A stretch of DNA of 64,000 nt from Patescibacteria group bacterium (lineage in GTDB: Bacteria; Patescibacteriota; Minisyncoccia; UBA6257; 2-01-FULL-56-20): positions 71,040 through 135,039 of the forward strand of contig JBBTUL010000011.1 of assembly GCA_038063755.1 (NCBI GenBank), in the 5' to 3' direction. Made by a program: the position numbers and the translations under genes. The notes beneath the pieces were generated by a model. That model was not told where the DNA came from. It did no database searches and saw nothing but the letters and a program-made list of their open reading frames with translations. Shown piece after piece: positions 1 through 64,000 of this stretch. The stretch's first letter is position 1. Every line of letters begins with the position of its first letter.

Positions 1-1
1 G

Positions 2-1705
2 GTGGGAGAAGCCATTGTCCGTCCCACGGAGGATTCCCGTATTTTTCGAAATGACGGAAAAGCGACCGACGTATTCAAGGGTGCGAAGGGAGGATCCTTT
101 CTCCTGCGATTACCGGCACCCCAGGGTCCGTTGGTGTTTTCCGAAACCCACCCCGACCAATCGAAGTGGTATTTGAACTCCTCAGTTTCTCTCGAGTGGA
201 CGAACGAAAGCGGGACTCTTGCCAGGGGATACAGCTACATACTGAACAACAATCCCATTGACGTTCCGGATGATATTCCCGAAGGAACACAGACGAGTGT
301 TATATATCGAGACCTTCCCGACGGACGGTATTATTTCCACATCAAATCTCTTAGCAATGAGGGACTATGGGGGCGAGTTACCCATTACGCCTTCAAGATA
401 GACGCTTCTCCTCCCGCGGAATTTCGCATTGCGGCACTCCCGAAAGCAAAAACTTCACGGCGCCAACCGATTCTCCAATTCCAGACTACCGACGCGGAAT
501 CAGGTCTTGATCACTATGAAATGAAAGTTATCCCTCTACGGCGACAGGGGGAGGTTCTTGCGAGCCTCAAGGAGGAGAGTCAGCCGATCTTTTTCGAAGC
601 TCAAAGTCCCTATCTTACTTCTCCTCTTTTTCTTGGGTCCTATGACGTAATCGTGCGCGCATACGATGTAGCGGGTAATTACCGCGACTCTGCGGAGCGG
701 ATAAGGATCGTAAGCGCTCTATTTCGCTCTATCGGAGATGAAGGGCTCGAGGTAAAAGAGCTTGTCGTTATTCCGTGGATGGGAATCTGGAGTTCTTTCG
801 CGCTTCTGATTTTCCTCGCGGGATATCTTGTGTTCGTTATACGCCGCTCTCATAAGAAAACAGCCAAGCAGCAGGAAACGAAAGACCTTCCGGACTATGT
901 GCGAGAAAAAATAGATGAATTGAACAAATACCGTTCAAAATACGGAACTCTTATTGCACTCCTTCTTGCCTTTGCCGCATTATCACTCATCCCGATGGCG
1001 CCTCGGACGGCGAATGCGAGCGAGGATATCCTCCGCCTGGCCCCACCGCTTGTAACCAGCATGGCAAAAGACATCTCAAATGAGGAGATTTTTTACGTGG
1101 GCGGCAGGGTAGAGGCACCGCGCGCGGATGTCGTGCTCTATCTTCAAAACCTGAACACGGGAGAGACGATAAGCCAGGCGACGGTATCGAACGAGAGGGG
1201 AGAATGGTTCTACCGGCACAATACGTTTCTCTCATCCGGAGACTATCTTTTGTGGACCCAGGTGAGGTCGGGAGAGGTTCTTTCGCCCCCAAGTCCGCAG
1301 ATAGAGTTGGGTGTTCGCGAGACGGCGCTTCATTTCGGGGCTTCGCGCTTAAGCTACGAAATGCTCTACCTCATACTTTTATTCGTCCTCTCGGCCATAG
1401 TCCTTGTTCTTATCGGGTTCGCGATTTGGCACCATACAAAATTCAGAAAGGTGAAAAGATCTTTGGCGAAAGAGGTGCGAGAGGCGGAGGAATCAATCCG
1501 ACGTGGATTTGCGGTGCTTCGGAGAGACATTCAAAGCGAACTGGCCTTGTTTAAAAAGACGAAGCTCCCGCAATCGATTTCGCAGGAAGAAAAGATACGG
1601 GAGGCGCAACTGCTCAAAGATTTGGCATGGGTCGAGTCCTATGTCGGAAAGGAGGTTTGGGATATAGAGCGCGCATCGGATCCGCGGTCTAGCGGAGCGT
1701 TGTAG
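2..1705 (+). CDS. partial (5'-truncated at window edge) multi-TM membrane/surface protein of unknown function
   Basis: ORF open to position 2. Three hydrophobic helices (GIWSSFALLIFLAGYLVFVI, LIALLLAFAALSLIP, LYLILLFVLSAIVLVLIGFAIW) separate beta-rich segments. No catalytic motif recognised. Confidence 0.5.
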   Translation: MGEAIVRPTEDSRIFRNDGKATDVFKGAKGGSFLLRLPAPQGPLVFSETHPDQSKWYLNSSVSLEWTNESGTLARGYSYILNNNPIDVPDDIPEGTQTSVIYRDLPDGRYYFHIKSLSNEGLWGRVTHYAFKIDASPPAEFRIAALPKAKTSRRQPILQFQTTDAESGLDHYEMKVIPLRRQGEVLASLKEESQPIFFEAQSPYLTSPLFLGSYDVIVRAYDVAGNYRDSAERIRIVSALFRSIGDEGLEVKELVVIPWMGIWSSFALLIFLAGYLVFVIRRSHKKTAKQQETKDLPDYVREKIDELNKYRSKYGTLIALLLAFAALSLIPMAPRTANASEDILRLAPPLVTSMAKDISNEEIFYVGGRVEAPRADVVLYLQNLNTGETISQATVSNERGEWFYRHNTFLSSGDYLLWTQVRSGEVLSPPSPQIELGVRETALHFGASRLSYEMLYLILLFVLSAIVLVLIGFAIWHHTKFRKVKRSLAKEVREAEESIRRGFAVLRRDIQSELALFKKTKLPQSISQEEKIREAQLLKDLAWVESYVGKEVWDIERASDPRSSGAL

Positions 1706-2585
1706 GGTTCTTTCCCTCAACTTGGATAAGGGTCAAAATGAGGCGACCCGTATCGACATTCGCAGAAAATAATTTCACGCGCTTTTCGGGGCTTGGTTTG
1801 CTTGTAAACGAGGCAAGCGCACTACCCCAGGTCCACACTCCGGGCTCTTCCCCCAACGCCCGTATTTTTCTCGATATCTCAAGTGCAAGCTCGGAATTTT
1901 TTCCGGAAAGAGCTTCCGCAAGATCTTCCGGATCCACGAATCCATCTTCGGACGTGAATTTTGAGGTAAAAGTTGCATTTTCGTGTTTCTGCGGGATCGG
2001 TCTCGACTTTCCCGCCGAGAAGAGTGGAATATTTTTTGCTCCGAGTTTTCCGCCCAAATGCGCGAGGCGTATGAGGAGATCCTTGAACGAGAGGTCATCT
2101 ATCGGGCACGACTCTTCGGCGAGAACGGGTCCGTGGTCGACCTTCTCGTCCATAAGGAACAGCGAAACGCCGGTTGTCGTGTCGCCCTCAAGAATGGATG
2201 TCTGAACGGGAGAGGCACCTCGGTGCTTCGGAAGGAGAGATGGATGAACTCCTATCGCTCCAAGGTTGGGAATCATAAGCACGTCTTCGGGAATAATCTT
2301 CGCGTAAGCGGCTACGATAAATAAATCCGGCTTTAACGCCGCAAGTTCATGTTTCGCATCGGACGGCGAGTGCGGCTGTAAAACGGGTACACGAAGCCCC
2401 GAGATGCGAATATATTGCTTTGTCGCCGGCGAGGTGAGTTCCTTTTTCCGACCGGCTGGTTTGTCGGGATTGCAAACAAGTGCATGGGGAATCAGGCCCC
2501 CGGCGACGAGTTCTTCAAGTACTATTTTCGCGAATTCCGGGCTCCCGAAAAAAACGTACTTTGGGTGAAGTGAATTAATTTTCAT
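1689..2585 (-). CDS. fmt: methionyl-tRNA formyltransferase
   Basis: N-terminal MKINSLHPKYVFFGSPEFA and the HPSLLPKHRGASPVQTSILEGD signature. Start taken at the internal Met (ATG at 2583-2585) that gives the canonical Fmt N-terminus. Overlaps def by 11 nt, as in def-fmt operons. Confidence 0.85.
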   Translation of the reverse strand: MKINSLHPKYVFFGSPEFAKIVLEELVAGGLIPHALVCNPDKPAGRKKELTSPATKQYIRISGLRVPVLQPHSPSDAKHELAALKPDLFIVAAYAKIIPEDVLMIPNLGAIGVHPSLLPKHRGASPVQTSILEGDTTTGVSLFLMDEKVDHGPVLAEESCPIDDLSFKDLLIRLAHLGGKLGAKNIPLFSAGKSRPIPQKHENATFTSKFTSEDGFVDPEDLAEALSGKNSELALEISRKIRALGEEPGVWTWGSALASFTSKPSPEKRVKLFSANVDTGRLILTLIQVEGKNPTTLR

Positions 2586-3084
2586 TTTTACTGATGACTC
2601 TGGTGTTTTTTGCGCGGTCAATAAAAAGAATTCCGTCAAGATGGTCAACCTCGTGTTGAAATATTCGGGCAAGAAGACCCCAGGTTTTTATTTTGATCTT
2701 TTTTCCGGATTTATCGTCGGCGACGATGGTTACTTGATAAGAGCGCTCAACCTGTCCATACACCCCAGGGATACTCAAACATCCCTCCTCTTCGATTCGA
2801 GTTTCTGCACTTTTCTTCTCGATGTGAGGATTGAAAAGAGCATAAAACTTCTTTCCGTTTTCAGAAGGAACCTCTGCCACAAACATGCGAAAAGCATGCC
2901 CAACTTGATTTGCAGAAAGCCCAACGCCGTTCGCTTCTCTCATTGTCGCCTTCATGTCAAAGAGAAGTGCTCTCATTTCTCCCGCGTTAAATTTTGAGAA
3001 ATCGAAAGAAGTTGTTTTTTTTCGTAAAAACTTTTCCTCCTCTTTTTTCTTGACAGTTATTATCCTCATGGCACTTTTTTTCAC
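2575..3084 (-). CDS. def: peptide deformylase
   Basis: GCLSIPG and QHEVDHLDG metal-binding motifs. Confidence 0.9.
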   Translation of the reverse strand: MKKSAMRIITVKKKEEEKFLRKKTTSFDFSKFNAGEMRALLFDMKATMREANGVGLSANQVGHAFRMFVAEVPSENGKKFYALFNPHIEKKSAETRIEEEGCLSIPGVYGQVERSYQVTIVADDKSGKKIKIKTWGLLARIFQHEVDHLDGILFIDRAKNTRVISKNEN

Positions 3085-3344
3085 TTTTTTTCCGCTTCGG
3101 AGAAAACAATCTTCATAAAATAAGCTCCTTTGTTCTTGACCGATTTGTTTTGAGAAATCTCCTTCGCAATTTTTCTTAAGTCCCGCGCTTCATAGCGTTT
3201 CGCCATTTTAATGTAGAGAGACTTGTGCTCTTCGTCGCCCAGGAGTTCTGCAATTTCTAGCCCGAGAAGCTGAAAGTCCGCATAAACTCGGCTTCTTTTT
3301 TTTCTTATCCTTATTTCATTCAAGTAATTTGGGGCAATAGGCAC
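3081..3344 (-). CDS. hypothetical small basic protein (87 aa)
   Basis: ORF with a 4-nt overlap to def and lysine-rich composition. No motif recognised. Confidence 0.4.
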   Translation of the reverse strand: MPIAPNYLNEIRIRKKRSRVYADFQLLGLEIAELLGDEEHKSLYIKMAKRYEARDLRKIAKEISQNKSVKNKGAYFMKIVFSEAEKK

Positions 3345-3383
3345 GTGACCATTGTAATGAAAGGACGGTATTTATTCAACAAG

Positions 3384-3413
3384 TTGCAGAACTGACCGTG
3401 TGCCTGTTAGAAT
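3384..3413 (+). promoter_or_regulatory. candidate sigma70-type promoter for ctpA
   Basis: TTGCAG at 3384-3389, a 17-18 nt spacer, then TAGAAT at 3408-3413, about 12 nt upstream of the ctpA ATG at 3426. Confidence 0.35.
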
Positions 3414-3425
3414 ATACGATACAGA

Positions 3426-4640
3426 ATGAAACATCCAATCTTACTAACAGCCGTTGTGGTTTTTGCCGCAGGTGCTCTTCTTTGGAGCGGATTTTCTCTC
3501 GGCGTTTCGACCGTTTTGAATCGGCCATCTCTTTTGCCGCCTGTCTATCTCGAAAACGTTAGCACGACAACGATAGAGGCCGACTTCGGAACGTTCTGGC
3601 AGGCCTGGAATTCTATCGATAAGATTTATCTCAAAAGCACTTCTACGTCAAAAGAAGATCGCGTTTACGGTGCCATTTCGGGACTAGTAGATTCGCTCGG
3701 CGATCCATATTCAGAGTTTTTCCCTCCGGAAGATGGAAAGAAGTTTCGAGAAGACATACAAGGAGACTTCGGGGGCATCGGAGCACAGATCGGAACCAAG
3801 GAAGGAAGAATTATCATAATTGCTCCACTAAAAGATAGTCCGGCGATGCAGGCTGGGCTGAAAGCAGGGGACTATATCCTTTCCGTAAATGCAACATCAA
3901 CAGCCGGATTAGGTGTTGACCGCGCTGTTCAGATCATTCGAGGACCAATCGATTCAAAGGTGAAGCTTCTCGTTCTTCGCGAGGGATGGGATGAACCCAA
4001 AGAGTACGAGATCGTCCGCGCAAAAATTGTAGCTCCAACTCTTGATTTTTCCATGAAGGAGGGAGGTGTCGCGTATGTGCAGCTCTACAGCTTCAACGGA
4101 AACACCGAACGACTTTTTCGCGACGCCATGATTCAGGCTTTCGGGAGCGGCATGAGGGGACTCGTCTTAGATCTTAGAAATAACCCGGGAGGATACTTGG
4201 ATGTTGCGGTAAATCTTGCTGGATGGTTTGTCCCGCGCGGAAAGATCGTCCTAAGCGAGGAAACGAAGCGGGGAGTGGAAGAAGTCTTTCGAGCGAGCGG
4301 AAATGAGGTTCTTCTTGAAACTCCGGTCGTGATTCTTATAAACGGGGGATCTGCGTCGGCCTCAGAAATTCTAGCCGGAGCACTGCAGGACATCCGAGGA
4401 GCGAAGCTTATCGGTGAAACGACTTTTGGAAAAGGGACCGTTCAGCAGCTCGAAGAATTCGCGGACGGTTCTTCGATTAAGCTAACCATTGCACATTGGG
4501 TTCTTCCGTCCGGAAAAATTCTTGAAGGGAAAGGAATCGGCCCCGATTTCAGCGTTGCGGGAAAGAGTGAAGATGAAAAAGAGCCAGAAGACCTTCAGCT
4601 CAAAAAAGCCATCGAAGTGCTTATGGGTGAAATAAAATAA
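3426..4640 (+). CDS. ctpA: carboxyl-terminal processing protease (S41 family, PDZ-containing)
   Basis: N-terminal signal/TM segment, a PDZ-like region and the LDLRNNPGGYLD S41 signature. Confidence 0.85.
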   Translation: MKHPILLTAVVVFAAGALLWSGFSLGVSTVLNRPSLLPPVYLENVSTTTIEADFGTFWQAWNSIDKIYLKSTSTSKEDRVYGAISGLVDSLGDPYSEFFPPEDGKKFREDIQGDFGGIGAQIGTKEGRIIIIAPLKDSPAMQAGLKAGDYILSVNATSTAGLGVDRAVQIIRGPIDSKVKLLVLREGWDEPKEYEIVRAKIVAPTLDFSMKEGGVAYVQLYSFNGNTERLFRDAMIQAFGSGMRGLVLDLRNNPGGYLDVAVNLAGWFVPRGKIVLSEETKRGVEEVFRASGNEVLLETPVVILINGGSASASEILAGALQDIRGAKLIGETTFGKGTVQQLEEFADGSSIKLTIAHWVLPSGKILEGKGIGPDFSVAGKSEDEKEPEDLQLKKAIEVLMGEIK

Positions 4641-4644
4641 AGAC

Positions 4645-5094
4645 ATGAAGGTCATACTTCTTCAGGACGTACGGAATGTAGGAAAAAAAGACGAAGTGAA
4701 GGAAGTTTCCGATGGGTATGCAAGGAACTCTCTTCTACCGAAAAAGCTTGCGGAACCTGCCACGGCATCCGCACTGAAACGGTTGCAGATTATTCTCATG
4801 GTCAAAGAGAAAGAAAAGAATGAATCACGCGATCATCTGGAAAAATTAAAAAAGATGATCGAAGGAAATACTCTCGAGTTTCACTTAAGGACCGATAGCC
4901 ACGGAACACTTTTCGGTTCGATAAACGGAGAAACAATACTCTCTTCGCTGAGGAGGGAGAAGTTTATTACGAAAGAAAGAGTGTCGGTTTTGCTTCCGCG
5001 CCCCATAAAAGAACTTGGCGAGCACACAATAGTGCTGAGTCTTGGGGATGGAATTGAAGCAAAAATACGAGCTAGAGTACTGCCACAACAGTAG
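4645..5094 (+). CDS. rplI: 50S ribosomal protein L9
   Basis: MKVILLQDVRNVGKKDEVKEVSDGYARNSLLPKKLA is a typical L9 N-domain. Confidence 0.9.
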   Translation: MKVILLQDVRNVGKKDEVKEVSDGYARNSLLPKKLAEPATASALKRLQIILMVKEKEKNESRDHLEKLKKMIEGNTLEFHLRTDSHGTLFGSINGETILSSLRREKFITKERVSVLLPRPIKELGEHTIVLSLGDGIEAKIRARVLPQQ

Positions 5095-5344
5095 CCAGTC
5101 TTCGCGAACCGTCAAATTTCGATTTCATCTTTTTGGAAAACTTCACGATTCCATTTTTCATCGCGTAGAGCGTGTCGTCGTCCGCACGTTTAACATTTTT
5201 TCCCGCGAGGTATTTGCTCCCGCGTTGGCGGATCAAGATTTCTCCGACTCCGATAGGCTGTCCGTCCTGGACTTTTACTCCGAGGCGCTGCGACCTGGAA
5301 TCTCTTCCTAATTTTGTTGAGCCAAGGGCTTTTGTATGTGCCAT
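5072..5344 (-). CDS. rpmA: 50S ribosomal protein L27
   Basis: MAHTKALGSTKLGRDSRSQRLGVK... is the L27 signature. The 3' end overlaps rplI convergently by 23 nt. Confidence 0.85.
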   Translation of the reverse strand: MAHTKALGSTKLGRDSRSQRLGVKVQDGQPIGVGEILIRQRGSKYLAGKNVKRADDDTLYAMKNGIVKFSKKMKSKFDGSRRLATVVAVL

Positions 5345-5553
5345 AGGTGAATATTAACTTATCTATCGTATGGTATAATCGCGTCCATGTCAAACATTAT
5401 AAATATCGCGCGAAGGTATAAAAAAGAGATTTTATTTTTCATTTTTTTCTTTCTTGTGTCAAGCACAAGCTTCGCAGTCGGATATCTTGCTCAAAGCGAA
5501 TTTCTTCGCTCCCCGATAACTATCGAAAAATGCCAAGATAATTTGGGCACCCG

Positions 5554-6156
5554 CTAGCTTGGAGTTTCGTCGGTACGGTCAAGCGAGAAAGCTCGCGCAT
5601 GGATCATTTTCCCAAGGAACGTCGAAAGAAACATAATGAGAATCGCGAGGAAGGTAAATAAAAAGTAATAACTTCTCTCGACGAACATCGAGCCGAAGAA
5701 GTAAATCAGAAATATGCTCGGAGTGCTTCCGATTATGGTTGCAAGCATAAATCGGAGCGGGCTTATGGTGGTAAGGCCGGCTGCATAGCTCATATAATCG
5801 AAGATACCAGAGCTCGGAATTCTCAAAAGAACTAAACCCCAAAATTTTTTCTTTTCGGATATCTTTCCCTCCCAAATAGAGATTCTTGAAAACGCCGATT
5901 TAAAATATTTTTGAAGAAAAGCTCTGTTTAGCACTTTTGCTATCCAGAACGCCACCATCGCGCCACTCACCAGTCCGATCTCTGAGGCAATAAACCCAAC
6001 ACTCCAGGGAAGAATAGCTATTCCTCCAAGATCAACAAGGAACCCAGGGATCGGAGGCACTACTACCGCTACGGCTCGAAGGGCAAGAAGTGATATGAAC
6101 GAAAGTATCGGATGTCCATTGCTTAATAAAAATACTTGTGCAATGTAGTCATCCAT
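5554..6156 (-). CDS. DedA/TVP38-like integral membrane protein
   Basis: Multi-TM protein with a proline-rich re-entrant segment (VVPPIPGFLVDLGGIAILPW). Family assignment is tentative. Confidence 0.45.
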   Translation of the reverse strand: MDDYIAQVFLLSNGHPILSFISLLALRAVAVVVPPIPGFLVDLGGIAILPWSVGFIASEIGLVSGAMVAFWIAKVLNRAFLQKYFKSAFSRISIWEGKISEKKKFWGLVLLRIPSSGIFDYMSYAAGLTTISPLRFMLATIIGSTPSIFLIYFFGSMFVERSYYFLFTFLAILIMFLSTFLGKMIHARAFSLDRTDETPS

Positions 6157-6161
6157 GAATC

Positions 6162-6674
6162 TTAAAAGTATGTGCTGGTAATGCGACCAATAGATATCCC
6201 AATCGCAATAGCGATTCCTCCCAGAAGAAGTATCCTGAAGCTATTTTTGATGACTGGAATGTGCGAAATTCTTGCGTCGATTACACCAAGCGTGAGGAGG
6301 GCGACGAGCGAAAGTCCAATTGAGCAGAGAAGCGCGGTAGATGTCGGAAGAAAAAGATAGGGGAGGAGGGGAATGGCTCCGGAGAGAAGGTATGAAAAAA
6401 ACATTACCACCCCACCCAAGAGAGACTTTTTCATCGATATCTCTTTCTGGAACTCATATTCTTCTGCGGACTGCTCTGCAAGGAGGCTCCCAACCGCCAT
6501 AGAGAAAGCTTCGACGAAAACGAGAACGGCTCCGGTGAGGAAAATAGTTTCTCTTCCAACTTCCGCAATCGCTATTCCAGAAAGAAGTCCGACGGTTGAG
6601 ACCAGGCCGTCTTCAACGCCGAATGTAAAATTCCGAATGTAGGACATTCCGTCTTTTCGCCGGTTTGAACTCAT
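6162..6674 (-). CDS. VIT1/CCC1-family (iron/manganese) transporter homolog
   Basis: FGVEDGLVSTVGLLSGIA motif plus C-terminal TM helices. Confidence 0.75.
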   Translation of the reverse strand: MSSNRRKDGMSYIRNFTFGVEDGLVSTVGLLSGIAIAEVGRETIFLTGAVLVFVEAFSMAVGSLLAEQSAEEYEFQKEISMKKSLLGGVVMFFSYLLSGAIPLLPYLFLPTSTALLCSIGLSLVALLTLGVIDARISHIPVIKNSFRILLLGGIAIAIGISIGRITSTYF

Positions 6675-6690
6675 ATGGGTATATTAGTTT

Positions 6691-6726
6691 AAAAAAAAGA
6701 CAACTCCAAGTCTGGAGTTGTCTTTT
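6691..6726 (-). terminator. rho-independent terminator downstream of the DUF378 gene (palindromic, possibly bidirectional)
   Basis: AAAAAAAA-GACAACTCCA-agt-TGGAGTTGTC-TTTT: a perfect 10-bp stem flanked by an A-run and a T-run. Confidence 0.6.
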
Positions 6727-6738
6727 GCGGGGACGAAA

Positions 6739-6969
6739 CTATCCCTGGGCTACGCCTGAAGCAGACGGTCCACAGGCCTTGCAGTCGGCTTTATGCGCAA
6801 AAAGCTCATAAACGGCCGAGAGGCCAACGAGAATATAGATTATTCTCGAAACCCATGCCGAAGGGCCTCCGAAGAGATTTCCTATCTCCCACTGGAAAAG
6901 CCCGAAAAGAAGCCAGTTCAATCCACCAACAACAAGGAGGATGAACGTTACCATATGCAATCCTTTCAT
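6739..6969 (-). CDS. DUF378-like small membrane protein
   Basis: Two TM helices with the GGLNWLLFGLF pattern typical of DUF378. Confidence 0.6.
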   Translation of the reverse strand: MKGLHMVTFILLVVGGLNWLLFGLFQWEIGNLFGGPSAWVSRIIYILVGLSAVYELFAHKADCKACGPSASGVAQG

Positions 6970-7235
6970 GTTTTAGCATTTATGTTCGAACACCCGACCT
7001 TTATTCCATTATACCATTCCCTCTTGAGACTAATTGACAAACGGGGATGGTGGTTGCTATGGTTTTAAAAGCTAATCTTTCGCTGTGCGGGAGAAATCAT
7101 GCGAACAGTGATCGAGATGTTCGTCCTGATCGGTGAATTCTATGTTTTTCTCATTAAGTGGTTTTGGAGGCACGTGAAAGAGGAAAGGTTCCAGGCCTGG
7201 TAGACAGCGGCATTTCCGGCATATGGCCGGATTTT

Positions 7236-8006
7236 TTATTTCAAGTAACCAATTTTTTTGAGCCACCATTCATTCTCCCACTCCCAAAGACGCTTCGCGC
7301 CCAAGAAAGCTTCGAAGTCCGATTTCCAAAACGGAAATTCTTGAAGTTCGATTACGCCTTGAACGGCACCCCATTCGTGCGCGCTCGTCGCGCAAACTAC
7401 GCGCGAGCCGTTATTGCGAATCTTCTCGCGTCCTCCTTTTGTTCTTTTCGTCGCTCCGCAAATCTGGCACTTGCTTACTTGATCGATCCTCAGAATCCAG
7501 CGTGTGTGAAGGGTCGGGAACGTTTTTTTAAGCGCTTCGATATATGCGGCGGTTTGCAGATTGTAATCGCGATAAATCGATTGCGATGTTTTAATATCCA
7601 AGATGCCAAACTTCCCGTCGATAACGGCGAGCGCATCCACCGTTCCGGCATAGCGGTGTTCGGGATGCAATATCCTTCGCTCGATATAATCCGGCGCAAC
7701 CTTGATCGGAGTTTTCGCGGCGAATTCGCGAAATGCAGTGACCGCCGGAGCGATGGAGGAGGGGACACTGGGATTGAGTCCTAGGAGCAATTCTTCGACA
7801 ACTTCGTGCACCAACGTTCCTTCTTCCGCCGAGCGATTCGAGACGGCCTTTGCCGCTTCTTCGCTCCCCATCTCTTTGTAGAAGTTATGGAGTCCCGGCT
7901 TTGATTTTATCGAGACGATTCGGGTTACCCGTGGATACCACGCATCCTCGATGGTGTATCCGTTCGAATCCATAAACTCATATTCATCCCGGAAATATTC
8001 TGACAT
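7236..8006 (-). CDS. PD-(D/E)XK nuclease-superfamily protein with an inserted Cys ribbon
   Basis: GTVDALAVIDGKFGILDIKTS gives D...(D/E)xK with Lys in DIK. C-x2-C ...C ribbon (CQICGATKRTKGGREKIRNNGSRVVC). 7-nt gap after murC. Confidence 0.6.
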   Translation of the reverse strand: MSEYFRDEYEFMDSNGYTIEDAWYPRVTRIVSIKSKPGLHNFYKEMGSEEAAKAVSNRSAEEGTLVHEVVEELLLGLNPSVPSSIAPAVTAFREFAAKTPIKVAPDYIERRILHPEHRYAGTVDALAVIDGKFGILDIKTSQSIYRDYNLQTAAYIEALKKTFPTLHTRWILRIDQVSKCQICGATKRTKGGREKIRNNGSRVVCATSAHEWGAVQGVIELQEFPFWKSDFEAFLGAKRLWEWENEWWLKKIGYLK

Positions 8007-8013
8007 AGCGTAG

Positions 8014-9381
8014 TTATTTGAGGAGGCGTTCAGTATAGCTCACAATGTCGCCCGCACCCATCATGATGACCATGATTCTGTGCTTTTTGCCTAAGATCGA
8101 ATCCGTGAATTTCAAAAGTGTTTTCCTTGAAAGGGAATGGGGATCTTCAAGGTAGAGAAGGGGGAGGTGTCTGTTCTTCTTCCCGATGGCGCGTGCCAGA
8201 TCGTTCGCGGTCATGACGCCCCTTTCCTCGTCGCGACCCTTTACCCGATAGGTCGGCAAGAGGATAAGCCCATCCGCTTCGTCGAACGCTCCGACAAACT
8301 CTTTGAATAACTTCTTTAACCGTTCGGCATGGTGTGGTTGGAACACCGGCAGGATAAGGTGGCCGCGGAATTTTTCTCGAAATGCACCGATGGTCGCTCG
8401 GATCTCGGTTGGATGGTGCGCGTAGTCGTCAAACACCGTAAATGCCATACCGCCGGAATGAAACGATCCGCGCCTCTCGTATCTTCTCCAGGCCCCGCGA
8501 TACCGTCCAAGCGAAGCAAGAATATCCCTTTTAGGAATTTCAAGAAGAGCGCCCAGTCTGTAAACCGCAAGCGCGTTTGACGCGTTGTGGATCCCAGGGA
8601 TTTGCAATGTGCGACGGATGGCTGGGGCGATACTGTCATCCATCGAATACCAGACAAGTTGTAGTTTATTTTTCCGCACCAACGTCTCGATCTTTCCCTT
8701 GAGCGAGAATAAGTACTCATTGTCGCGATTCAGGATAAGCGAACCGCCGACTTGCGTTTGCGCAAGGAAGCGCAAGAATGTCTTTTTAATGTCGGCAAGA
8801 TCGCGATAACAATCCAAGTGCTCGCGGTCGATATTCGTTACGATAGCGCAGTACGGCGCGTAATTTAAAAATGCTTTTTTGAACTCGTCGGCTTCAAGCA
8901 CCAGGTAATCTCCGTGGCCGTTTCGGAAGTTTGAGTTTCTAAATTCTTTGAGTTTCGTTCCCACGATAACAGTCGGATCAAGACCTACCGAAGTCAAAAG
9001 AAGCGCCGCAAGAGCCGTCGTGGTGCTTTTCCCATGAGCGCCGGAGACGGTAATTGTCTTGTACTCACGGGTAATCCTCCCCACCATTTCGGGGTAGGAG
9101 AGAACTTCTATTTTCCGCTTCCGAGCCTCAAAAAGCTCTTTATTTTCGGGTTTTATGGCATTCGAATATATGACAAGCCTCGCGGCGGGGGGAACCCCTC
9201 CAGAATGGCCAATTTTGAGCTTTACGCCCTCTTTTACCAAGGAATCGGTGAGTTCACTTCGGGTGGCGTCGGAGCCCGAAACAGCCCATTTTTGGGCCAA
9301 AAACCACCTGGCGAGGGAACTTACCCCGATACCGCCGATGCCTATAAAATGGACCGATTTTCTCGCCTGTCTTTTCGTCAT
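8014..9381 (-). CDS. murC: UDP-N-acetylmuramate--L-alanine ligase
   Basis: FIGIGGIGVSSLARW N-terminus, GTKLKEF, Mur ligase middle and C domains. Confidence 0.9.
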   Translation of the reverse strand: MTKRQARKSVHFIGIGGIGVSSLARWFLAQKWAVSGSDATRSELTDSLVKEGVKLKIGHSGGVPPAARLVIYSNAIKPENKELFEARKRKIEVLSYPEMVGRITREYKTITVSGAHGKSTTTALAALLLTSVGLDPTVIVGTKLKEFRNSNFRNGHGDYLVLEADEFKKAFLNYAPYCAIVTNIDREHLDCYRDLADIKKTFLRFLAQTQVGGSLILNRDNEYLFSLKGKIETLVRKNKLQLVWYSMDDSIAPAIRRTLQIPGIHNASNALAVYRLGALLEIPKRDILASLGRYRGAWRRYERRGSFHSGGMAFTVFDDYAHHPTEIRATIGAFREKFRGHLILPVFQPHHAERLKKLFKEFVGAFDEADGLILLPTYRVKGRDEERGVMTANDLARAIGKKNRHLPLLYLEDPHSLSRKTLLKFTDSILGKKHRIMVIMMGAGDIVSYTERLLK

Positions 9382-11150
9382 GCGATTTCGCTATTGTAGC
9401 AAGATTCACAGTATACAATCTCCGGTCGATCAGGAGCGTATGAGGTCTCGAATTCATTTGGACAGGAATTCGTACCGTGTGGATGTGCAGCTGTGTTTTG
9501 ATAGACACCGCCCTGCGAAGCCGCTCCCACACAGACACACTTTCGATGCCAAAGTTTAAGTGGATTTCTCTGCTTGAGACGCTCGTAGTGACGACAATTT
9601 GGACAAAGGCGAGGGAGCGCCAGTTTTATTTTCCGGTAAAAAGCGAGCTCTTCGGGAATTATCCGGAAGGCCGTAGTGCACTGATCGTTACAGTCTCCTC
9701 CATGGAGGCATCCGATCGTTTCTTTAAGAACTGACTCATCTATATCCTTGATTTGATCTGGAAGATTTTCGGGTTCTTTTGTGATTGTGTATGACTTGGC
9801 GTCGAGGTCTCGCCAGCGGTAGCCCCTTTCAATAGCATCTTTCTTGGTTAACGGGAAATATTCTTGCGAGAGCGCTTCGTTGTACGCGAAAGGGGAGAGC
9901 TCAGGAGGAAAGAACTCACCATATTTATATACACGCCCGCGTGCATCCACATACGGCATAGCATTCATCTGCTCGATGATCTTGGGAACAAGCGCTTCAT
10001 ATTCTTCCTTTGTATATTGCCTGTTCAGAATGCAATATTGTTTACTGCGTAAACCTATGCAGCCAAAAAGATTGCTGGAAGAATGACACCAGTGGCAGTA
10101 TCTCATCTCACGAGCCGCGTCGGAGTCAGTACAGAAGGCAGTTTTGGACGTGCTCCAGCCGGTCACAACAGATTCATAATTTAATTCCTTTCCGGAACTC
10201 CCATAAATATCGTAGCTGTCCTTCAGATTAAATGCCCTCCCGACGAATTTCACGTTTTCAACTTCATGGACACCAAAACCAGATGTAACATTTTTTGAAT
10301 TCCAAATATTGTCTCCGGTACAGTCGGATGCCTTCGTTTGGTTGGAGAATTTATGGAGCGAACCGACGGCTATTTTGCGATATTCTTCTTCCATCTGTCT
10401 GAGAGTTTCATAGCTTCCCAGATTAATTTTTCCGACCTGAGCTTCGTAATCGGTTTTGGTAAGTTGTTTGTTCCTGAAAACATAACTTTTATTTCGTAGA
10501 CCAGAGCTCATAAAGCAGTTTTTGCAGTTTGCGCAATCGAAAAGAAAGCTTGATTCAACACAACCATGAGAATTATGTAGAAAAGCACTTCTGTAGTTGC
10601 CGCTTCCATCTATATTCTCGTAGCAAAGCTCTGACTTTTGGAGGTACAGCACATCAAAGCAATCCTTTAGGTCGGTGATATTGCTCGAATACGCAACGTT
10701 TTCGCTATCGACCGCCGAATAAGCCAAACAAATATTTTTCGTATTCCTCACAAAGTTTGAGAACTCAGCGTTTTCGTTTTGTGAATATTGCACGAGCGCC
10801 ACTTGGGGAACCTTGCTTTCCAATTGAAAGAATTGATCGAGGAACGGCTTGTTTTGGTCGTATTCTTGTTGGTAGGTTAGCGGGTCCCACCCATCCGATA
10901 GCCAGCACGATTTACAATAGATAGGAAATTTCGCGTCGGGAAGATGCATCGAAACTATCTCCTTGGCGCATAGATCGCACTTTCGCTTGCAGAGAGATCT
11001 TTCGTTTCGCCAAGTTAAGCGGCGAATTAGGCGGCACTCCGGACACCAGGTCGGCGGGGGAACGTTGATCTTTCTGTAGAAATCAAAATCTTCGGGTTCG
11101 ATCGTGAACTCTTTATGGCAGTTTTGACAATTTCGAGCTTCTTGATTCAT
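9378..11150 (-). CDS. cysteine-rich zinc-ribbon-flanked ~590-aa family protein, paralog A
   Basis: N-terminus CQNCHKEFTIEPEDFDFYRKINVPPPTWCPECR..RR..RNER. Central FDCANCKNCFMSSGLRNKSY.F.NKQ..K..YE and YCHWCHSSSNLFGCIGLRSKQYCILNRQYTKEEYE modules. C-terminus AFRIIPEELAFYRKIKLALPRLCPNCRH ... PEIVYCESCYN. 4-nt overlaps with both neighbours. Confidence 0.8.
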   Translation of the reverse strand: MNQEARNCQNCHKEFTIEPEDFDFYRKINVPPPTWCPECRLIRRLTWRNERSLCKRKCDLCAKEIVSMHLPDAKFPIYCKSCWLSDGWDPLTYQQEYDQNKPFLDQFFQLESKVPQVALVQYSQNENAEFSNFVRNTKNICLAYSAVDSENVAYSSNITDLKDCFDVLYLQKSELCYENIDGSGNYRSAFLHNSHGCVESSFLFDCANCKNCFMSSGLRNKSYVFRNKQLTKTDYEAQVGKINLGSYETLRQMEEEYRKIAVGSLHKFSNQTKASDCTGDNIWNSKNVTSGFGVHEVENVKFVGRAFNLKDSYDIYGSSGKELNYESVVTGWSTSKTAFCTDSDAAREMRYCHWCHSSSNLFGCIGLRSKQYCILNRQYTKEEYEALVPKIIEQMNAMPYVDARGRVYKYGEFFPPELSPFAYNEALSQEYFPLTKKDAIERGYRWRDLDAKSYTITKEPENLPDQIKDIDESVLKETIGCLHGGDCNDQCTTAFRIIPEELAFYRKIKLALPRLCPNCRHYERLKQRNPLKLWHRKCVCVGAASQGGVYQNTAAHPHGTNSCPNEFETSYAPDRPEIVYCESCYNSEIA

Positions 11151-11710
11151 TCGAGGGAGTCCAGTAGCTTGTTTGTTGCCTGAAAAGATCGCAACGCCTC
11201 CTGCTTGATTCCCGGCAAGCCGATATAGCCGAGTTTCTGTTTTGCCTTACGCCGAACTTGTCGAACGGCATCGGAAAGGGAGAGATCGCGCCCTCCAAGA
11301 TCGTGGAGATAAATAACCGCTCCTTGGACGGTAATAAACTTAAAGCACTCGGCGCTTTTCATAACCTCCGCAACCTTGCTCTCGGCCTTAACTTTCTCGT
11401 GATGAGCTCGTATAGCATTCAAGATGATCATCGTTTTTCGGGGATCCACTTTCCATCGTTTCAAATATTTCTCGGCAAGTCGGGCGCTTAGCTCTTCGTG
11501 GTTGCCCTGAATCCTCCCGTTGATTTTTTTGGAAAAAATTACATGCGCAAGATAGAGGGCAACAACGACTAATTCACGATCGACATTATATTTTTTCGCC
11601 AGTTCTTCGCCCTTGGCGACTGCCAGTTCCGTAAGTGCCCAGGTCGGAGCTCCATTTTCGATTGTCTTGCGGTGCATGAGAGCCCTGGATCGACGAATGA
11701 GTGTGGACAT
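11147..11710 (-). CDS. hypothetical protein (187 aa)
   Basis: ORF co-directional with paralog A and overlapping it by 4 nt. Helical and His-rich (IRAHHEK) but has no HD dipeptide, so no family assigned. Confidence 0.5.
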   Translation of the reverse strand: MSTLIRRSRALMHRKTIENGAPTWALTELAVAKGEELAKKYNVDRELVVVALYLAHVIFSKKINGRIQGNHEELSARLAEKYLKRWKVDPRKTMIILNAIRAHHEKVKAESKVAEVMKSAECFKFITVQGAVIYLHDLGGRDLSLSDAVRQVRRKAKQKLGYIGLPGIKQEALRSFQATNKLLDSLE

Positions 11711-11719
11711 GAAAAAATT

Positions 11720-12085
11720 TTATTTGTCCTTTTTTAAATCCAAACAGACCGAGTTAATGCAGTATCGTTTTCCAGTCGCGGTCGGACCATCGTCAAAAAC
11801 ATGTCCGAGGTGGGCACCGCAGAAACCGCACTTCACTTCGACGCGTTTCATACCGCCGCCCTCATCCGATTCATAGACGACGCTCGTGTCGGATATCGGT
11901 TTTTCGTAGCTTGGCCACCCGGTTCCAGGATCGAACTTGGCATCCGATGCAAAAAGGGGATTGTCGCACGCGGCACAGTGATATGTGCCGTCATCGTGCG
12001 AATTCCAATAGGTTCCGCTAAAAGGTGCCTCTGTTCCTTTTTCTTGCATGACGTGATGTTGTTCCGGGGTGAGCTCTTTCGGCAT
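11720..12085 (-). CDS. msrB: peptide-methionine (R)-S-oxide reductase
   Basis: CAACDNPLF ... CGFCGAHLGHVF ... RYCINSVCLDL is the MsrB zinc/catalytic signature. Confidence 0.9.
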   Translation of the reverse strand: MPKELTPEQHHVMQEKGTEAPFSGTYWNSHDDGTYHCAACDNPLFASDAKFDPGTGWPSYEKPISDTSVVYESDEGGGMKRVEVKCGFCGAHLGHVFDDGPTATGKRYCINSVCLDLKKDK

Positions 12086-12153
12086 CCTCTCATTTTATCG
12101 CAGTCCGTTGACCCCGTGAATAGGAAGGTCTAATGTCAAAGAAGTAATCGGCT

Positions 12154-12447
12154 TTGCCAAAAAATGGAGATCTTATGGAGGACGATCCTCGTGCGAGATT
12201 TCGCTATCTAGTTGAAGGCAGAAGAAGTCCATCAAAGGAAACTGAATACGAAGACTTTTCTTGGCTTATCAGAGCAAGCGGAGATAGGGAGGCTCAGTCT
12301 TGGGCGTTCATCGTGATGCGAAAATCTCTTATGCGCTATAAAGACTTGCGAATAGTGCGACTGAGCGAGCACGGGTGTACGGCAAGCCTCACCTTTAAGA
12401 GCGATAGGGTGTTCGATTTCAAATCCGAGAGCGAGAAAAGCATTTAA
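12154..12447 (+). CDS. hypothetical protein (97 aa)
   Basis: One of the few plus-strand ORFs. Followed by a strong terminator. Confidence 0.4.
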   Translation: MPKNGDLMEDDPRARFRYLVEGRRSPSKETEYEDFSWLIRASGDREAQSWAFIVMRKSLMRYKDLRIVRLSEHGCTASLTFKSDRVFDFKSESEKSI

Positions 12448-12478
12448 GGGGATAGACAAAGCACATCCTCTTCAAACC

Positions 12479-12524
12479 CCTACCTGTCGCACAATCATCA
12501 TTTTGCGACAGGTAGGGTCTTTTA
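12479..12524 (+). terminator. rho-independent terminator
   Basis: CCTACCTGTCGCA ... TGCGACAGGTAGG is a 13-bp stem, followed by GTCTTTT. Confidence 0.6.
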
Positions 12525-12947
12525 ATTAACCAACGCTCTTAAGAGATCGGCTAACTTGTCTATGGAAAATTGAAATATGCCGAGTATCGCCCTTATGACC
12601 CACATGAAGAGCCTCCAGAAGACCAAGATGAACTGATCAAAGCCTACTCCGGTGACACCTCTGAACCAGTTGTTGATTCCCCGAAGGACGCCCTCTTCTA
12701 TAATTGGCTGAGACAAGTCCTTCGCATTGGTTGAAGTACCCTTCACAGTGTCTTGAACGTCTTCTTTCGCACCACTAAAAAATCCAGAAAAAATGTTTCC
12801 TAAAACCCTCGCTACGTCTTGTGATGCGTTGGATTCGAGATCCGGAAGCGCAGGGTCTGTTTTAGACGAAGTTGCGACTCCTGTCGCAAACGCTGTCGTT
12901 CCAAGAACAAGACTAAAAACAACAGTCCAGAAAAAGATCCTTCTCAT
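12522..12947 (-). CDS. hypothetical secreted/membrane protein (141 aa)
   Basis: N-terminal signal-like helix, Ser/Thr-rich middle region, C-terminal amphipathic/hydrophobic segment. Confidence 0.45.
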   Translation of the reverse strand: MRRIFFWTVVFSLVLGTTAFATGVATSSKTDPALPDLESNASQDVARVLGNIFSGFFSGAKEDVQDTVKGTSTNAKDLSQPIIEEGVLRGINNWFRGVTGVGFDQFILVFWRLFMWVIRAILGIFQFSIDKLADLLRALVN

Positions 12948-12978
12948 TCCTTACATTATAACACATTTCTATAAAAGA

Positions 12979-14241
12979 TCAAAGATAATCCTCGGGATCA
13001 ATAACAACGCCAACCGGAATAAGACCAACGCTTGGTGGAACCGACTTCATGGTGATACTTGGACTCCAGTAAAGACCCAGGTGAAGATGCGGTCCGGTTG
13101 AGTAACCCGTGTTTCCGGAGTATCCGATAATTTGTCCGCGCCTCACTCGATCCCCTTCTCTCACAATTTGTCGAGAAAGGTGACCATAAAGCGTTGCAAG
13201 ATTGTTGTCGTGTTTCAGAAGTACATATTTTCCGTACTGATATTTCTTCAGTCTGCTCTTGTCATTGTCATCAACAGCAAAAACTACTCCGTCCTCTGCA
13301 GCAATGATAGGCGTTCCAACCGGAACGCCTATATCAAGACCGTTGTGTGGCTTTCCACGGTAGAGACTAGATATCGTTCCGAAGTGCTGAGTAATCTTTT
13401 TTTGTCCGCCAATGACTGGCCACTCGAAAACGCCCAGACGTTTCGCCGGAAGAAGGTTCGGATTGAATGATTCGCGGAGCTTTTTTTCAAATTCAGCGAT
13501 TTCGTCAGAGATTGAATCCTGCTGTCCTCGCAGTTCCTGTAGCTGTTTTTCATACACTCCTTCTTTGTTTTTTGTGACGGTAAGAATTGATTCACGCTCA
13601 GCTTTCTTGTCCTCAACAATGAGTTTTCTGTTTTTTAGGTTTTCCTGTCGAACGAGCACCTCGCTTCGTTTTTCCTCAACGTTATTGAGCTTTGATTCGT
13701 ATCCTTCGGATAGAACGCGAAGCTCGGCGATGTCGATCGTAAGCTGCGACCGAATCGTTCCAAGATTTTGTGCCTCGGTAAGGGTTTCGGTAAGCTTCGC
13801 ATTCTGCAGCAGAATCATGAGAAGATTATTTTGATCGTTTCTCTGAAGTTCTCTCATAAGATCGCCGATCGCCTCTTTTTTGTCGGCCACGGAGTCTTCG
13901 ATGTCACGAATGTCGTATTGGAGACCGTCAATCTCAAAACCAAGCTTTTGGCTCGTCACATCGTCAGACTGAATGTTTAGGTTTAACTGCTTCACCGAAT
14001 AGTCGAGGGACTTTAGCTCTTTGGTGAGCGAGCTCTTTTGTCCTTGAATTTCTTTCAGAGTGTTCTGCGTCGTTTCGAGTTCCTTATTGATTGACTCGAG
14101 CCTTTGTGTCCGCGCCTGAATCTCTCGCTCAAGCTCTTCGGGGGTCGAGGTGGTGGCGGCAAGCGCTAAAAAATCTGCCGGAAATGAAATAGTTAAGAAA
14201 AGCGCTAAACTGCAGGAAATGTTTAAGATATAGTTTTTCAT
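12979..14241 (-). CDS. M23 family metallopeptidase with N-terminal coiled coil (EnvC-like murein hydrolase/activator)
   Basis: Signal peptide MKNYILNISCSLALFL, a long coiled coil, then HNGLDIG ... GNTGYSTGPHLHLGLY (the LytM H-x-x-x-D / HxH motifs). Start set at the internal Met (ATG at 14239-14241) preceding the signal peptide. Confidence 0.8.
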   Translation of the reverse strand: MKNYILNISCSLALFLTISFPADFLALAATTSTPEELEREIQARTQRLESINKELETTQNTLKEIQGQKSSLTKELKSLDYSVKQLNLNIQSDDVTSQKLGFEIDGLQYDIRDIEDSVADKKEAIGDLMRELQRNDQNNLLMILLQNAKLTETLTEAQNLGTIRSQLTIDIAELRVLSEGYESKLNNVEEKRSEVLVRQENLKNRKLIVEDKKAERESILTVTKNKEGVYEKQLQELRGQQDSISDEIAEFEKKLRESFNPNLLPAKRLGVFEWPVIGGQKKITQHFGTISSLYRGKPHNGLDIGVPVGTPIIAAEDGVVFAVDDNDKSRLKKYQYGKYVLLKHDNNLATLYGHLSRQIVREGDRVRRGQIIGYSGNTGYSTGPHLHLGLYWSPSITMKSVPPSVGLIPVGVVIDPEDYL

Positions 14242-14249
14242 AATGAACG

Positions 14250-15701
14250 CTAAAGGAGGCGTTGTTCTCCTGAAATCTTCTTTTTGGCGAGAGAGATACG
14301 CTCGAGAGACTCCTCTTTTCCAAGAATTCTCAGAATGTCGAATGGGTCGGGAGAAGCCTTTTTCCCTGAAAGCGCGACACGAACCGGCCACAGAACACTC
14401 CCCTTGCCGTTTTTTTTCATGATCGAATCAAGCATTCGCTCCATCTCTTCTCTGTCGAGGTTTTCTGCTTTTTTTATTGCTTCAGCAACTTCGTGCAGTG
14501 CTTCGATGGTTTTTTCCTCTCCGTCGTTATTCCATCGAAGAAGGTCTACACTATACGCCGGCAACGAAAAAAAGAAATCCGAAAGATCAAAGAAATCGCT
14601 TATTGTTCTCATCCGCTCTTTTTGAATCTCAATTATTTCCAAAAGAAATTCCTCGGATCGTACGCTGATCCCTCGTGCCTTGAGGAGCGGCGTAATCATA
14701 CTTTTAATCTCCTCCGCCTCCATAAGTTTTAAGTGCTCCTTGTTGAGCCACAAAAGCTTTTCTTCGTTAAAAATTGCTCCTGCCTTCTGTACCCGAGAAA
14801 GCGAAAATTCCGCGAGCAATCCGTCGAGGGTAAAAACTTCTTCGTTTCCCTTTGGGTGCCAACCAAGAAGCGCAAGAAAATTTACGATTGCGGCTGGGAA
14901 AAAACCTTGCTCTCTATATTTCAGAAGCGATGTTTCAGCGTAGCGTTTGGACATTTTGCTTCGATCGTGGTTTAGAAGAAGCGGTAGATGTGCGAACTCT
15001 GGTTCTTGAAATCCTAGCGCCTTAGCAAGTAAAATTTGTTTCGGCGTATTCGAAATATGATCTTCTCCTCGAATTACATGCGAGATATTCATGAGTTCAT
15101 CGTCCACAACGGCGGTAAAATTATAGAGTGGATGTTCCAGGTCTTTTGCGATAACAATGTCCCCGAAAAGAGATGCGTCGAATGTGACTGTCCCACGAAC
15201 AATGTCTTTAAATGTAATCTTTGCTTCGGGAGATTTAAAACGGATCACTTGACGCTCGCGCCCCTCCGGAGCCTCGGCAAAACTTCTGCAGTGACCGCTG
15301 TACTTCGGCGCGAACCCCTGCGAGGTCATCGCTTCTTTCTGCGCCTCAAGCTCCTCAGGAGTGCAATAGCAGTAGTAGGCCTTTTTTTCGCTGAGAAGAT
15401 TTTCTAGGTGTTGCTTATAAATATGGACCCGCTCGCTTTGTCGATACGGTCCATAATCTCCGCCGACTTCCGGACCTTCGTCCCAGTTAAGTCCAAGCCA
15501 TCTTAGAGATTCCAAAATTTCGTCCTCGAATTCTTTCTTCGACCGTACTTCGTCGGTGTCTTCGATTCTCAGAATAAACGTTCCTCTTCCCTGGCGTGCA
15601 AAAAGCCAGTTAAACAAGGCGGCTCTTGCTCCCCCAACGTGAAAATGCCCCGTCGGACTTGGAGCAAATCGCACTCTTATAGGCCGAATGCTTTCTTTCA
15701 T
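14250..15701 (-). CDS. gltX: glutamyl-tRNA synthetase
   Basis: RFAPSPTGHFHVGGARAALFNW (HIGH motif) and KMSKR. Confidence 0.9.
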   Translation of the reverse strand: MKESIRPIRVRFAPSPTGHFHVGGARAALFNWLFARQGRGTFILRIEDTDEVRSKKEFEDEILESLRWLGLNWDEGPEVGGDYGPYRQSERVHIYKQHLENLLSEKKAYYCYCTPEELEAQKEAMTSQGFAPKYSGHCRSFAEAPEGRERQVIRFKSPEAKITFKDIVRGTVTFDASLFGDIVIAKDLEHPLYNFTAVVDDELMNISHVIRGEDHISNTPKQILLAKALGFQEPEFAHLPLLLNHDRSKMSKRYAETSLLKYREQGFFPAAIVNFLALLGWHPKGNEEVFTLDGLLAEFSLSRVQKAGAIFNEEKLLWLNKEHLKLMEAEEIKSMITPLLKARGISVRSEEFLLEIIEIQKERMRTISDFFDLSDFFFSLPAYSVDLLRWNNDGEEKTIEALHEVAEAIKKAENLDREEMERMLDSIMKKNGKGSVLWPVRVALSGKKASPDPFDILRILGKEESLERISLAKKKISGEQRLL

Positions 15702-15747
15702 CGGTCTTTATTTTACCACTAAACATGGGCTTGTTTAAAGCCGAAAG

Positions 15748-16890
15748 CTAGACGAGCTGCAATATCTGCTTTGCGATTTCCTCTGCGGCTCGAGGCTTTG
15801 CAAATTGAAGGGCCGATCGAGACATATTGTCTCTTACGGTCGGATTTGAAAGTATTTTCTTTAGCTCGTGCACAAAAGTTTGTGCATTTAGATTTTCTTC
15901 CTCTATTACAATCGCTCCGCCTCCTCCGGCAAAAATGTACGCGTTAGATCGTTGATGATCCTTTGCCGATTCATCAAGAGGAACCAGGACGGAAGGTGTT
16001 CCGAATGGTGCAATCTCGAATAGTGTTCCGCTGCCGGAACGGGCGAGCACAACATCAGCCGCTGATAGGGCTTCGGTAAGTTTTTTCTCTTCAAAGTATG
16101 GCACCAGGGAGTAGCGATGTTCGACTTCGGTCTTCACCGGAAGATCAATAAGAACAGCTTCTGAAAGTTTTTTTGTATCCAAAAAATCCCCGGTTCCTGC
16201 TTGGTGTAAAATCTGCGTCTCGGTGAGGAATTCTTTTAGATTAAGAGCTACGAATCGATTTATGCGCTGAGCTCCTTGCGACCCACCGAGAACAAGAAGA
16301 ACCGGCTCTCCGGGGTTAAAGCCGAGGCTTTCTTTCGCCGCTTCCTGGGTAATCCTCTTCTCCTGGAAACTCCTCCGAACGGGATTTCCTAAAATTAAAA
16401 CTTTTCTCGAGTCGAAGTATTGACGGGCTGCTTCAAAGCTTAAGATGATTTTCTTTGCGAATCGTGCCGTAAGTAGCGTCGTAAGGCCTGGGACGGAGTC
16501 GGACTCATGTATGACAATCGGAATTCGATAAAACCAGCCGCACAAAACCACCGGCAGGGCTCCGGGACCGCCCTTTGAAAAAATCACGTCGGGCATTAAG
16601 AGAAACATTTTCCACCAGGCTTGTATGAGGCCGACGAAAAACTTCGGAATATCGATAAAATTTTGCAGGGAAAAATACCGGCGGAGTTTCCCGGTGAGGA
16701 TCGGGTGTATGGCAACAGGAACGCGTGCGAACTCTCTTGAATACTGATCGAGCGAGCCGAACCAGTGCATCGTGATTTTCCCCGGCAACTGCCCGCGCGT
16801 ATCCTGTAGTATCTCTGCAACAGCGACAAGAGGATTTATATGTCCCCCGCTTCCTCCGCCACAGAAAAGAATTCGAATTTCTGATTCCAT
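15748..16890 (-). CDS. murG: undecaprenyldiphospho-muramoylpentapeptide beta-N-acetylglucosaminyltransferase
   Basis: ILFCGGGSGGHINPLVAVAEIL is the MurG N-terminal motif, with a GT-B C-domain. Confidence 0.9.
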   Translation of the reverse strand: MESEIRILFCGGGSGGHINPLVAVAEILQDTRGQLPGKITMHWFGSLDQYSREFARVPVAIHPILTGKLRRYFSLQNFIDIPKFFVGLIQAWWKMFLLMPDVIFSKGGPGALPVVLCGWFYRIPIVIHESDSVPGLTTLLTARFAKKIILSFEAARQYFDSRKVLILGNPVRRSFQEKRITQEAAKESLGFNPGEPVLLVLGGSQGAQRINRFVALNLKEFLTETQILHQAGTGDFLDTKKLSEAVLIDLPVKTEVEHRYSLVPYFEEKKLTEALSAADVVLARSGSGTLFEIAPFGTPSVLVPLDESAKDHQRSNAYIFAGGGGAIVIEEENLNAQTFVHELKKILSNPTVRDNMSRSALQFAKPRAAEEIAKQILQLV

Positions 16891-16896
16891 AATATA

Positions 16897-18009
16897 TTAG
16901 GTGTACTTAGAAATATTAGCGGCGATACCGCTCATGGTCAAAAAAACGGCAAGGGCAGTCCCCCCGTAGCTTACAAATGGCAACGGAACTCCCGTAAGCG
17001 GTAAAAGTCCTGAAATTGATCCGATATGAACAATGGACTGTAGGGCAATAATAAGTCCGAAACCAGCCAAAATGAGCTTCCCGAAGCGATCCCTCGCCCG
17101 TGAAGCTATCCAGAAGAAGCGAAAAACTAAAATCGCGAATATGACAACAACCACGCTTGTTCCGAGAAAGCCAAGTTCTTGTCCCAAAACGGCGAAAATA
17201 GAGTCGTCGATGACTGCGGGAAGACTACTGGCTTTGGCCGTCGACTGTCCATATCCGACTCCCGTGACCCCTCCGGAACCGATTGCAATGAGCGCTTGAT
17301 TCAAGTGGTAGTTTGCTCCAAGAGAGTCACCACTTTGATCGAAAAAACTCATTACTCGCTTCATTCGGTACGGAGTTGCAAAAATAAGCATCGTAAGAGC
17401 CAGTAAGCCGAGTCCCGCGATTGAAAATATGTATTTCCATTTAGCACCGCTTAAAAAATAGACACCCAAACCGGCAGTAAGCAGGATTGCGACCGTACTC
17501 GTCGCCGGCTGCAAAACCAAAAGTCCTCCGATAATTCCCGAAATAATGAGAAAAGGGAACAGGCCTTCGCTCATTGTTTCTGAACGACTCACTTTGGTAT
17601 TCGAAAGCCAAGCTGCAAGATACAAAATAAAGGAAAGTTTTAGTAGCTCTGCCGGCTGAAACGTAATTGGCCCCATCTCAAGCCAACGGCTTGCTCCTCC
17701 AGAAGTAATTCCGAAACTAGTAAATACCAACGAAAGCAAGCCGACGTTAACAAGCAGGAATGGTAGTGCAATCTTTTGATAAAACTGATATCGGATAAAG
17801 TAAGCCGCAAGAAATCCGAGCAGACCAAGCGAAAGACCGAAATACATCTGATGCTTTAAATAATAGTAACTATCTCCGAACTTAATTTCTCCGATATTCG
17901 AAGAAGCGCTCGATAGTACGATAAGTCCTCCGAGCGTAAGAATGAAAACCGAAGCAAGAAGGAGGTAGTCGGGATGATGTCCCCTCTTTGAAAAAAACCG
18001 CTCTTTCAT
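16897..18009 (-). CDS. ftsW: SEDS-family peptidoglycan glycosyltransferase (FtsW/RodA)
   Basis: Ten TM helices and the LPLTGVPLPFVSYGGTA signature. Sits immediately upstream of murG, as in dcw clusters. Confidence 0.8.
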   Translation of the reverse strand: MKERFFSKRGHHPDYLLLASVFILTLGGLIVLSSASSNIGEIKFGDSYYYLKHQMYFGLSLGLLGFLAAYFIRYQFYQKIALPFLLVNVGLLSLVFTSFGITSGGASRWLEMGPITFQPAELLKLSFILYLAAWLSNTKVSRSETMSEGLFPFLIISGIIGGLLVLQPATSTVAILLTAGLGVYFLSGAKWKYIFSIAGLGLLALTMLIFATPYRMKRVMSFFDQSGDSLGANYHLNQALIAIGSGGVTGVGYGQSTAKASSLPAVIDDSIFAVLGQELGFLGTSVVVVIFAILVFRFFWIASRARDRFGKLILAGFGLIIALQSIVHIGSISGLLPLTGVPLPFVSYGGTALAVFLTMSGIAANISKYT

Positions 18010-19511
18010 TGTCGATGCTTTTTTACCGTTTCACCGGCCCGAATCCCGGTTATCTCTCCATTACGAACAACGACTTGTCCGCCGAGAATGACGAACCGAA
18101 CAAGACCATCTTTGAAAACCGCGCAGTCGGCGAAATTTCCTTCCTTGAGCATTCCTCTTTTTTTAAGTCCGAGCTTCTTTGCAGGGGCAAGTGTGATTTT
18201 TTCCACTGCCCTTTCGATGGATAGCGACTTGTCCTCGAGAAAAAGCCTGAGGAATTCAGGGAATGTTTTCGTCGACCGATCTGAGTGTGTAAAGCTCGTA
18301 TCCTTTCCGAAATTAGGAGCATGCGATGAGACAAGCGATCGATCATGCGAAAGCGCCTTCTTCAGTAGGTCTCCGTTGATATTTTTAATATGAATCACGG
18401 CTCGTAAATCAGTACACGCCATAAGGTGCAACAAAGCACCTCCTACGTCGTCTATCTCGTACATTTCTTGAACATCCTTCAATGTCTTGCCAGACAAAGA
18501 TTCATTTCCTGGGGCGTAGGCAATCTGAATATCAAGACTGTTAACCACTGGAAACTCCTTGATGATCCTCGGAATCATCCATGGATCCCGGATGGCTTTT
18601 TTTATCTCTAGAATTCCTTGGTTTCGCATCCAAAACGGAAGGAGACGATGAATCGGAACGGTACTTACCGGAAATGGATAAACATCAAAATGGACGTTTC
18701 GTTCTTTAGGAAGAGCGTCAAGCTTATCGAGAATTCGAAGATATTGCTCCTCGAATCCCTTAACTGGAACAAGGTGCGAAATGAGCATGTTCACTTGAGA
18801 TTCCTTTGAAAGTTTCAACGCCTCGTCAACGGATTTTTCGACATCACAGTCGACGCTACGTAAATGAATCGAGTACAGTAGGTTCTCCGCGCGAACCGTA
18901 CTCGCAAGAGATAACAGTTCCTTGTACGGTGTATTCCGAGCATGAATATACTCAAGTCCCGTAGAAAGCCCAAACGAACCATCCCGAAATGATTGACGAA
19001 GGATTTTTTCGAATAGTTGTGTTTCGTGCGCCGTAAGATCCCGAAGTTCTTCCCCGATAATCCCCCGTCGTATCGTGCTGTGCCCCGTAAGCGTTGCGAA
19101 ATTCACTCCCAGTCTCAACTTCTGAACATGCGAAAGAAATTCTTTTACGGTATGCCAATCGATGTTCATCTTCGACACATCCGCCCATTTTTGTATCGAT
19201 TCGAGCGAGCCATACAAAAGAGGCGCAAGAGATGATCCGCATTGCCCCCCGATCATCGTTGTAACTCCCTGCCGCAAAAAATCCCATTGCTCAGGATTCT
19301 CAAATAGCGAAAGATAGTGATCCGAGGTTGTTCCAATATCGATAAATCCAGGAGAAACGTAGCCCCCCTGACCATCGATGGTCTCCTCAGCTGCCTTTTC
19401 TGGAAATGACCCGATTGCCGAAATTTTGTTTCCAGATATAAAAATGTCTTTTTGGCTTGGCCGAGAGGCATCCCCAGCCAAAACAGTAACGTTTTTAATG
19501 AGAACCGACAT
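18006..19511 (-). CDS. amidohydrolase-superfamily protein (D-aminoacylase-like)
   Basis: MSVLIKNVTVLAGD ... YVSPGFIDIGTTSDHY N-terminal beta-sandwich/TIM pattern of N-acyl-D-amino-acid deacylases. Start set at the internal Met (ATG at 19509-19511); the ORF is open up to 19532. Confidence 0.6.
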   Translation of the reverse strand: MSVLIKNVTVLAGDASRPSQKDIFISGNKISAIGSFPEKAAEETIDGQGGYVSPGFIDIGTTSDHYLSLFENPEQWDFLRQGVTTMIGGQCGSSLAPLLYGSLESIQKWADVSKMNIDWHTVKEFLSHVQKLRLGVNFATLTGHSTIRRGIIGEELRDLTAHETQLFEKILRQSFRDGSFGLSTGLEYIHARNTPYKELLSLASTVRAENLLYSIHLRSVDCDVEKSVDEALKLSKESQVNMLISHLVPVKGFEEQYLRILDKLDALPKERNVHFDVYPFPVSTVPIHRLLPFWMRNQGILEIKKAIRDPWMIPRIIKEFPVVNSLDIQIAYAPGNESLSGKTLKDVQEMYEIDDVGGALLHLMACTDLRAVIHIKNINGDLLKKALSHDRSLVSSHAPNFGKDTSFTHSDRSTKTFPEFLRLFLEDKSLSIERAVEKITLAPAKKLGLKKRGMLKEGNFADCAVFKDGLVRFVILGGQVVVRNGEITGIRAGETVKKHRQ

Positions 19512-19559
19512 TGTTCCTTTATTATATCTCATCCGGAAACATTCCGTTGTGCCAAGATG

Positions 19560-20444
19560 CTACCTTTCCGATGCGATATTGAGTGTTTTTGTGATCGGGG
19601 ATGGTTTTACGTGGATCGTCCCATTTACATCAGTACGAAAAACCGCACTGCCCAAACGTGAGAGAACGGTTAAAATACCTGCCGATGGATGACCGTATCT
19701 ATTCTCTGCTCCAACCCCAATAAGCGCCACTTCTGGACCCACTGCTTGTAAAAAGTCATTACTTGAAGAAAACTTTGATCCGTGATGTCCGACCTTCAAA
19801 ATATTCGCTGAAAGCTTTTCTTCTTTTGAAATCAAATACCGTTCAAGATTTGATCCTGCGTCACCAACAAGAAGCATGGTCCAGTCCTTGGTTTCGACTT
19901 TTTCGACAAGAGAGGTGTCATTCAATTCTCCGCTTTCTATGATCATTGGGTCCGGCGAAAGAATGCGAATTACACTTTCCCCTTGCTTAATACTGTCTCC
20001 TGCGCCAAGGACAATAATTGGAATATTTCGTTTTTTTATTTCGCCAAGAAGTGCGTTCCATCTTATTCTCGCCTCTCCCTCGGGAGTTCTGCCGTTTATA
20101 ATAAACGTTCCAAACTTATACCTTGCGAGAAGGTGTGAAAATCCTCCAAAATGATCAAGTTGCGGATGAGAAATTATCGCGATATCTATATATGAACCCT
20201 CCGGAAGCTCGCTTCGAATCGCTCGGAGTATTGATGAATCTGGTCCACCGTCCGTCATGATTCTTGCGCCGGAATCGAATTGAACAAGAGAAGAATCACC
20301 TTGGCCTACATCAAAAAAATAAACTTCGTTCTTCGATGAGCCGGTTTCTGTAAAAATTCGGTTCCATAAAAAAACGTCAAATACAAAAAATGTCGCCACA
20401 AAAATTATTCCAAGTGTATTATTTTTTTCTGCGTAAAGATCCAT
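19560..20444 (-). CDS. comEC: ComEC/Rec2 C-terminal metallo-beta-lactamase domain (separate ORF)
   Basis: FFDVGQGDSSLV ... IAIISHPQLDHFGG (MBL HxHxDH-type motif) after one TM helix. In ComEC this domain normally follows the competence domain. Confidence 0.7.
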   Translation of the reverse strand: MDLYAEKNNTLGIIFVATFFVFDVFLWNRIFTETGSSKNEVYFFDVGQGDSSLVQFDSGARIMTDGGPDSSILRAIRSELPEGSYIDIAIISHPQLDHFGGFSHLLARYKFGTFIINGRTPEGEARIRWNALLGEIKKRNIPIIVLGAGDSIKQGESVIRILSPDPMIIESGELNDTSLVEKVETKDWTMLLVGDAGSNLERYLISKEEKLSANILKVGHHGSKFSSSNDFLQAVGPEVALIGVGAENRYGHPSAGILTVLSRLGSAVFRTDVNGTIHVKPSPITKTLNIASER

Positions 20445-21837
20445 TGTCTAGATGATTGTTTTTAATGAGAAAAAAGAAAATCATCAAATAATAGATTGCG
20501 TACAGGAAAGCAGAAAATCGAAAACCTAAAAACTGAAACGGAATCTTACTAAAAAAATTTATTATGCCGGTTTCGTAGAGTAGGAGGATCTTCAGAAACA
20601 ACGCGATCGGAAACGAAAGAGATGCAGAAAAAAGGCCGAGAACGGCAACAACGAATCCAAAAAACATCGTTATTGGAACAAACGGAAGAATAAGCGTGTT
20701 TGGAATAAATGAAAGAAATGAAGCGGAACCAAGCGAGGTTGTAAGTATCGGAAGAACAACAATTTGAGCTCCGAGACTCTGAGAAGCAGCCTTCGTAAGC
20801 CATGATCCCTCCTTTTTTTCTTGTCTTAATTTTGATAACAAGACTTCAAGTTTTGGAGCGACGAAGGCGATACCTAAAAGACTTACGAAGGATAGCTGAA
20901 ATCCCAAAGAGAATAAAATACTCGGACTCGTGACTATCATGAAAAGCGCTATAAAAACGATAGAATGGCCGAAGCTGTAAAGGCGGCCGATGTGACGAGC
21001 GAAGAGGGCAAGAAAGCCCATTCCCGCCGCTCGAACGATAGAAGGCTCGCCTCCAACCATCACCACAAAAATAAGAATTGCGAAAAGTGTTGCGATGAAT
21101 GTAATCTTTCGAGAAAAATAAGGAAGAAGCGTCGCGTATATTACCGTAACAAGAATTGCAACATTGTACCCGGAAAGCGCGACCAAGTGCGTTGTTCCGC
21201 TATCCTTCATTTTCTCGCGAAATTCCTTGCTGAAACCGCTTCGATTCCCGAGAGTTATTCCGCTCGCAAATACCCCCAAATCTCCAGGAAGATGCTCGGT
21301 AAGAGCAGAAATTGCTTTCTGTTTTACGGCAATAAGCTCTTTTCTGATAAAATTTTTTCCCGAACCAGATCTTACTTTGAGGATTTTTGGAAATGCCGCA
21401 AGATGATCCCCGAATTTTTTTTCGTGCGCGGTTATGATCCCTTCGACATCGATATGATCTCCATAAAAGAACGACCCGTTGCTTATCACCTTGATCTTCC
21501 CCGCTCTTGGAGTTTCGAGCTCCGCAAGGAACGAAGCGCTTCCACCTTCAATTGTGATGGGTTCACTTACGATCTCCGCAGAGAAACGGACTCTTTCGTT
21601 AAAGATGATGTCTTCTTGAGATCTTTCTCGCTCAAGCGAGAAAGATCCGTACCATGCCCCGCAGAGAAAACCAAGCAAAACGACGAAAGCGAAAAGTGAC
21701 TTTTTGAAAAGGAAAAGAGATGAAGAACAAAGCAGGGCAATCACAATCAACAAAAAACCGGGAGTACTGATCCCGAAAAGGAACATTCCAGACAAAAAAG
21801 AAAGGGAGGTCCAGAAAATTATTTCCGCGCGCGCCAT
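20419..21837 (-). CDS. comEC: ComEC/Rec2 N-terminal membrane (competence) domain
   Basis: Polytopic membrane protein with HLVALSGYNVAILVTVIYATL, the Competence-domain signature. Its 3' end overlaps the MBL ORF by 26 nt in another frame. Confidence 0.7.
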   Translation of the reverse strand: MARAEIIFWTSLSFLSGMFLFGISTPGFLLIVIALLCSSSLFLFKKSLFAFVVLLGFLCGAWYGSFSLERERSQEDIIFNERVRFSAEIVSEPITIEGGSASFLAELETPRAGKIKVISNGSFFYGDHIDVEGIITAHEKKFGDHLAAFPKILKVRSGSGKNFIRKELIAVKQKAISALTEHLPGDLGVFASGITLGNRSGFSKEFREKMKDSGTTHLVALSGYNVAILVTVIYATLLPYFSRKITFIATLFAILIFVVMVGGEPSIVRAAGMGFLALFARHIGRLYSFGHSIVFIALFMIVTSPSILFSLGFQLSFVSLLGIAFVAPKLEVLLSKLRQEKKEGSWLTKAASQSLGAQIVVLPILTTSLGSASFLSFIPNTLILPFVPITMFFGFVVAVLGLFSASLSFPIALFLKILLLYETGIINFFSKIPFQFLGFRFSAFLYAIYYLMIFFFLIKNNHLDNGSLRRKK

Positions 21838-22484
21838 TTCTTTATGGCGCTATGATTTCCCGATACAAGTACTCTTGGAACGTCCCAGCTTTTCTTGCTT
21901 CTTCCCGGAAAAAATTTCTCCGGACGAGTATAGGTGGAAAATGAACCATTGACACTCTCGAGAGATTCGAGCTTTCCGAGAAATCCTGGTAAAAAACGAC
22001 TCGTTGATTCTGCAAGTACCAACGCAGCCAACTCGCCTCCCGAAAGAACATACTCACCAATAGAGATCTCCTCGTCAGCAATGTATTCTGCGACTCGCTC
22101 ATCGACGCCTTCGTATCTGCCGCAGATACAAACAATTCGTTCGTACTTTGAAAGTCGTTCCGCGTACGAGCTAGTAAGCTTCTTTCCCCGAGTGCTGAAA
22201 AGCAAAACCTTCGTCTTCTTCTTTCCTTTTGAAAGAATCGACGAAACTGCGCGAAAAATTGGGTCCACCTGGAGAACCATCCCGGGACCCCCACCAAATG
22301 GTCGATCATCGACTTTTTTGTGTCTTTCTCTTGAAAAATCACGGATATTATGGACAAAAACCTTTACGGTTCCCTCCATCCTTGCACGCCGAAATAAAGA
22401 TTCGTTAAGATAAGAATCAAAAATTCTTGGAAAAATAGTAAGAAAATGAAACTCGACTTGCCTAGCCTTTTTCTTTTCTTTCAT
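21819..22484 (-). CDS. trmD: tRNA (guanine37-N1)-methyltransferase
   Basis: FHFLTIFP ... DDRPFGGGPGMVLQVDPI ... SIGEYVLSGGE. Confidence 0.9.
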   Translation of the reverse strand: MKEKKKARQVEFHFLTIFPRIFDSYLNESLFRRARMEGTVKVFVHNIRDFSRERHKKVDDRPFGGGPGMVLQVDPIFRAVSSILSKGKKKTKVLLFSTRGKKLTSSYAERLSKYERIVCICGRYEGVDERVAEYIADEEISIGEYVLSGGELAALVLAESTSRFLPGFLGKLESLESVNGSFSTYTRPEKFFPGRSKKSWDVPRVLVSGNHSAIKKWRARK

Positions 22485-22492
22485 GGGTTTAT

Positions 22493-24427
22493 CTACTCTT
22501 CGTCGTGCGTTATCTCAGCTTTATGAAGTGATTCTGCTATTGCCTTTCTCAGGTCTGCAATGTTAACTCCGTCCTTTTTTCTTTCCGCTCTTTGTTTCTC
22601 TGGCACTGACCTTTCCGAAAGATCCTTGAGCGAAAGAGTTTTTTCGGTACTGCTTTGCTGCGATGCCCTTGCTTCTACTTCAATTCTTGGGACAAAAGAT
22701 CTTTTTCTCTGTTGAAACTGAAGCTCCGATCGCTCTGGGCGCTTCGGAAAGTCTTTATTCTGAATTTCCTGCGGAGCTTTTCGAGACACTGCCTCCTCGG
22801 GCTGCTCCGTCCTTTCCTCTGTCGGATGAAGAATCTTTGTTTTTTCTTCACCGCCTCCCTCGAACTCGATCCCGAGACTCGCAAGATCAGCAGAAAACTG
22901 TTTCTGATTAACGCTGACCTTCGGGGAGGAAGATCTCGATGCAGGCATAATTGTCCCCTCTTTTATCCCGGCGAGACATTCTCGGCAGTATACGGGCTTC
23001 CCGGGTATGGGCTCAAAAGGAACGGTTGTTTCTCTCCCGCAAGATGAGCAAATTGCCGAGAAAGACTCTCCGCTTCTCGGAGTGCTCGCTCGCGACATAA
23101 TTGTTTCTCCCTCTCCTCCCCTCGGAACCATTCCGGCCCATCGATTAATTTCGTCCTCAATGACTTCCCGGGGGCGAGCGTATCTTTCCCTTGACTGCTC
23201 AATAATTTCCTGCGCAGTCGATGCGTCCTCTACTCCTTTTATGGGCGGTAATGTTTTCGCGGAAAACGGCCTTGAGGCAACCCCGTCGCATAAAAGTTTC
23301 AAATAAATATGATAGTTCGGAAGGTTTACGATGTCTTGGATAGTAAACTCCGGCTCAAACTCGCTTTCGAGAAACTCCGCATCGGCAGCCCCGACACGAA
23401 AGATGATCATCGTTCCTGCGTTTCCAAAAATTGCGTCTCTTACTTTTGTAGAAACATCCGTAACAAGTTGTCCTATATATTGATGCGCCAGTATCAGATC
23501 AAGTCGATATTTTCTTGCTTCAGATAAAACACTCGCAAATGAATCCGTTGCGAAGTTTTGAAATTCATCGACGTAGAGATAGAAGTCGACGCGCTCGTCC
23601 TCCGGAATACGGACGCGCTCCATCGAGGCAAGTTGAATTTTCGTAATAAGCATCGCTCCCAAAAGCGCGGAGTTATCCTCCCCAATGCGCCCCTTGGAGA
23701 CATTTACCAAAAAAATCTTTCCTTCGTTCATAATGTTAAATATGTCCATCGTGCTTTTCGATTGTCCGACGACGTTTCTCACGATTGCGGTTGAAAGAAA
23801 TTGACCAACCTTGTTTTGAATAGGCGCTATGGCTTCGTTTCTGAACTTGTCTTGCCACGCCTCATACTCGTGAATCCAAAAAGCCTTTACCACTGGATCT
23901 TTAATGTTATTCACAATGGTCTGCCGAAATTCTTTATCGACCAAAATGCGAGTGATACCAAGGAGCGTTGAGCCGGGTGTGTCGAGAAGCGCAAGGATTG
24001 CGTTGTTTAAAATGTATTCCATTCTCGCCGACCAGACATTTGACCAAATTTTCGTAAAAATTCCCATAAGACCTGAAGCAACCAAATGCTTGTATTTCGG
24101 GTCTGGCAGTTCAAGCACATTAAAGCCAATGTGATAATCGATGTCAGCTGGATTGAAATATACGACATCCTTTACGCGCTCCTTCGGGATTTTCGAAAGA
24201 ACTCCCTCAATAAGCTCTCCGTGCGGGTCAACGACACACACGCCTTCGCCGTTTGCGATATCTTGAATAATAAGATTGCTTAAAAAAGCGGACTTTCCGG
24301 TACCGGTCTTTCCGATAACATACATGTGCTGCCTTCGATCGTTTCTTTTGATGCCAAAAATCCGATCGGCGTTACGAAAATCGGTTTTCGCAAAATATAC
24401 GACATCTCTGTCCGGTCTATCAATCAT
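22493..24427 (-). CDS. soluble VirD4/TraD/TraG-like (T4CP-like) P-loop ATPase with C-terminal zinc ribbon and a long charged tail (T4CP-like-1)
   Basis: Walker A HMYVIGKTGTGKS, Walker B FYLYVDEFQNF, and the AHQYIGQL coupling-protein motif. No N-terminal TM. C-terminal ribbon CSSCGRETTVPFEPIPGKPVYCREC, followed by a ~170-aa E/K/R/S-rich low-complexity tail. Confidence 0.75.
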   Translation of the reverse strand: MIDRPDRDVVYFAKTDFRNADRIFGIKRNDRRQHMYVIGKTGTGKSAFLSNLIIQDIANGEGVCVVDPHGELIEGVLSKIPKERVKDVVYFNPADIDYHIGFNVLELPDPKYKHLVASGLMGIFTKIWSNVWSARMEYILNNAILALLDTPGSTLLGITRILVDKEFRQTIVNNIKDPVVKAFWIHEYEAWQDKFRNEAIAPIQNKVGQFLSTAIVRNVVGQSKSTMDIFNIMNEGKIFLVNVSKGRIGEDNSALLGAMLITKIQLASMERVRIPEDERVDFYLYVDEFQNFATDSFASVLSEARKYRLDLILAHQYIGQLVTDVSTKVRDAIFGNAGTMIIFRVGAADAEFLESEFEPEFTIQDIVNLPNYHIYLKLLCDGVASRPFSAKTLPPIKGVEDASTAQEIIEQSRERYARPREVIEDEINRWAGMVPRGGEGETIMSRASTPRSGESFSAICSSCGRETTVPFEPIPGKPVYCRECLAGIKEGTIMPASRSSSPKVSVNQKQFSADLASLGIEFEGGGEEKTKILHPTEERTEQPEEAVSRKAPQEIQNKDFPKRPERSELQFQQRKRSFVPRIEVEARASQQSSTEKTLSLKDLSERSVPEKQRAERKKDGVNIADLRKAIAESLHKAEITHDEE

Positions 24428-24487
24428 GTCTCTTTATTATACGTTATATTTGCCCCTTCATATAGCATTTTTCACGCTTCTAGCAAC

Positions 24488-26263
24488 CTATCGAGTTTCA
24501 GCCAAAAAACACGACTCACAGTAAACAATTGCCTCTTTCTCATTCGAAAATGTGGTCTCGAATGAGTTCTCACACCTCTTGGATCCGTGAGAATGAATTG
24601 TGTTATTTTTATACTTTCCCGACTCTCCTCCTTCGCACATACAAAATCCCTTCTGCCATCGGGGAGGGTTCCTCTTTGCTGTTCGCGCAGAATGCCGACA
24701 AGGAAAACAGCTTCTTGGAAGGGCAAGATTGAAGCGCTTGTAAAAACCAAGTTCTGCGGATGCAATTTGATAGGCTCGCTTGCAGGAAGCGCATCCGATA
24801 ACCTCTTTAAGAATTTCGTCGGATGTGTCGCTGATGTGGTCTGATAGCTCCTCAGCTCGAACCGTTATTTCAAAGTCGCGCAGATTCGGATCCTGCCACC
24901 CGAAACCCGTTTTTAACGCTTCTTCTTTCGCAAGTGGAAGAAGATCAAGCGCCATTGTTTCGTTGTATGCGTATGGGGAAAACTCCGGAGGAAAAAACTC
25001 GCCGTACCCGTAACTCTTCCCCCTGGCATCAACGTACGGCATCTCCTTCATGTGTTTTTTGAGTAGTGAAACCTTCTTCTGATACTCCTCTTTCGAATAC
25101 TGTTTATTAAAAATGCAATACTGCGCGCTTCTAAGGCCAATGCACGCGAAACAGTTCGAGGAAGAGTGACACTCGATACAATATTCAAGCTCGGTACAAC
25201 CAGGCCAGCATTCGATGCAAAATTTCAAGCGGTTTGATTCGTTGCCACAGGTAACGCATTCATATATAAGCTCGGTTGAATCACCCCAATTGGTGAAGTC
25301 GTATGATTCGCTTGTTCCCGCAAGAATGCTTTGGGAATACTTTACGTTCTCTACCCCTATTGCCTCATAGCAGTATTTTGCGTTTTTGGAATTATACACG
25401 TACTCACCAATTACATTTTCATTCTGGGACCCGTGAAAAAACTTCTCGGGAAACTGCTTGTCCATACTCATCATGCGTTCTTTCATCTTCCGAACTACTT
25501 CGTACGAACCGAGGTCAAACTTTTTGATTTCTCGCTCATATTCTTCCTTTGTATATGGCTTGTTGAAAATATAATATTTCTTATGCAGAAGATTCACGCA
25601 ACCAAAGCAGTCCGAACAATCGTCGCATCGTACGAGAAAGGCAGAGTTTTGACACCCTTCACAGTCGTAGGAGAAAAACGTTTTGTAACAACTTGCGACG
25701 AGAGAAACCTCGCTGCAAAGCTCCAGTTTTCCCGATTGGAAAAAATCCACTGAATCCTTCACATCCATAAAGGTAACGCCATAAAGCGAGTTTTCTCCAC
25801 GACCTCCATTGAAGCAAAGATAGCAATTTTTTAGGTCCCCGGACTGATCGCAATAATCGCTGTTTGAGAGTCTGAGGATAGACCGTGAAGCCCGAGGAAC
25901 TTTTTTGATAAACTCCCGGAATTGCGCAAAAAACGGTCTTGAAAGATCGCACTCTTCCCCAAAAGACAGGGGGTCCCATGAGTCAGACCACCACCGAGGA
26001 TGGTCGTAGACTTGAATCGGAGCTGACCTTGGAAAACTCGAAAATATTTCTTCTTTTGTAACGGCATCGACATTCCGAAATAATTGGTGGTCATTTCTGA
26101 AACACATCCTCCTCTGCATTCTGCACTCCGGACACCGCGTCGGTGGTGGAACATCCATCTTCTTGTAGAAATCGAAGTCTTCGGACTCAATAACAAAGTC
26201 CTTGCTGCAGTTTTGACAGACTTGTCCTGAGCTTGCCGAAGGGTTTTTGGTTTCGTGATTCAT
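24488..26263 (-). CDS. cysteine-rich zinc-ribbon-flanked family protein, paralog B
   Basis: CQNCSKDFVIESEDFDFYKKMDVPPPTRCPECR N-ribbon. The second N-ribbon Cys are lost (RNVDAVTKEEIFSSFPRS). Central YCIECHSSSNCFACIGLRSAQYCIFNKQYSKEEY. C-terminus AIVYCESCF. Confidence 0.8.
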   Translation of the reverse strand: MNHETKNPSASSGQVCQNCSKDFVIESEDFDFYKKMDVPPPTRCPECRMQRRMCFRNDHQLFRNVDAVTKEEIFSSFPRSAPIQVYDHPRWWSDSWDPLSFGEECDLSRPFFAQFREFIKKVPRASRSILRLSNSDYCDQSGDLKNCYLCFNGGRGENSLYGVTFMDVKDSVDFFQSGKLELCSEVSLVASCYKTFFSYDCEGCQNSAFLVRCDDCSDCFGCVNLLHKKYYIFNKPYTKEEYEREIKKFDLGSYEVVRKMKERMMSMDKQFPEKFFHGSQNENVIGEYVYNSKNAKYCYEAIGVENVKYSQSILAGTSESYDFTNWGDSTELIYECVTCGNESNRLKFCIECWPGCTELEYCIECHSSSNCFACIGLRSAQYCIFNKQYSKEEYQKKVSLLKKHMKEMPYVDARGKSYGYGEFFPPEFSPYAYNETMALDLLPLAKEEALKTGFGWQDPNLRDFEITVRAEELSDHISDTSDEILKEVIGCASCKRAYQIASAELGFYKRFNLALPRSCFPCRHSARTAKRNPPRWQKGFCMCEGGESGKYKNNTIHSHGSKRCENSFETTFSNEKEAIVYCESCFLAETR

Positions 26264-26290
26264 GAAGGACTATTTACTTTGGTCCAATCG

Positions 26291-28099
26291 TTACGCCGTC
26301 TCTGCCTGAAAACATCCTTCACAATAAACGATATCGGGAAGCGCCTTGTCATATGGAGACTCGAATGTATTCGTACAGCTTGATGACGATTCGTGGGCTT
26401 GATGCAGGGCGATGTTTTTATAGCCACCATCTAACGACACGTCCCCTCTACACTGACATTCTCGAGTATAGAGCTTTGCCGGAAGACGCTGTTTAATACG
26501 TTCGAAGTGGCGTGAATTGTAACAACGACGAGGGATTGGCAATCCGAACCTTTTATAGAATTCGAGTTCTTGTGGGATGATGCGAAAAACTCCCGTGCAG
26601 TTGTGCAGGATGGCCTCTTCGGAATCTTCATCCCAAGATCGGCATCGGATTGTTTGTCCGAGAAGGTCATCCGTGGCGTCCTCTATGGAATCCGGAACAT
26701 CTTGCCATCGCAGTGTCGCTTCGTGCTTTTTTCCCTCAGGTTTCTTCCATATCAGATGCTGTTCGGCAGCGGCATGTTCGGATAGTGGAAAGTTTTCTTG
26801 CGCGAGCGTGTGGTTATAGGGATAGGGAGAAAATTCCGCCGGGAAAAACTCGCCGTATGGGTACCGTAGCCCATTTGCGTCAACATACGGCATTGTATTC
26901 ATGTGCTCAATAACGCGTTCCCGGAGCGCGAAATACTCTTCCTTCGAATATTGCTTGTTCAAAATACAATACTCTCTCTTCTTAACTCCGGCACATCCGA
27001 AAAGATTTGAGGAATTACTACAATAGAGTGCGTATTCAAGATTCTTGTTTTCGGGCCAGCATTCCCAACAGAAGCGACAGTTATATATCCCCAAGCCACT
27101 TGCGACCGCTTCATAGACCAATTCGGCGTTATCTCCCCAGACGGTATAGTCGTAGCACTGCCTCGTGGGAGGCGTTAGTATGTACTGACAGTAACGACTG
27201 TCTTCAAGGCCAAGCGCAAGATAGCAATTTTCGGCATTTTTTGATTGATAGACATACGATCCCGAAGCATTTACGTTTTTGTTGTTTGCCGCATATTTAT
27301 TCGGAAACTTCAGCCAGAACTCGGCGCTTTTCTTCTTGAACTCTTCGATCTTTCCATAGGAGTTGAGAGCGAATTCCTTTACTCGTCTCTCGTATTCCTC
27401 CTTGGTGTAGGGTTCGTTGAAGATATGATATTTCTTGTTCTTTAAATTCACGCAACCGAAGCAGTCATGGCAACCAATACATTGTTTTGAGAACCACATA
27501 TCGTACGATCCGTTACAGCGCGTTGAAAAAAAGCACTTCGAACAGTCGGCGGAAAACGAAAGCTCGTAGCAGAATTCGCTACTATCCATATGTGAAAAAT
27601 CTATGCAGTTCTTTCCGTTATTAACCCCATTTCCGTACATGCAATCTTCGGCATAATTTCCGTTGAAAACGAGGTAGCAATTTTTAAACCCGGTATAATT
27701 GTTGGAATAGTCACTGTTTGTTCCATACACAACCGAAAGCGAGTAAATCGGCACCGCTTTCCAGAGGTCATAAAGCTGTGCAAGAAACGGCTTTGAAAAA
27801 TCGACCTCGCGCCCGAAAGACATCGGATCGATGGTGTCCCCGAAAAACAATTCATTCTCGACGATTTTTTGGCGGGAATCCGGAGGGAACATTGAAAATA
27901 TTTCCTTGCCCGAAACTTCGCTTTTTCGCTTATATAGGAAGCGCTCGTTTCTAAATGCCATCCTCCGCATCATCCTGCAGGCCGGACACCGCGTCGGTGG
28001 TGGAACATCCATCTTCTTGTAGAAATCGAAATCGACCGGCTCAAGAGCGAAATCCTGGTGACAACTCTCGCAGATGCGGTGTTCTATTGCGTCTGTCAC
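26291..28099 (-). CDS. cysteine-rich zinc-ribbon-flanked family protein, paralog C
   Basis: CESCHQDFALEPVDFDFYKKMDVPPPTRCPACR. Central CIGCHDCFGCVNLKNKKYHIFNEPYTKEEYE and FGCAGVKKREYCILNKQYSKEEY. C-terminus GVFRIIPQELEFYKRFGLPIPRRC ... PDIVYCEGCF. Sits in tandem with B. Confidence 0.8.
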   Translation of the reverse strand: MTDAIEHRICESCHQDFALEPVDFDFYKKMDVPPPTRCPACRMMRRMAFRNERFLYKRKSEVSGKEIFSMFPPDSRQKIVENELFFGDTIDPMSFGREVDFSKPFLAQLYDLWKAVPIYSLSVVYGTNSDYSNNYTGFKNCYLVFNGNYAEDCMYGNGVNNGKNCIDFSHMDSSEFCYELSFSADCSKCFFSTRCNGSYDMWFSKQCIGCHDCFGCVNLKNKKYHIFNEPYTKEEYERRVKEFALNSYGKIEEFKKKSAEFWLKFPNKYAANNKNVNASGSYVYQSKNAENCYLALGLEDSRYCQYILTPPTRQCYDYTVWGDNAELVYEAVASGLGIYNCRFCWECWPENKNLEYALYCSNSSNLFGCAGVKKREYCILNKQYSKEEYFALRERVIEHMNTMPYVDANGLRYPYGEFFPAEFSPYPYNHTLAQENFPLSEHAAAEQHLIWKKPEGKKHEATLRWQDVPDSIEDATDDLLGQTIRCRSWDEDSEEAILHNCTGVFRIIPQELEFYKRFGLPIPRRCYNSRHFERIKQRLPAKLYTRECQCRGDVSLDGGYKNIALHQAHESSSSCTNTFESPYDKALPDIVYCEGCFQAETA

Positions 28100-28102
28100 G
28101 CC

Positions 28103-28294
28103 CTATCTTGAAAGTTGTTTTTTGAAGAACGCAGATTGCACCTCTGGAGTTTTCCCACCAAGAATCCAAAATGAAAATTCACTCTTTACGCCTCTGAGCT
28201 CCTTAGCTGACGCAAATACCGGCAGAATAAGCGATAAAATAATAAGAATGACGGCAATGGTGACAATGGTTTTTAACGAGTTTCTCATGTCCAT
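28103..28294 (-). CDS. hypothetical small single-TM protein (63 aa)
   Basis: One TM helix (IVTIAVILIILSLILPVFA), wedged between murD and paralog C with 3-24 nt gaps. Confidence 0.4.
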   Translation of the reverse strand: MDMRNSLKTIVTIAVILIILSLILPVFASAKELRGVKSEFSFWILGGKTPEVQSAFFKKQLSR

Positions 28295-28318
28295 ATTTTA
28301 CTTCAAAAAGCGAAATTG

Positions 28319-29713
28319 TCACGTCGAAAAAAGCGAGCCGAGAACCTCTCGCTTGAACTGATCTCCTCTATCTTTATAGCTTTTAAACATTCCGAAGCTC
28401 GCGCAGGCGGGAGAGAGCATCACAATGTCACCTGCGACAGCCTCCTTCCTTGCCACGTCAACAATCTCTGCCATCGACTTACATCCTTCTATAAATTTAA
28501 CTTCCCTCTTCTTTGTACGATCAATCGCCTCTTTTATTCTTTCCCACTCTTCGCCGATTCCGATAACTGCCTTTACCGATGCGTCGTTTTGGATAAGCTC
28601 GCCAAGCTCGCCGAAATCAGACCCCTTGTGCGACCCTCCCAAAATCATTATTTTTGGATAATTAAAAGCCTTAATCGCTGCAATCGCGCTTTCTGGTGTT
28701 GTCGAGAACGAGTCGTTTACGTATCGAACTCCGTCGATCTCGGCTATTAGCTCGAGCCGATGCGGCAATCCGCGGAAGCTCCTCAGGGTCGCAGCTATTA
28801 CTCTGGTTGAAACTCCGGCGCATTTTGCAGCCATCGTTGCGGCACAAACATTTTCTAGATTGTGCGACCCTGGCAGGAAAATTTCATTCGTGTCGACAAT
28901 CTTTTCTTCTTCGGCGTCGTTTCGCACAAAAACAGAATTGTCACGCACAAAACATCCCTCTCGAACCTCATCATTCCTGCTTACCCAATACTTTTTTCCG
29001 AAAGACTGATTTGCGATAAAAATGGAATTTTTAAAGTCCTGATTTGCGATAATAACATCGTTTGTCGATTGAAATTTTGCGATCGCTCCCTTCGCCTCTA
29101 CGTACTCCTCTTCGGTCACATGGTAGTCGAGGTGCTCGCTTGTTACCATAAGGACCACCGCAATGTTCGGACTTTTTGTTAAATCAATAAGCTGAAAGCT
29201 TGAAAGCTCACAGACCGAAACCGACTGCGCAGTAAGTTTTGGCAAAAGCGAAAGCATCGAAACTCCGATGTTCCCTCCGAGATAAACGTCCTTCCCTTCG
29301 CTTCGCAGCATTTCGGCGATGAGCGATGCGGTCGTTCCCTTCCCTTTTGTTCCGGTTACCCCAATCGTAAGCCCCTCCGCGTATTCAAAAAAGATTTTGG
29401 TTGAAGAAGTTATTTCGATTCCTTTCTCTCTCGTCGCCTTCAAGTAAGCTGCGCCGGAATGAACGCCGGGCGAACGGAATATAAAATCAAATCCGTCGAA
29501 ATTTTCAAACTTTCCGAAAACAACCGGAATGTCGAGAGATCTGCATTTTTTAATTGTCTCAGCATCGAGCAGCGCCTCTTCTTTCTCGTCAAAAACCGTT
29601 GGAATTGCTCCCTCTTCGAGAAGGAAAGAGGCGGCCTCGAGTCCGGCATCAACGCCCAAGCCCAAAACCGCAACCTTTTTCCCACTAAATTTTTCCTTTG
29701 GATCTCCTTTCAT
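28319..29713 (-). CDS. murD: UDP-N-acetylmuramoylalanine--D-glutamate ligase
   Basis: KKVAVLGLGVDAG N-terminus and the GTKGKGTTASLIAEML P-loop. Confidence 0.9.
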   Translation of the reverse strand: MKGDPKEKFSGKKVAVLGLGVDAGLEAASFLLEEGAIPTVFDEKEEALLDAETIKKCRSLDIPVVFGKFENFDGFDFIFRSPGVHSGAAYLKATREKGIEITSSTKIFFEYAEGLTIGVTGTKGKGTTASLIAEMLRSEGKDVYLGGNIGVSMLSLLPKLTAQSVSVCELSSFQLIDLTKSPNIAVVLMVTSEHLDYHVTEEEYVEAKGAIAKFQSTNDVIIANQDFKNSIFIANQSFGKKYWVSRNDEVREGCFVRDNSVFVRNDAEEEKIVDTNEIFLPGSHNLENVCAATMAAKCAGVSTRVIAATLRSFRGLPHRLELIAEIDGVRYVNDSFSTTPESAIAAIKAFNYPKIMILGGSHKGSDFGELGELIQNDASVKAVIGIGEEWERIKEAIDRTKKREVKFIEGCKSMAEIVDVARKEAVAGDIVMLSPACASFGMFKSYKDRGDQFKREVLGSLFST

Positions 29714-29741
29714 GATATAGAGTCAGCTTAAACCACAATCT

Positions 29742-29771
29742 AAAAAGAAAAAAGAACCCTTTCCGGGTTCT
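29742..29771 (-). terminator. rho-independent terminator (minus-strand sense)
   Basis: GAACCC-ggaaa-GGGTTC followed by TTTTTTCTTTTT on the minus strand. It lies ~390 nt downstream of the helicase-nuclease stop and just upstream of the murD start. Confidence 0.55.
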
Positions 29772-30157
29772 ATAGGAGCTGGATTCTTACGAGCTGCGCC
29801 AAATGGAATGTTGGAGAGACCTCCAAAACTGTCCCTACAACAAAAGTAACCACTTGAAAATAGCCGCCTCCCAGAGAGACTAGCCGCCCTGAAAATGAGC
29901 TGCTTCCTCCCCCGGGAAGAACTACTTCAACAAGGACCTTTTTTTCCTGCACTGTAAAACTGTTCAGCGCGTGCAGTTTTTCGATTCGAAGCGCGTCCTG
30001 TGCGAACTGCGAACGCGCATGCGCCATCCTAATCATTTTTAACGTTAGCGCGGCGGCTTCATGGTGCCGCGATTCGAAATCATAGCAACTTTTCGGCTCC
30101 ATCGCTCCTCCTTGTCGGTAATGCTATGAAGAATATAAGCGCGAACGGAAGAATTCG

Positions 30158-33133
30158 TCAAGCCCGCATCGTATCGCGCAGCGCACAATAGTTGCAATCT
30201 TTTCTTTCGCAACGCTTATCCCAAAAAGCTAAGCTTTTTATCTCATCGGCAACCCTAAGCACCGCTTGCTCAAGCTCTAAAACCTCTCCACTTTCGATTT
30301 CAAAAATTTCTTTCTTAAAGACACCCTTGTCGTTTGGCTCCGTAAAATCGATAACGCCAAATTTCATATTGAATTTCTTCTCTGGATAACGATCGAGAAG
30401 TAGTTTATAGAACACTAACTGCCGCTTATAGTCTCCTCCCGAATCGCCAACTTCTCCCGAAATCCAGTTCCGGCTTTCGGGTTTTTTTGTCTTGTAGTCA
30501 ACCACAAAAATGTTGCCTCCATCTTCGGAAAGCTCGATTTTATCAATTTTTCCGGTGATTTTGACATTGTCAGTCAGTATAATCCCGCGAACATTAAACT
30601 CAACAATGGCGTTGTAGTTCCATGTTTCCATGTTCGCTTCGACATACCGCGAAAAATTCTTTCTCCCTTTTTCTAAAAGTAGTTCTTTTTCGCGCTCGGA
30701 AAGCGGGTACTTACTAAGGTAAAAATTGAAACGCTCAATCACAAAGGGAATACCCGCTTCTTCCCCGCTTTTCTTTTTCTCAAAAAAACTCTGTAATGCT
30801 CCGTGTACGGCAATCCCATATATCTGTGCTTTTGAAGGAACGCTCGGGATCCGAATGAGGTTTTTGTAGAAATATTCCCACGGACAGCGAAGATAATTAT
30901 TAAGGTGCGTTGGCGAAAGTCCTCTTGTGAGGAATAGTTCGTTTAAAAATTCTTTTTCGGTGACGCTCGGAGCTTTTCTTTCGTTTTTTGCAAAAACAAT
31001 CTCCCTGCTTTTCTCAAATTCCTCTTCGTATGGAACGCCGTCCTCGATTCGAACAAGCTCCGCTCTTACTTCCTCTAAGAACTGGCTTGGAACGCGCTCT
31101 CGACCATTCGCATCCACCTTTGCAAAGGTGATACATGCTCCTTTTTTTGCACGAGTAAGGGCCATGTAGAACAAACGACGCTCGTCTTCGTTTTTTTCAA
31201 ACTCCTTTACGCTCGCGCTCGTTTTGAAGGGAAGCGCAAAATGATTGTGAGATTTTTTGTTTCCCCAGTGTCCGTCGGTTGCTCCGGCAACATAGACATA
31301 TTCGAATTCAAGCCCTTTCGCTCGATGGGCAGTCATGAGACGAACCGCCTGGAGCCCTCGCCTATGCCTCCCTTTTATAGAAACTCCGTGTTCCTCAAGA
31401 ATCACGAGATGGTCCATAAAATCCTTGAGCTTATAAAAACCGTTATCTCCTACAAGTCCCTTCGCTTCGCCGAAGAAAAGATCGAGTTTCTCCATTTTCT
31501 GGATCATTTCTTCTCCTTTTAGAACGTGCGCAAGAAAACCGGACTCTCGAACAATTTCCTCAAAAAGCCTAAGGAAGGGCTCATTTTCGCTCTTCACTTT
31601 CCACGCCCTCAGATTCTCCACGAACGAATGAACTGCGGGAATGTTCACGAACCTGTTCGCGTCATAATTCTTTCTAAAAAGCATATCAAAAATTGATTCG
31701 CCTCCTCTCGCATCACGCTCAACAAGAGTATAAATGTCGATTGGTTCAATTTCTAAGAAGTCAATGTGCAATGCTTTAATGAGATGTTCGTCGCTTCCAA
31801 AATTCATGACTGCAGCAAGAATCGCAATGAGCTTCTTTATGTCGGGATCGGAGAGCAGGTTTTCGTCTGATTCAACAACGTGAGGAATTCCCTTTTTTGC
31901 CAGAAAGTCTGCGATTGGGAACGCGTCTCGGTTTTCGCGATAAAGAATTGCAATTTCCTCCGGGGCAACTCCTTCGTCGATTTTTCTCGCAATATCTACC
32001 GCAAGAAAATATAATTCCGCTTCGGTCTTTTCGAAGGAGAGAAGCCGCAGGGGTGTCCCGGATTCTTTTTTCACAGAAAACAATGAGTGATGGATGGTGG
32101 CTTTATTGTGGGATATCAGGCTCTCTGCGGAATCAAGTATCGACTGTGTTGATCGATAGTTTGTGGTAAGACTCACAAGACTTGCAACCGGGTATTTGTT
32201 TTTGAAATAAAGAAAGTTCTCAAGACTCGCTCCTTGGAATCTGAAAATCGCTTGCTTTTCGTCGCCAACTACAAATAGATTCGGATTTTCTTGAAAACTT
32301 GCGATAAGTTCCAAAACTTTATTTTGTGCACCATTCGTGTCTTGATGCTCATCAACCAAAATATATTGATAGTTTTCCTGTATCTCAAGAAGAAACGCTT
32401 CGTTCTCTGAAAATGATCTTACGACTTCTAAGATCATATCTTCAAAATCATAAAGTTTTCGCAGCCGAAGTTCGTTTTGATACTCTCGGTAAGCGCTCGC
32501 CAATTCCTTATTTTTTTCGATGCTCACGAGCTTCTTTTGATACTCGCCTTTCATTTTTCCTTGGTGAGCACCCTTCTCGTGATAAAGGTCTGAAATTTTT
32601 CCAAATTCCTCTTTTTCGGTTTCGACCAATTCCTCGAAATCATTCGGTGAAATACCCTCATTTTTTATCGACCTGATTGCCGAGAGGATTGAAGGGATAT
32701 AGAAAAAACTGTCTCCGTAGGGGCGAAGATGCTCGGCCTCCATTCGAAGCACAACATCTCGCAAAATAGAGATCTGATCCACCGCAGTCGCGCTTCGCCC
32801 CCCGATTATTCCAGGGAAATACTCCGGATGGTCTCGGATGATTTTATTGCAAAATCCGTGAAACGTATGGATTGCAACGTAGTATCCCCGACTCCCAATA
32901 AGGGAAACAAGCCGCCGCCTCATATTTGCGGCAGCCGACTCGGTAAAAGTAAGGGCGAGGATGGCATCCGCCGGAGCTCCGGTTTGCTTTAAAATATTCG
33001 CTATTCGAAGGGTAAGAATCTGCGTTTTCCCCGTTCCTGGACCGGCAATGACCATAACCGGTCCCTCGATTGCGTCAACCGCCCGCTTCTGTTCCAGGTT
33101 AAGGCTTGTATATGCTTTTTCGAACGTTTCCAT
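30158..33133 (-). CDS. UvrD/PcrA-type helicase fused to a C-terminal RecB/Cas4-like PD-(D/E)XK nuclease (AddA/AdnB-like helicase-nuclease)
   Basis: Motif I VMVIAGPGTGKTQ, UvrD motifs throughout, and a C-terminal VVDYKT nuclease motif. Cys set LRCPWEY ... CERKDCNYC suggests an Fe-S nuclease domain. Confidence 0.8.
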   Translation of the reverse strand: METFEKAYTSLNLEQKRAVDAIEGPVMVIAGPGTGKTQILTLRIANILKQTGAPADAILALTFTESAAANMRRRLVSLIGSRGYYVAIHTFHGFCNKIIRDHPEYFPGIIGGRSATAVDQISILRDVVLRMEAEHLRPYGDSFFYIPSILSAIRSIKNEGISPNDFEELVETEKEEFGKISDLYHEKGAHQGKMKGEYQKKLVSIEKNKELASAYREYQNELRLRKLYDFEDMILEVVRSFSENEAFLLEIQENYQYILVDEHQDTNGAQNKVLELIASFQENPNLFVVGDEKQAIFRFQGASLENFLYFKNKYPVASLVSLTTNYRSTQSILDSAESLISHNKATIHHSLFSVKKESGTPLRLLSFEKTEAELYFLAVDIARKIDEGVAPEEIAILYRENRDAFPIADFLAKKGIPHVVESDENLLSDPDIKKLIAILAAVMNFGSDEHLIKALHIDFLEIEPIDIYTLVERDARGGESIFDMLFRKNYDANRFVNIPAVHSFVENLRAWKVKSENEPFLRLFEEIVRESGFLAHVLKGEEMIQKMEKLDLFFGEAKGLVGDNGFYKLKDFMDHLVILEEHGVSIKGRHRRGLQAVRLMTAHRAKGLEFEYVYVAGATDGHWGNKKSHNHFALPFKTSASVKEFEKNEDERRLFYMALTRAKKGACITFAKVDANGRERVPSQFLEEVRAELVRIEDGVPYEEEFEKSREIVFAKNERKAPSVTEKEFLNELFLTRGLSPTHLNNYLRCPWEYFYKNLIRIPSVPSKAQIYGIAVHGALQSFFEKKKSGEEAGIPFVIERFNFYLSKYPLSEREKELLLEKGRKNFSRYVEANMETWNYNAIVEFNVRGIILTDNVKITGKIDKIELSEDGGNIFVVDYKTKKPESRNWISGEVGDSGGDYKRQLVFYKLLLDRYPEKKFNMKFGVIDFTEPNDKGVFKKEIFEIESGEVLELEQAVLRVADEIKSLAFWDKRCERKDCNYCALRDTMRA

Positions 33134-33188
33134 GTTCTTCTTTTTTCACAGGATAACACACCGCGAAGCATCATGGTAAAATAATCCA

Positions 33189-34241
33189 ATGGAAACAGCA
33201 CTTCTTTCTTTCTTTTTCGCGGTTTTATTCATCGGTTTCTTGTATCTCGCATACATAGTACGAAAGAACACGAGCGAAAAGCCAAGAGATGATTCTCAGT
33301 CGATGCTGCTTCTGCAAAATCAGATAGCGGAACTCAATCGAACGCTCGACATGAAACTCCGAGAGACCGGCGACAGAGCCGAACGCCAATTCGGGGAAAG
33401 CGCCAAGATTATCAAGGACGTTACCGAGAGACTAACCAAGCTCGACGAAACAAACCGACAAGTGGTGAACTTCGCAGATCAGCTCCAGTCGCTCCAGGAC
33501 ATTTTAAAAAATCCGAAACAGCGCGGCGTTTTGGGCGAATACTACTTGGAGGCCCTTCTTAAAAATGTTCTTCCCCCGGGCTCATACCAGACACAGTATG
33601 AGTTTAAAGATGGAACTAAGGTTGACGCTGTTGTTTTCGTAAAGGACAAGATCATTCCGATCGACTCAAAGTTTTCTCTTGAAAACTACAACCGGATTGT
33701 TGAAGAACGAGATCCTACGGAGCGAGAACGCCTCGAAAAGGTTTTTAGGAATGACCTCAAGAACCGAATCGACGAAACATCGAAATATGTAAAGCCGGAT
33801 GAAGGAACGATGGAATTTGCCTTTATGTTTATTCCGCACGAGGCAATCTATTACGATCTTCTTGTGGCGCAGATCGGCGCAGTCAAAGTCTCGACTCGCG
33901 ATCTCATCGAATATGCCTTTCGAGACAAGCACGTCATCATTGTTTCCCCCACTTCATTCCTCGCTTATCTCCAAACCGTTCTCCAGGGCCTTAAGGCTCT
34001 CCAGATTGAAGAGTCGGCAAAGGAAATACGCAAAAACGTTGAACTTCTCGCGAGCCACTTAGTGAGCTATGAAGAATATATGCGAAAACTGGGAGGCCAT
34101 CTTGGAACCACAGTTACCGCCTATAATAACGCGTCGAAGGAATTCAAGAAGGTTGACAAGGACATTTTCAGAATCACCGACCGCGTACTTGAAGTTGAAT
34201 CAGCCGAACCCGAACTAGAAAAGCCGGAGCTAAGTCGGTAA
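33189..34241 (+). CDS. rmuC: DNA recombination protein RmuC
   Basis: N-terminal TM, a long coiled coil, GVLGEYYLEALLKNVLPPGSYQTQYEF and IDSKFSLENY RmuC core. Confidence 0.8.
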   Translation: METALLSFFFAVLFIGFLYLAYIVRKNTSEKPRDDSQSMLLLQNQIAELNRTLDMKLRETGDRAERQFGESAKIIKDVTERLTKLDETNRQVVNFADQLQSLQDILKNPKQRGVLGEYYLEALLKNVLPPGSYQTQYEFKDGTKVDAVVFVKDKIIPIDSKFSLENYNRIVEERDPTERERLEKVFRNDLKNRIDETSKYVKPDEGTMEFAFMFIPHEAIYYDLLVAQIGAVKVSTRDLIEYAFRDKHVIIVSPTSFLAYLQTVLQGLKALQIEESAKEIRKNVELLASHLVSYEEYMRKLGGHLGTTVTAYNNASKEFKKVDKDIFRITDRVLEVESAEPELEKPELSR

Positions 34242-34242
34242 C

Positions 34243-34268
34243 AAAAAGACCGAGGGGTTAGCTCGGTC
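34243..34268. terminator. bidirectional rho-independent terminator (rmuC / EEP nuclease)
   Basis: AAAAA-GACCGAG-gggttag-CTCGGTC, with T-rich sequence on the plus side and a T-run on the minus side. Confidence 0.6.
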
Positions 34269-34283
34269 ATATGATTTCTGCTT

Positions 34284-34991
34284 TTAGAGATCAATCTCGA
34301 CTGAAATCGCAAGGTGATCAGAGCCGCTGGGCGCCATCACCTGAAACGATCCGGGAACGACTCCGTCGTAAATATCACGACTTACGAAGATATAATCCAG
34401 TCGGGTATTGATCCCCCCCGGATTGCATCCGCTGCACCCTTCGGGATGCGCGCTCCAAGTCGGATTCGAATCGGGATCGGTGTCCCGCATGTGGTTGTTC
34501 ATTGCTGCAATCACTTCGCTTCCGGGGACTGCGTTGAAATCCCCCATCACAACCGTTCGCCTTCCTCGTGAGATCCGAAGAAGACGATGGGCCTGAACTA
34601 GCTGCGTATCCGAGAGCCTTTGATGCGTATGCAGAAGATGCGTACAATATACATGAAGGAGCGGCTCTCCATCACCATCTTCAATCCCTGCATAAACAGC
34701 TCTCCGCATGTCCTTTCGGGACAAAGGATAGCTACCTATGGGTCCAGTCCCTGGTAACCTAGAAAAAATCGCATTCCCCATCACCCTTCCGTCCTTAAGG
34801 GTCATGACCCCAGAACATACTCCATGCCTATATCCTTCCCCAATGAGGATGCGGCGAATATCCCTCTTCGGGTCATTCAGCATGACCTCTTGGAGAGCAA
34901 TCACATCCGCATTGCACGCCCTAAGCAACCTGGAAACTCCCTCGAAATCACAGTTGCACCAAATGTTCCAGGAGAAAAGCTTGATTCTCAT
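34284..34991 (-). CDS. endonuclease/exonuclease/phosphatase (EEP) family protein
   Basis: MRIKLFSWNIWCN ... ADVIALQEV N-terminal EEP motif. The C-terminus carries the SGSDH catalytic His region. Confidence 0.75.
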   Translation of the reverse strand: MRIKLFSWNIWCNCDFEGVSRLLRACNADVIALQEVMLNDPKRDIRRILIGEGYRHGVCSGVMTLKDGRVMGNAIFSRLPGTGPIGSYPLSRKDMRRAVYAGIEDGDGEPLLHVYCTHLLHTHQRLSDTQLVQAHRLLRISRGRRTVVMGDFNAVPGSEVIAAMNNHMRDTDPDSNPTWSAHPEGCSGCNPGGINTRLDYIFVSRDIYDGVVPGSFQVMAPSGSDHLAISVEIDL

Positions 34992-35058
34992 CGGCCTCTT
35001 CCTCCTTTAAATTACTTTCTCCAACGTACACTCTTTTTACAAATTCGTCAAGACAAAC

Positions 35059-35082
35059 AAAAAGACCGAGCGTAGCTCGGTC
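35059..35082 (-). terminator. rho-independent terminator (minus-strand sense)
   Basis: GACCGAGC-gta-GCTCGGTC, followed by TTTTT on the minus strand. Confidence 0.55.
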
Positions 35083-35269
35083 GAATGATGAAGTCCCGAA
35101 GGACATTATTGGAAGGTACGATCCCCTGCCTCGATGGGACGCATGGGGCACCCCGCCGGATGGCCAGGCATGGCCTGACGTTTGGTGTTACCCGGTGTTT
35201 CTTGGCTTCTCCGCACCGAGGCAGGGGTACTTATAATACTTACATCCGCAAATATCGTTGTCAAGAATC
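35083..35269. other. GC-rich structured non-coding element (candidate small RNA; strand and identity unresolved)
   Basis: GTACGATCCCCTGCCTCG (35117-35134) pairs with CGAGGCAGGGGTAC (35217-35230), enclosing ~80 nt. A further internal hairpin GGCCAGG-cat-GGCCTGAC is present. The element is much more GC-rich than flanking DNA and has no convincing ORF. Confidence 0.3.
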
Positions 35270-37024
35270 CTACCGCCTTCCTCCCTGCTCGCGCCAAAGA
35301 GCCGCGTAAAGCCCTTCTTTCGTGAGCAATTCCGTGTGACTCCCGCGCTCTACGATCCTTCCCTTCTCAAGAACATAAATCCGCTTCGCATGTTGAATGG
35401 TCGAAAGGCGGTGCGCTACAAGGATGGTGATTACGTTCGGGCGCGACACTTCGATATCTTGAATCGTTTTGGTGATGGCTTTTTCGGTAATGGAGTCAAG
35501 GCTCGATGTCGCTTCGTCGAAAATAATAAATTCGGGGCTTCGCAGAAGTGCTCGGGCAATCGCAAGACGCTGACGTTCTCCACCTGAAATCTTTATCCCT
35601 CCTTCGCCAATTCTTGTGTCAAGATCCTTTCCGCCGCGCTCTATAATCGCAAGTGCGGAAGCGAGTCGGAGCGCCTCTCGACATTCGTTATCGCTCGCAT
35701 CGGGGTTTACAAAAAGTAGATTTTCCCGGATTGTTCCTGCAAAAAGTTGTGTTTCCTGAGAAACAAGGCCGATTCGCTTTCGGAGCGCTGCGTAATCGAT
35801 CTCCGACGAATCGATTTTGTTTATAAAAATTTGTCCTTCCGTTGGTCGATATAAGCCGGCAAGGAGTTTTATCACGGTGCTCTTTCCCCCACCTGATGGA
35901 CCGACGAAAGCAATCACCTCTCCGTCTTTTGCTTCAAATGAAATTTCTTTTACGGATGGATCTTCATTCCCCTCGTAGGAGAAACTAACTTTTTTAAAGT
36001 TGATACTTTTAAGTGGTCCTGTATCTTTCGGACTATACGGCGCGTGCTCCGGCTCTTTTGTAAAAACTCCCTCAAGCTGCTCAAGGCTTGCCTTCGCCTC
36101 TTGAAACTGGGCTGTAACATTTCCGATTTCCGAGAGGGGGTTGAAAATGGCAAATGAATAAAAAAGTAACGAGAAGAATTCTCCGAGCGTTATCGATCCC
36201 CGAAAAACGAACCATAACATAAGAAGTAAGAGTCCTGAACGAAAAGCATTTATTGTAGTTCCCTGGATAAAGCTCATGGTCCGTATAAGACGAACCTTCT
36301 TGAGCTCAAGATCGAGTATCTTGTCGTTCACCGAATTCAGGCGCCCAATCTCCTGCCGCTCTAAGCCAAGGCTTTTCACCAGTTCAACGTTTCGCATGGT
36401 CTCAGTCGTTGATCCAGCAAGCTCTGCCGTTTCACGCACAACGGCCTTTTGGGCAGCTTTAATCTTTTTTGAAGTGAAAAAAGCAACAGTTCCAAGCACC
36501 GGAATCATGAGAAAATACATGAGTCCTATAATCCACTGAACGGTTGCCGCGTAAATAAGAACAAAGATAATTCCGATGAGAGCAAGGAAGAGATTGTTGA
36601 TCGAACTTGAGATAACACGCTCGCTGTCAGACCTTGCTTTTTGAAGTTTCTGAAGCAGCTCGCCGGATCGCTGATCTTCAAAAGCCACGTACGGAAGCGA
36701 AAAAGAATGCGCAACGCTTTCCGCGTACATCCTGGCTCCTACGCGCTGGGTTACCACGCTCACATAGTAATCCTGAAAGTTTTTCGCAATTCGCGAAATC
36801 AGAGCCACGCCCATTGAGGCAAGAAGCAAGAGAAGAACTCCCCGCAGAAAGTCTTCCCGCGAAAGTTCGTGAATTTTCTGCGCGTAGTCATCAATGATCA
36901 GACGAAAAATTTGCGGATCAAGAAGCGAGAAGCCCTGATTTATGGTTGCGAGAAAAAGCGCGAGAGTAAGGTATTTCTTGTTCCTCTTTAAGTATGAAAA
37001 TATAAGACGCATAGGTCCGGTCAT
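35270..37024 (-). CDS. ABC transporter, fused permease/ATP-binding protein (MsbA-like exporter)
   Basis: Six-TM N-domain, Walker A GPSGGGKST, signature ISGGERQRLAIARAL, Walker B IIFDEATSSLD. Confidence 0.85.
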   Translation of the reverse strand: MTGPMRLIFSYLKRNKKYLTLALFLATINQGFSLLDPQIFRLIIDDYAQKIHELSREDFLRGVLLLLLASMGVALISRIAKNFQDYYVSVVTQRVGARMYAESVAHSFSLPYVAFEDQRSGELLQKLQKARSDSERVISSSINNLFLALIGIIFVLIYAATVQWIIGLMYFLMIPVLGTVAFFTSKKIKAAQKAVVRETAELAGSTTETMRNVELVKSLGLERQEIGRLNSVNDKILDLELKKVRLIRTMSFIQGTTINAFRSGLLLLMLWFVFRGSITLGEFFSLLFYSFAIFNPLSEIGNVTAQFQEAKASLEQLEGVFTKEPEHAPYSPKDTGPLKSINFKKVSFSYEGNEDPSVKEISFEAKDGEVIAFVGPSGGGKSTVIKLLAGLYRPTEGQIFINKIDSSEIDYAALRKRIGLVSQETQLFAGTIRENLLFVNPDASDNECREALRLASALAIIERGGKDLDTRIGEGGIKISGGERQRLAIARALLRSPEFIIFDEATSSLDSITEKAITKTIQDIEVSRPNVITILVAHRLSTIQHAKRIYVLEKGRIVERGSHTELLTKEGLYAALWREQGGRR

Positions 37025-37043
37025 CTTAGCACAAAAATTACAA

Positions 37044-37067
37044 TAAAAAAGACCGGATGAATCCGGT
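37044..37067 (-). terminator. rho-independent terminator (minus-strand sense) immediately upstream of the ABC transporter start
   Basis: GACCGGA-ttca-TCCGGTC followed by TTTTTT on the minus strand, ~335 nt downstream of the exonuclease stop. Confidence 0.5.
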
Positions 37068-37405
37068 CGTCTAATAAATATTTCTTAAAAGCGGCGCGGC
37101 AGAGGTACGAAAAAGACCGCGAGACAGTCCGCCCAAAAATTACCATCGAAAAAGGCCTTTGCCTTTCGATATAAAGACACTGCCTCTTTCTCTGAAGTTT
37201 CTTTCCTGCAGAGCCTTCCTCCGATGAGACTCCTTCCTTCCTCGGACGAAGCGACGAGGAAAGAGTCTCCGTTAGAAAAAGAAACAATGCAATTTCCACC
37301 TGAAGGAATAACAGCCGAAGAAGACTCGATCATTCCACGCATTGTGTATCCTCCTCTAGTTGTGCCGAACTGTTTATACCGCAAACCGAACCGGTTCGTC
37401 AAGGC

Positions 37406-38113
37406 CTATGCCCTTATATAATCGTTCCAATATCGGTAGAGATCCTTGGTCGCACGAAGATCACCAACATTATACCTGGCAATTTCCAAAAACTTTTTTT
37501 CACTAAAAAGTCGGCTCACATCGTCTCCCGTTACTCCATCTTCCTTCGGGCTTTTGATGCCAAATGCCCGAGACCAAAGATGCAAACTTCCTTTTCTGCG
37601 CACCGCTCCGTAGAACGTGAGTTGATCCTGAAGATCAATATGCCGACATCCGCGCTGTTGCGAAAGATATCTTCCTTCCATCAGGTCTTGTGTCGGACGG
37701 ATTTTGTGAATTGCAGAACGAATCGCGAGAAACGGCGCGTCAAACCCTCGCCCATTGAAGCTCACAAACTCGTCGTACTTTTTCGCCCCTTCCCAGAAGC
37801 TTTTGAGCATTTCTTTTTCGCTCATCGGCTTGAATGTAATACCCTCCTCCGTCGTCGGCTCAAGTTTTTCCCCAGGAGCTTGATAATAGACAACGCCCTC
37901 GTCTCTGTCGTAGTCAAGCACACCGATTGCAACAATCTCACCCGTGAGCGGCGAAAAGCCGAGTCCGTTTTTTAGCTCTTCAAGCGCGCCCTCGAATTCC
38001 TCGGAGTCGCCGAATTCTTTTTTTATCCAGCGAGTGAGGTTTTCCTGCGTCGCCTCGTCGAGCGCGTTCCAATCCTCCCCAACTGTTTCGATATCAAAAA
38101 TGAGTCTGGCCAT
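37406..38113 (-). CDS. DEDD-type 3'-5' exonuclease (PolB-exonuclease-like / RNase H fold)
   Basis: MARLIFDIETVG (Exo I DxE), FNGRGFDAPFL (Exo II) and YNVGDLRATKDLY (Exo III Y-x3-D). Confidence 0.75.
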   Translation of the reverse strand: MARLIFDIETVGEDWNALDEATQENLTRWIKKEFGDSEEFEGALEELKNGLGFSPLTGEIVAIGVLDYDRDEGVVYYQAPGEKLEPTTEEGITFKPMSEKEMLKSFWEGAKKYDEFVSFNGRGFDAPFLAIRSAIHKIRPTQDLMEGRYLSQQRGCRHIDLQDQLTFYGAVRRKGSLHLWSRAFGIKSPKEDGVTGDDVSRLFSEKKFLEIARYNVGDLRATKDLYRYWNDYIRA

Positions 38114-38115
38114 GT

Positions 38116-38457
38116 TTATATTCCATAAGGAAGCTTGTTAATTTTTGCCGCGACAATAAAATCGTTTTGAGAAAGACCTCCTATTGCGTGCGTCCAAAGT
38201 TCGAGAGTAACTTTATTATATGAAATTTTGATGTCCGGATGGTGCCCCTCGTCTTCTGCGATCTTCGCTACTTCATAGACGAATGTTACAGCCTCGCTAA
38301 AGCTTTTAAGCACATATTCTTTTTTGATTTTCTTCCCTTCAAGAAGAACCCAGCCGGGACCAATTTCTGAAAGAAGCGGCGTGAGATCCACTCCCTCGAG
38401 GGGTTTTACTCCGCCCTCGCATGCAACGCATCTCTTTTCGTGAAGCGGGGATGTCAT
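38116..38457 (-). CDS. pterin-4a-carbinolamine dehydratase (PCD/DCoH)
   Basis: EGHHPDI ... KVTLELWTH signature. Confidence 0.8.
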   Translation of the reverse strand: MTSPLHEKRCVACEGGVKPLEGVDLTPLLSEIGPGWVLLEGKKIKKEYVLKSFSEAVTFVYEVAKIAEDEGHHPDIKISYNKVTLELWTHAIGGLSQNDFIVAAKINKLPYGI

Positions 38458-39461
38458 TTGTGTGGAGTCATTTTGTATTCTCTTCTCTTCTCCTTATCAA
38501 AACTCCACGGTCCTCCACCGAGAACGATTAACGCGGAAAGAGATGCAAAAAGCGTGATGTGCGAATAAACTGCCTCTCCAAAGTAGAAAAAGGTAAGACT
38601 AAGCACGAAAAAAGCGGTTGCGGAAACCAGGCGCGTCGCTATCCCAAAAATGAGAAGGAGTGCTATTAGGGCTTCGACCACGCCCGCACCGAGCGTCCAC
38701 GTAGCCGGATCAACCGGAATAAGCGAATGTAAGCCATACTGCTCGACGACAAGAGCTGACACGTGCGGATGAAGAAACTTTTCGTATATCGCCGAGAAAA
38801 GCATCGCACCTCCCACGCCGATTCTCAAGAGGAATGGAACATGTCTGGCTGCGCTCTCTGCTGGATTGCTTGATCGTATTCCCAAAAGATCGTCTATGCC
38901 TGGTCTCGAGCTGCCGGACGCAAGCACCGCGACCCCCATCATAAGAAACTCGAGATTTCCTAAGAGAATTCCGTCGGCGGCAAAAAGCGCTGCTCCATAA
39001 AGGAGAATCGTCATAAGAAGCACGGGGACGGTTATGAGTCCTCCTAGAATAAGAAATCCGAGGATCGCCTGAATAAAGCCGAATTGAGAAACATTTCCGA
39101 AAGCTGGCGAAATGAGAGTCCCGCTCGTCGAAGCGCCAATAAGCGCTATTCCAAGACCGAGGCGGAGCATCCACGGCACCAATTCCTCATATGCAACCGC
39201 CCGCTCCCTGAATCTCTCTCGCAAGATGCCGATAGCCTTAGATTTAAAAAATATTAGAAGACCAGTGAGGGCTATAGCCAAAACAACGAGGGCAACCAAC
39301 AAATTTTCCCACTCTAAAACCGATGAAAAAAGAAATTTCCAGTCGGTTCCGCTTTTTGAGAAGGAACCTTCCGGCGCAACGTAAATGACATGCGCAGATA
39401 CCAACTCCGGAAAGCCGATAAACGCTCCAAAAAGTACGAAGAAAAATCGCTTCAAGCTCAT
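38454..39461 (-). CDS. DoxX-like polytopic membrane protein
   Basis: Eight predicted TM helices arranged as two DoxX-like repeats. 4-nt overlap with the PCD gene. Confidence 0.5.
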   Translation of the reverse strand: MSLKRFFFVLFGAFIGFPELVSAHVIYVAPEGSFSKSGTDWKFLFSSVLEWENLLVALVVLAIALTGLLIFFKSKAIGILRERFRERAVAYEELVPWMLRLGLGIALIGASTSGTLISPAFGNVSQFGFIQAILGFLILGGLITVPVLLMTILLYGAALFAADGILLGNLEFLMMGVAVLASGSSRPGIDDLLGIRSSNPAESAARHVPFLLRIGVGGAMLFSAIYEKFLHPHVSALVVEQYGLHSLIPVDPATWTLGAGVVEALIALLLIFGIATRLVSATAFFVLSLTFFYFGEAVYSHITLFASLSALIVLGGGPWSFDKEKRREYKMTPHK

Positions 39462-39477
39462 CGTTCTATTATAGCAG

Positions 39478-40518
39478 TTACGGCAGAAGCATCATCCCAT
39501 CACCAAAAGAAAAGAATCTGAACTTCCTACGAATCGCTTTTCGATAAAGCCCAAGAAGTCTTCTTCTGCCGCAAAAAGCAGAAACGAGCATAAGAAGGCT
39601 CGACATCGGAACATGAAAATTTGTAATCAGGCCGTCAACAACCCTTAGCTGATATCCTTCTTTTATGAAAAGCTTTGTTTTTCCTTTGAATTTTATGCCC
39701 TTCTTCCCCCACGCCGACTCGAGTGCGCGGACAACGGTCGTCCCAACCGCAATAATCGGTCTCTTTTCTTTCTTTGCCTTCGATATTTCCCTGACAGTGT
39801 TTTCCGGTATCTCATAGTACTCCTCGTGTAATCGATTCTTTTCTAGATTTTCTAAATTAAGAGGGCCGAATGTGCCAAGACCCACATGAAGCGTTAGGCG
39901 AACAATCTTATTTCCTTTTGCACGAATCTTCCGAAGTAGACGACCCGTAAAGTGAAGAGAAGCCGTTGGAGCGGCCGCCGACCCCTTCTTCTTGGCAAAA
40001 ACTGCCTGATAATACATCCTCTTTCCTTTCTCCGTGAGCGATGAATGAGAGAGATATGGCGGAAGGGGTGTCTCTCCGAGGTTGTCCAAATATCTAAAAA
40101 TATTTTTCGCAGGGAACGAAGGACGCAAAACATACTCGCCCCCTATCTCCTTTTTGACCAAAAGGTGTCCGCTCTTGCCGCAAAGGAGAATGGTTCCGTC
40201 CTTGAGCCTTTTCGGCGAAAGAGCTCGTATTTCTTTTGCGCTGTGAGAAAGGTAAAGAAGCTTGATCGCGCCGCCTGTTTTTTTGCGAACCAGGAATCGT
40301 GCCGGAACCACCTTCGTTTCGTTCATGACAACAAGCGCGTTCGCGGGTAGATACTCGCATATATTTTTGAAAGTACTATAGACCGCTTCTCCACCGCTTC
40401 TTCTTGCGATAAGAAGACGAGCGGAATCTCTCGGACGTGCGGGGTCTTGGGCGATAAGTTCCTTTTTTAACGAGTAATCGTATGTCTTGAGACTCTTCTT
40501 GAATCTTTTTTCGTTCAT
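39478..40518 (-). CDS. queA: S-adenosylmethionine:tRNA ribosyltransferase-isomerase
   Basis: YDYSLKKELIAQDPARPRDSARLL ... ALVVMNETKVVPARF is the QueA N-terminus. Confidence 0.85.
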   Translation of the reverse strand: MNEKRFKKSLKTYDYSLKKELIAQDPARPRDSARLLIARRSGGEAVYSTFKNICEYLPANALVVMNETKVVPARFLVRKKTGGAIKLLYLSHSAKEIRALSPKRLKDGTILLCGKSGHLLVKKEIGGEYVLRPSFPAKNIFRYLDNLGETPLPPYLSHSSLTEKGKRMYYQAVFAKKKGSAAAPTASLHFTGRLLRKIRAKGNKIVRLTLHVGLGTFGPLNLENLEKNRLHEEYYEIPENTVREISKAKKEKRPIIAVGTTVVRALESAWGKKGIKFKGKTKLFIKEGYQLRVVDGLITNFHVPMSSLLMLVSAFCGRRRLLGLYRKAIRRKFRFFSFGDGMMLLP

Positions 40519-40521
40519 CTT

Positions 40522-41667
40522 TTAGAAATTCCCGCGGAAAATTTCCTTTCGTATTTTTGCGATAAACTCGTTGAAGAAATAAAGGTTGTGGAAAGTAAGA
40601 AGGCTTAGGCCGGATATCTCTTTCGCTCGAATAAGGTGGGAAAGATATCCCCGTTTATACGTTCTGCAAACGAAACATGAGCAGGAAGCATCAAGTGGCT
40701 TTTTTTCATAGGGTGTCTGTTGAAACTTCATTTTTGAAACATCAACCTTTCCTTTTGAAGTGAAGGCTATTCCGTGTCTTGCAAGGTGCGTCGGGACGAT
40801 GCAGTCAAATGTATCTATTCCCTCTCGTATTATTTTTGGAATGTCTTCAAGATAGCCAATTCCCAAAAGATGTCGAGGCTTTTCCTTGGGAAGAATGTTT
40901 AAAACCCACCTGATCATTTGTGTCATTTTTTTCTTATCGTCTCCGAATTCTCCCCCGATTCCGAACCCATCAAACGGAAGCAATCCGATGTTTCTCGCGC
41001 TCTCTTCCCGAAGATCTTTGTACCTTCCGCCCTGAACGATTCCGTAGAGCGCCTGCTTCGAGTCTCGGGCCTCAAGCGATTCTTGCGCCCATCGGTGTGT
41101 TCGTACGAGGGATTCTTTAATATATTTTTTGTTCGCAAGGGGCGAAGTACACTCATCGAATGCAAACATTATATCCGCCCCAATTTGTTCTTGAATCCTT
41201 ATTGATCGCTCGGGGTTTAAAAATATTTCGCTTCCATCAAGATACGAGGTAAAGCGAACGCCTTCGTCTGATATTTTTAAAAGCCTGGGCTGTTGCCCGC
41301 TTTGAATTTCCGCTTTCCTCTTTTTTTTCAATATTTTCCCAACACCTGAATCTCTTCCGAAGCCGAGGCTAAAAACCTGGAAACCGCCTGAGTCCGTCAT
41401 GATCGGTCTATTCCATTGCATAAAGCGATGTATTCCTCCGGCCCTCTTTATCGCCGCTCCGCCAGGACGCAAGTGAAGGTGAAAAGTGTTTGCGATAAGC
41501 ATCTGTGTTTTTGTGTCGGAAACCTCTTTCACAGCAAGAGCCTTCACGGCGGCTTGAGTTGCCACTGGAACAAGGGTCGGGGTTTCTACTAGGCCGTGCG
41601 GAGTCTTAAGAATCCCGAGGCGCGCCTTACTCTTCCTGGATTGTTTTATTATTTTGAAACTGATCAT
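40522..41667 (-). CDS. tgt: queuine tRNA-ribosyltransferase
   Basis: ANTFHLHLRPG ... MTDSGGFQVFSL and C-terminal zinc site CSCFVC ... H. Confidence 0.9.
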   Translation of the reverse strand: MISFKIIKQSRKSKARLGILKTPHGLVETPTLVPVATQAAVKALAVKEVSDTKTQMLIANTFHLHLRPGGAAIKRAGGIHRFMQWNRPIMTDSGGFQVFSLGFGRDSGVGKILKKKRKAEIQSGQQPRLLKISDEGVRFTSYLDGSEIFLNPERSIRIQEQIGADIMFAFDECTSPLANKKYIKESLVRTHRWAQESLEARDSKQALYGIVQGGRYKDLREESARNIGLLPFDGFGIGGEFGDDKKKMTQMIRWVLNILPKEKPRHLLGIGYLEDIPKIIREGIDTFDCIVPTHLARHGIAFTSKGKVDVSKMKFQQTPYEKKPLDASCSCFVCRTYKRGYLSHLIRAKEISGLSLLTFHNLYFFNEFIAKIRKEIFRGNF

Positions 41668-41727
41668 ATAGAAGCTACTTTACCCCATCGCGAGATTCCA
41701 ATCAAAAAATCCCGACAATGGTCGGGA

Positions 41728-42429
41728 TCATGAAAAACTGATTCGGGGACAAATAATGCTTCGTTCCCCGCCAACTGGCACGTTTGCCAATGCCCGACGG
41801 AGAAATTCCTTATCTTTGTAGTACTGCAGAGCAAGAACCTTCTTGGGAGTATCATCCGGCTTTCCGCCGGGAAAGAGGGGAAATTTTCTTCCTGTCTCTC
41901 GAGGAGTGGGCACTTCGATCGCCAACCTTTTCTCTAAGGTTCGGACGAGCGAAAAACTGAGGGCCGAAACGATCCTCATCGCTCCAGCATCAAGATCAAA
42001 CCCTCTCCGAGCAGATCGGAAAAGCGCGAACCACCTCTCATCAAGAGCGGCGAGCGCTCCTTGAAGAAACTCGGGCCTTTGTCCGCTTCCTTTCAGCTCT
42101 TTTTCGAAAACTTCTACTTCGATGCGTGGAAGACTCCGTCCTCCGGCATTGAAGATCGGAGCGAAGATAGCCGTAAGAAGCATTCGGATATTCAGACACT
42201 CCTCGCCCAAAGCTTCTTCCGTCATGCCATGATCGAATCGGGACGAAAAATACTCGGCCCTTGTCCTCATGTAGGACTCGAAAGCCTCTGGGCTTGAGGT
42301 CCTAAGTGCGACCTCCCACTCCCTTTTTTCATGGGCCCTTCCTTCACTCTCACCAAGAGAAAGTTCACGCAGCTCTCGATAACCATAGACATAATCCTCA
42401 TCACAAAAAGAGATAATTCGCTTTTTCAT
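41728..42429 (-). CDS. hypothetical protein (233 aa)
   Basis: ORF co-directional with and just upstream of tgt-queA. Helical. No motif recognised. Confidence 0.5.
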   Translation of the reverse strand: MKKRIISFCDEDYVYGYRELRELSLGESEGRAHEKREWEVALRTSSPEAFESYMRTRAEYFSSRFDHGMTEEALGEECLNIRMLLTAIFAPIFNAGGRSLPRIEVEVFEKELKGSGQRPEFLQGALAALDERWFALFRSARRGFDLDAGAMRIVSALSFSLVRTLEKRLAIEVPTPRETGRKFPLFPGGKPDDTPKKVLALQYYKDKEFLRRALANVPVGGERSIICPRISFS

Positions 42430-42487
42430 CTATCTCCTCCGTCAAGATGCTTCAACTCTTATAACACTTTATAAAAAAGCTGTCAAC

Positions 42488-42916
42488 TTAAAAACGGATG
42501 GGCACGCGAACTTCCGCATCGAGCTCCTTGAGACCCGACGGGTTGTCCTTTTTAAAAACGAGGATCCCCTCTTTCGATTTCGGCCGACTATAAGTTATCA
42601 TTCCTTCGAACGGAACGAAATCTTCTGTCATCCATTCGCTTCGCGCCTCAGCTACTCCTGCGCCCAAGAAAGTTCCATCCGCATCAAGTATCTGGAAAGG
42701 AAACGACGCCTCAAAAAACCACCCTCCCCTTGCTCTGCCGGACACCCGCAAAGGTTGAGTTACGAGTGAGTAGGGCTCGGGCGTTTCTATTATAATTTCG
42801 TCGCTTCGAGAAAGATTTACCTTCTGCTGCGCATATTTTTTCGGTACCGGAACAAACAAAACTACGAGAAGCAGCGCTAGAATGGTTACAGCGAGTACGA
42901 TTACAAGAATCTTCAT
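42488..42916 (-). CDS. membrane-anchored Gmad2/GerM-like Ig-fold protein
   Basis: N-terminal TM followed by the PLRVSGRARGGWFFEASFPFQILDADG pattern of Gmad2 immunoglobulin-like domains. Confidence 0.55.
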   Translation of the reverse strand: MKILVIVLAVTILALLLVVLFVPVPKKYAQQKVNLSRSDEIIIETPEPYSLVTQPLRVSGRARGGWFFEASFPFQILDADGTFLGAGVAEARSEWMTEDFVPFEGMITYSRPKSKEGILVFKKDNPSGLKELDAEVRVPIRF

Positions 42917-42936
42917 GGACTCAATGTTATCACATC

Positions 42937-43746
42937 CTACTTCGCAATTGAAAATTTATTTCGTTTTTCAATCACGGCCCCTTCCGAAACCAAAGCCTTC
43001 AGGGCTTCTAGGAAACGATTATTTTTTACGTCACATGCTTTTCGCAAATCACCAAGTGTTCTATCTCTCTCGAGAAGAAGGCTGACTATTCTTCCGCGCG
43101 CCTCACGGTTTGAACCCAGAAATGGAGTCTGCATCAGATACTTCCTGCTCCGCTTGTTGGGATTATCTTTACCGAGTTTTTTCCCAAGCATTGATCCGTA
43201 ATCCATAAGCGCGTAGTACCACTCCCTTGGATTCTTTTTATCGAACGTCTGCTCGACAAGCAAAAGGACCTCTGTGTCAGTCACTTTTTTCTTCCGTTTG
43301 AACCACTCATGGATATAGGCTCGCCTTATGTTGGTCTCGATAAACACACTCGGAGCGTTCCAGGCAAACGCCATAATCGCTCCGGCGGTGGCTGGACCGA
43401 CGCCGGGAAGCCGAAGCAATTCTTCGCTCTTTTCTGGGATTTTTCCTCTATTTGTTTTTACAATGATTTCCGAAAGTCGCTTGAGCGAGAAAGCTCTGCG
43501 ATTATATCCAAGACCCTGCCATTCTTTTAAAACATCTTTCGTCTGTGCTATGGCAAGCCTCTGAATTGTCGGGAATTTTTGAAGGAACCTCTCGTACTTC
43601 TCTTCCACTCGAGAGACCTGTGTTTGCTGAAGCATGATCTCGGAAACAAGGATTCGATATGGGTTTCTTGTGCGTCGCCACGGAAAATCGCGCCGGTTGG
43701 CGCGATAAAAGCGATAAATCTTTCTCCGAAATTCAGCTTTTGTCAT
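42937..43746 (-). CDS. HhH-GPD DNA glycosylase, MutY-like N-domain, no Fe-S Cys cluster
   Basis: DFPWRRTRNPYRILVSEIMLQQTQV (MutY signature), HhH LPGVGPATAGAI, Asp in the ETNIRR region. Only one Cys in the whole protein. Confidence 0.7.
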   Translation of the reverse strand: MTKAEFRRKIYRFYRANRRDFPWRRTRNPYRILVSEIMLQQTQVSRVEEKYERFLQKFPTIQRLAIAQTKDVLKEWQGLGYNRRAFSLKRLSEIIVKTNRGKIPEKSEELLRLPGVGPATAGAIMAFAWNAPSVFIETNIRRAYIHEWFKRKKKVTDTEVLLLVEQTFDKKNPREWYYALMDYGSMLGKKLGKDNPNKRSRKYLMQTPFLGSNREARGRIVSLLLERDRTLGDLRKACDVKNNRFLEALKALVSEGAVIEKRNKFSIAK

Positions 43747-43764
43747 CCAAAGACAAAACCCTTC

Positions 43765-44280
43765 CTACTCAACGATAATCTTCGCCGTCATTTGGGGATG
43801 CGGTCCGCAATGATAACTGTACGTGCCGGGTTTAGAAAATAGAAATGAATAAACCTGTCCCTGCGAAAGAAGAGGACTTTTGAAAAGTCCTGTATCGCTT
43901 GTAACGTCGTGCCGCACGCTATCTTTGTTGGTCCAAATAACAGTTGTTCCCAGATTAACCTTTATGCTGTTTGAAAAAAACGCGAAGTTGCTGATCTCGA
44001 TATTTTGTACTCCCGGCTTAACGACCGTCTTCGGTATTCCGGACACATCCTCCTCCCCAACAATCTTCTCTCCAGACGGCGGAGTTACTGTGGTTTTCCG
44101 AATGGGCGCTCCCCCCGTAGCTCCGGACACTCCAGTCTGTGCGTCGCCGTTCTCAGGAACAGTACCGGCTTCCGGAGATCCGGCCGGAGCTTCGTCGTTC
44201 TTCATAAACACGAAATACGACCCTCCTCCGAGCAGAACCACCAATACTACGAGTGCGATAATTTTTGCGGTTGTTGTCAT
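43765..44280 (-). CDS. membrane-anchored cupredoxin (plastocyanin/azurin-like type-1 copper protein)
   Basis: C-terminal YSYHCGPHPQMTAKIIV (Cys-x2-His-x4-Met ligands) plus an upstream His region. N-terminal TM. Start set at the internal Met (ATG at 44278-44280). Confidence 0.65.
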   Translation of the reverse strand: MTTTAKIIALVVLVVLLGGGSYFVFMKNDEAPAGSPEAGTVPENGDAQTGVSGATGGAPIRKTTVTPPSGEKIVGEEDVSGIPKTVVKPGVQNIEISNFAFFSNSIKVNLGTTVIWTNKDSVRHDVTSDTGLFKSPLLSQGQVYSFLFSKPGTYSYHCGPHPQMTAKIIVE

Positions 44281-44355
44281 TTTTTGTATTTTCACAATTA
44301 TACCATATGCGTGATATACTGCCCCTACAAGGTCGTTATCACCACTTTCTACGTC

Positions 44356-44550
44356 ATGCTCGAAAACCATCTCTACAATCTGCTTCTCCAGCTTTCGGAG
44401 GAACACAAAAGCTTATGGCGGATCAAGGACGAGTACCTAAAAGACGCTGGCGATTGTGCCGATTGCCAGGCAATTTGGAAGAAGCTCAAGGCGGACAAAG
44501 AAGCACACGTCGTGGAACTCACCGCTCTCGTAAAAAAGCACCTCGGGTAG
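44356..44550 (+). CDS. hypothetical small protein (64 aa) with a CxxC pair
   Basis: MLENHLYNLLLQLSEEHKSLWRIKDEYLKDAGDCADCQAIW... The start is trimmed to avoid overlap with the opposite-strand cupredoxin. Confidence 0.35.
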   Translation: MLENHLYNLLLQLSEEHKSLWRIKDEYLKDAGDCADCQAIWKKLKADKEAHVVELTALVKKHLG

Positions 44551-44564
44551 AGGTGCTTTTTCCT

Positions 44565-44801
44565 TTAAGCGTTCGTGGTCGGCGCCTCGCCTTCGGACGC
44601 TTGTTTTTTACTGAAAACGAAGAGATACAAGATTTCCAAAATCCCTACTGTGTGAACAAGAAGGAATGCGATAAACCAGTATTTCTTGCCCAGCCTCGCG
44701 GCTTTCCAGAGCGCAAGCCCTTTCCAGGGAATCGTCCAAAGTATCAAAAGGCCAAGTACAAGAAGTTCTTGATTGGTAAGCTGTCCTTGAAAAAAATTCA
44801 T
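44565..44801 (-). CDS. small two-TM membrane protein (DUF5652-like)
   Basis: LVLGLLILWTIPWKGLALWKAARLGKKYWFIAFLL pattern. Confidence 0.5.
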   Translation of the reverse strand: MNFFQGQLTNQELLVLGLLILWTIPWKGLALWKAARLGKKYWFIAFLLVHTVGILEILYLFVFSKKQASEGEAPTTNA

Positions 44802-44852
44802 TGTTTTTTACGTTAGCGACCTTTTTAGAACGTTGTCTTCCCACAAAGCATA

Positions 44853-45926
44853 TTATAGAAGCTTTTCAATGCGAACTCCAAGGAGACGGATAGCGCTTCC
44901 CTTTGCGTTCTCTCTTCCATCAAGAAATGGCATAAAAAGACGAAGGGCTTCGAATTTTAAGAGGGACGAATCGGCAGTCGGCTCGGGAAGTGTGTGCGAT
45001 TTTGTCTTTGTTTCAAAACCGGCAAAACGAACCGTTATAACCACTCTCCCGAACACCGAAAAATCGCTTTTTTGAAATCTTCGCATCACATCACCCGCAA
45101 GAACCAAAAGACGCTCCGATAGTTGTGTTGCGTCTTTGAGGTCGTGCTCGAATGTTTCTTGTTCACCGATTGACTTCGCTTCCCATTCTTCGATAAGCGG
45201 GCTTTCATCGATCCCTCGGAGGCGATCGTACATCTCCCCTCCCCACTTGCCGAAAAAGTTGACAAGCTCCAGTCGCGAGAATTTTTTCACGTCACGCACG
45301 ATAATAATCCCTTCTTTCTTCAGAAACCCTTCTGTTTTGGGTCCGATACCGGGGATTTTCCTCACGGGAAGTTTTTCAAGAAAGATTTCTGCTTCATCCC
45401 TGGTCACAACCGTAAGCCCGTCCGGTTTTTGTATGTCGGATGCTATTTTCGCGATAAGTTTGTTCGGTCCAATTCCGATTGACGCGGTAAGTCGCTCTTT
45501 CGCAAAAATTTCTTTTTTGATTTTTTTTGCGATATCTCTCGCTTTTTCAAATGACTTAGTCGAAGAAATATCAAAATACGCCTCATCAATGCTGGCCGGC
45601 TCGACATGTTTTGCGTATCCACGCAGTACCTCCACAACACTATTTGAAACTTCGCCGTATTTTTTGAAATTGCCCTCGAGGAACACGACCACCGGTTTTC
45701 CCTCCTTCCTGGCCGCCTCCGACCTGCGCCACGCCTCCGATATCGGCATAGCGGATTTGATACCGTATTCGCGTGCCTTATAGTTTGCAGTTGAAACAAC
45801 GCCCCTGCCCTTTCCGCCCTGCGGGTCCGCTCCAACGGCGATCGGGCGTCCCTTAAATCGAGAATTGTCACGCTCCTCGACCGAGGCGAAGAAGGCGTCC
45901 ATGTCGAGATGTCCGATGATTCTCAT
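44853..45926 (-). CDS. dinB: DNA polymerase IV (Y-family)
   Basis: IIGHLDMDAFFASVE, then palm/fingers/little-finger motifs. Confidence 0.9.
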   Translation of the reverse strand: MRIIGHLDMDAFFASVEERDNSRFKGRPIAVGADPQGGKGRGVVSTANYKAREYGIKSAMPISEAWRRSEAARKEGKPVVVFLEGNFKKYGEVSNSVVEVLRGYAKHVEPASIDEAYFDISSTKSFEKARDIAKKIKKEIFAKERLTASIGIGPNKLIAKIASDIQKPDGLTVVTRDEAEIFLEKLPVRKIPGIGPKTEGFLKKEGIIIVRDVKKFSRLELVNFFGKWGGEMYDRLRGIDESPLIEEWEAKSIGEQETFEHDLKDATQLSERLLVLAGDVMRRFQKSDFSVFGRVVITVRFAGFETKTKSHTLPEPTADSSLLKFEALRLFMPFLDGRENAKGSAIRLLGVRIEKLL

Positions 45927-46071
45927 CCTCCCATTATACTCACGAACAACCTTTTCCTCCCGCCATGCATCTTTCGGGAGTGCGCTCCAAGCCTGCCTGC
46001 CGTCAGGCAGAGCCGCTAAGCCAGGTCCTACCCTCCCTTAAAGATGCATGGCGAGATCGCTTTCCCGAATA

Positions 46072-46734
46072 TCACGCATGGTATACGTAGTCCGGTTTGT
46101 AGAATTTTTTAAGCGGGCAATCCGCCGCCCGATGCTTTCGGGCAGGGCAATGCTGCCTCCCGTAATTGATGAGCCGATAGGTAAACGAAAACCACTCTTC
46201 TTTCGGAAGGATCGCCATAAGGTCGCGCTCGATTTTTATCGGGTCGTTTCTGTGGGTCGTAAGTCCCAGTGCGTTTGCAAGACGAATGACGTGGGTATCA
46301 ACCGCAATTCCCTCTACCACGCCGTAGGCGTTCCCCAAGATGACATTCGCGCTTTTCCGTCCAACGCCCGGAATGGTCACCATTTCCTCCATCGTTTTCG
46401 GCAACTTTCCACGAAATTGCTCCTGGATTATTTTTGCCGCCGCAAGGATATTCTTCGTTTTATTCCTGTAAAAACCCGAAGGACGGATGTCTTTTTCAAA
46501 TTCGGCGCGATTGGCGGTCACATAGTCACCGAGCTTCCGATATTTTTTAAAAAGCATCGGTGTTATCTCATTCACTTTTTTGTCGGTACACTGCGCACTC
46601 AACTGCACCGCAACCAGAAGCTCCCATGGATTCGAAAAGTGAAGCGCGATCTTCGCTTTTGGAAATAGCTTTTTTAGGGCTGTGTTTACCGCCCTGGCTC
46701 GCCATTTCTTTTCGCTTAAACGGAGAATCATCAT
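46072..46734 (-). CDS. nth: endonuclease III-family HhH-GPD glycosylase/lyase
   Basis: ELLVAVQLSAQCTDKKVN, HhH IPGVGRKSANVILGNA, catalytic Asp after VDTHV. The C-terminal region has only C-x9-C (HCPARKHRAADC), not the canonical four-Cys spacing. Start at the internal Met; the ORF is open to 46776. Confidence 0.75.
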   Translation of the reverse strand: MMILRLSEKKWRARAVNTALKKLFPKAKIALHFSNPWELLVAVQLSAQCTDKKVNEITPMLFKKYRKLGDYVTANRAEFEKDIRPSGFYRNKTKNILAAAKIIQEQFRGKLPKTMEEMVTIPGVGRKSANVILGNAYGVVEGIAVDTHVIRLANALGLTTHRNDPIKIERDLMAILPKEEWFSFTYRLINYGRQHCPARKHRAADCPLKKFYKPDYVYHA

Positions 46735-46747
46735 GAATGTTTTGATA

Positions 46748-48802
46748 CTATCGACTCTTTTTTGCTTTCTTTTCACCGCCCTTCAGCATCGCGCTTCCTT
46801 TGACCTTCCTCGTGAGCACGCGCAACTCATCTCTTAAAACTGCCGCTAGTTCAAAGTCAAGACGTTCTGCAGCGCGCCTCATTTCCCCTTCTTTTGCTTT
46901 CAAGAGTTTTTCCATAGCGGACTTCGTTTTTGGAATCGGAGCAAGTTCGAGCGATAGAATTTCGCCGACGGGAAGTATGTCTCTGATTTCGCGGATTATG
47001 GTCCGCGGAGTGATGTTGTGCTTTTTGTTGTACGCCAACTGAATTTCGCGGCGCCTTTCCGTTTCTTTTACCGCACGCTCAATCGAACCGGTAATATGAT
47101 CGGCATAAATGATTACCTCGCCACGAACATTTCGTGCCGCACGACCGATGGTTTGGATAAGCGATGTTTCGCTTCGCAGGAATCCCTCTTTGTCGGCGTC
47201 GAGGATCGCAACAAGCGATACCTCCGGAAGATCGAGACCTTCGCGCAAAAGATTCACGCCGACCAGGACATCAAAATTCCCTTTTCGAAGATCGGTCAAG
47301 ATTTTGATTCGATCAAGCGTCTTTACGTCGCTGTGAAGGTATGCAACTTTGATGCCTTCTTCACGAAGGTAGTCAGTAAGATCCTCCGCCATCTTTTTGG
47401 TAAGAGTTGTCACCAGCACACGCTCTTTTACGTTCCCGCTCTCCTTCTTCGGACTCACTCGATCTTTAATGCGCGGGATGAGATCGTGCACTTGACCCTT
47501 TACCGGACACATCGTTATCTTGGGATCAACGAGGCCCGTTGGACGAATAATCTGCTCGACGATCTGCTGACTCTCTCTCCGCTCAAAAACACCCGGGGTC
47601 GCTGAGGTGTAGATAGATTGCCCAATTCGCTCCTCAAATTCCGGAAAACGCAGCGGGCGGTTATCCGCCGCTGATGGTAATCGAAACCCGTATTCGATAA
47701 GTGTCTTTTTCCTTGAAGAGTCCCCCGCGAACATTCCCTGGAGCTGCGGAATCGTCACGTGTGACTCATCGATGACGGTCAGAAATTCCGGCTTCCCGTC
47801 CGGCGTATGCGGAAAGTAGTCGAGGAGCGTATCGGGGGCTTCACCCGATGGGCGTCCGGAAAGGGGTTGCGAGTAGTTCTCTATGCCGTGGCAATAGCCG
47901 ACTTCCCTAATCATCGCGAGATCGAACTTCGTCCTTCGCTCAAGGCGCTCCGCTTCAAGGAATTTTTTCTCCTTTTCGAATTTCTTGAGCTGCTCTTTGA
48001 GTTCTTTTTGAATCGCTATCATCGCACGCTCTCGATCCGGCACGAGCGTGATGAAGTGTTTCGCGGGAGCGATGTAGGCCTCGGGAATCGCCTTGGTAAT
48101 GTTCGGCACAAAACCCTCAACGGGATCTATCTCGTAAATCTCGCCGATGACACTCTTGTGGAGTTCGAACGAATATATAAACTCCCGATCGGTTGGCATA
48201 ATCTCCCAGTTGTCGCCGCGCAAGCGAAACGTTCCGCGTTTGAGGTCCGCCGTGGTGCGCGTGAATTGGAGGGATACGAGCTTTCGCATGAGCTCTTGGC
48301 GCAACATCTTTTCCCCGGTTTTGAAATGTAAAATATTTTCGGCATAGACCTCAGGTGCGCCAAGACCGTAAATACAGGAGACTGAAGCAACGATGATAAC
48401 GTCTTTGCGCGTGAGAAGTGCGGTTGTCGCCGCATGGCGAAGCTTATCTATCTCCTCGTTTATCATCGCCTCCTTGTCGATGTAGGTGTCGGATGTCGGC
48501 AGATAGGCTTCCGGCTGATAGTAGTCGTAGTAGGAAACGAAGTAGTGGACGGAGTTTTTTGGGAAAAGCTCCCGGAATTCATTGCAAAGCTGTGCGGCAA
48601 GCGTCTTGTTGTGCGCAATGACGAGCGTCGGTTTCCCGATCTTTTCGATGACATTTGCGATGGTAAACGTCTTTCCCGAACCGGTTACGCCGAGAAGTGT
48701 TTGATGCTCAAGACCCTTTTTTATACCCGAAACGAGCCGTCCAATCGCTTGCGGCTGATCACCTGCGGGTTTGTTTTTTGAGACCAACGTAAAGCCATCC
48801 AT
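46748..48802 (-). CDS. uvrB: excinuclease ABC subunit B
   Basis: GVTGSGKTFTIANVI Walker A, helicase motifs, C-terminal UVR domain. Confidence 0.9.
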   Translation of the reverse strand: MDGFTLVSKNKPAGDQPQAIGRLVSGIKKGLEHQTLLGVTGSGKTFTIANVIEKIGKPTLVIAHNKTLAAQLCNEFRELFPKNSVHYFVSYYDYYQPEAYLPTSDTYIDKEAMINEEIDKLRHAATTALLTRKDVIIVASVSCIYGLGAPEVYAENILHFKTGEKMLRQELMRKLVSLQFTRTTADLKRGTFRLRGDNWEIMPTDREFIYSFELHKSVIGEIYEIDPVEGFVPNITKAIPEAYIAPAKHFITLVPDRERAMIAIQKELKEQLKKFEKEKKFLEAERLERRTKFDLAMIREVGYCHGIENYSQPLSGRPSGEAPDTLLDYFPHTPDGKPEFLTVIDESHVTIPQLQGMFAGDSSRKKTLIEYGFRLPSAADNRPLRFPEFEERIGQSIYTSATPGVFERRESQQIVEQIIRPTGLVDPKITMCPVKGQVHDLIPRIKDRVSPKKESGNVKERVLVTTLTKKMAEDLTDYLREEGIKVAYLHSDVKTLDRIKILTDLRKGNFDVLVGVNLLREGLDLPEVSLVAILDADKEGFLRSETSLIQTIGRAARNVRGEVIIYADHITGSIERAVKETERRREIQLAYNKKHNITPRTIIREIRDILPVGEILSLELAPIPKTKSAMEKLLKAKEGEMRRAAERLDFELAAVLRDELRVLTRKVKGSAMLKGGEKKAKKSR

Positions 48803-48860
48803 AGGAAGACATACACATCCTACTGGCTAGAAGCAAAAAAGGGAATGTGGCAGTTCGGTT

Positions 48861-50600
48861 CTATGCGACTTCTGCGTTATAGCATTGCTCGCAGTATACG
48901 ATCTCGGGACGGTCGGGGGCGTAGGAGGTTTCGAATTCGCTTGGGCAGGGAGCGTTTTCGTGGTCGTGCCCTTTCTTGCACATACACCTACGACGCCAAA
49001 GGCGCAATGGTTTATGCAGGTCCATTCGCTCTCCTCTTCTACAGCCGGGGCACAGTCGCGGAATTGGTAAATCCATCTTTCGGTAAAAGCCGAACTCCTG
49101 TTGGGTGGTCTTAAAAGCGAGGGTGCAGTTATGGATGCATCCTTGGCGGTGCTCGCATTCTATAACTTCGCTCAGAATATCGTCGTTGGCCTCCTTGATC
49201 GTAGCCGGCAGATCGCTTGAGGTTTTTGTTGATTGGTACTCTCTTGGTTCCGGCTCGGCCCATCGACAGCCGAACGCCAACGCCTCGTCTTTATGCAGAG
49301 GAAAGTAAAACTGCGTCAGCGATTCGTTATACGCAAACGGGGAAAGTTCGACAGGAAAGAACTCGCCGTACGGGTACACCTGTCCGTTCAATCCAACGTA
49401 TGGATTGTTGCTCATACCCTCAACTATGCTCGCCCGAAGCTCTAAGTACTCGTCTTTGCCGTATTGCTTGTTTAATATGCAATATTGCTTTTTCCGCAGA
49501 CCTACACACCCGAAGAGATCTTGGCTAACACGACAGTAGTCACAATATTGGATTCTCGCACTACTCTCGAACGTGTTTAAAGAAAAATAAATATTGGAAT
49601 CGAGATATCCCACATTAACACCCTCGTATAACAGCGAACACTCCTTGTCCCCTACACCATACATGTCATAGGAATCCTTCGCGTGACTTGCCTGCGCGCA
49701 GTATTTGATATCTTCACAATCTGCGGAGTTGAAACTATGTTTTGCATTCTTGCAGTTAACGAGGTTATCGCCCGAGGAGCCAACGCACTTGATGATATTC
49801 GCATATTTATGAAACGCGGCTTCTTTCATGCGAACATATTCCATACGGAGTTCCCTCTGGGTAGAATAGTCGCTACTAATAGCTTCGAGCCGCTTCCGAT
49901 ACTCTTCTTCGGCAAGCTGTTGGTTACGAAACACAAATTTACCGTTGCGTAAATTGCTGCTCATAAAGCAGTCGGAAGAGTTGCGACAGTCATAAAGGTA
50001 TGAGCTATTCATGCAATCCTTGCAATCAGAAATGAAGACGCACTTCACGCAGCGTTCTGAATCCATAGCCTCGTAAACGCTCTCGGAATTCATAATCACG
50101 ATGGAATCAAGTGTTTCTCTACAGCTCCACGCCCCTTTGGAATACGACACTGTGTCTGAATTCAGCGTTGAGGGTGAAAGATACACGTTTTTAGAAAACC
50201 ACGTGAAATCAGAATAGGGCGAATTCTCGTTTTGATAAGCTTCCAGACTTGGCCTCGGCATGACATCCGAAAGCTCCTTCCACTGAGAGAAAAAAGTCTT
50301 GTTCGAATTGTATTCGAGGCCGTAATCCAATGGATCCCACTTATCAGACCACCAACACTCATTGCAATACACGGGGAATTTAACGCTTTTCGAATAATGA
50401 GAAATGCCCTGTATGCCGCATAACCCACACTGGAACTTATGCATATTGAACTCATTTCGGAAAAGCATTCTTCGCTTCATCCTACACTCCGGGCACCACG
50501 TCGGCGCCGGAACGTCTATCTTTTTGTAGAAATCGAAATCCTCGGATTCGATGGTGAACGCTTGATGACAACTTTGACAATTTTTTGTCTCTTGATTCAT
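48861..50600 (-). CDS. cysteine-rich zinc-ribbon-flanked family protein, paralog D
   Basis: MNQETKNCQSCHQAFTIESEDFDFYKKIDVPAPTWCPECR. Central YCDYCRVSQDLFGCVGLRKKQYCILNKQYGKDEY. C-terminus PEIVYCEQCYNAEVA. Start chosen to match the family N-terminus; the ORF is open to 50621. Confidence 0.8.
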   Translation of the reverse strand: MNQETKNCQSCHQAFTIESEDFDFYKKIDVPAPTWCPECRMKRRMLFRNEFNMHKFQCGLCGIQGISHYSKSVKFPVYCNECWWSDKWDPLDYGLEYNSNKTFFSQWKELSDVMPRPSLEAYQNENSPYSDFTWFSKNVYLSPSTLNSDTVSYSKGAWSCRETLDSIVIMNSESVYEAMDSERCVKCVFISDCKDCMNSSYLYDCRNSSDCFMSSNLRNGKFVFRNQQLAEEEYRKRLEAISSDYSTQRELRMEYVRMKEAAFHKYANIIKCVGSSGDNLVNCKNAKHSFNSADCEDIKYCAQASHAKDSYDMYGVGDKECSLLYEGVNVGYLDSNIYFSLNTFESSARIQYCDYCRVSQDLFGCVGLRKKQYCILNKQYGKDEYLELRASIVEGMSNNPYVGLNGQVYPYGEFFPVELSPFAYNESLTQFYFPLHKDEALAFGCRWAEPEPREYQSTKTSSDLPATIKEANDDILSEVIECEHRQGCIHNCTLAFKTTQQEFGFYRKMDLPIPRLCPGCRRGERMDLHKPLRLWRRRCMCKKGHDHENAPCPSEFETSYAPDRPEIVYCEQCYNAEVA

Positions 50601-50655
50601 GGTCGTGTTTGTCCCGCCCACAGGCGGGATCCTCGATTTTGTCTATTCGCTACGC

Positions 50656-50727
50656 TCATACAAAATCGGGACAGTTCTGGCAGACCCGCCCTGAGCTTGC
50701 CGAAGGGGTTTTTGTTTCGCTCGTCAT
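50656..50727 (-). pseudogene. decayed N-terminal remnant of a further Cys-rich family paralog
   Basis: The minus strand encodes MTSETKTPSASSGRVCQNCPDFV-stop. 17 of 23 residues match the paralog B N-terminus (MNHETKNPSASSGQVCQNCSKDFV). Lies in the 109-nt gap between paralogs E and D. Confidence 0.6.
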
Positions 50728-50730
50728 GGA

Positions 50731-52452
50731 TTATGCAACCTCTGCGTTATGGCAAGATTCACAGTATAGATTCTCTCCGGGAAGCGATGTTTCAAACGCG
50801 TTTCCGCATGGGCTGTCGCCATGCGCGTGAGAAACGCTGTTTTGATAACCGCCCGAGCCAATCGTTCCTCTGCAAGCACATTGGCCTTCGTGGAGGTAAT
50901 TTGGTCCGCGAGCTTGAAATCTCCTGGCATGTCGACAATCTGGACAAAGCCGGGGAAGCGGCACTGAAAGTTTTTTGTAAAACGCAAATTCATCGGGAAT
51001 AATTCGATAATTTTTCTTGCAATCGATGCAGGCAAAAATCTTTTCAACAAGCGATTGATCGGCATCGCCAATCGCATCAGGAATCTCCGCCCAGGAAATC
51101 GTTTCTTTTCCAAATGTGCCGCGCTCGAAATCCTCCCACTTAAAACCAAGCTCGAGCGCCTCTTCCTTTGAGAGCGGAAACTGTTCCATTGCTGCGGATT
51201 CGTTGTAGCCAAACGTGCTGACTGATGCGGGGAAGAATTCGCCGTAATTTCCCGCATCTTTCATAGACGCAACTATCTTCTCGCGCAGTGTTTGATACTC
51301 CTCTTTCGAATATTCGTGGTTAAGAATGCAGTAATCTTTTTTACGAACTCCAACCGATCCAAAACAGTTGTTCGCATTGAAGCAGTAGTAGCAGTATTCC
51401 GTAAACGAACACGTCCAGCACATGCGGCAGCAGATTTGATTCGAGACATCCATTCCGGCGTTCACCGTGTTATACATCATCTCAGCGTTGCGCCCCGTAG
51501 TATCGCAGTCCATACAATCCTTGGCGTTACGCCACACATGGACGTTATACTTACAATCCTCGGCCTCATAACAATGAAAGCAGGATTTGCAATTTTTTGC
51601 GTTTTTTATGTAGTTTCCGCTTGAATTTGGCGCTTGGACAATTTCTGCATACTTTCTCGGTTGGGTTTTCAAAAATTTCTCGAATTTTTCTCTGAACGCT
51701 TCAACGCCGGAATTCGTATCGAGTCGGAAATTCTGCAGCTCCTTTTCATATTCTTCTTTCGAATATGGCTTATTGAAAATGCAGTATTTGGAGTTTCTTA
51801 AATTCACACACCCAACGCAGTTCGACACACCTCGACAGTCAAACAGAAAGGCACTCTCGCGGCAATCATGACATCCTCTGCTCCAGGAAATGCCGTAGCA
51901 GCCATAACAGTCGTCGCTTTCGTACGAAAGCTCGGTTTGGTGTGAAAATGAAACGTCGACAAGATCACGACATTGCTGAATCCAATAACAATGCGTGCAA
52001 TTCTCGTTGTTTGAAGACTCCACGATCATGTAGCAATTCTTGCTGTCTGCGGAAATATTCGTGTATTCCGAATTCGTGCTACGAATGTATACGAGCGCTA
52101 CTTTCGGAACCGAATCCCATACCGCCTTGAACTGTTCCATGAACGGTCTCGATGGCGTGTATGCCCGGCCATAATCAAGTGGATTCCAATCGTCGGAGAA
52201 CCAGCAGTCATGACACCAGACGGTATACGGCTTCTCGGGACTATACATGGAGATCACCACTTTCTTGCATTTGTCGCACGCGCGTCGATAGAAACTCCGT
52301 TCGTTACGGAATGAAAGTCGGTGTCTCGCACGACAGAGAGGACAAAGCTTCGGCGCCAGAACGTCTATCTTTTTATAGAAATCAAAATCTTCCGGTTCGA
52401 TGAAAAAAGGCTTCTTGCATTGTGTGCAGGTTTTCGTCTCCGGCATTGTCAT
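50731..52452 (-). CDS. cysteine-rich zinc-ribbon-flanked family protein, paralog E
   Basis: CTQCKKPFFIEPEDFDFYKKIDVLAPKLCPLCR. Central FDCRGVSNCVGCVNLRNSKYCIFNKPYSKEEYE. C-terminus NYRIIPDEFAFYKKLSVPLPRLCPDCRH ... NLYCESCHNAEVA. Confidence 0.8.
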   Translation of the reverse strand: MTMPETKTCTQCKKPFFIEPEDFDFYKKIDVLAPKLCPLCRARHRLSFRNERSFYRRACDKCKKVVISMYSPEKPYTVWCHDCWFSDDWNPLDYGRAYTPSRPFMEQFKAVWDSVPKVALVYIRSTNSEYTNISADSKNCYMIVESSNNENCTHCYWIQQCRDLVDVSFSHQTELSYESDDCYGCYGISWSRGCHDCRESAFLFDCRGVSNCVGCVNLRNSKYCIFNKPYSKEEYEKELQNFRLDTNSGVEAFREKFEKFLKTQPRKYAEIVQAPNSSGNYIKNAKNCKSCFHCYEAEDCKYNVHVWRNAKDCMDCDTTGRNAEMMYNTVNAGMDVSNQICCRMCWTCSFTEYCYYCFNANNCFGSVGVRKKDYCILNHEYSKEEYQTLREKIVASMKDAGNYGEFFPASVSTFGYNESAAMEQFPLSKEEALELGFKWEDFERGTFGKETISWAEIPDAIGDADQSLVEKIFACIDCKKNYRIIPDEFAFYKKLSVPLPRLCPDCRHARRFQARGPNYLHEGQCACRGTIGSGGYQNSVSHAHGDSPCGNAFETSLPGENLYCESCHNAEVA

Positions 52453-52469
52453 GAGTTACGAAATCCGGA

Positions 52470-52931
52470 CTACTTCACCTCGAGAAGTTTTACGGTAAAC
52501 AAAAGTGCTGAGTTCGGCGGAATCGGACCAACGGCTTGTGCTCCATAAGCGAACTCCGGTGCGATAGTGAGCTTCCTCTCTCCGCCAACCTTCATACCCG
52601 CAACTCCTTCGTCCCAACCTCGGATAACTTGTCCGACGCCCAAGACGAATGAAAACGGTGTTCCCCGATCAAGCGAGCTGTCAAACTTTGTTCCATCGGT
52701 CAAGGTTCCCGTATAGTGCACCGAAACAGTTTTTCCTGCTACTGCTTCCGCTCCTGTCCCAAGAACAACATCTTCAATTTTTAATCCTTCCATTTGCTTT
52801 ATTGTATTGTTTGTTTGAACCGTGACGTTCGGCTCGTCTATTTTTACTTCCTCCGGCTTGTTTTTCTCTCCATACCAAATCGCACCAGCAAGCACAGCCA
52901 CCGCAAGTAGTCCGAATATAATTGTTTTCAT
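52470..52931 (-). CDS. FKBP-type peptidyl-prolyl cis-trans isomerase (secreted)
   Basis: Signal peptide, then VSVHYTGTLTDGTKFDSSLDRGTPFSFVLGVGQVIRGWDEGVAGMKVGG. Start at the internal Met (ATG at 52929-52931). Confidence 0.85.
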   Translation of the reverse strand: MKTIIFGLLAVAVLAGAIWYGEKNKPEEVKIDEPNVTVQTNNTIKQMEGLKIEDVVLGTGAEAVAGKTVSVHYTGTLTDGTKFDSSLDRGTPFSFVLGVGQVIRGWDEGVAGMKVGGERKLTIAPEFAYGAQAVGPIPPNSALLFTVKLLEVK

Positions 52932-52941
52932 GCGGTTTATT

Positions 52942-53271
52942 TTATCGTATTTCTGTCCCTGGGGAAACATCCCTCTCGACCGTAAGCGCAACCGGAAGCC
53001 CTTCCTCATCTGTCGCCGCAAGCATCATTCCCCTGCTTTCCTCTCCCATGAGCGTGCGGGGATCGAGATTCACAACCACGATAATGTTTTTCCCGACCAT
53101 TTCTTCCGGAGTATACGCTTTCCCAATCCCTGCAAGAATCTGCCGGATCTCCTCTGGATCACCTCCGAGACTTACCTGCATTTTAAGAAGCTTTTCCGAA
53201 CCCTCCACCCGCTCGGCGGAGAGCACCCTGCCGACCTTGAGCTCAGTATTCTTAAATTCGTCTATGGTCAT
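52942..53271 (-). CDS. tRNA-binding domain protein (CsaA/Myf-like)
   Basis: ELKVGRVLSAERVEGSEKLLKMQVSLGG ... NIIVVVNLDPRTLMGEESRGMMLA is the OB-fold tRNA_bind signature. Start at the internal Met (ATG at 53269-53271). Confidence 0.75.
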   Translation of the reverse strand: MTIDEFKNTELKVGRVLSAERVEGSEKLLKMQVSLGGDPEEIRQILAGIGKAYTPEEMVGKNIIVVVNLDPRTLMGEESRGMMLAATDEEGLPVALTVERDVSPGTEIR

Positions 53272-53464
53272 TCGAAAATTGTAGCATGGTGAATCGCATT
53301 CACGAAAAACATCCGGGCGGTTTCGTTTTACATCTCTCGAACCGGAATACTTCGGCTCCGGCGGCCGAAATTTCCTGCCGCTCGTCGGCTCGACGCTTCG
53401 CGTCCAAGCTCGATCCGACTCCGCAAGCTTCTCGATCGGCAAAACGAAACCTACCCCTTGACGA

Positions 53465-53564
53465 AGGGTGAGGTAGCCCGCAGGTATTTTTCGGGGTTTC
53501 GCGGAGCGCGACGGCGCAAGCGTAAGCAACATTTCTTAAAAAATGTATGCGGCCCCGAAAAATA
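53465..53564. repeat. 21-22 bp perfect inverted repeat with 56-nt spacer
   Basis: GCCCGCAGGTATTTTTCGGGG at 53466-53486 is exactly reverse-complementary to CCCCGAAAAATACCTGCGGGC at 53543-53563. Confidence 0.7.
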
Positions 53565-53580
53565 CCTGCGGGCTGACGTG

Positions 53581-53616
53581 CGAGCTTAAATAAAAAATCA
53601 CCCCGACCTAAGCCAG
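53581..53616 (-). terminator. rho-independent terminator downstream of the RRM gene
   Basis: AATCACCC-cgacctaagcca-GGGTGATT, with a T-run on the minus strand. Confidence 0.6.
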
Positions 53617-53644
53617 GGTGATTTTTCTGAAAGTAAACGCCGAG

Positions 53645-53950
53645 TTACCAGCTGTTTCTTCCGCCTCCGAAGCCGCCGCCTTCTCGGCGAGGAGGACGTG
53701 CCTCCATCGGGCGTGCTTCGTTGACTGTAAGGGCGCGTCCTTCCAACTCCTTACCATTCCACATTTCTATGGCCTTCTGCGCTTCGGCATCATCGTCAAA
53801 TTCGACAAAGCCAAACCCTTTCGAGCGGCCTGTCATTTTATCGGTGATAACCGTTACGGAAGAAACAGTTCCGGCTTGCGAAAAAGCCTGTGACAAACTG
53901 TCTTGGTTGGTGGTGTAGGAAAGATTTCCCACGTATAACCTCTTAGACAT
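53645..53950 (-). CDS. RRM-type RNA-binding protein with Gly/Arg-rich tail
   Basis: RNP-2 LYVGNL, RNP-1 KGFGFVEF, C-terminal RREGGGFGGGRNSW. Confidence 0.85.
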   Translation of the reverse strand: MSKRLYVGNLSYTTNQDSLSQAFSQAGTVSSVTVITDKMTGRSKGFGFVEFDDDAEAQKAIEMWNGKELEGRALTVNEARPMEARPPRREGGGFGGGRNSW

Positions 53951-54137
53951 TCGATAACGTAATAATTTCCAGTATAACGCGATGTAAGACGACCTTCCTT
54001 TCCCGTCTGCGTTGCTCTATCCCTCATCGGGAAAAGAAGCGCGAGTAACGAAAAACCTTACAACTGCTCGGACAGTATACCATACTATTTTAAATCTGTC
54101 ACTACCCCAAAAAAGTCTTATAAATCAAGCTATTTCC

Positions 54138-54623
54138 CTATTGCTTCTTTTCAACCTTAAACGCCTCTATGTCCTTCAAAACCTTTTCTAATACCCCCTG
54201 GATCTCCCCGAGGGTCGCTTGGCTCTTTACGCTTTGCTCATCGTTTTCATCCTCGCCTTCTTGAATCTTGTCGATATCATCTGATATTTCCTCAATATCC
54301 TCTCCGAGTTCATCGATTTCTTCCTCGATCTCTCCGATGTCCTCTCCAATTTCTTCGATGTCTTCTTCAACCTCTTCTATGGTTTGACGGCTCTTGTTTA
54401 CGCTCATTTGAATGAAAAGGGAAAGATAAATTGCTTCGAGCGATACGATGGTTGTAAGCGCGATCGACAGCTTCTCGAAATTAACCCCAAAAAATACGAG
54501 CGACAATATCCCGCCGAAAAGAAACGTATGAACAAGGATTGACGTCGGAGAACCCGCAGCCGACATAATGGTCTCTGACCATTGCTCAGCCCTTGATTGT
54601 ATGTGCCGTGATTTTTTTCCCAT
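54138..54623 (-). CDS. membrane protein with a C-terminal acidic tandem-repeat/coiled-coil tail
   Basis: Two TM helices, then EEVEEDIEEIGEDIGEIEEEIDELGEDIEEISDDIDKIQEGEDENDE (period 6-7 aa). Confidence 0.6.
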   Translation of the reverse strand: MGKKSRHIQSRAEQWSETIMSAAGSPTSILVHTFLFGGILSLVFFGVNFEKLSIALTTIVSLEAIYLSLFIQMSVNKSRQTIEEVEEDIEEIGEDIGEIEEEIDELGEDIEEISDDIDKIQEGEDENDEQSVKSQATLGEIQGVLEKVLKDIEAFKVEKKQ

Positions 54624-54718
54624 AGATTTTTATCTTCCTCTATCTCCTCGTAGCAAATGAATACGCTCCGAAAGAGGACGTATTATAGTTTAAAAAAGTT
54701 CGCTCGTCAACCTACAAC

Positions 54719-55759
54719 CTACCGCTCCTTGACGTTCGCTGCGTTATAAATATCAAGTAAGGAAAAAAAGAGGCTGAATAGAAGCGGGCCAATCAAAAAT
54801 CCAAATGGCCCAAAAAGGCTGATGCCTCCAATTACTCCCATAAGCATAAGCAACGGGTGGAGATTTGAACCCATGTTCATAAGTTTCGGCCCAAGGAAGT
54901 TATCAACGAGACCGACCGCAACCATGCCCCATATAAGAAGTCCTAGCGCGCCACTCGTCGCACCAGAGACAAAGAGATAAAGAATGGCTGGAATGAGCAC
55001 AAGTGAAGTTCCAATACCAGGAATAAGGGCGCTTATTGCCGTCACGCCTCCCCAAAAAGCGGCGTTTGGTACTCCGAATACCCAATACCCGGAGCCGGCA
55101 ATAATTCCCTGGATAATAGCGACGACGAGCGAGCCGCGAATCACGCCATTTACGGTTCTCTTGAGTTTTCCCATGATCTCGTCATCGTATTCGTCTGAAA
55201 GCGGGCTAAATGAGATAACCCAGGCCCTAAACTTCTCTCCGTCCTTCAGGAGATAGTAGAAAATTATAAGGAAAATGAAGAAATCGATCAGAATGCCGAC
55301 GGTTCCGCTAAAGAGCGATCCGAGGCTTTTGACCGCCCCACTCAACAGGTTTCCAACCTCGTTATTGATGTTGAATGATGTTCTTGAAATTATCTCCTGG
55401 ACACGGTCCGGAATAAGCCCTAAAAGAGTGTCTGTCACGCCGTTTGTGGTTATGTGGGAATAGAGCGCAACTGCGTCCTGAAACACTTGAACCCCGATAA
55501 TTACGAGCGGAACGAGGACGATAAGGAGCACTAAAAGAACTGTTACAAGCGCCGAAAGCGGTTTTAATCCTCGAAACATCTTTGTAAGCCAGAAAAAAAG
55601 TGGGTGAAAAATGATTGCAAAAGTCACGGCGAGAATGACGGCGCCAAGGTACGGGAAAAGCACAAAAAACGACGCCATTCCTATAATCAGCAAAAATCCG
55701 AAAAAGAAATAAGTTTGAAGTTTTTGGGTATTCTCAACCGGCATATGATTATTATACAT
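54719..55759 (-). CDS. AI-2E family transporter (PerM/UPF0118)
   Basis: Eight TM helices and the characteristic FFFGFLLIIGMASFFVLFPYLGAV N-terminal pattern. Confidence 0.7.
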   Translation of the reverse strand: MYNNHMPVENTQKLQTYFFFGFLLIIGMASFFVLFPYLGAVILAVTFAIIFHPLFFWLTKMFRGLKPLSALVTVLLVLLIVLVPLVIIGVQVFQDAVALYSHITTNGVTDTLLGLIPDRVQEIISRTSFNINNEVGNLLSGAVKSLGSLFSGTVGILIDFFIFLIIFYYLLKDGEKFRAWVISFSPLSDEYDDEIMGKLKRTVNGVIRGSLVVAIIQGIIAGSGYWVFGVPNAAFWGGVTAISALIPGIGTSLVLIPAILYLFVSGATSGALGLLIWGMVAVGLVDNFLGPKLMNMGSNLHPLLMLMGVIGGISLFGPFGFLIGPLLFSLFFSLLDIYNAANVKER

Positions 55760-56229
55760 TATTTTCTTTTAGAGTCACCTTTTCGCAGAATGGACGTATG
55801 AAATTCCTTTGGGAGATGGGGGCGCAAAACTTTGAGTGACACAAGCGGAAGAACTCTCTCTTTCATTTTCTTCAAAATGTCGCTTCGCAAGTCTTTCTGA
55901 TCGTATCCGAAGCAAATGAGATCCGGGTCGATCCTTCGAATAATTTCATACGAACCAATTTCCTTATCTCCAAGATACACCGCATGTGGAATGCTTGTTC
56001 TTCGAAGCGCTCGGGCTCGCGCATGAGCGTTTCTCTCTGGAGGGTGTCCCTTGAGCCTCCTTACCACGAAGTCTTGTGGAATAACCACGAAGAGCCTCTC
56101 GGCATAACACCTCGCTTCACGAAGCGCGCGAAGGTGCCCTTCGTGGATACCGTCAAACGTCCCGAAAAAGATAGCTTTTTGGGCTTTCTTCGCCTTTTTG
56201 TTTTTTATTTTTTTCTGCGTAACCATCAA
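55759..56229 (-). CDS. cytidylyltransferase-like nucleotidyltransferase (FMN adenylyltransferase-like, HxGH type)
   Basis: FGTFDGIHEGH matches the (T/H)xGH motif of the nucleotidylyl transferase superfamily, in a 156-aa single domain. Confidence 0.55.
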   Translation of the reverse strand: MMVTQKKIKNKKAKKAQKAIFFGTFDGIHEGHLRALREARCYAERLFVVIPQDFVVRRLKGHPPERNAHARARALRRTSIPHAVYLGDKEIGSYEIIRRIDPDLICFGYDQKDLRSDILKKMKERVLPLVSLKVLRPHLPKEFHTSILRKGDSKRK

Positions 56230-56276
56230 GATCGATTATAACAGAGGCAAGGTCTGCTATACTAAAAATAGGTATT

Positions 56277-57497
56277 ATGCTCTTACTTGGAATAGCACTG
56301 ATCGTAGTTCTAAACTTTATAGTTTCTATGACCGAAGCGGCAATTCTTGCCGTTCCCCTTCACCGAGCAAAACTCCTCCTCAAAAAAACAAGTCGCTCTC
56401 AGGGAGCGCAAGCACTCATTCATCTCAAAGAAGCGAGTGAAGAGGCAATTACAACTCTCACCTCCCTTTCAAATCTCATAACCGTCGTAGGAAGCGTCGT
56501 CGTTGGTGCAGTTGCAGAAGAAACACTTGGCGCCCATTGGGTTTGGCTTTTCGCCGCAGTCCTTACGTTCGTCATCATGGTCTCAAGTGAGATCATCCCA
56601 AAACGAATTGGCGAAAAATATGCTGAAAGTATTGCATTGTGGTCCGCACCGGCAATCATAGTTCTTTCAAAGGTTTTCCGCCCTCTCACCTTTCTTGTCA
56701 CAAAACTTCTTAAATCCGCCCTTCGAAGAGACGGGAAGCGGCGCATCACTCGAGCGGAAGAAATCGCATATCTTGCAAGTATCGGCGGAATGGAAGGGGC
56801 TATTAGGGAGTATGAGACAAGAATTATTGAGCGCGTGTTTAAGCTTGCGGATATTACGGCGGTCGACATGATGACCCCAAAGCCCTTCGTTCTCATGCTC
56901 GACGGGGATAGAACAATTGGCGAAGCTGCCCATGAAATCGTCGCATGCCGCTACTCAAAAATACCGGTATACGAAAGATCCCACGACAGAATAGTCGGAA
57001 TTGCCCGTCAGTCAACGCTTTTAAAGCATCTCGTGGAAGATGAACAGGGCCTGCAAATTAAGACCCTTGTCGAAGATCCGCTCATCGTTCCGGAGGGTCG
57101 GATTGGAGACGATCTCTTGAAAGATTTTCAAGAAAAAAAGAAATCTTTTGCGATAGTTGTAGACGGCCGAGGACACGTAAGCGGGATTGTCACGCTGCGT
57201 GACGTAATTGAAGAGCTCGTCGGAGAAACGGTTGGGGAAAGAGACATCGCTCCCGAACTCGTCAAGCGCGTATCAAAAACGGAAGTTCTTGTACACGGTC
57301 AAACTCAAATTTCGTTCTTGAACAGATTCTTCAATACGAACATTCCCAATCACCGAAACGTAAATGGTTTCCTGCTCGATGAATTCGGGCATCTCCCGAA
57401 GGTCGGTGAGGTGCTCAAGTACGATGGCGTCGAGATCGAAATTCACGAAGCTGGAAGAAGCCAGATCGAACGTGTTCTTATCCGAAAGCCAGAATAA
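56277..57497 (+). CDS. CNNM/HlyC-CorC family transporter (DUF21-CBS pair-CorC_HlyC)
   Basis: N-terminal 4-TM DUF21, two CBS motifs, C-terminal transporter-associated domain. Confidence 0.8.
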   Translation: MLLLGIALIVVLNFIVSMTEAAILAVPLHRAKLLLKKTSRSQGAQALIHLKEASEEAITTLTSLSNLITVVGSVVVGAVAEETLGAHWVWLFAAVLTFVIMVSSEIIPKRIGEKYAESIALWSAPAIIVLSKVFRPLTFLVTKLLKSALRRDGKRRITRAEEIAYLASIGGMEGAIREYETRIIERVFKLADITAVDMMTPKPFVLMLDGDRTIGEAAHEIVACRYSKIPVYERSHDRIVGIARQSTLLKHLVEDEQGLQIKTLVEDPLIVPEGRIGDDLLKDFQEKKKSFAIVVDGRGHVSGIVTLRDVIEELVGETVGERDIAPELVKRVSKTEVLVHGQTQISFLNRFFNTNIPNHRNVNGFLLDEFGHLPKVGEVLKYDGVEIEIHEAGRSQIERVLIRKPE

Positions 57498-57560
57498 CTC
57501 CTACGCAATTTCCGCATTATAGCAAGCCTCACCCCGACCCGAAGTCGAGGGTTCAGTATA

Positions 57561-59312
57561 CTATGCTACTTCTGCATTGTAGCAACCTTCACAATACACG
57601 ATCTCGGGGCGACCGGGGGCGTAGGAGGTTTTGAATTCTGCGAAGCAAGAAGTATTCCCGTGTGAGTGAGGGATGGTATTTTTGTACACGCCGCTTGTCG
57701 ATTGCGGACCACCACAGTCGCAACTTCGCTTCCATAACCTCGGAGGATTCACTCTTTTAAACCGCGCATAATAGCGACAATTCGGACATAAAACCGGAAG
57801 AGGAACACCAAACCTCCGATAAAGCTGAAGTTCTGCGGGAACGATTCGAAAGGCGGCTGTGCATTTTTCTCCGCACCCACCATCATGACTACAACCGATC
57901 ACCTCATTTACAATGTCATCCTGAACCTCGGTTATCAAGTCAGGAAGCTCTGCGGGCTTCTTCGTTATCGCGTAATTCTTTTTTTCATCATCCTTCCAGC
58001 GCTCTCCATGTCGCAACGCTTCGTCTTTTGAAACGGGAAACCAATCAAGGGCCGCGGATTCGTTGTACGCAAACGGACTAAGCTTGTTCGGAAAAAACTC
58101 GCCATATTCCCCCGTTCGTTTCATATGTTCAGCGATCTTCGCTCTCAATGTCTCAAACTCTTCCTTTGAATATTTTTTATTCAAAATCGCGTAGGAGGCA
58201 TGCTTCAGTCCCGCTGAACCAAACACGTTCGTGCACGAATGACAGTTATTTGAGTACTCCGCATCAACGCATTTCCAGCAAAATACCGTAAACTTATTTC
58301 CCCGAGAGTTATCGGGCGTAACAGATTCATAGCACAACTCCGGGTTTCCGGTGTAAATACAGTCGTACGAATCTTTGGCTCGATCATTTATGACAATGTA
58401 GGATGAATTCTCGATTGGCGAGAAACAGTAAAAGCACTGTTTTGCCGATTTTGCCTCAAGAAGAAAGAACCCCGAGGAGTTGGTTGTTTTGGGGGCGTGT
58501 GTGTACCTTCGCGGAAACTGCAGACTAAATTCACTAAACATTTTTTTGTTCGCTTCGATGCCCGCACGACTTCCGAGATTCAACTTCGCAAGCTCTTTCT
58601 CGTACTCGTCCTTAGCGTACTGTCTGTTAAGGATGCAATATCGCTTGTTTCGCAAACCGACACATAAAACACAGTCAGAGCATCCTCTAAGATCGAACCC
58701 GAACACGCAATTGTTTGAGTCAAAACAAAGTTCACAATATTTGCAGTTATAACACTTATCGCAGTTAATGCTTTCGTACATCAATTCGGAATTATTTACA
58801 TTCCATGCGTCCATAATGTCCTTCGCATGATTCACGATGTACATATAAAGGCCGTTTTCGACGTACCAACCACAAGCCCCAAGATAACAGTTTTTACTAA
58901 ATGCCCAATCGTAGGTATATTCGCAATTCACACTACCAACACCATCGTCGTTCATACTCGATATTGCCGGCACCTTATTCATGAGTTCCTGAAGTTGATC
59001 AAAGAATGGACGTGAAAAATCAAAATCACGCCCATATGAGGCCGGATCCCATCCGTCAGACCACCAGCACCTTACGCAATAGACCGGAAATTCTGTATCG
59101 GGTGGATACATTCCAATCATATCCTTCCTGCACAAATCACACTTGCGGCGATAAAACGTCCGCTCGTTGCGAAATCTTAGCCGACGTTTCAGGCGACACT
59201 CCGGGCACCAGGTCGGATACGGAACGTCTATCTTTTTATAGAAATCGAAATCTTCGGATTCGATCGTGAAATCCTTATGGCAGTTTTGACAAACCTTGAT
59301 TTCACTACTCAT
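57561..59312 (-). CDS. cysteine-rich zinc-ribbon-flanked family protein, paralog F
   Basis: CQNCHKDFTIESEDFDFYKKIDVPYPTWCPECR, then RKCDLCRK...VYCVRCW. Central FGFDLRGCSDCVLCVGLRNKRYCILNRQYAKDEYE. C-terminus AAFRIVPAELQLYRRFGVPLPVLCPNCRY ... PEIVYCEGCYNAEVA. Confidence 0.8.
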   Translation of the reverse strand: MSSEIKVCQNCHKDFTIESEDFDFYKKIDVPYPTWCPECRLKRRLRFRNERTFYRRKCDLCRKDMIGMYPPDTEFPVYCVRCWWSDGWDPASYGRDFDFSRPFFDQLQELMNKVPAISSMNDDGVGSVNCEYTYDWAFSKNCYLGACGWYVENGLYMYIVNHAKDIMDAWNVNNSELMYESINCDKCYNCKYCELCFDSNNCVFGFDLRGCSDCVLCVGLRNKRYCILNRQYAKDEYEKELAKLNLGSRAGIEANKKMFSEFSLQFPRRYTHAPKTTNSSGFFLLEAKSAKQCFYCFSPIENSSYIVINDRAKDSYDCIYTGNPELCYESVTPDNSRGNKFTVFCWKCVDAEYSNNCHSCTNVFGSAGLKHASYAILNKKYSKEEFETLRAKIAEHMKRTGEYGEFFPNKLSPFAYNESAALDWFPVSKDEALRHGERWKDDEKKNYAITKKPAELPDLITEVQDDIVNEVIGCSHDGGCGEKCTAAFRIVPAELQLYRRFGVPLPVLCPNCRYYARFKRVNPPRLWKRSCDCGGPQSTSGVYKNTIPHSHGNTSCFAEFKTSYAPGRPEIVYCEGCYNAEVA

Positions 59313-59352
59313 GAGTTTTTACATTCCGCGTTCAGCTATTTACGCTTTACCC

Positions 59353-60801
59353 TCAAATAAGCGGCTCCGGAGGAAGATTCGACTGTATCGCCGAATGACC
59401 CTTCCCTTCGATAATTGCCTTTTCCTGCGCACTCCGAATAATAGTCGACTCTTCCTCTGCAATAAGTCGTCGCGCGTCATCAGCCGGAATAGAATATTTT
59501 TCTCGCGACTGAGCAAGGATTTCGGGCTTAAACGAACGATGTGGAGGATCAAGAACGGCCAGCGTTTCGGCAGAGAAAGGATCGTACGACTCTCCATCAA
59601 TCGTCATTTTAATATAAAATTCCCGCATCCCAAGATTGATCATGTCTTTTACGTCGAAGATCGGAGCCATTTCTGGTTTAAGCGTCACGGCATCATCCCC
59701 TCCCACGCGAAAGATCACAATACTCCCTACGTTTCCCAAAACCGCTGCTTGAACGCGCGGCAGGAGCTGTCCCATATATTGGTGCGCAACGGTAAGTGCT
59801 AAGCCGTACTTTCTGGCCTCCGAGAGAATATTCTCGAATGTCTCAGTAACCAAGTTTTGAAACTCGTCGACATAAAGATAAAAATCGTGACGCTCGGATT
59901 CGGGCAAGGCAGCGCGAGCCATACCAGCCTGCTTGATCTTGGTAATGAACATCGAACCGAAAAAACTTGAGTTCTCTTCTCCAAGCCTCCCTTTAGAAAG
60001 ATTGATCAAGATAATCTTCTTTTGCTGAATAAGCTCCTCAAGTTTTATTTTGTTCCCTTTTTGTCCGAAAATATTTCGCAGTGTTGGATCTGAAAGAAAC
60101 TGTCCGAGCTTGTTTACGAGCGGAATAATCGCGTCGGTATCGAACTTTTCGGACCAATCCGCAAATTCGATCGCCCAGAAACGCTTTACCATGTCGTCTT
60201 CGATGTATTCGACGACCTTCTGGCGATAGTTCCGGTCAGTAAGCATAGAAATCATACCTCGCATGGTGGCGTGCGGGTAATCAAGGAGCGCTAAAACCGT
60301 GAATCGAAAAACGTGCTCAAGACGCGGCGTCCAGTTCGCGCCAAACTGTTTTTCCATTACTTCAATCAGGCCCTGAGTGAGCTGATGCTTAAACAATGGA
60401 TCAACATTTGCAAGCGGATTGAAAGATGCCGGAAACGCGTGATCTGATGGGTCTATAACGACTACATCCCCTATCCGATTCTCGGGAATGAAATCAAGCG
60501 TCGCTTCGACAACGTCTCCGTGCGGATCAATGAGGCAAAGACCGTATCCTTGCGCAATGTCTTGGCGCATCATAAGTTCAAGCAGCTTCGTCTTTCCAAC
60601 GCCGCTTTTTCCAATTATGTACATATGACGTCGCCGATCTTTCCGTTTGATGCCAAAAATGAAACGTTTCTCTTCAAGCGCCGCAACGTAATTCGTTCTT
60701 CCGATAAAAGAAACTTCGCTCGTGTCTACTTTGCCGTATATCGGCAAATCCGTCGGGGGCGGAGCATATTTGATTATCTGTATTCGATTCGCCTTTGGCA
60801 T
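59353..60801 (-). CDS. soluble VirD4/TraD/TraG-like (T4CP-like) P-loop ATPase (T4CP-like-2)
   Basis: HMYIIGKSGVGKT Walker A, FYLYVDEFQNL Walker B, AHQYMGQLL. The N-terminal region is alignable with T4CP-like-1 (FGIKR.DRR.HMY.IGK). ATGA start/stop overlap with the upstream gene. Confidence 0.75.
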   Translation of the reverse strand: MPKANRIQIIKYAPPPTDLPIYGKVDTSEVSFIGRTNYVAALEEKRFIFGIKRKDRRRHMYIIGKSGVGKTKLLELMMRQDIAQGYGLCLIDPHGDVVEATLDFIPENRIGDVVVIDPSDHAFPASFNPLANVDPLFKHQLTQGLIEVMEKQFGANWTPRLEHVFRFTVLALLDYPHATMRGMISMLTDRNYRQKVVEYIEDDMVKRFWAIEFADWSEKFDTDAIIPLVNKLGQFLSDPTLRNIFGQKGNKIKLEELIQQKKIILINLSKGRLGEENSSFFGSMFITKIKQAGMARAALPESERHDFYLYVDEFQNLVTETFENILSEARKYGLALTVAHQYMGQLLPRVQAAVLGNVGSIVIFRVGGDDAVTLKPEMAPIFDVKDMINLGMREFYIKMTIDGESYDPFSAETLAVLDPPHRSFKPEILAQSREKYSIPADDARRLIAEEESTIIRSAQEKAIIEGKGHSAIQSNLPPEPLI

Positions 60802-61304
60802 CAGATTGCTTCGATTTCCTTCAAAAATGCTTCGTAATCGCCAATTGTCTCCTTGGCATCATCTTGAGAAACAGCAAACCCTGGACTGTGGACAAGATCA
60901 TTGCGAACGCGATGAGCTCGCCAAATACGCGGAAACGACTTCAGTTCATCTGAGGTAAGTCGGGCAAGTCTATCCGCGAAATGTTCTCCAGGAAGGCCGA
61001 GCTGTTTTAAAATGTCGTCTACAAGTCCATCGGCATCGATTATCGCAAATTTTACAGCATCGAGAGATCCGCCTTCGAGGCGCTTCGTGATTTCACTCCA
61101 ACGCTCTGCGATAACGGCGCTTCTCAATGTTCTCTTTCTCTTGTGCTTGGCCGGGTTAAAAACAAAATTTGGTCTGAACTTTAAGAGGCCGGAAATTGAG
61201 AAAACCAAAATCACGACAAGCCCAACATCAAAGACAATAAAGACGATTTTTAAAAAAATAAAGAATCCGCTAAATCCCTCGAAAAAACTTTGAAGTCCTT
61301 GCAT
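60801..61304 (-). CDS. TM-anchored protein with a HEPN-like Rx4-6H motif
   Basis: N-terminal TM helices (FFIFLKIVFIVFDVGLVVILVFSISGLL). C-terminal helical domain with RAHRVRNDLVHSPGF (R-N-x3-H). Confidence 0.5.
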   Translation of the reverse strand: MQGLQSFFEGFSGFFIFLKIVFIVFDVGLVVILVFSISGLLKFRPNFVFNPAKHKRKRTLRSAVIAERWSEITKRLEGGSLDAVKFAIIDADGLVDDILKQLGLPGEHFADRLARLTSDELKSFPRIWRAHRVRNDLVHSPGFAVSQDDAKETIGDYEAFLKEIEAI

Positions 61305-61321
61305 GTGTCTCTATGAGATTC

Positions 61322-62686
61322 TTAATTAAATCGATCCATTGCTCCTTCCTCGCCGTAGATCGGAAGTCCGGCAGGCGGGCCAGCCTTTCGGCTGACGACG
61401 CGCTTAATATGAGGTGCGGTGAGCACCAAAAATGTCGGTGGATGAAATAACGATGAAAGGCAACGGATGTTCATGGGGAAGCTCTTCGCTCCAAAATTCC
61501 ATCCGAAAAGATACGAAGTCATAAGTTTTGAGGTAAACATCTTCGATGGAAGTCGAGGACTCCGGTAGCTCGAAAGCATTCTTTGTTTTCGGTAACGAAC
61601 ACGATACTTTGAGAATATATGAGGCCAGTCCCAAATTTGTCCGCGCGTTTCGACTCCCGGTGTGTTTTTTCGAAATGAGTTCAGGTTGACGGCCGCATAC
61701 TGGTTGAAAGCTCCGCTAATTCCTCTTCTGGGGAAGTTTTCCAAGAATATTTCCTTCGGAGATATGTACATGATGCGAATTCTCGTCTCGAATGCGGGAA
61801 AAGAAAGATTTTCTTCGATAGCCTTCAGGACATCTGTTTCTCCTGGCGTACGCTGCAGTAAGGCACGGCCAAGCGCTTGTTCCTGGCTTGTTGCCTCTGC
61901 GACTTTTTTGACGACGCTGAATGCCGGAAGAATTCCACCCGGAAACTCCGCGGCGGTTCCAACGCTTGATCCTCCTCCTTTTTTCACCCGAAGCATTTTT
62001 TCCTTTCGATCTTTTAGGCTGTCGATTAGTCCTTCAAACTGCACGCTCCAATCAGGACCGAGGGCAGCAACAATAATCTGGATGCCGACAAACTCTCCGG
62101 GCTTTGCTTTTCCCAGGACTTCAAGAAACGCGGAAATCGGATCATATTGCTTGTCTTCGTCGGGAGACTCAAAGTCAAGGTAAGTTTTTATCGGATACGC
62201 AGCGCTCTTCGCCAAAATAAGTTCTGTTCCCCATAGCTCATACCCTCGCTCGTACACCTCTCCCATGTTCCGAGGAAGCGAGTCGAGATATTCTTCCGGC
62301 TGTGTTATCTCGATATCGGGGTAGTAAGAAAAAAACGCCGCCTCGACCAGCTCCTTGTGCTTCTTTGGGGTCCTTACATAAAAATGAATCTCACCGCCAT
62401 GACTTACCATTTCGAATGTAAACCACAGAGTAACTTCTCCCTCCCAGTACCATTCTTTTAGGTTTCCCGGAGCGTTTCTGAGGGAGTGTATCGCGGAAAA
62501 AATTTGTTCCATGCCCTTCGGGCTTTTCTTGATTTCTCTTGGAATATGAAGTTCGAGGAGAACGAACGGGATTCTCCCTTTATATTCTTCTTGACGCCAC
62601 GACATCCACGCGTTCCTGGCGATTGGGAAAAAAATCACAAACACGATGATCCACCAAATGGAAGCGATGAAGTCAAGCAAAAACAT
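61322..62686 (-). CDS. hypothetical membrane protein (454 aa, N-terminal TM then large soluble domain)
   Basis: N-terminal TM IASIWWIIVFVIFFPIA. No NTP-binding motif. Tightly linked upstream of the HEPN-like gene and T4CP-like-2. Confidence 0.55.
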   Translation of the reverse strand: MFLLDFIASIWWIIVFVIFFPIARNAWMSWRQEEYKGRIPFVLLELHIPREIKKSPKGMEQIFSAIHSLRNAPGNLKEWYWEGEVTLWFTFEMVSHGGEIHFYVRTPKKHKELVEAAFFSYYPDIEITQPEEYLDSLPRNMGEVYERGYELWGTELILAKSAAYPIKTYLDFESPDEDKQYDPISAFLEVLGKAKPGEFVGIQIIVAALGPDWSVQFEGLIDSLKDRKEKMLRVKKGGGSSVGTAAEFPGGILPAFSVVKKVAEATSQEQALGRALLQRTPGETDVLKAIEENLSFPAFETRIRIMYISPKEIFLENFPRRGISGAFNQYAAVNLNSFRKNTPGVETRGQIWDWPHIFSKYRVRYRKQRMLSSYRSPRLPSKMFTSKLMTSYLFGWNFGAKSFPMNIRCLSSLFHPPTFLVLTAPHIKRVVSRKAGPPAGLPIYGEEGAMDRFN

Positions 62687-62732
62687 TTGTCATTATTATA
62701 CCATCGTCAGCCTTGTTGTGTGAACGCAGAAA

Positions 62733-62768
62733 ACACAAAAAGCCCCGTTCCGGGGCTTTTTGTTTTGT
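62733..62768. terminator. palindromic, probably bidirectional, rho-independent terminator
   Basis: AAAAA-GCCCCG-ttc-CGGGGC-TTTTTGTTTT, immediately downstream of the sigma-R4 HTH gene stop. Confidence 0.6.
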
Positions 62769-62770
62769 GT

Positions 62771-63811
62771 CTACGCTTCCTTGATGTCGTATGCACCGTC
62801 TTCCTTTCTCGTAAAGTGCTCTCGATTCTGAAGATTAACAAGAATGGTGTTGTTCTTGAAGAGTCGCTCCTTCTGCACGGCAAGCACGACCTCATTTGAC
62901 CTCAAGGGTCCATGTTTTTTAAGAATTTTCATTATGATCTCCCTCGCCGTTCCCGGTTCATATCCGTGTTCCGAAAGACCATAGATACCCCGCCCAACAA
63001 GCACGAAACGAGAATCCTTGATAAGCTCGTTGTGCACCGTTGAGGCAATGGCAACCTTCATGTCAAAACGAGCGTTATTGATAAGACTTGCGATGTCCTC
63101 GAAATGAACCGGTTCCTGATTCCTCTTCATCACCGCGTAGATTCGATCGCGAATTGTTCTCGGATTGATCTCCGGCCAGTCGGAAAGACCAATATCACCG
63201 AAAGAGTTCTTGTGGATTCTCTTCGAGATGCTCGCGTATTCTGCCGCATGTGCAGGAACTATCTTTTTTTCCTTAATGAAGTTTTTAAATTCGGCTTGGT
63301 ATCCGCCATTTAAGATTTTCGCTTTTTGCGCTTTGAGGGCGCTTGCCCACTGCGCTATAAATGCCTTCGCTTTCTTGAGCGATGGTACGTCGAGGTAATA
63401 AAGTGGAGTAATTTCGTCATCACCATTGTGCTCGTGGAAAGCTTTCGACGAAGCAAGTAAAACGGAAAGGTGATTCTCGTGAAGATCTTCGTATGAACCT
63501 TGAAGATTTCCGACCATCGCTTCTTTTCGAATCACTCCTCCAACGTCCTTGAGGCACTTCTTCCCCTGCTTCAAAACGTCTTGTACAAGCGGATGCGTTA
63601 CCGCAGCATCTCCAATAACCTTAAGCGCGGAGGCCTCGATTTGTCGAACCCTTTCTCGAGTCACCCCAAACCGCTTCCCGATCGCATCAAGAGTTTCTCC
63701 TTCAACTGGTCCATTCTTTCCGATACCAAAACGCCCCGCTACAACCTCTTTTTGGCGATCGGTGAGATTCTTAAATAATTGCTGTAATACCTTCGCTTGA
63801 AATGAACTCAT
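62771..63811 (-). CDS. sigma-70 region 4-type HTH DNA-binding protein with a large uncharacterised C-terminal domain
   Basis: LTDRQKEVVAGRFGI ... ETLDAIGKRFGVTRERVRQIEASALKVI is a typical sigma region 4.2 HTH. The remaining ~270 aa are unassigned. Confidence 0.65.
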   Translation of the reverse strand: MSSFQAKVLQQLFKNLTDRQKEVVAGRFGIGKNGPVEGETLDAIGKRFGVTRERVRQIEASALKVIGDAAVTHPLVQDVLKQGKKCLKDVGGVIRKEAMVGNLQGSYEDLHENHLSVLLASSKAFHEHNGDDEITPLYYLDVPSLKKAKAFIAQWASALKAQKAKILNGGYQAEFKNFIKEKKIVPAHAAEYASISKRIHKNSFGDIGLSDWPEINPRTIRDRIYAVMKRNQEPVHFEDIASLINNARFDMKVAIASTVHNELIKDSRFVLVGRGIYGLSEHGYEPGTAREIIMKILKKHGPLRSNEVVLAVQKERLFKNNTILVNLQNREHFTRKEDGAYDIKEA

Positions 63812-64000
63812 GAATCTTGGCTGTTTGATTTAACGTTTATCATTATAAATCGGCCCTTTTCTATTGTCAAGCCCAGATCACGCAGAAACAAGCTTCTCAC
63901 TACCGAACCTACTTCTTCAGAGAAAGCCTCTGCCAAACCACGAGAAGCGGGCTTGCAACGAAAATTGAGGAATAGACTCCGGTCGTCACGCCGACAAGTA

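What the first reader, a model, noticed from the sequence alone, without database searches (positions are those of the whole stretch)
15748..29713. Cell-wall (dcw-type) cluster broken up by insertion of the Cys-rich/T4CP-like module and other cargo
murD (28319-29713) and ftsW-murG (15748-18009) are in the canonical order and orientation. About 10 kb separates them, holding a 63-aa TM protein, paralogs C and B, T4CP-like-1, trmD, the split comEC and an amidohydrolase. murC lies a further 6 kb downstream, itself immediately preceded by paralog A. The whole run from murD to the M23 peptidase is co-directional with tiny intergenic gaps. The family therefore appears to have inserted repeatedly into, and be co-transcribed with, essential division/peptidoglycan genes.
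Basis: partly seen in the sequence, partly recalled or inferred. Interest (0 to 1): 0.5.

Follow-up and report, generated by a model that had tools for sequence, protein, structure and literature searches.

The report
Conserved Paceibacteria cell-wall gene neighbourhood, not insertion

Summary
murD, a 63-aa TM gene, two Cys-rich paralogs, a T4CP-like ATPase, trmD, a two-ORF comEC, an amidohydrolase, ftsW and murG lie co-directionally on the minus strand. Gaps run from -26 to +60 nt. murC follows 6.4 kb further on, directly after a third paralog.

A relative with 59% MurD / 79% FtsW identity has the same order gene for gene. Its parC and parB orthologs (71% and 67%) are as conserved as housekeeping genes. 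Across 11 comparator genomes, amidohydrolase-ftsW is adjacent in 11/11 and murG follows in 10/11. T4CP1-trmD lies upstream in 6/11 and the split comEC in 6/11. murD is never adjacent to ftsW. One Liptonbacteria genome has the whole T4CP1-to-ftsW block without any paralog.

Other genomes show sigma-DUF8128-T4CP2-[up to 7 tandem paralogs]-T4CP1-trmD-comEC-amidohydrolase-ftsW. So murD sits inside a fragmented paralog array rather than the array being inserted next to murD.

I found no integrase, flanking repeats, tRNA, GC deviation, or phage/plasmid homologs. The Cys-rich family is large (over 5,000 50%-identity clusters) and uncharacterised. Co-transcription is plausible but untested.

The parts
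28319..29713 (-). murD (UDP-MurNAc-L-Ala--D-Glu ligase), first gene of the predicted unit
   Evidence: Pfam MurD-like_N, Mur_ligase_M and Mur_ligase_C. NCBIfam TIGR01087 equivalog, 368 bits against a cutoff of 212. A terminator-like hairpin with a T-run at 29771-29753 lies just upstream, after o110.
28103..28294 (-). 63-aa protein with one TM segment
   Evidence: Hydrophobic segment at residues 3-21. No family hit. A related 145-aa ORF occupies the same position in L009 and L011.
26291..28099 (-). Cys-rich paralog C (602 aa)
   Evidence: 44% identical to parB. Ortholog in L012 at 71%. N-terminal zf_Tbcl hit is below the gathering score, 20.9 against 24.
24488..26263 (-). Cys-rich paralog B (591 aa)
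22493..24427 (-). T4CP-like ATPase 1: soluble, with a C-terminal CxxC-x17-CxxC zinc ribbon and a charged tail
   Evidence: Pfam TrwB_AAD_bind 54 bits, TraG-D_C 31.8 bits, zf_Tbcl_2 53.9 bits. TIGR04272 58 bits against a cutoff of 36. No TM segment. Orthologs at 64-77% identity in L012, L013, L014, L017, L018, L027 and L028.
21819..22484 (-). trmD (tRNA m1G37 methyltransferase)
   Evidence: Pfam tRNA_m1G_MT, 148 bits. The 19-nt overlap with comEC_N is also seen in L012, L013, L014 and L028.
20419..21837 (-). comEC part 1: membrane Competence domain ORF
   Evidence: Pfam Competence, 152 bits. 11 hydrophobic segments.
19560..20444 (-). comEC part 2: metallo-beta-lactamase ORF, in a different frame with a 26-nt overlap
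   Evidence: Pfam Lactamase_B. The same two-ORF split occurs in L012, L013, L014, L018, L028 and L031.
18006..19532 (-). D-aminoacylase-family amidohydrolase, overlapping ftsW by 4 nt
   Evidence: PDB sequence hits 9g5m (1e-40), D-aminoacylase 1m7j (8e-35), N-acyl-D-glutamate deacylase 3gip (3e-27) and carbohydrate de-N-acetylase 9kb3. Directly upstream of ftsW in 11 of 11 comparators.
16897..18009 (-). ftsW (SEDS peptidoglycan polymerase)
   Evidence: Pfam FTSW_RODA_SPOVE, 293 bits.
15748..16890 (-). murG
   Evidence: Pfam Glyco_transf_28 and Glyco_tran_28_C.
14250..15701 (-). gltX (glutamyl-tRNA synthetase), conserved neighbour of murG
   Evidence: Pfam tRNA-synt_1c, 327 bits. Follows murG in at least 9 comparators.
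12979..14241 (-). M23 peptidase; the start is probably ATG 14241, not GTG 14391
   Evidence: Pfam Peptidase_M23. Start-codon analysis places the signal/TM sequence right after Met51.
12522..12947 (-). 141-aa membrane protein, last gene of the predicted unit
   Evidence: Ortholog in L012. A strong hairpin follows at 12517-12478, -31.2 kcal/mol with z -6.3.
11720..12085 (-). msrB
   Evidence: Pfam SelR, 163 bits.
11147..11710 (-). HD-domain protein, overlapping parA by 4 nt; absent at this position in L012
   Evidence: Pfam HD. In L012, msrB runs directly into murC.
9378..11150 (-). Cys-rich paralog A (590 aa), overlapping murC by 4 nt
   Evidence: The closest relative, at 52%, is the L028 paralog that lies directly upstream of T4CP1.
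8014..9381 (-). murC
   Evidence: Pfam Mur_ligase, Mur_ligase_M and Mur_ligase_C.
7236..8006 (-). PD-(D/E)XK exonuclease-like protein, conserved after murC
   Evidence: phrog_298 exonuclease, 3.7e-30. 79% identical in L012; also present in L018, L023, L030 and L031.
57561..63811 (-). Other end of the paralog array: sigma-r4/HARE-HTH protein, DUF8128 membrane protein (o454), 2-TM o167, T4CP-like ATPase 2 and paralog F
   Evidence: The same five-gene order lies directly upstream of the paralog array and T4CP1 in L027 and L028.
48861..52452 (-). Paralogs D and E in tandem

Best explanation
This is the normal, vertically inherited chromosome layout of a Paceibacteria (Parcubacteria, Liptonbacteria-related) groundwater bacterium. 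It is not a dcw operon recently disrupted by a mobile module.

The layout is layered by age:
1. The oldest, near-universal core is amidohydrolase-ftsW-murG-gltX-M23(-murC-exonuclease). The D-aminoacylase-like amidohydrolase is translationally coupled to ftsW and is probably itself a cell-wall gene.
2. In a subclade, T4CP1-trmD and a two-ORF comEC are fixed upstream of that core, with conserved overlapping stop/start codons.
3. Upstream of T4CP1 lies an ancient tandem array of Cys-rich ~590-aa proteins, which in other genomes is bounded by a second module (sigma-like, DUF8128, 2-TM protein, T4CP2). In the window's lineage this array has been fragmented by rearrangements. Housekeeping genes, including murD, now lie between parF/parE/parD and parC/parB, and parA lies in front of murC.
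4. murD upstream of the array is the youngest layer, seen only in the closest relatives.

How it likely works (inferred, not shown). murD through o141 is 14 genes over 17.2 kb, bounded by hairpins at 29771-29753 and 12517-12478, and is read as one or a few polycistronic transcripts with translational coupling. The two soluble T4CP-like (FtsK/HerA-type) ATPases probably act as hexameric translocation motors. T4CP2 would be docked to the membrane by DUF8128/o167. The cytoplasmic zinc-finger/beta-solenoid paralogs would be their clients or adaptors. The fixed T4CP1-trmD-comEC linkage suggests a role in moving DNA or protein across the envelope, alongside ComEC-mediated uptake.
For: Same order in relatives:
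- L009/L012 (MurD 59%, FtsW 79%) has the same order from tgt to VTT, including both paralogs, the split comEC and the amidohydrolase.
- L011+L013 (MurD 66%, FtsW 82%) agrees over the parts assembled.
- The T4CP1-trmD-comEC-MBL-amidohydrolase-ftsW-murG-gltX(-M23) block is also in L014-16, L018 and L028 at 58-65% FtsW identity.

Core without the module: L019, L022, L023, L030 and L031.

Array layout: L027 and L028 show sigma-DUF8128-o167-T4CP2-[3 to 7 paralogs]-T4CP1.

Conservation: T4CP2 is 83-84% identical across these genomes, more than FtsW. The paralog tree shows parB and parC orthologs in other genomes, and the closest in-genome pair is only 46% identical.

No sign of mobility:
- No tRNA.
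- No integrase or transposase among the Pfam hits.
- GC of 0.42-0.48 inside the region against 0.44-0.51 for the whole window.
- No flanking repeats.
- No family member in phage, plasmid or IMG/VR collections.

Published context: 5,713 VirD4-type T4CP homologues in 2,918 Patescibacteria genomes, only 148 of them near virB4 (PMC12102498).

DUF8128 and a T4CP-like ATPase are both covered by the single profile phrog_5156.
Against: - Comparators are MAG contigs sampled through homolog look-ups (11 genomes), not a systematic phylogeny-aware survey. The polarity of the events (gain versus loss of T4CP1-trmD, comEC and the paralogs) rests on parsimony without a species tree.
- murD > ftsW-murG > murC keeps the canonical relative order, and L014 has ftsI-murF just upstream of T4CP1. 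An ancient insertion into an ancestral dcw cluster therefore remains possible.
- HD-parA before murC is absent in L012, which is compatible with one lineage-specific insertion.
- Transcription units are predicted only. The U-tract after the 12517-12478 hairpin is weak.
- The proposed roles of the T4CP-like ATPases and the paralogs have no direct evidence.
Confidence: 0.75

Rival explanations
1. The Cys-rich/T4CP-like genes are a proliferating, insertion-prone module. It has repeatedly and fairly recently inserted into an originally contiguous murD-ftsW-murG-murC operon, carrying trmD, comEC and the amidohydrolase along as cargo.
For: - The canonical relative order of the four dcw genes is kept.
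- There are six paralogs in 64 kb.
- HD-parA sits before murC in the window but not in L012.
- Paralog number upstream of T4CP1 varies: 0 in L014, 2 in the window, 7 in L027.
Against: - The whole arrangement is shared at 59% MurD identity, with paralog orthologs 67-71% identical.
- The 'cargo' genes are conserved with ftsW where the family is absent: L014, L030, L031.
- murD is never adjacent to ftsW in 11 comparators.
- All six paralogs are deep branches.
- There are no mobility genes, flanking repeats, tRNA or GC shift.
- The family has no homologs in phages, plasmids or viral contigs.
Confidence: 0.07
2. A functionally selected super-operon. The T4CP-like ATPases, the Cys-rich proteins and ComEC are kept next to ftsW/murG/mur ligases because they act together. 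For example, a DNA- or protein-translocation machine might be assembled at the septum or at the host-contact site and need co-expression with septal peptidoglycan synthesis.
For: - Long-term conservation of T4CP1-trmD-comEC-amidohydrolase-ftsW, with conserved overlapping codons.
- Very high conservation of T4CP2.
- T4CP-like genes lie within 2-4 kb of murD in 3 of 4 Microgenomatia loci too.
- Tiny gaps, and hairpins only at the ends of the run.
Against: - The linkage is breakable. L017 lacks comEC, L031 lacks T4CP1-trmD, and L030 has neither yet keeps the core.
- trmD and gltX are unrelated housekeeping genes in the same run, which shows that adjacency here need not mean shared function.
- Compact, strand-biased CPR genomes give small gaps everywhere.
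- There is no expression or interaction data.
Confidence: 0.25
3. An assembly artefact. The MAG contig is chimeric or mis-joined at the repeated paralogs, so murD and ftsW are not really linked in this way.
For: - Other assemblies of the same population break (L002, L003) or join differently (L001: a single parC/parB chimera) exactly at a 49-nt stretch that is identical in parC and parB.
Against: - L001-L003 are 99.9-100% identical to the window on both sides.
- The independent, divergent genome L009/L012 has the same murD-x-parC-parB-T4CP1...ftsW order on one 85-kb contig.
Confidence: 0.02

Closest known systems
Canonical division and cell wall (dcw) cluster (mraZ...ftsI-murE-murF-mraY-murD-ftsW-murG-murC-murB-ddl-ftsQAZ)
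   Same: It contains bona fide murD, ftsW, murG and murC in the canonical relative order and on one strand. ftsW-murG adjacency is kept. The literature describes the cluster as ancestral and subject to erosion by escape of genes (PMC8871954). A non-CPR control locus, L008, shows murD-ftsW-murC contiguous.
   Different: Only 4 of about 16 genes are present in the 64 kb. murD is 10.3 kb from ftsW and murC is 6.4 kb from murG. mraY is not upstream of murD. The lineage-specific fixed neighbours (amidohydrolase, gltX, M23, trmD, comEC, T4CP-like) are conserved across the clade instead.
Orphan VirD4-type T4CP homologues of Patescibacteria (Microb Genom 2025, PMC12102498)
   Same: T4CP1 and T4CP2 are VirD4/TrwB/TraG-type P-loop ATPases encoded far from any virB4, as reported for about 97% of the 5,713 homologues in that survey. 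The authors suggest these may be exapted for other functions.
   Different: That paper, in the passages I searched, does not describe:
- the lack of a TM anchor;
- the CxxC-x17-CxxC zinc ribbon of T4CP1;
- the DUF8128/2-TM partner genes of T4CP2;
- the array of Cys-rich proteins between the two genes;
- the fixed linkage to trmD-comEC-ftsW.
All of these are seen here.
ComEC DNA-uptake channel (single polypeptide with OB/DUF4131, Competence and MBL domains)
   Same: The Competence membrane domain and the metallo-beta-lactamase nuclease domain are both present and adjacent.
   Different: They are encoded as two overlapping ORFs. This split is conserved in all 6 relatives that carry the gene, so it is a stable two-subunit version and not a frameshift pseudogene.
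Treble-clef zinc-ribbon domains zf_Tbcl (PF13451), zf_Tbcl_2 (PF23477) and TIGR04272 (CxxC-x17-CxxC)
   Same: T4CP1 carries a clear zf_Tbcl_2/TIGR04272 domain. The Cys-rich paralogs have CxxC...CPxCR motifs at both ends that resemble zf_Tbcl.

Membership tests
Canonical dcw cluster | A contiguous, co-directional block holding most of the ~16 division and cell-wall genes | tested here: not met
   Only murD, ftsW, murG and murC occur in the 64 kb. They are separated by 10.3 and 6.4 kb of other genes. No mraY, murE, murF, ftsI, ftsA or ftsZ was found.
Canonical dcw cluster | Relative order murD > ftsW > murG > murC on one strand | tested here: met
   With three units on a strand-biased chromosome, the chance expectation for this order is about 1 in 6, so this is weak evidence.
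Canonical dcw cluster | murD directly upstream of ftsW in related genomes (an ancestral junction) | tested here: not met
   0 of 11 Paceibacteria comparators and 0 of 4 Microgenomatia loci. The junction appears only in the non-CPR locus L008.
Mobile element or genomic-island insertion | Integrase, transposase or relaxase; a tRNA or repeat-flanked target; deviant composition | tested here: not met
   No such Pfam hits between 7 and 30 kb. No tRNA. No flanking direct or inverted repeats. GC is within the window's range.
Mobile element or genomic-island insertion | Patchy presence among close relatives, or presence on phages or plasmids | tested here: not met
   The block is present with orthologous content in L012, L013, L014, L018 and L028. 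There are no family hits in phage, plasmid or IMG/VR collections. The exception is HD-parA, which is absent in L012.
Type IV coupling protein (VirD4/TraG/TrwB) | TrwB/TraG-type P-loop ATPase domain | tested here: met
   T4CP1: TrwB_AAD_bind 54.1 bits (cutoff 20.5) and TraG-D_C 31.8 bits (cutoff 22). T4CP2: 37.2 and 22.9 bits. The PDB hit to TrwB covers only the Walker A stretch, E 2e-5.
Type IV coupling protein (VirD4/TraG/TrwB) | N-terminal transmembrane anchor | tested here: not met
   No hydrophobic segment in T4CP1 or T4CP2. DUF8128 (1 TM) and o167 (2 TM) are separate genes upstream of T4CP2. DUF8128 and the ATPase both match the single profile phrog_5156.
Type IV coupling protein (VirD4/TraG/TrwB) | Genomic association with VirB4/T4SS genes or a relaxase | tested here: not met
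   None in the 64-kb window or in the flanks of the related loci. NCBIfam TraD and VirD4 models score far below their cutoffs.
ComEC | Competence membrane domain plus MBL nuclease domain | tested here: met
   Competence 152 bits and Lactamase_B 42.8 bits. They are on two ORFs, a split conserved in 6 of 6 relatives.
zf_Tbcl (PF13451) proteins | Score at or above the Pfam gathering threshold | tested here: inconclusive
   parC 20.9, parB 20.8 and parD 16.9 bits against a cutoff of 24. A few homologs carry the precomputed PF13451 hit.
D-aminoacylase / N-acyl-D-amino-acid deacylase family (the amidohydrolase) | Sequence similarity to characterised members; catalytic activity | tested here: inconclusive
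   PDB sequence hits from 1e-40 to 3e-27 over residues 10-292. NCBIfam gives only weak generic hits. The substrate is not testable here.

The most novel reading that the evidence does not exclude
Paceibacteria carry a conserved, undescribed chromosomal system with these parts:
- Two soluble T4CP-like translocase ATPases. One is paired with a DUF8128 membrane protein, a 2-TM protein and a sigma-r4/HARE-HTH regulator. The other carries a CxxC zinc ribbon.
- Between them, a tandem array of one to seven cytoplasmic ~590-aa proteins with a double treble-clef and a beta-solenoid.

The system is genetically welded to trmD-comEC and to the amidohydrolase-ftsW-murG septal peptidoglycan core. It would be a lineage-specific envelope-translocation machine, either for DNA uptake with ComEC or for delivery of the Cys-rich proteins. 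It would be co-expressed with cell-wall synthesis and would explain the 'orphan' T4CPs of Patescibacteria.
Probability: 0.25. Interest if true: 0.7.

Novelty: new variant of a known kind. Interest (0 to 1): 0.38.

Why it matters
For the finding as posed, the result is corrective. Apparent 'insertions' in a dcw cluster of an ultra-small bacterium turn out to be the clade's stable gene order. They should not be read as evidence of a mobile family targeting essential genes.

Three by-products are more interesting:
- It gives a genomic anchor for the unexplained orphan T4CP homologues of Patescibacteria: conserved partners, a conserved position and a zinc ribbon.
- It flags a very large, wholly uncharacterised Cys-rich protein family. 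More than 5,000 clusters at 50% identity match it, up to seven copies occur in tandem, and orthologs are as conserved as housekeeping genes.
- It identifies a D-aminoacylase-like enzyme as an invariant, translationally coupled partner of FtsW in this clade. That points to a lineage-specific step in peptidoglycan metabolism or salvage.

Tried and rejected
- Rfam (gathering thresholds) and ARAGORN over the whole window found nothing. No riboswitch, tRNA or other RNA explains the layout.
- The sigma-70 promoter scan was at background: 24 found against 21.7 expected. I did not use it to define units.
- The genome-contig scan with MurD returned only 5 loci, 4 of them from a different CPR class (Microgenomatia). 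These were too distant to settle synteny. The useful comparators came from exact-protein look-ups of MurD, FtsW and paralog homologs.
- PADLOC gave no hit for the Cys-rich proteins and only weak HerA/mad8-type hits for the ATPases, so I dropped a defence-system reading.
- Phage, plasmid and IMG/VR searches for the family were all negative.
- Literature searches for DUF8128, and for a Cys-rich zinc-ribbon family in CPR, found nothing.
- I considered and rejected the split comEC being a frameshift pseudogene, because the split is conserved.
- I considered and rejected a chimeric contig, because independent assemblies agree.

Full report
**1. Observation**

The minus strand between 29,713 and 7,236 carries the following genes, in order (ORF list; Pfam; NCBIfam; hydrophobicity):
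- murD, 28319-29713 (TIGR01087 equivalog, 368 bits against a cutoff of 212)
- a 63-aa protein with one TM segment
- Cys-rich paralogs C (26291-28099) and B (24488-26263)
- a T4CP-like ATPase, 22493-24427
- trmD
- comEC as two overlapping ORFs: Competence domain 20419-21837 and MBL domain 19560-20444
- an amidohydrolase, 18006-19532
- ftsW, murG, gltX, an M23 peptidase, a 141-aa membrane protein
- msrB, an HD protein, paralog A (9378-11150), murC (8014-9381)
- a PD-(D/E)XK exonuclease-like gene

murD and ftsW are 10,309 bp apart. murG and murC are 6,366 bp apart. Gaps from murD to o141 run from -26 to +60 nt once the M23 start is placed at ATG 14241.

Two caveats apply.
- 54 of the 58 genes in the window are on the minus strand, and the median co-directional gap is 18 nt (8 inside the region, 20 outside). 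Co-direction and tight spacing are genome-wide properties here.
- No other dcw gene is in the window. The genes upstream of murD are a 110-aa ORF and an AddA-like helicase-nuclease, not mraY.

**2. Source**

The exact MurD protein occurs in Hainich groundwater assemblies (ENA ERZ1292625, well H41, 0.1 µm fraction) and in NCBI GCA_964357965.1, where it is labelled 'Patescibacteria group bacterium'. The closest FtsW and paralog relatives are labelled Liptonbacteria, Jorgensenbacteria, Parcubacteria or Paceibacterota.

**3. Comparison with relatives**

This is the decisive test.

Closest relatives:
- An 85-kb contig (L009/L012; MurD 59%, FtsW 79%) has the same order from tgt through addA, murD, a small ORF, parC (71%), parB (67%), T4CP1 (72%), trmD, the split comEC, amidohydrolase, ftsW, murG, gltX, M23, o141, msrB, murC, the exonuclease, DUF378, VIT1 and VTT.
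- It differs only by an extra FemAB gene and by lacking HD-parA: msrB runs directly into murC.
- A second relative (L011+L013; MurD 66%, FtsW 82%) agrees over what is assembled.

More distant relatives, at 58-65% FtsW identity:
- L014-16 (Liptonbacteria) has ftsI-murF-127aa-T4CP1-trmD-comEC-MBL-(NUDIX)-amidohydrolase-ftsW-murG-(HTH gene)-gltX-M23, with no Cys-rich paralog.
- L018 has two paralogs-T4CP1-trmD-comEC-MBL-amidohydrolase-ftsW-murG-gltX-M23...murC-exonuclease.
- L028 has sigma-DUF8128-166aa-T4CP2...three paralogs-T4CP1-trmD-comEC-MBL-amidohydrolase-ftsW-murG-gltX.
- L017 has sigma...DUF8128-o167-T4CP2-T4CP1-trmD-amidohydrolase-ftsW.
- L030 has rpsP-KH-efp-amidohydrolase-ftsW-murG-gltX-M23-x-murC-exonuclease.
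- L031 has comEC-MBL-amidohydrolase-ftsW-murG-gltX-M23-exonuclease, followed by rplI-S41-def-fmt, as at the left end of the window.

At about 50% FtsW identity (L019, L022, L023), only amidohydrolase-ftsW-murG-gltX-M23 remains. L022 has other wall enzymes upstream.

Tally over 11 comparator genomes:

| Feature | Count |
|---|---|
| Amidohydrolase directly upstream of ftsW | 11/11 |
| murG directly after ftsW | 10/11 |
| Split comEC present | 6/11 (split in all 6) |
| T4CP1-trmD present upstream | 6/11 |
| Paralog(s) directly upstream of T4CP1 | 4/6 |
| murD adjacent to ftsW | 0/11 |

In four Microgenomatia loci found with MurD (45-51% identity), murD is not next to ftsW either. Only a non-CPR control (Bacteriovoracaceae, L008) shows murD-ftsW-murC.

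**4. What this means for the 'insertion' reading**

- The genes called cargo are the conserved part. murD's position is the variable part.
- L027 shows sigma-DUF8128-165aa-T4CP2, seven tandem paralogs, a CTP-transferase-like gene and then T4CP1.
- The window has the same two ends: sigma-o454(DUF8128)-o167-T4CP2-parF at 63811-57561, and parC-parB-T4CP1 at 28099-22493.
- Between those ends lie about 29 kb of housekeeping genes, including murD, with parE and parD in the middle.
- The simplest reading is that an old paralog array bounded by two T4CP-like genes has been fragmented in this lineage, and murD ended up inside it.
- A neighbour-joining tree of 20 full-length paralogs shows parB and parC each grouping with orthologs from L012 and then from L028/L027. 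All six window copies are deep branches, and the closest in-genome pair is 46% identical. The duplications therefore long predate this genome.
- parA's nearest relative (52%) is the L028 copy that sits directly upstream of T4CP1. This suggests parA was relocated from the array, with or without the HD gene. It is the one event that could be called a lineage-specific insertion next to murC.

**5. Mobility tests**

- No tRNA.
- No integrase or transposase domains in the region.
- GC of 0.42-0.48 inside the region, against 0.44-0.51 overall.
- The only repeats are the paralogs' own homology.
- No family member in 50,697 phage records, 72,556 plasmids or IMG/VR.

**6. Transcription (predicted only)**

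- A hairpin plus T-run lies between o110 and murD, at 29771-29753.
- A very stable hairpin follows o141 at 12517-12478 (-31.2 kcal/mol, z -6.3, none of 200 shuffles as stable), though its U-tract is weak.
- No intergenic terminator-like site lies between them.
- Overlaps are conserved across genomes: trmD/comEC_N 19 nt in the window and four relatives; comEC_N/MBL 11-26 nt in five of six relatives (a 20-nt gap in L028); amidohydrolase/ftsW 1-14 nt in most relatives.
- This fits a 14-gene, 17.2-kb polycistronic unit with translational coupling. Promoter predictions are at background, and nothing here measures RNA.

**7. The components**

T4CP1 and T4CP2:
- They are 43% identical to each other.
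- They pass Pfam thresholds for TrwB_AAD_bind and TraG-D_C.
- They have no TM segment.
- They are far below NCBIfam TraD/VirD4 cutoffs.
- They are not near any VirB4 or relaxase gene.
- T4CP1 has a CxxC-x17-CxxC zinc ribbon (zf_Tbcl_2 53.9 bits; TIGR04272 58 bits), which is conserved in L014, L017 and L018.
- T4CP2 is 83-84% identical in L027 and L028, more conserved than FtsW.
- phrog_5156 matches T4CP1 and T4CP2 over its C-terminal half and DUF8128 (o454) over its N-terminal half. This implies that DUF8128 and the ATPase are one protein in some genomes, and that DUF8128 is the missing membrane part.
- A published survey found 5,713 VirD4-type T4CP homologues in 2,918 Patescibacteria genomes, only 148 of them near virB4, and raised exaptation as a possibility (PMC12102498).

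The Cys-rich family:
- Length is about 590 aa, with 32-43 Cys, no signal peptide and no TM segment.
- CxxC...FDFYKK...CPxCR motifs occur at both ends, and a YGEFFP motif is invariant.
- The word-index homolog search saturated: 7,984 of 8,000 scored candidates passed E 1e-5, and all named hits are 'hypothetical' proteins from Parcubacteria lineages.
- 5,127 clusters at 50% identity match at E 1e-3 or better, and 2,242 at 1e-30 or better.
- The AlphaFold model of parB is confident (pLDDT 81.5, pTM 0.82).

The amidohydrolase resembles D-aminoacylases, N-acyl-D-glutamate deacylase and a carbohydrate de-N-acetylase (1e-40 to 3e-27). Given its invariant coupling to ftsW, it is most likely a cell-wall enzyme of this clade, not foreign cargo.

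**8. Verdict**

The region is a lineage-typical, vertically inherited neighbourhood. Remnants of the dcw cluster are interleaved with conserved, clade-specific partners. If an insertion into an ancestral dcw cluster ever happened, it predates the divergence of genomes that now share only 58-65% FtsW identity.

The function of the T4CP-like/Cys-rich genes remains inferred. My best guess is envelope translocation motors plus zinc-finger clients or adaptors, possibly cooperating with ComEC. The architecture gives concrete, testable partners for the orphan T4CPs of Patescibacteria.

Noticed in passing
window 28030-27982 and 26176-26128; L001 11684-11755: parC and parB share a 49-nt exactly identical stretch encoding FDFYKKMDVPPPTRCP, although the proteins are only 44% identical. 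All other paralog pairs share 25 nt or less, and the L012 pair shares 13 nt. Another assembly of the same population (L001) joins parC's first ~47 codons to the rest of parB, giving one 585-aa gene. Two further assemblies end their contigs at or near the stretch (27,982 and 28,001). This is either micro gene conversion plus a real deletion allele, or an assembly collapse.
   Followed up: partly
window 19560-21837: comEC is encoded as two ORFs (Competence domain and MBL domain). They overlap by 26 nt in the window and by 11-26 nt in five of the six relatives that carry it, with a 20-nt gap in L028. It is a stable split gene, not a pseudogene.
   Followed up: yes
window 18006-19532: A D-aminoacylase / N-acyl-D-Glu deacylase-like amidohydrolase overlaps the ftsW start by 4 nt. 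It is directly upstream of ftsW in all 11 comparator genomes. It is a candidate clade-specific peptidoglycan or salvage enzyme.
   Followed up: partly
window 57561-63811; L027 3840-21779; L028 1-13834: The conserved module sigma-r4/HARE-HTH protein, DUF8128 (1 TM), 2-TM protein and T4CP2 precedes tandem arrays of the Cys-rich family: 7 copies in L027 and 3 in L028. The arrays end at T4CP1. T4CP2 is 83-84% identical across these genomes.
   Followed up: partly
window 59353-62686 and 22493-24427: The PHROG profile phrog_5156 (824 positions, unknown function) matches DUF8128 over positions 78-305 and both T4CP-like ATPases over about 390-815. DUF8128 and the ATPase therefore occur as one fused protein elsewhere, including in viral genomes.
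   Followed up: no
window 9378-11710 vs L012 17053-18829: The HD protein and parA, which overlap each other and murC by 4 nt, lie between msrB and murC in the window. They are absent from L012, where msrB overlaps murC. This is the only candidate for a lineage-specific gain or loss of a family member next to a mur gene.
   Followed up: partly
window 7236-8006: A PD-(D/E)XK exonuclease-like protein (phrog_298, 3.7e-30) always follows murC or M23 in relatives. It is 79% identical in L012, which is unusually conserved for an unnamed gene.
   Followed up: no
window 12478-12517: A very stable hairpin (14-bp stem, -31.2 kcal/mol, z -6.3) lies immediately after the o141 stop, at the start of the only large gap (436 nt) in the run. 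It is the likely end of the murD...o141 transcription unit. The U-tract is weak.
   Followed up: partly
window 12979-14391: The mechanical ORF for the M23 peptidase starts at GTG 14391 and would overlap gltX by 142 nt. The likely true start is ATG 14241 (MKNYILNISCSLALFL..., a signal/TM sequence), 8 nt after the gltX stop.
   Followed up: yes
L004 4691-12888; L006 2280-9847; L007 9210-17002: In Microgenomatia (Levybacteria-like) genomes, a longer T4CP-like gene without the CxxC ribbon lies 2-4 kb from murD. The orders are T4CP-like, XerC/D-like recombinase, murI, murD, tgt; or murI, murD, a class-I tRNA synthetase, ftsH, T4CP-like. Linkage of T4CP-like genes to murD may therefore be older than Paceibacteria. 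Orthology was not established.
   Followed up: partly
L005, L006, L007 (record titles): Three GTDB representative MAGs titled 'uncultured Gammaproteobacteria bacterium' carry CPR-type MurD (46-51% to the window). Two of them also carry the T4CP-like neighbour. The titles are probably mislabelled.
   Followed up: no
window 1-64000: There is extreme gene-strand bias: 54 of 58 genes are on the minus strand, and cumulative GC skew falls steadily from about 6 kb to the end of the window. The window is probably one replichore arm without an origin or terminus.
   Followed up: no

What the first reader, a model, noticed from the sequence alone, without database searches (positions are those of the whole stretch)
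22493..28099. Cys-rich family genetically coupled to soluble VirD4/TraD-like ATPases that share its terminal zinc ribbon
At two separate loci a Cys-rich paralog lies directly next to a T4CP-like P-loop ATPase on the same strand. At locus 1 the order is C, B, then T4CP-like-1 (22493-24427), with gaps of 27 and 60 nt. At locus 2, T4CP-like-2 (59353-60801) is followed by F after a 40-nt gap. Both ATPases have Walker A HMY[VI]IGK[TS]G[TV]GK[ST], Walker B FYLYVDEFQN and the coupling-protein A-H-Q-Y-[IM]-G-Q-L motif. Both lack the N-terminal TM anchor of canonical T4CPs, so the soluble call is inference. T4CP-like-1 also carries a C-terminal ribbon, CSSCGRETTVPFEPIPGKPVYCREC. It has the same 15-residue spacing and conserved positions (C-x2-E-x5-[FY]-x-P-x5-VYC-x2-C) as the C-terminal ribbon of the family (for example CPNEFETSYAPDRPEIVYCESC in A). 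Its CxxC-x2-E-x-T-[IV] start also resembles the family's N-terminal ribbon (CQNCHKEFTIEPED). A shared terminal module between an ATPase and its neighbouring multi-copy partner suggests a physical ATPase-substrate or ATPase-adaptor system. No relaxase, VirB4, integrase or pilin genes are present, so a conventional conjugative reading is not supported.
Basis: partly seen in the sequence, partly recalled or inferred. Interest (0 to 1): 0.85.

Follow-up and report, generated by a model that had tools for sequence, protein, structure and literature searches.

The report
Orphan coupling-ATPase pair with zinc-finger arrays
In a group of ultra-small bacteria, two secretion-type motor ATPases with no known job are consistently encoded next to tandem arrays of an uncharacterised zinc-finger protein family, which gives the first candidate partners for these motors, although what the set does remains unproven.

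Summary
Coordinates, gaps (27, 60 and 40 nt), Walker A/B and AHQY[IM]GQL motifs, and the lack of TM segments are all correct.

The coupling holds across genomes:
- In 80 species-level loci seeded with T1, the Cys-rich family (CYS) occurs in 50, with 133 copies, all on T1's strand.
- 44 of 115 ATPase genes have a CYS neighbour, against 18.9±3.3 in shuffles.
- CYS density falls from 23% of genes next to an ATPase to 0 beyond nine genes.
- Seeding with CYS instead, 52% of loci of at least 10 kb hold T1 or T2.

T1 and T2 are themselves a conserved pair, usually adjacent or separated only by CYS arrays.

T1's ribbon is the known CxxC-x17-CxxC zinc finger (PF23477/TIGR04272). It is not related to the N-terminal finger.

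T2 is probably not free-soluble. It shares an operon with a membrane protein that has a VirB4 N-domain fold. That protein and a T2-like ATPase are fused in Bacillus phage G gp156.

The setting is housekeeping chromosome, not a mobile element. The function is unknown. A client or adaptor role for CYS is the best guess, but it is inference.

The parts
26291..28099 (-). Cys-rich paralog C (602 aa). It is the first gene of the C-B-T1 run and lacks the internal CxxC-x17-CxxC finger.
   Evidence: promoter-like sites at 28322-28295 and 28266-28239 upstream
24488..26263 (-). Cys-rich paralog B (591 aa), 27 nt after C and 60 nt before T1. It lacks the internal finger.
   Evidence: N-terminal ribbon hits PF13451 zf_Tbcl at 20.8 bits, below the cutoff of 24
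22493..24427 (-). T1: a TrwB/VirD4-type P-loop ATPase (644 aa) with no TM segment. It has a C-terminal zinc finger followed by a ~160-aa charged tail with a conserved 'VNIxELRKAIAESL' motif.
22973..23065 (-). T1 zinc finger CSSCGRETTVPFEPIPGKPVYCREC (aa 455-485): PF23477 zf_Tbcl_2 / TIGR04272 CxxC-x17-CxxC.
59353..60801 (-). T2: the paralogous TrwB/VirD4-type ATPase (482 aa). It has no TM segment and no zinc finger. Its N-terminus carries a conserved 'IIKYAPPPxxLP[IV][YF]GKV' motif.
57561..59312 (-). Cys-rich paralog F (583 aa), 40 nt after T2 and the last gene of the predicted p16-p27-T2-F operon.
60801..61304 (-). p27: a small membrane protein (167 aa, hydrophobic stretch aa 6-45). Its stop overlaps the T2 start, and it is conserved upstream of T2 in other species.
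61322..62686 (-). p16: a single-pass membrane protein (454 aa, TM aa 1-28) with a VirB4 N-terminal-domain-like fold and no Walker A. It carries the precomputed Pfam family PF26449 and is conserved upstream of T2.
62695..62724 (-). Near-consensus sigma-70 promoter with an extended -10 (11 of 12 matches, TG), directly upstream of p16.
62735..62763 (-). Strong intrinsic terminator (13-bp stem) separating gene p17 from the p16-p27-T2-F unit.
62771..63811 (-). p17: a protein with sigma-70 region 4 and a sub-threshold HARE-HTH match (346 aa). It is conserved directly upstream of p16 in one synteny type, and its membership in the module is uncertain.
9378..11150 (-). Cys-rich paralog A (590 aa), not adjacent to an ATPase gene. 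It was used as the structure-prediction target.
48861..50621 (-). Cys-rich paralog D (586 aa), in tandem with E, about 7-9 kb from T2.
50731..52452 (-). Cys-rich paralog E (573 aa), in tandem with D.
26091..26202 (.). One copy of a 112-nt direct repeat; the second copy is at 27945-28056, spacing 1854 nt. The repeat lies in the N-terminal-ribbon coding parts of B and C. A 75-nt overlap between the two alignment blocks marks the junction of a one-unit deletion in a sister assembly.

Best explanation
The finding is one half of a conserved chromosomal gene module. It was recovered from Patescibacteria MAGs labelled Jorgensen-, Lipton-, Nomura- and Brennerbacteria, Paceibacterota and Minisyncoccia.

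The core of the module is two paralogous ATPases of the type IV coupling protein (TrwB/VirD4) kind that lack their own membrane anchor.
- T1 ends in a CxxC-x17-CxxC zinc finger followed by a long charged tail.
- T2 is co-transcribed with a single-pass membrane protein that has the fold of the VirB4 N-terminal domain (p16) and with a small membrane protein (p27). This arrangement probably holds T2 at the membrane.

Tandem arrays of 0-8 copies of a ~590-aa cytoplasmic protein (CYS) sit beside or between the two ATPase genes on the same strand. Each CYS protein carries the same two-zinc-finger cassette at both ends (a zf_Tbcl-like finger plus a CxxC-x17-CxxC-like finger). Between the cassettes lies a more variable Cys-rich beta-solenoid.

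Most likely mechanism (inferred): the CYS proteins are clients of the ATPase pair, either cargo or cargo adaptors. The conserved terminal finger cassettes serve as the handle and the solenoid is the diversifying part. T1's own finger probably binds the same ligand or docking surface as the CYS fingers.

Shown here: the gene coupling, the domain homologies, the fold assignments and the non-mobile context.
Inferred: co-function, direct contact, and any translocation.
For: Coupling seeded with T1:
- CYS is present in 50 of 80 T1-seeded species loci, with 133 of 133 copies on T1's strand, against 78% of all genes.
- 44 of 115 ATPase genes have a CYS neighbour, against 18.9±3.3 in within-locus shuffles; 0 of 2000 shuffles reach the observed value.
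- The CYS share of genes is 0.23, 0.16, 0.12 and 0.08 at gene distances 1-4, and 0 beyond distance 9.
- The association survives at least 11 distinct arrangements that include CYS and two different syntenic backgrounds.

Coupling seeded with CYS: 23 of 44 loci of at least 10 kb contain T1 or T2. I estimate roughly 5% would be expected for two genes in a genome of 0.6-1 Mb.

T1 and T2 as a pair: T2 is present in 35 of 80 loci. It is directly adjacent to T1 in 10, and CYS genes lie between the two in 19.

Shared module:
- The T1 finger profile against CYS aa 53-90 gives probability 96.9%, E 1.7e-10. Against the CYS C-terminus it gives 81%, E 1.2e-5.
- Within CYS, the N-terminal finger matches the finger at aa 476-530 (98.8%), and the second finger matches the C-terminal one (90%).
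- A strict CxxC-x17-CxxC pattern occurs only in CYS and T1 among 1389 genes of these neighbourhoods.

CYS structure and conservation:
- The AF2 model has pLDDT 84 and pTM 0.81, with a central thin beta-solenoid.
- The zinc-finger cassettes at both ends and the region just before the C-terminal cassette are more conserved (0.70-0.80) than the solenoid and the middle of the protein (0.45-0.56).

T2 partners:
- A promoter and terminator layout defines a p16-p27-T2-F unit.
- PHROG 5156 and phage G gp156 join a p16-like N half to a T-like ATPase C half.

Literature: about two VirD4-like T4CPs per Patescibacteria genome, nearly all far from virB4 and of unassigned function (PMC12102498). The CxxC-x17-CxxC domain binds zinc experimentally (PMC12704099).
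Against: - No experiment or complex prediction links CYS to the ATPases.
- About half of the CYS genes sampled have no ATPase gene within 10 kb, and arrays of eight copies occur without one.
- 30 of the 80 T1 loci have no CYS within 10 kb.
- T1's finger is present whether or not CYS is nearby: 44 of 69 against 7 of 12.
- Spacing between CYS and ATPase genes (median 42 nt) is no tighter than the background in these compact genomes (30 nt).
- These genomes have strongly conserved synteny and strand bias. The 80 loci are related species, so counts are not independent events.
- Tightly folded zinc-binding domains are unusual for proteins that have to pass a narrow secretion channel.
- Gene calls in the loci are my own crude ORF calls.
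Confidence: 0.45

Rival explanations
1. This is a nucleic-acid machine rather than a protein-cargo system. T1 and T2 would be DNA (or RNA) translocases, as in plasmid coupling proteins and FtsK. The CYS proteins would be zinc-finger nucleic-acid-binding accessory factors that load or guide the motors, for example in DNA uptake or chromosome handling.
For: - The best Pfam model is the 'T4SS coupling protein DNA-binding domain'.
- T1 lies two genes from ComEC and its MBL partner in the window, and in the T1-EF-P-MnmA-ComEC synteny of many species.
- A protein with sigma-70 region 4 and a sub-threshold HARE-HTH match heads the T2 neighbourhood.
- Treble-clef CxxC fingers often bind nucleic acids (general knowledge).
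- The CYS proteins have no signal peptide or TM segment.
Against: - ComEC adjacency sits inside a block of unrelated housekeeping genes (EF-P, MnmA, AspRS, Ndk). It is absent in the other synteny type, where the module sits between dnaK and dnaJ.
- No nucleic-acid binding has been shown for PF23477 or PF13451.
- Variable multi-copy arrays are unusual for core DNA-handling cofactors.
Confidence: 0.22
2. There is no functional link. The CYS family expands by tandem duplication at a recombination-permissive chromosomal site that happens to lie near T1/T2. The shared zinc finger is a promiscuous domain acquired independently.
For: - Solitary CYS genes and ATPase-free arrays are common.
- Ribbon presence in T1 is uncorrelated with nearby CYS.
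- Intergenic spacing equals the background.
- A unit-length deletion or collapse between repeats shows the arrays are recombinationally fluid.
- PF23477 is a known domain that also occurs in unrelated proteins.
Against: - The association persists in two unrelated syntenic backgrounds and many gene orders, on both sides of either ATPase and between them.
- There is a steep distance decay and about ten-fold reverse enrichment.
- All 133 copies are co-oriented with T1.
- The strict finger pattern is exclusive to these two families among 1389 neighbourhood genes.
Confidence: 0.18
3. This is a proteostasis module. The ATPases and CYS proteins would act with the DnaK/DnaJ/GrpE chaperone system, for example as an unfoldase plus zinc-finger co-chaperones or clients.
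For: In the Nomurabacteria/Paceibacterota-type synteny the order is GrpE-(CYS)-PaaX-like-DnaK-T1-(CYS)n-RsmE-T2-DnaJ. The module is therefore nested inside the otherwise contiguous dnaK-dnaJ region in many species.
Against: - In the window and the other synteny type the module is nowhere near dnaK.
- No homology to chaperone domains was found in CYS, T1 or T2.
Confidence: 0.08
4. These are conventional conjugative or effector-translocating coupling proteins of a T4SS carried on a mobile element.
For: Pfam T4CP models are passed. Patescibacteria do encode a VirB4-based T4SS elsewhere in the genome (PMC12102498).
Against: - There is no TM anchor.
- There is no relaxase, VirB4 ATPase, integrase or pilin in the 64-kb window. 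The recurrent gene families flanking T1 in the 80 loci that I annotated are all housekeeping.
- T1 orthologues are 60-78% identical across many lineages, as expected of a core gene.
- NCBIfam TraD/VirD4 equivalog scores are far below their cutoffs.
- The literature finds only 148 of 5,713 such genes near virB4.
- No CYS relative is found in IMG/VR viral contigs.
Confidence: 0.05

Closest known systems
Type IV coupling proteins (TrwB of R388, VirD4, TraD, TraG)
   Same: The FtsK/HerA-superfamily P-loop domain is shared. T1 and T2 pass the gathering scores of the Pfam models TrwB_AAD_bind, T4SS-DNA_transf and TraG-D_C. TrwB is the only solved structure found by sequence.
   Different: - There is no N-terminal transmembrane domain.
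- There is no neighbouring relaxase or mating-pair genes.
- The genes are core chromosomal, with two paralogs per genome.
- T1 carries a C-terminal zinc finger and a tail.
- T2 pairs with a separate membrane protein that resembles the VirB4 N-domain.
- NCBIfam equivalog cutoffs are missed by hundreds of bits.
Orphan VirD4-like T4CP homologues of Patescibacteria (Microb Genom 2025, PMC12102498)
   Same: These are almost certainly the same genes: about two per genome, encoded away from virB4, with exaptation to another function suggested.
   Different: On term searches, that paper never uses the word 'zinc' and gives no partner for these ATPases. It does not report the zinc finger, the Cys-rich arrays or the T1-T2 pairing. 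It describes TrsD (VirB4-N-terminal-like) homologues mainly next to virB4, not next to the T4CP genes.
CxxC-x17-CxxC domain (TIGR04272 / PF23477 zf_Tbcl_2), e.g. small zinc-binding proteins of Methanosarcina mazei
   Same: T1 aa 455-485 is a full-score member. The CYS second finger and C-terminal finger are profile-level relatives. Zinc binding has been shown for M. mazei members.
   Different: Here the finger is appended to an ATPase and duplicated at both ends of a 590-aa solenoid protein. The CYS C-terminal copy has lost one Cys of the first knuckle. No function is known for the domain.
VirB4/TrwK N-terminal domain, and Bacillus phage G gp156 (PHROG 5156)
   Different: - In the window the two halves are separate genes, with a small membrane protein between them.
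- The ATPase half is closer in sequence to VirD4/TraD than to VirB4.
- The phage proteins are themselves uncharacterised.
Type VII secretion loci (EccC/EssC FtsK-like ATPase with adjacent variable substrate arrays): a working analogy only
   Different: No homology of CYS to Esx, PE or LXG substrates, and no EccB, EccD or EssB genes were seen. The analogy is from my own knowledge and was not tested.

Membership tests
Type IV coupling protein (VirD4/TraD/TrwB/TraG) | P-loop NTPase domain with Walker A and Walker B motifs that matches curated T4CP profiles | tested here: met
   T1 scores 54.1 bits on TrwB_AAD_bind (cutoff 20.5), 35.5 on T4SS-DNA_transf (20.1) and 31.8 on TraG-D_C (22). T2 scores 37.2, 24.1 and 22.9. 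The motifs are located.
Type IV coupling protein (VirD4/TraD/TrwB/TraG) | N-terminal transmembrane anchor | tested here: not met
   Walker A starts at aa 39 in T1 and aa 64 in T2. The highest 19-residue hydropathy is 1.31 and 1.52, with no TM-like window.
Type IV coupling protein (VirD4/TraD/TrwB/TraG) | Genomic association with a relaxase and/or VirB4-type mating-pair genes | tested here: not met
   None among the 54 window proteins scanned. The recurrent neighbours in 80 loci are housekeeping genes. The literature reports only 148 of 5,713 near virB4.
Type IV coupling protein (VirD4/TraD/TrwB/TraG) | Reaches the NCBIfam equivalog or subfamily cutoffs for TraD / VirD4-like proteins | tested here: not met
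   The best scores are 46-52 bits against cutoffs of 250-647.
Type IV coupling protein (VirD4/TraD/TrwB/TraG) | Hexameric, substrate- or DNA-stimulated ATPase that docks on a T4SS channel | not testable with these tools
   This needs biochemistry or complex modelling.
CxxC-x17-CxxC zinc finger (TIGR04272 / PF23477 zf_Tbcl_2) | T1 C-terminal ribbon scores above the curated cutoffs | tested here: met
   TIGR04272 scores 58.3 bits (cutoff 36) and PF23477 scores 53.9 bits (cutoff 27). The 25-residue motif is present in 119 of 120 orthologues.
CxxC-x17-CxxC zinc finger (TIGR04272 / PF23477 zf_Tbcl_2) | CYS internal finger (aa ~53-90 of A, D, E and F) belongs to the family | tested here: inconclusive
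   The exact CxxC-x17-CxxC spacing is present. Pfam gives only E 0.63-0.65, but hhalign against the T1 finger profile gives 96.9%, E 1.7e-10. One homologue is annotated with PF23477.
CxxC-x17-CxxC zinc finger (TIGR04272 / PF23477 zf_Tbcl_2) | CYS C-terminal ribbon belongs to the family | tested here: inconclusive
   Pfam gives E 0.011 for A, 0.14 for D and no hit for B, C, E and F. hhalign gives 81%, E 1.2e-5 against T1 and 90% against the internal finger. The first knuckle has only one Cys.
zf_Tbcl treble-clef finger (PF13451) | CYS N-terminal ribbon scores above the gathering cutoff | tested here: not met
   It scores 20.8-20.9 bits against a cutoff of 24. It is duplicated at aa 476-530 (hhalign 98.8%) and unrelated to T1's finger (2.8%).
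VirB4 (for p16) | N-terminal-domain fold | tested here: met
   [not shown]
VirB4 (for p16) | C-terminal P-loop ATPase domain in the same polypeptide | tested here: not met
   p16 is 454 aa and I saw no Walker A motif in its sequence. The ATPase is a separate gene (T2). The two are fused only in relatives such as phage G gp156.
Known anti-phage defence systems (PADLOC) | Component proteins match defence-system models | tested here: not met
   CYS, p16 and p27 have no hit. T1 and T2 have only generic ATPase-level hits to HerA, mad8 and DndH. p17 matches MzaA only through sigma region 4.

The most novel reading that the evidence does not exclude
T1, T2, p16 and p27 would form a previously unrecognised membrane-anchored translocation or handling machine specific to Patescibacteria. 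It would be derived from T4SS ATPase parts: a VirD4-like motor plus a split VirB4 N-domain anchor. It would work independently of the canonical oriC-proximal T4SS. The zinc-finger/beta-solenoid arrays would be its diversifying cargo, for example host-interaction effectors or surface proteins recognised through their terminal finger cassettes.
Probability: 0.2. Interest if true: 0.85.

Novelty: new variant of a known kind. Interest (0 to 1): 0.66.

Why it matters
Patescibacteria (CPR) genomes are tiny, yet the literature reports about two VirD4-like ATPases per genome, with no assigned role and no link to their T4SS (PMC12102498). This analysis gives those orphans a concrete conserved gene set:
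- a T1/T2 pair;
- a membrane partner with a VirB4 N-domain fold;
- a very large protein family with no annotation.

That family has at least 2,283 clusters at 50% identity, roughly 8,000 clusters at 90% identity, and no Pfam model covering the whole protein. It shares a zinc finger with T1.

The open question of what the exapted coupling proteins of CPR bacteria do now has named candidate partners that can be tested. If the arrays prove to be cargo, this would be a new export or handling route in organisms whose biology depends on interaction with a host.

Tried and rejected
- Resemblance of T1's ribbon to the family's N-terminal ribbon: rejected (hhalign probability 2.8%).
- PDB sequence search for CYS: no hit.
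- Foldseek against afdb50: the library was unavailable.
- NCBIfam, PADLOC and PHROGs for CYS: nothing meaningful.
- IMG/VR scan for CYS relatives: none. A viral or mobile origin is not supported.
- Literature searches for the domain names (zf-trcl, PF13451, PF23477, TIGR04272) and for a Cys-rich CPR family: nothing relevant.
- Correlation between T1 having the finger and CYS lying nearby: none.
- Pattern linking retention of the internal CYS finger to adjacency. Copies next to T2 mostly lack it (10 of 12), and copies next to T1 mostly keep it (19 of 29). The window shows the opposite, so I did not interpret this.
- Intergenic spacing as evidence of an operon: not discriminating, because the background is equally tight.
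- Conjugative and defence-system readings: rejected on context and profile scans.
- Complex prediction (ATPase with CYS): not possible with the tools.

Full report
**1. Observation**

All genes concerned are on the minus strand.
- Paralog C is at 26291-28099, B at 24488-26263 and T1 at 22493-24427. The gaps are 27 and 60 nt.
- T2 is at 59353-60801 and is followed by F at 57561-59312 after 40 nt.

- Walker A: GKTGTGKS in T1 and GKSGVGKT in T2.
- Walker B: FYLYVDE.
- AHQY[IM]GQL.

Walker A begins at residue 39 in T1 and 64 in T2. No 19-residue window in T1, T2 or any paralog reaches membrane-like hydrophobicity.

Six paralogs of the Cys-rich family (CYS) lie in the window: A, B, C, D, E and F. 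They are 35-46% identical pairwise and contain 32-43 cysteines each.

The shared ribbon pattern is C-x2-E-x4-[FY]-x-P-x5-VYC-x2-C with a 17-residue spacer, not 15 or x5.

**2. What the proteins are**

*T1 and T2.* Both pass the Pfam gathering scores for TrwB_AAD_bind, T4SS-DNA_transf and TraG-D_C. They fall hundreds of bits short of every NCBIfam TraD/VirD4 equivalog. TrwB is the only solved structure found by sequence, and the match is weak.

*T1's ribbon.* T1 residues 455-485 are a full-score member of a named domain: PF23477 zf_Tbcl_2, also TIGR04272 'CxxC-x17-CxxC'. Zinc binding has been shown for Methanosarcina members of this domain (PMC12704099).

*T1 orthologues.* They are 60-78% identical across Jorgensen-, Lipton-, Nomurabacteria, Minisyncoccia and related groups. 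All 120 best hits keep the fused finger. Sources call them 'CxxC-x17-CxxC domain-containing protein' or 'T4SS DNA-binding domain-containing protein'.

*The CYS family.* It is very large and unannotated.
- All of the roughly 8,000 candidate 90%-identity clusters scored were significant.
- A full HMMER scan finds 2,283 clusters at 50% identity with E of at most 1e-30, nearly all 550-600 aa.
- There is essentially no Pfam coverage, and the source names are 'hypothetical protein'.

**3. The shared module**

Profile-profile comparison of 119 T1 fingers with segments of a 66-sequence CYS alignment gives these results:

| T1 finger compared with | Probability | E-value |
|---|---|---|
| CYS residues 53-90 | 96.9% | 1.7e-10 |
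| CYS C-terminus | 81% | 1.2e-5 |
| CYS N-terminal ribbon | 2.8% | not significant |

It is present in A, D, E and F. It has lost its cysteines in B and C.
- The C-terminal copy keeps only one Cys of the first knuckle.

Within CYS, the N-terminal ribbon matches a second copy at residues 476-530 (98.8%). That ribbon is zf_Tbcl-like and scores 20.8 bits against a cutoff of 24. The second finger matches the C-terminal one (90%).

CYS therefore carries the same two-finger cassette at each end, and T1 carries one finger of the second type.

Among 1389 genes in the window plus 80 related loci, the strict CxxC-x17-CxxC pattern occurs only in CYS (82 of 139) and T1 (69 of 81).

A shared module is therefore real.

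**4. Co-localisation across genomes**

*Seeded with T1.* A scan of one genome per species returned 80 loci with flanks of up to 10 kb. I called ORFs crudely, clustered them, and searched with a CYS HMM.
- CYS is present in 50 of 80 loci, with 133 copies. All 133 are on T1's strand, against 78% of all genes.
- 44 of 115 ATPase genes have a CYS gene as an immediate neighbour. Within-locus shuffles give 18.9±3.3 (maximum 30 in 2000).
- The CYS fraction of genes is 0.23, 0.16, 0.12 and 0.08 at gene distances 1-4. It is 0 beyond distance 9.

*T1 and T2 as a pair.* T2 is present in 35 of the 80 loci. T1 and T2 are directly adjacent in 10 loci, and CYS genes lie between them in 19.

*Arrangements.* Twelve arrangement classes occur, among them cA, Ac, BcA, AcB, cAcB and BA. 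They fall in two different syntenic backgrounds:
- (i) SecD-SecF-p17-p16-p27-T2-(CYS)-T1-EF-P-MnmA-ComEC-MBL-AspRS-Ndk.
- (ii) GrpE-(CYS)-PaaX-like-DnaK-T1-(CYS)n-RsmE-T2-DnaJ.

Ndk in (i) is named only from my reading of its sequence. The other neighbours were confirmed with Pfam.

*Seeded with CYS.* A metagenome scan used paralog A as reference, the copy that is not next to an ATPase here. T1 or T2 was found in 23 of 44 loci of at least 10 kb and in 10 of 19 loci of at least 20 kb. There were about 2.6-3.0 CYS copies per locus and arrays of up to eight. For two genes in a genome of 0.6-1 Mb, I estimate about 5% would be expected.

*Caveats.*
- About half of the CYS genes are solitary or sit in arrays without an ATPase.
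- 30 T1 loci lack CYS within 10 kb.
- The species sampled are related.
- Intergenic spacing (median 42 nt) equals the background.
- Having the finger in T1 does not predict a nearby CYS gene: 44 of 69 against 7 of 12.

**5. T2 is probably not free-soluble**

Upstream of T2 lie p27 (167 aa, hydrophobic stretch at residues 6-45; its stop overlaps the T2 start) and p16 (454 aa, TM at residues 1-28).

The regulatory layout points to a four-gene unit:
- A near-perfect extended -10 promoter sits directly before p16.
- A 13-bp-stem terminator separates p16 from the upstream gene p17, which has sigma-70 region 4 and a sub-threshold HARE-HTH match.
- The next gene after F is on the other strand.

So p16-p27-T2-F is a plausible operon. 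The order p17-p16-p27-T2 recurs in other species.

Fusion evidence:
- PHROG 5156 is an 824-position profile. p16 maps to positions 78-305, T1 to 402-807 (E 7e-64) and T2 to 388-817.
- Bacillus phage G gp156 is 825 aa. Its C half is T2-like (26% identity, E 6e-29). Its N half is p16-like (hhalign 92.6%).

This fusion argues that p16 and the ATPase work as one unit at the membrane.

**6. Context and literature**

Pfam scans of 54 window proteins show housekeeping genes: TrmD, ComEC, MurC/D/G, FtsW, GluRS, UvrB, UvrD-like, Tgt, QueA, DinB, Nth and others. There is no relaxase, VirB4 ATPase, integrase or pilin. No CYS relative is found in IMG/VR.

A 2025 survey found 5,713 VirD4-like T4CPs in 2,918 Patescibacteria genomes. 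Only 148 were near virB4, and the authors suggested exaptation to another function. On term searches, the paper never uses the word 'zinc' and gives no partner for these ATPases.

**7. Interpretation**

*Shown:*
- A conserved chromosomal module of two T4CP-type ATPases.
- A membrane partner for T2 with a VirB4 N-domain fold.
- Co-oriented CYS arrays.
- A zinc finger shared by T1 and CYS.

*Inferred:* the CYS proteins act with the ATPases. I favour a client role (cargo or adaptor).
- The conserved terminal cassettes would act as the handle. The zinc-finger cassettes at both ends, and the region just before the C-terminal cassette, have column conservation of 0.70-0.80.
- The variable solenoid would be the payload, with conservation of 0.45-0.56.
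- This resembles the way coupling-type ATPases in T4SS and T7SS loci sit next to variable substrate arrays. That analogy comes from my own knowledge.

*Confidence:* that the families form one functional module, about 0.6-0.7. For the specific client mechanism, about 0.3.

*Rivals:*
- A nucleic-acid-handling machine with zinc-finger accessory factors.
- Non-functional synteny at a duplication hotspot.
- A chaperone-linked role, suggested by nesting between dnaK and dnaJ.
- A conventional conjugative coupling protein, which the context largely excludes.

**8. Verdict**

It needs three corrections:
- the ribbon mapping;
- the 'soluble' call for T2;
- the idea that the shared ribbon by itself implies contact.

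The ATPases are a new variant of a known kind. The module as a whole has not, as far as I could find, been described.

Noticed in passing
window 9378-11150, 48861-50621, 50731-52452, 57561-59312 (aa ~58-82 of A, D, E, F): A canonical CxxC-x17-CxxC finger (for example CDLCAKEIVSMHLPDAKFPIYCKSC) sits right after the N-terminal ribbon in four paralogs. It has lost its cysteines in B and C, the two copies next to T1. It is the best match to T1's finger (96.9%).
   Followed up: yes
[not shown]
   Followed up: yes
window 61322-61400 (p16 C-terminus) and 60730-60801 (T2 N-terminus): A short conserved motif, [AG]PPxxLP[IVF][YF]G, occurs in the flexible C-terminal tail of p16 (GPPAGLPIYGEE) and at the N-terminus of T2 (APPPTDLPIYGKV). 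It is seen across all species examined and may be a common docking peptide.
   Followed up: partly
window 60801-61304 (p27): The soluble part of this small membrane protein contains 'RAHRVRNDLVH', an R-x4-H motif that is conserved in another species and is reminiscent of HEPN/DUF4145 domains. It has no Pfam hit.
   Followed up: no
L163:1183-2940 versus window 24488-28099; repeat at 26091-26202 and 27945-28056: A sister assembly (Hainich groundwater) with a 100% identical T1 has a single chimeric gene in place of C and B. Its first ~40 aa come from C and the rest from B. The junction is a 75-nt overlap between the two alignment blocks, inside the ribbon-coding repeat. This is either real one-unit copy-number variation or an assembly collapse.
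   Followed up: partly
loci such as L028, L039, L043, L056, L060, L066, L068: In the Nomurabacteria/Paceibacterota-type genomes the whole module is nested in the chaperone region: GrpE-(CYS)-PaaX-like-DnaK-T1-(CYS)n-RsmE-T2-DnaJ.
   Followed up: partly
window 22493-22972 (T1 tail): After the finger, T1 orthologues share 'LxKIKxGE', then a 110-190-aa basic low-complexity stretch, then a conserved near-C-terminal 'VNIxELRKAIAESL' motif. This suggests a docking helix on a flexible tether.
   Followed up: partly
window 62771-63870: Gene p17 (sigma-70 region 4 plus a sub-threshold HARE-HTH match, 346 aa) has a perfect TTGACA-17-TATAAT promoter and its own strong terminator. It is conserved directly upstream of p16 in one synteny type and directly downstream of SecD/SecF.
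   Followed up: partly
window 1-64000: Almost every real gene in the 64-kb window is on the minus strand. This strand bias means that co-orientation alone is weak evidence for operons here.
   Followed up: no
L089 (metagenome contig Ga0172379_10006490): Eight CYS genes lie in uninterrupted tandem over 12.6 kb, with no ATPase gene on the 15.6-kb contig. This shows that large ATPase-free arrays exist.
   Followed up: no

Follow-up and report, generated by a model that had tools for sequence, protein, structure and literature searches.

A new family of β-solenoid proteins with terminal zinc modules, seemingly confined to Patescibacteria and recurrently encoded beside VirD4-like ATPases

Introduction

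Why would a Patescibacteria genome devote 16% of a 64-kb stretch of DNA to six copies of one unnamed protein, and what might these proteins do? A large part of bacterial diversity falls within the Patescibacteria; they have tiny genomes and are mostly host-dependent, and much of their proteome is unexplained. According to a 2025 survey, 2,918 Patescibacteria genomes contain 5,713 VirD4-like T4CPs, about two per genome, of which only 148 lie near virB4; the survey could not assign these ATPases to a T4SS and left exaptation open (PMC12102498). Here, we describe the protein family and its gene context in a stretch of 64,000 nt (referred to as the window) and in other genomes.

Results

The window encodes six paralogues (A to F) of an unnamed family, all on the minus strand, 573-602 aa long and together covering 10,572 nt. 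Paralogue A is located at 9378..11150 (590 aa), B at 24488..26263 (591 aa, 37 Cys), C at 26291..28099 (602 aa, GTG start, 32 Cys), D at 48861..50600 (579 aa, 35 Cys; alternative GTG start at 50621), E at 50731..52452 (573 aa, 43 Cys), and F at 57561..59312 (583 aa, 39 Cys). A preliminary description had placed six minus-strand ORFs and a remnant here, taking up about 10.6 kb, and both its coordinates and the motifs it quoted were confirmed; its count of about 35 Cys in A has to be corrected to 32. The remnant is an N-terminal fragment, MTSETKTPSASSGRVCQNCPDFV*, encoded by a 23-codon ORF between E and D (50659..50727, minus strand). It resembles the start of B (75% identity over the first 24 aa) and not its neighbours D or E. 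Paralogue F is 100% identical to the NCBI MAG protein AAB495_03055. The start and stop of A each overlap the adjoining HD and Mur-ligase (MurC) genes by 4 nt, which suggests translational coupling. B and C form a tandem pair separated by 27 nt, and C follows MurD.

Pairwise identity among A to F is 35.6-46.2%. Each paralogue has relatives in other genomes that are 48-64% identical, as against at most 46% inside the window, which suggests stable, sub-functionalised paralogues. The six copies are anciently diverged within one seemingly Patescibacteria-specific family. As supposed earlier, this is no named family: no Pfam or NCBIfam model was matched at cut-off by any copy, the sequences in the PDB gave no match at all, and no full-length match to Pfam, NCBIfam or a known fold was found. 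The nearest public proteins are Patescibacteria 'hypothetical proteins', in agreement with the origin (CPR/Patescibacteria) that had been thought probable. The family comprises 5,126 clusters at 50% identity, all labelled 'hypothetical'. It is new and, as far as our searches reach, seemingly confined to Patescibacteria. The copy numbers and neighbourhoods in other genomes, a search proposed in the preliminary description, revealed tandem arrays with the genes in one orientation, comprising as many as 8 copies within 18 kb, and an ATPase as recurrent neighbour (see below); of the DNA retrieved around other members, about 30% is taken up by family genes.

The proteins consist, in this order, of a zinc finger (Zn1), a second finger (Zn2), a duplicated β-solenoid, a GEFFP..S..YNE..W block, and a second zinc module (Zn3 and Zn4). 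In A, these parts are encoded on the minus strand at 10995-11150 (Zn1), 10866-10994 (Zn2), 10425-10757 and 9978-10304 (solenoid repeats 1 and 2), 9720-9977 (GEFFP block), 9555-9719 (Zn3), and 9381-9554 (Zn4). In F, the copy taken for the structure model, they lie at 59157-59312, 59028-59156, 58581-58913 and 58134-58460, 57903-58133, 57738-57902, and 57564-57737 (minus strand).

Zn1 is a treble-clef-like finger (CxxC..CPxCR) that leads into an Arg-rich helix; in the AF2 model, helix 37-45 begins at the second Cys pair. The proteins had been described as flanked by double zinc ribbons. Zinc modules are indeed present at both ends, but the N-terminal finger is not a classical ribbon. The suspected mirroring of the two ends was recovered by blastp (E 1e-7 to 5e-15) and by domain HMMs that cross-match in every copy. 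Among 184 members, the Cys of Zn1, Zn3, and the four of Zn4 are conserved at 93-100%, with C8/C11 and C36/C39 reaching 98-100%. The Arg-rich helices after the second CxxC of Zn1 and Zn3 are conserved as well (R40, R44, R48, R513, and R517). Zn2 is a CxxC-x17-CxxC finger (C58-x2-C61-x17-C79-x2-C82) in A, D, E, and F, while all four of its Cys are gone in B (D/T/D/R) and C (S/S/E/L), just as first reported. However, this loss is not particular to the tandem pair, as about 40% of the 184 members also lack the finger: Zn2 is dispensable. In C, one Zn3 Cys is replaced by Ser.

The central modules noted before as repeated belong to a larger internal duplication (residues 134-244 versus 285-393 in F; hhalign 99.8%, E 9e-30), which makes up the β-solenoid core. 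An MPYVDARG block, ascribed to all copies, is found in A to D, but E and F are without this insertion. In the GEFFP/YNE block, G404, P408, Y416, and N417 are conserved at 95-99% in the 184 members. The copies have 32-43 Cys each, but the label 'cysteine-rich' overstates the metal content: 15-60% of members have Ser, Leu, Ile, or Val in place of central Cys. Because of this interchange, most of the central Cys look like small residues in the core of a β-solenoid. About half of all Cys would be plausible as metal ligands, and the proteins probably bind several zinc ions.

These residues also bear on the idea that the family consists of metallo- or redox enzymes whose CxxC motifs bind Fe-S or redox metals and whose GEFFP/YNE block forms an active site. 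Such a role would agree with a CxxCxxC-x8-C string at residues 211-226 of F, in which position 226 alternates between Cys and His, and with the strong conservation of the block, including the polar E405, N417, and E418. The frequent replacement of central Cys argues against it, C226 being Tyr or Val in 25% of members, as do the CxxC-x17-CxxC domains so far characterised, which bind zinc (PMC12704099). Ferredoxin, radical-SAM, and hexapeptide Pfam models gave no match, and no enzyme-family similarity was detected. We therefore regard an enzymatic function as highly improbable.

TM-like hydrophobic segments are absent from all copies, so the earlier statement that there is no TM helix stands. 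Nor is there much space for a signal peptide ahead of the first CxxC, which begins at residues 8-16. The proteins are thus predicted to be soluble and cytoplasmic.

The most informative context of the family, its adjacency to VirD4-like ATPases, had been missed in the preliminary description. B lies 60 nt upstream of a gene for a soluble VirD4/TraD-like ATPase of 644 aa (22493..24427, minus strand; Pfam TrwB_AAD_bind, DUF87, and TraG-D_C). This ATPase carries a C-terminal CxxC-x17-CxxC finger (residues 454-486) that passes the TIGR04272 model (58.3 bits, cut-off 36) and is homologous to Zn2 of the family (hhalign 96%, E 4.5e-9). The terminal zinc modules are of the same finger type as this tail. 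A second VirD4/TraD-like ATPase, 482 aa long, soluble, and without a zinc tail, is encoded 40 nt upstream of F (59353..60801, minus strand). It is preceded on the same strand by genes for a 167-aa protein with an N-terminal hydrophobic segment at residues 6-45 (60801..61304; conserved between DUF8128 and ATPase), a 454-aa DUF8128 protein (PF26449) with an N-terminal TM helix (61322..62686), and a 346-aa Sigma70_r4 + HARE-HTH protein (62771..63811), which recurs upstream of DUF8128 in 9 of 80 loci. The phage family phrog_5156 is a DUF8128-ATPase fusion, so the DUF8128 protein probably corresponds to the membrane-bound half of a coupling protein that has been split. In this locus, the ATPase appears to be distributed over three proteins: DUF8128 as membrane part, the small membrane protein, and the soluble ATPase. 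No such ATPase is found near A, D, or E in the window.

Neighbourhoods were quantified in 80 species-level genome loci with 8-kb flanks, adjacency being defined as within 300 bp. A VirD4/TraD-like ATPase was present within 8 kb in 23 of the 80 loci compared with about 3 expected (binomial P ~1e-14, an optimistic value, as the loci are not phylogenetically independent). It was directly adjacent in 14 loci and on the same strand in 22 of the 23. When the search was seeded with the ATPase, the family was found in 15 of 22 loci whose ATPase was at least 50% identical, but in only 1 of 33 with more distant ATPases, indicating that in other lineages the ATPase works without the family. The expected pairing of copies lacking Zn2 with tail-bearing ATPases was not significant (7/9 versus 8/16, P = 0.23).

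Could the proteins instead be housekeeping nucleic-acid-binding or scaffold proteins, acting for instance with DNA, RNA or the cell-division machinery, that are unrelated to the ATPase and adjacent to it through inherited synteny? About 70% of family loci have no ATPase within 8 kb, and core genes are found among the neighbours (FtsW, MurG, MraY, Mur ligases, ScpAB, DnaK, GluRS, SecDF, and rpoBC). The overlaps of A with the HD and MurC genes, the position of C after MurD, and the conserved Arg-rich helices are consistent with this explanation too. On the other hand, most of the division and cell-wall (dcw) neighbours belong to a single syntenic group of six loci, and as a neighbour the ATPase occurs about three times as often as any other gene family (25 loci versus 10 for the next). 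It may lie upstream, downstream, or on either side of a pair, and it is of two types. This varying gene order argues against simple inherited synteny, and the finger type shared with the ATPase tail would have to be a coincidence. A role independent of the ATPase thus seems unlikely.

A conflict or defence system, in which an FtsK/HerA-type ATPase and membrane partners act together with an array of diversified, sensor-like solenoid proteins that detect invading DNA or phage, would account for other aspects of the loci. The ATPases weakly match the PADLOC mad8 and HerA models (E 1e-12 to 1e-13), the ATPase and DUF8128 have relatives in phages (phrog_5156), immunity loci often contain arrays of divergent paralogues, and the small membrane protein seems to contain an R-x4-H string. 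The family itself, however, has no PADLOC match, its only PHROG match is marginal (phrog_15341, E 0.003), and 2.9 million viral contigs yielded one marginal fragment. Nuclease or other effector domains were not detected, and core-gene neighbourhoods with conserved orthologues are unlike patchy defence islands. We consider a defence function very unlikely.

The adjacency to the ATPase would also fit if the proteins were cargo, recognised without a signal peptide by the VirD4-like ATPase via their terminal modules and exported through the Patescibacteria T4SS or another channel to the cell surface or into host cells, as effectors or adhesins. Multiple co-oriented copies of divergent paralogues agree with this view, and β-solenoids are common in secreted fibres, adhesins, and the Cys-laddered insect antifreeze proteins. 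At about 120 aa, the conserved C-terminal module is reminiscent of the VirD4-binding domains of T4SS effectors. Moreover, Paceibacteria often carry virB4 T4SS genes, in systems without relaxases (PMC12102498). However, passage through a T4CP/T4SS would require the unfolding of a solenoid and of three to five tightly folded zinc sites, and the C-terminus is a structured zinc site (..YCExCYNAEVA) rather than a flexible or charged tail. T4SS channel genes are absent beside the arrays. The paralogues are ancient with conserved orthologues, unlike fast-turnover effector repertoires, and copy A is embedded between HD and MurC. Export of the proteins as cargo is therefore doubtful.

Discussion

Our tentative preference is that the family proteins are cytoplasmic partners or adaptors of the VirD4-like ATPase, a possibility that we do not rate as high as probable. 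The proteins would act in the cytoplasm together with a membrane-anchored translocase. What stays constant would be their terminal zinc modules, docking on the ATPase complex and/or holding nucleic acid; to judge by the conserved Arg residues, the fingers may bind nucleic acid. The duplicated solenoid would offer a binding surface of its own in each paralogue, and we propose that the members of the set could therefore be adaptors that differ in the substrates they recruit. With about two ATPases to six, eight or more such adaptors, the ratio would be unusual, which speaks against this arrangement. In a further variant, which we consider quite unlikely, the family would provide the missing clients of the orphan VirD4-like ATPases, in a lineage-specific pathway that delivers multi-zinc solenoid proteins to the cell surface or into the host, either by themselves or together with nucleic acid.

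The family is large, confined to one phylum as far as searches show, and costly to carry, and it provides a concrete partner candidate for the roughly two VirD4-like ATPases per genome of this phylum. Should the link prove functional, it would offer a way to learn how Patescibacteria cells move DNA or proteins; if the client reading is true, the family would stand at the molecular interface of the episymbiotic lifestyle. Even if the link is not functional, duplicated zinc modules flanking a duplicated solenoid and an invariant GEFFP/YNE block constitute a fold without a solved relative.

Three known protein types were considered for the central domain and rejected. A hexapeptide-repeat LbH protein is not indicated by any hexapeptide repeat profile or close structural match. 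The regular 12-/15-residue coils, Thr-x-Thr ice-binding faces, disulfide ladders, and secretion of insect antifreeze proteins were not found. As for 4Fe-4S ferredoxin-type proteins, which have a CxxCxxCxxxCP motif of invariant Cys, there is no Fer4 Pfam match, and the only candidate is the CxxCxxC-x8-C string, where 15% of members have Ser in place of C217 and 47% have His, Tyr, or Val in place of C226. What the central domain shares with insect antifreeze proteins (1ezg, 1m8n), curli CsgA (8c50), phi29 gp12 (3gq7), and left-handed β-helix acyltransferases is the general solenoid architecture, and with Cys-laddered solenoids the small Cys/Ser residues at regular core positions.

Zn1 resembles zf_Tbcl (PF13451), a zinc-binding domain annotated as 'probable treble clef', whose pattern CxxC..F.[IF]...[ED]..FY.K....P..C..CR..R(R/K) it fits, and Zn3 is its internal homologue. 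The treble-clef arrangement of zf_Tbcl, with two CxxC pairs and the second at a helix start, is also found in the family. B, C, D, and F score 15.9-20.9 bits, below the gathering threshold of 24 bits, and A and E have no match, while 20 of 58 family members reach E ≤ 0.01 (best 7.5e-5). These values indicate remote similarity and not formal membership. Pfam zf_Tbcl proteins are small, or the domain forms tails, and no function is known for them; this family, in contrast, carries the domain twice, at both ends of a 580-aa protein. Zn2 has the exact spacing of the CxxC-x17-CxxC domain (TIGR04272 cxxc_cxxc_Mbark/PF23477 zf_Tbcl_2) and its ..P(V/I)YCxxC motif, but it falls below both thresholds, with no NCBIfam match at E ≤ 1 and weak PF23477 matches in 4 of 58 members, and is lost in about 40% of the family. 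For small Methanosarcina mazei proteins that carry this domain, ICP-MS showed bound zinc (PMC12704099).

With regard to the ATPase, the family shares with T4CP clients the gene position beside the ATPase, a conserved terminal module, and divergent paralogues. Such clients include relaxosome accessory proteins, TraM among them, and T4SS effectors with conserved VirD4-binding C-terminal domains. The family has no sequence or fold similarity to any of them, and no relaxase, oriT, or T4SS channel is nearby. In the passages searched of the survey of orphan T4CPs, zinc is not mentioned and the single 'cysteine' refers to a VirB1 peptidase domain (PMC12102498); measured against these passages, the family-ATPase link appears to be new. 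By domain content, the two ATPases of the window look like members of this orphan Patescibacteria population of VirD4-like T4CPs, which are rarely near virB4 (PMC12102498).

Six paralogues in the window and their domain anatomy

The six minus-strand genes announced in the preliminary description were reproduced by ORF listing and translation, namely copies A (9378-11150), B (24488-26263), C (26291-28099), D (48861-50600), E (50731-52452) and F (57561-59312). They encode proteins of 573-602 aa with 32-43 Cys each, sum to 10,572 nt, and show pairwise identities of 35.6-46.2% with 85 invariant columns in a six-way alignment. All motifs quoted in that description are present, and no TM-like hydrophobic segment was detected in any of the six copies. 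The second N-terminal zinc finger (Zn2) had been reported as lost in B and C. Within the window this loss is indeed restricted to these two copies, which are devoid of all four Cys; A, D, E and F retain the complete finger. A remnant copy had also been claimed and corresponds to a 23-codon minus-strand ORF (MTSETKTPSASSGRVCQNCPDFV, ending in a stop) at 50659-50727, between E and D. This ORF is closest to the N-terminus of B (75% identity), not to its neighbours D or E. Its peptide, containing TKTPSASSGRVCQNC, has the unusual N-terminal insertion of B (TKNPSASSGQVCQNC), yet it lies 24 kb away from B; this B-type insertion may be the trace of an earlier B-like copy or of gene conversion at the D/E locus.

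Public assemblies differ at the B/C tandem pair (window 26100-28100; loci L004, L005 and L006). In an ENA contig, the first ~24 codons of C are fused to the rest of B, resulting in a single 585-aa gene, and in NCBI assembly GCA_964357965.1 a break between two contigs separates C from B. Either an assembly has collapsed here or the recombinant haplotype is real.

The C-terminus had been described as a mirror of the N-terminus, and blastp of N- against C-terminal segments bore this out (E 1e-7 to 5e-15). HMMs of Zn1 and Zn3, an N-terminal and a C-terminal finger, detected one another in six of six copies. The repeated ~40-aa central modules are real as well, but each proved to be an end of one larger internal duplication, which in F comprises residues 134-244 and 285-393 (hhalign, 99.8% probability, E 9e-30). 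With a duplicated core and a zinc module at both ends, the protein is thus pseudo-symmetric, in the order zinc module, repeat, repeat, conserved block, zinc module. The AlphaFold2 prediction for F, which used 87 sequences, reached a pLDDT of 88.1 and a pTM of 0.90, with residues 120-200 being less sure (62-72).

Conservation of Cys was counted over 184 near-full-length family members, using the numbering of F. The ligand sets of Zn1 (C8, C11, C36, C39; 98-99%), Zn3 (C474, C484, C509, C512; 93-100%) and Zn4 (C531, C556, C574, C577; 100%) are highly conserved. For Zn2, the values are 83% for C58 and about 58% for C61, C79 and C82, and two accessory sets reach about 70% (C533, H549, H551) and about 46% (H476, C480). 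In the same members the central Cys, among them a run at every third residue (positions 181-202), freely swap with Ser and, at some positions, with Leu, Ile or Ala, and therefore appear to be small buried residues rather than obligate metal ligands. Judged from the alignment, this pattern sets the likely metal ligands apart from core residues. The most conserved feature other than Cys is G404-E-F-F-P408..S412..Y416-N-E418..W439, located between the repeats and the C-terminal zinc module (G404, P408, Y416 and N417 conserved 95-99%); this GEFFP..YNE..W block is a candidate functional site. Arg-rich helices follow the second CxxC in Zn1 and Zn3.

Distribution, arrays and age of the family

A word-indexed search yielded 4,428 relatives. 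The named ones are nearly all Patescibacteria 'hypothetical protein' and carry no Pfam domain; two are filed under other phylum labels and are probably mis-binned. An exhaustive profile search hit 5,126 clusters (50% identity, one representative each), and for 2,242 the E value was 1e-30 or lower. A protein from a Patescibacteria MAG is 100% identical to F, and the same DNA is present in Hainich groundwater assemblies.

Scanning one genome per species revealed at least 560 loci, of which 80 were kept. These belong to Paceibacteria/Parcubacteria-type lineages (Nomura-, Lipton-, Jorgensen-, Wolfe-, Giovannoni-, Staskawicz-, Sungbacteria and others). All 189 family ORFs at the 80 loci point the same way as the seed copy, two or more copies are present at 50 loci, and the biggest array holds 8 copies within 17.7 kb. 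About 30% of the DNA fetched around these loci consists of family genes. In other genomes, some family genes are split into two or three adjoining ORFs (L076:4384-5695, L068:498-2336, L016:847-2849, L081:3419-5546); such genes could be copies in decay, or the MAGs could contain frameshift errors.

The nearest relative of each window paralogue is found in another genome (48-64%), compared to 46% or less inside the window. Since closer relatives exist elsewhere, the paralogues are old and individually conserved rather than a recent burst. Recent expansion or gene conversion was rejected on these grounds, and because DNA similarity among the paralogues is confined to short conserved blocks. A phage origin was rejected as well, the family being essentially absent among 2.9 million viral contigs. 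A diversity-generating retroelement, consisting of a reverse transcriptase (RVT_1) and a bAvd accessory gene, is located ~9 kb upstream of F, past the window end (L001:194-1567, about window 67746-69119). The family is not supported as its target: in L001 the family showed paralogue similarity only and took part in no template/variable repeat pair.

Link to VirD4-like ATPases

The family is linked to VirD4-like ATPases both statistically and reciprocally, and has a finger type in common with an ATPase tail. In the window, a soluble 644-aa ATPase (22493-24427; domains TrwB_AAD_bind, DUF87, TraG-D_C and zf_Tbcl_2) follows B after 60 nt, and its 482-aa paralogue (59353-60801) lies 40 nt ahead of F. 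Both are distantly related to TrwB and to the TraD/VirD4 coupling proteins. Upstream of the 482-aa ATPase lie genes for a membrane protein of 167 aa, for a DUF8128 protein whose N-terminus bears a TM helix, and for a protein with both Sigma70_r4 and HARE-HTH. A single phage profile of 824 positions, phrog_5156, covers DUF8128 at positions 78-305 and the ATPases at positions 388-817 (window 59353-62686, minus strand), indicating that fused versions exist in phages; we know of no function for this phage family. The shared match suggests that DUF8128 and the ATPase form a split coupling protein. ATPase ORFs of 750-1,170 aa, seen at several metagenome loci, may be DUF8128-ATPase fusions.

Within the 167-aa protein (60801-61304, minus strand), the residues R-N-D-L-V-H conform to the HEPN-like Rx4H pattern; a HEPN assignment had no profile support, and Pfam returned only DUF4559 (E 0.04). 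The 346-aa protein with Sigma70 region 4 and HARE-HTH (62771-63811, minus strand) recurs immediately upstream of DUF8128 (9 of 80 loci), in most cases behind SecDF.

When all ORFs flanking the 80 genome loci were clustered without bias, the ATPase was the commonest neighbour family (25 loci), and the next families were all housekeeping, at 10 loci or fewer. The flank contained the ATPase at 23 of the 80 loci; in 22 of these 23 cases it shares the strand of the family, and at 14 loci it is no more than 300 bp away. Passages of a 2025 survey of Patescibacteria T4SS give about two VirD4-like ATPases per genome (5,713 in 2,918 genomes; PMC12102498). With chromosomes of about 0.8 Mb, about 3 of 80 loci are expected by chance, and the binomial P for 23 is about 1e-14, an optimistic value as the loci are related. 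For the reciprocal test, 80 metagenome loci were seeded on the ATPase and those of at least 8 kb were counted. Where the ATPase shares 50% identity or more with that of the window, the family was present at 15 of 22 loci, but where it is more distant, at 1 of 33, indicating a strong link confined to one lineage. The gene orders seen (ATPase-family, family-ATPase, ATPase-family-family-ATPase) vary, which speaks against plain inherited synteny.

The tail of the 644-aa ATPase passes the CxxC-x17-CxxC model TIGR04272 (58 bits, cut-off 36), and Zn2 of the family is homologous to this tail (hhalign 96%, E 4.5e-9). Domains of this type in small proteins of M. mazei bind zinc (PMC12704099). A preferential pairing of Zn2-less copies with tail-bearing ATPases was not supported (7/9 versus 8/16, P = 0.23).

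Between positions 8014 and 29713, family copies and an ATPase are interspersed among dcw (division/cell-wall) genes, in the order MurD, a 63-aa TM ORF, C, B, ATPase and, further along, FtsW, MurG; HD, A, MurC-like. Copy A overlaps each of its two neighbours by 4 nt. The 63-aa ORF (28103-28294, minus strand), hydrophobic in its N-terminal half, is annotated as a gene by both public assemblies and matches no Pfam family. At L041, two family genes lie between FtsW and MurG. A general dcw link is weak: dcw genes occur at 12 of 80 loci, six of which represent one syntenic group.

Possible role and comparison with known systems

We tentatively propose that the family proteins are cytoplasmic partners of a membrane-anchored VirD4-like translocase. 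The zinc modules, as the constant part, would serve for docking on the ATPase complex and/or for holding nucleic acid, the latter possibly via the Arg-rich helices of Zn1 and Zn3, and the duplicated solenoid would supply surfaces particular to each paralogue. Translocated cargo or effectors would show the same ATPase adjacency, but the zinc and solenoid folds are stable, the C-terminus is structured and the orthology is ancient, all of which speaks against this reading; we consider it unlikely. Equally unlikely in our view are housekeeping nucleic-acid or scaffold proteins that neighbour the ATPase through synteny. We give little credence to a component of a defence system, and hardly expect a metallo- or redox enzyme.

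According to passages of the 2025 survey, VirD4-like genes are mostly distant from virB4 and may be exapted; the passages searched name no partner for them (PMC12102498). Literature searches on the family, DUF8128 and the zinc-finger names retrieved no description of the family, and no known family covers the GEFFP block or the whole architecture. To our knowledge, the zf_Tbcl and CxxC-x17-CxxC domain families are themselves without known function. The terminal fingers are remote relatives of both, under the thresholds of both models, and the core resembles known beta-solenoids by analogy only. We therefore rate the family, whose function we infer from gene context alone, as new in kind.
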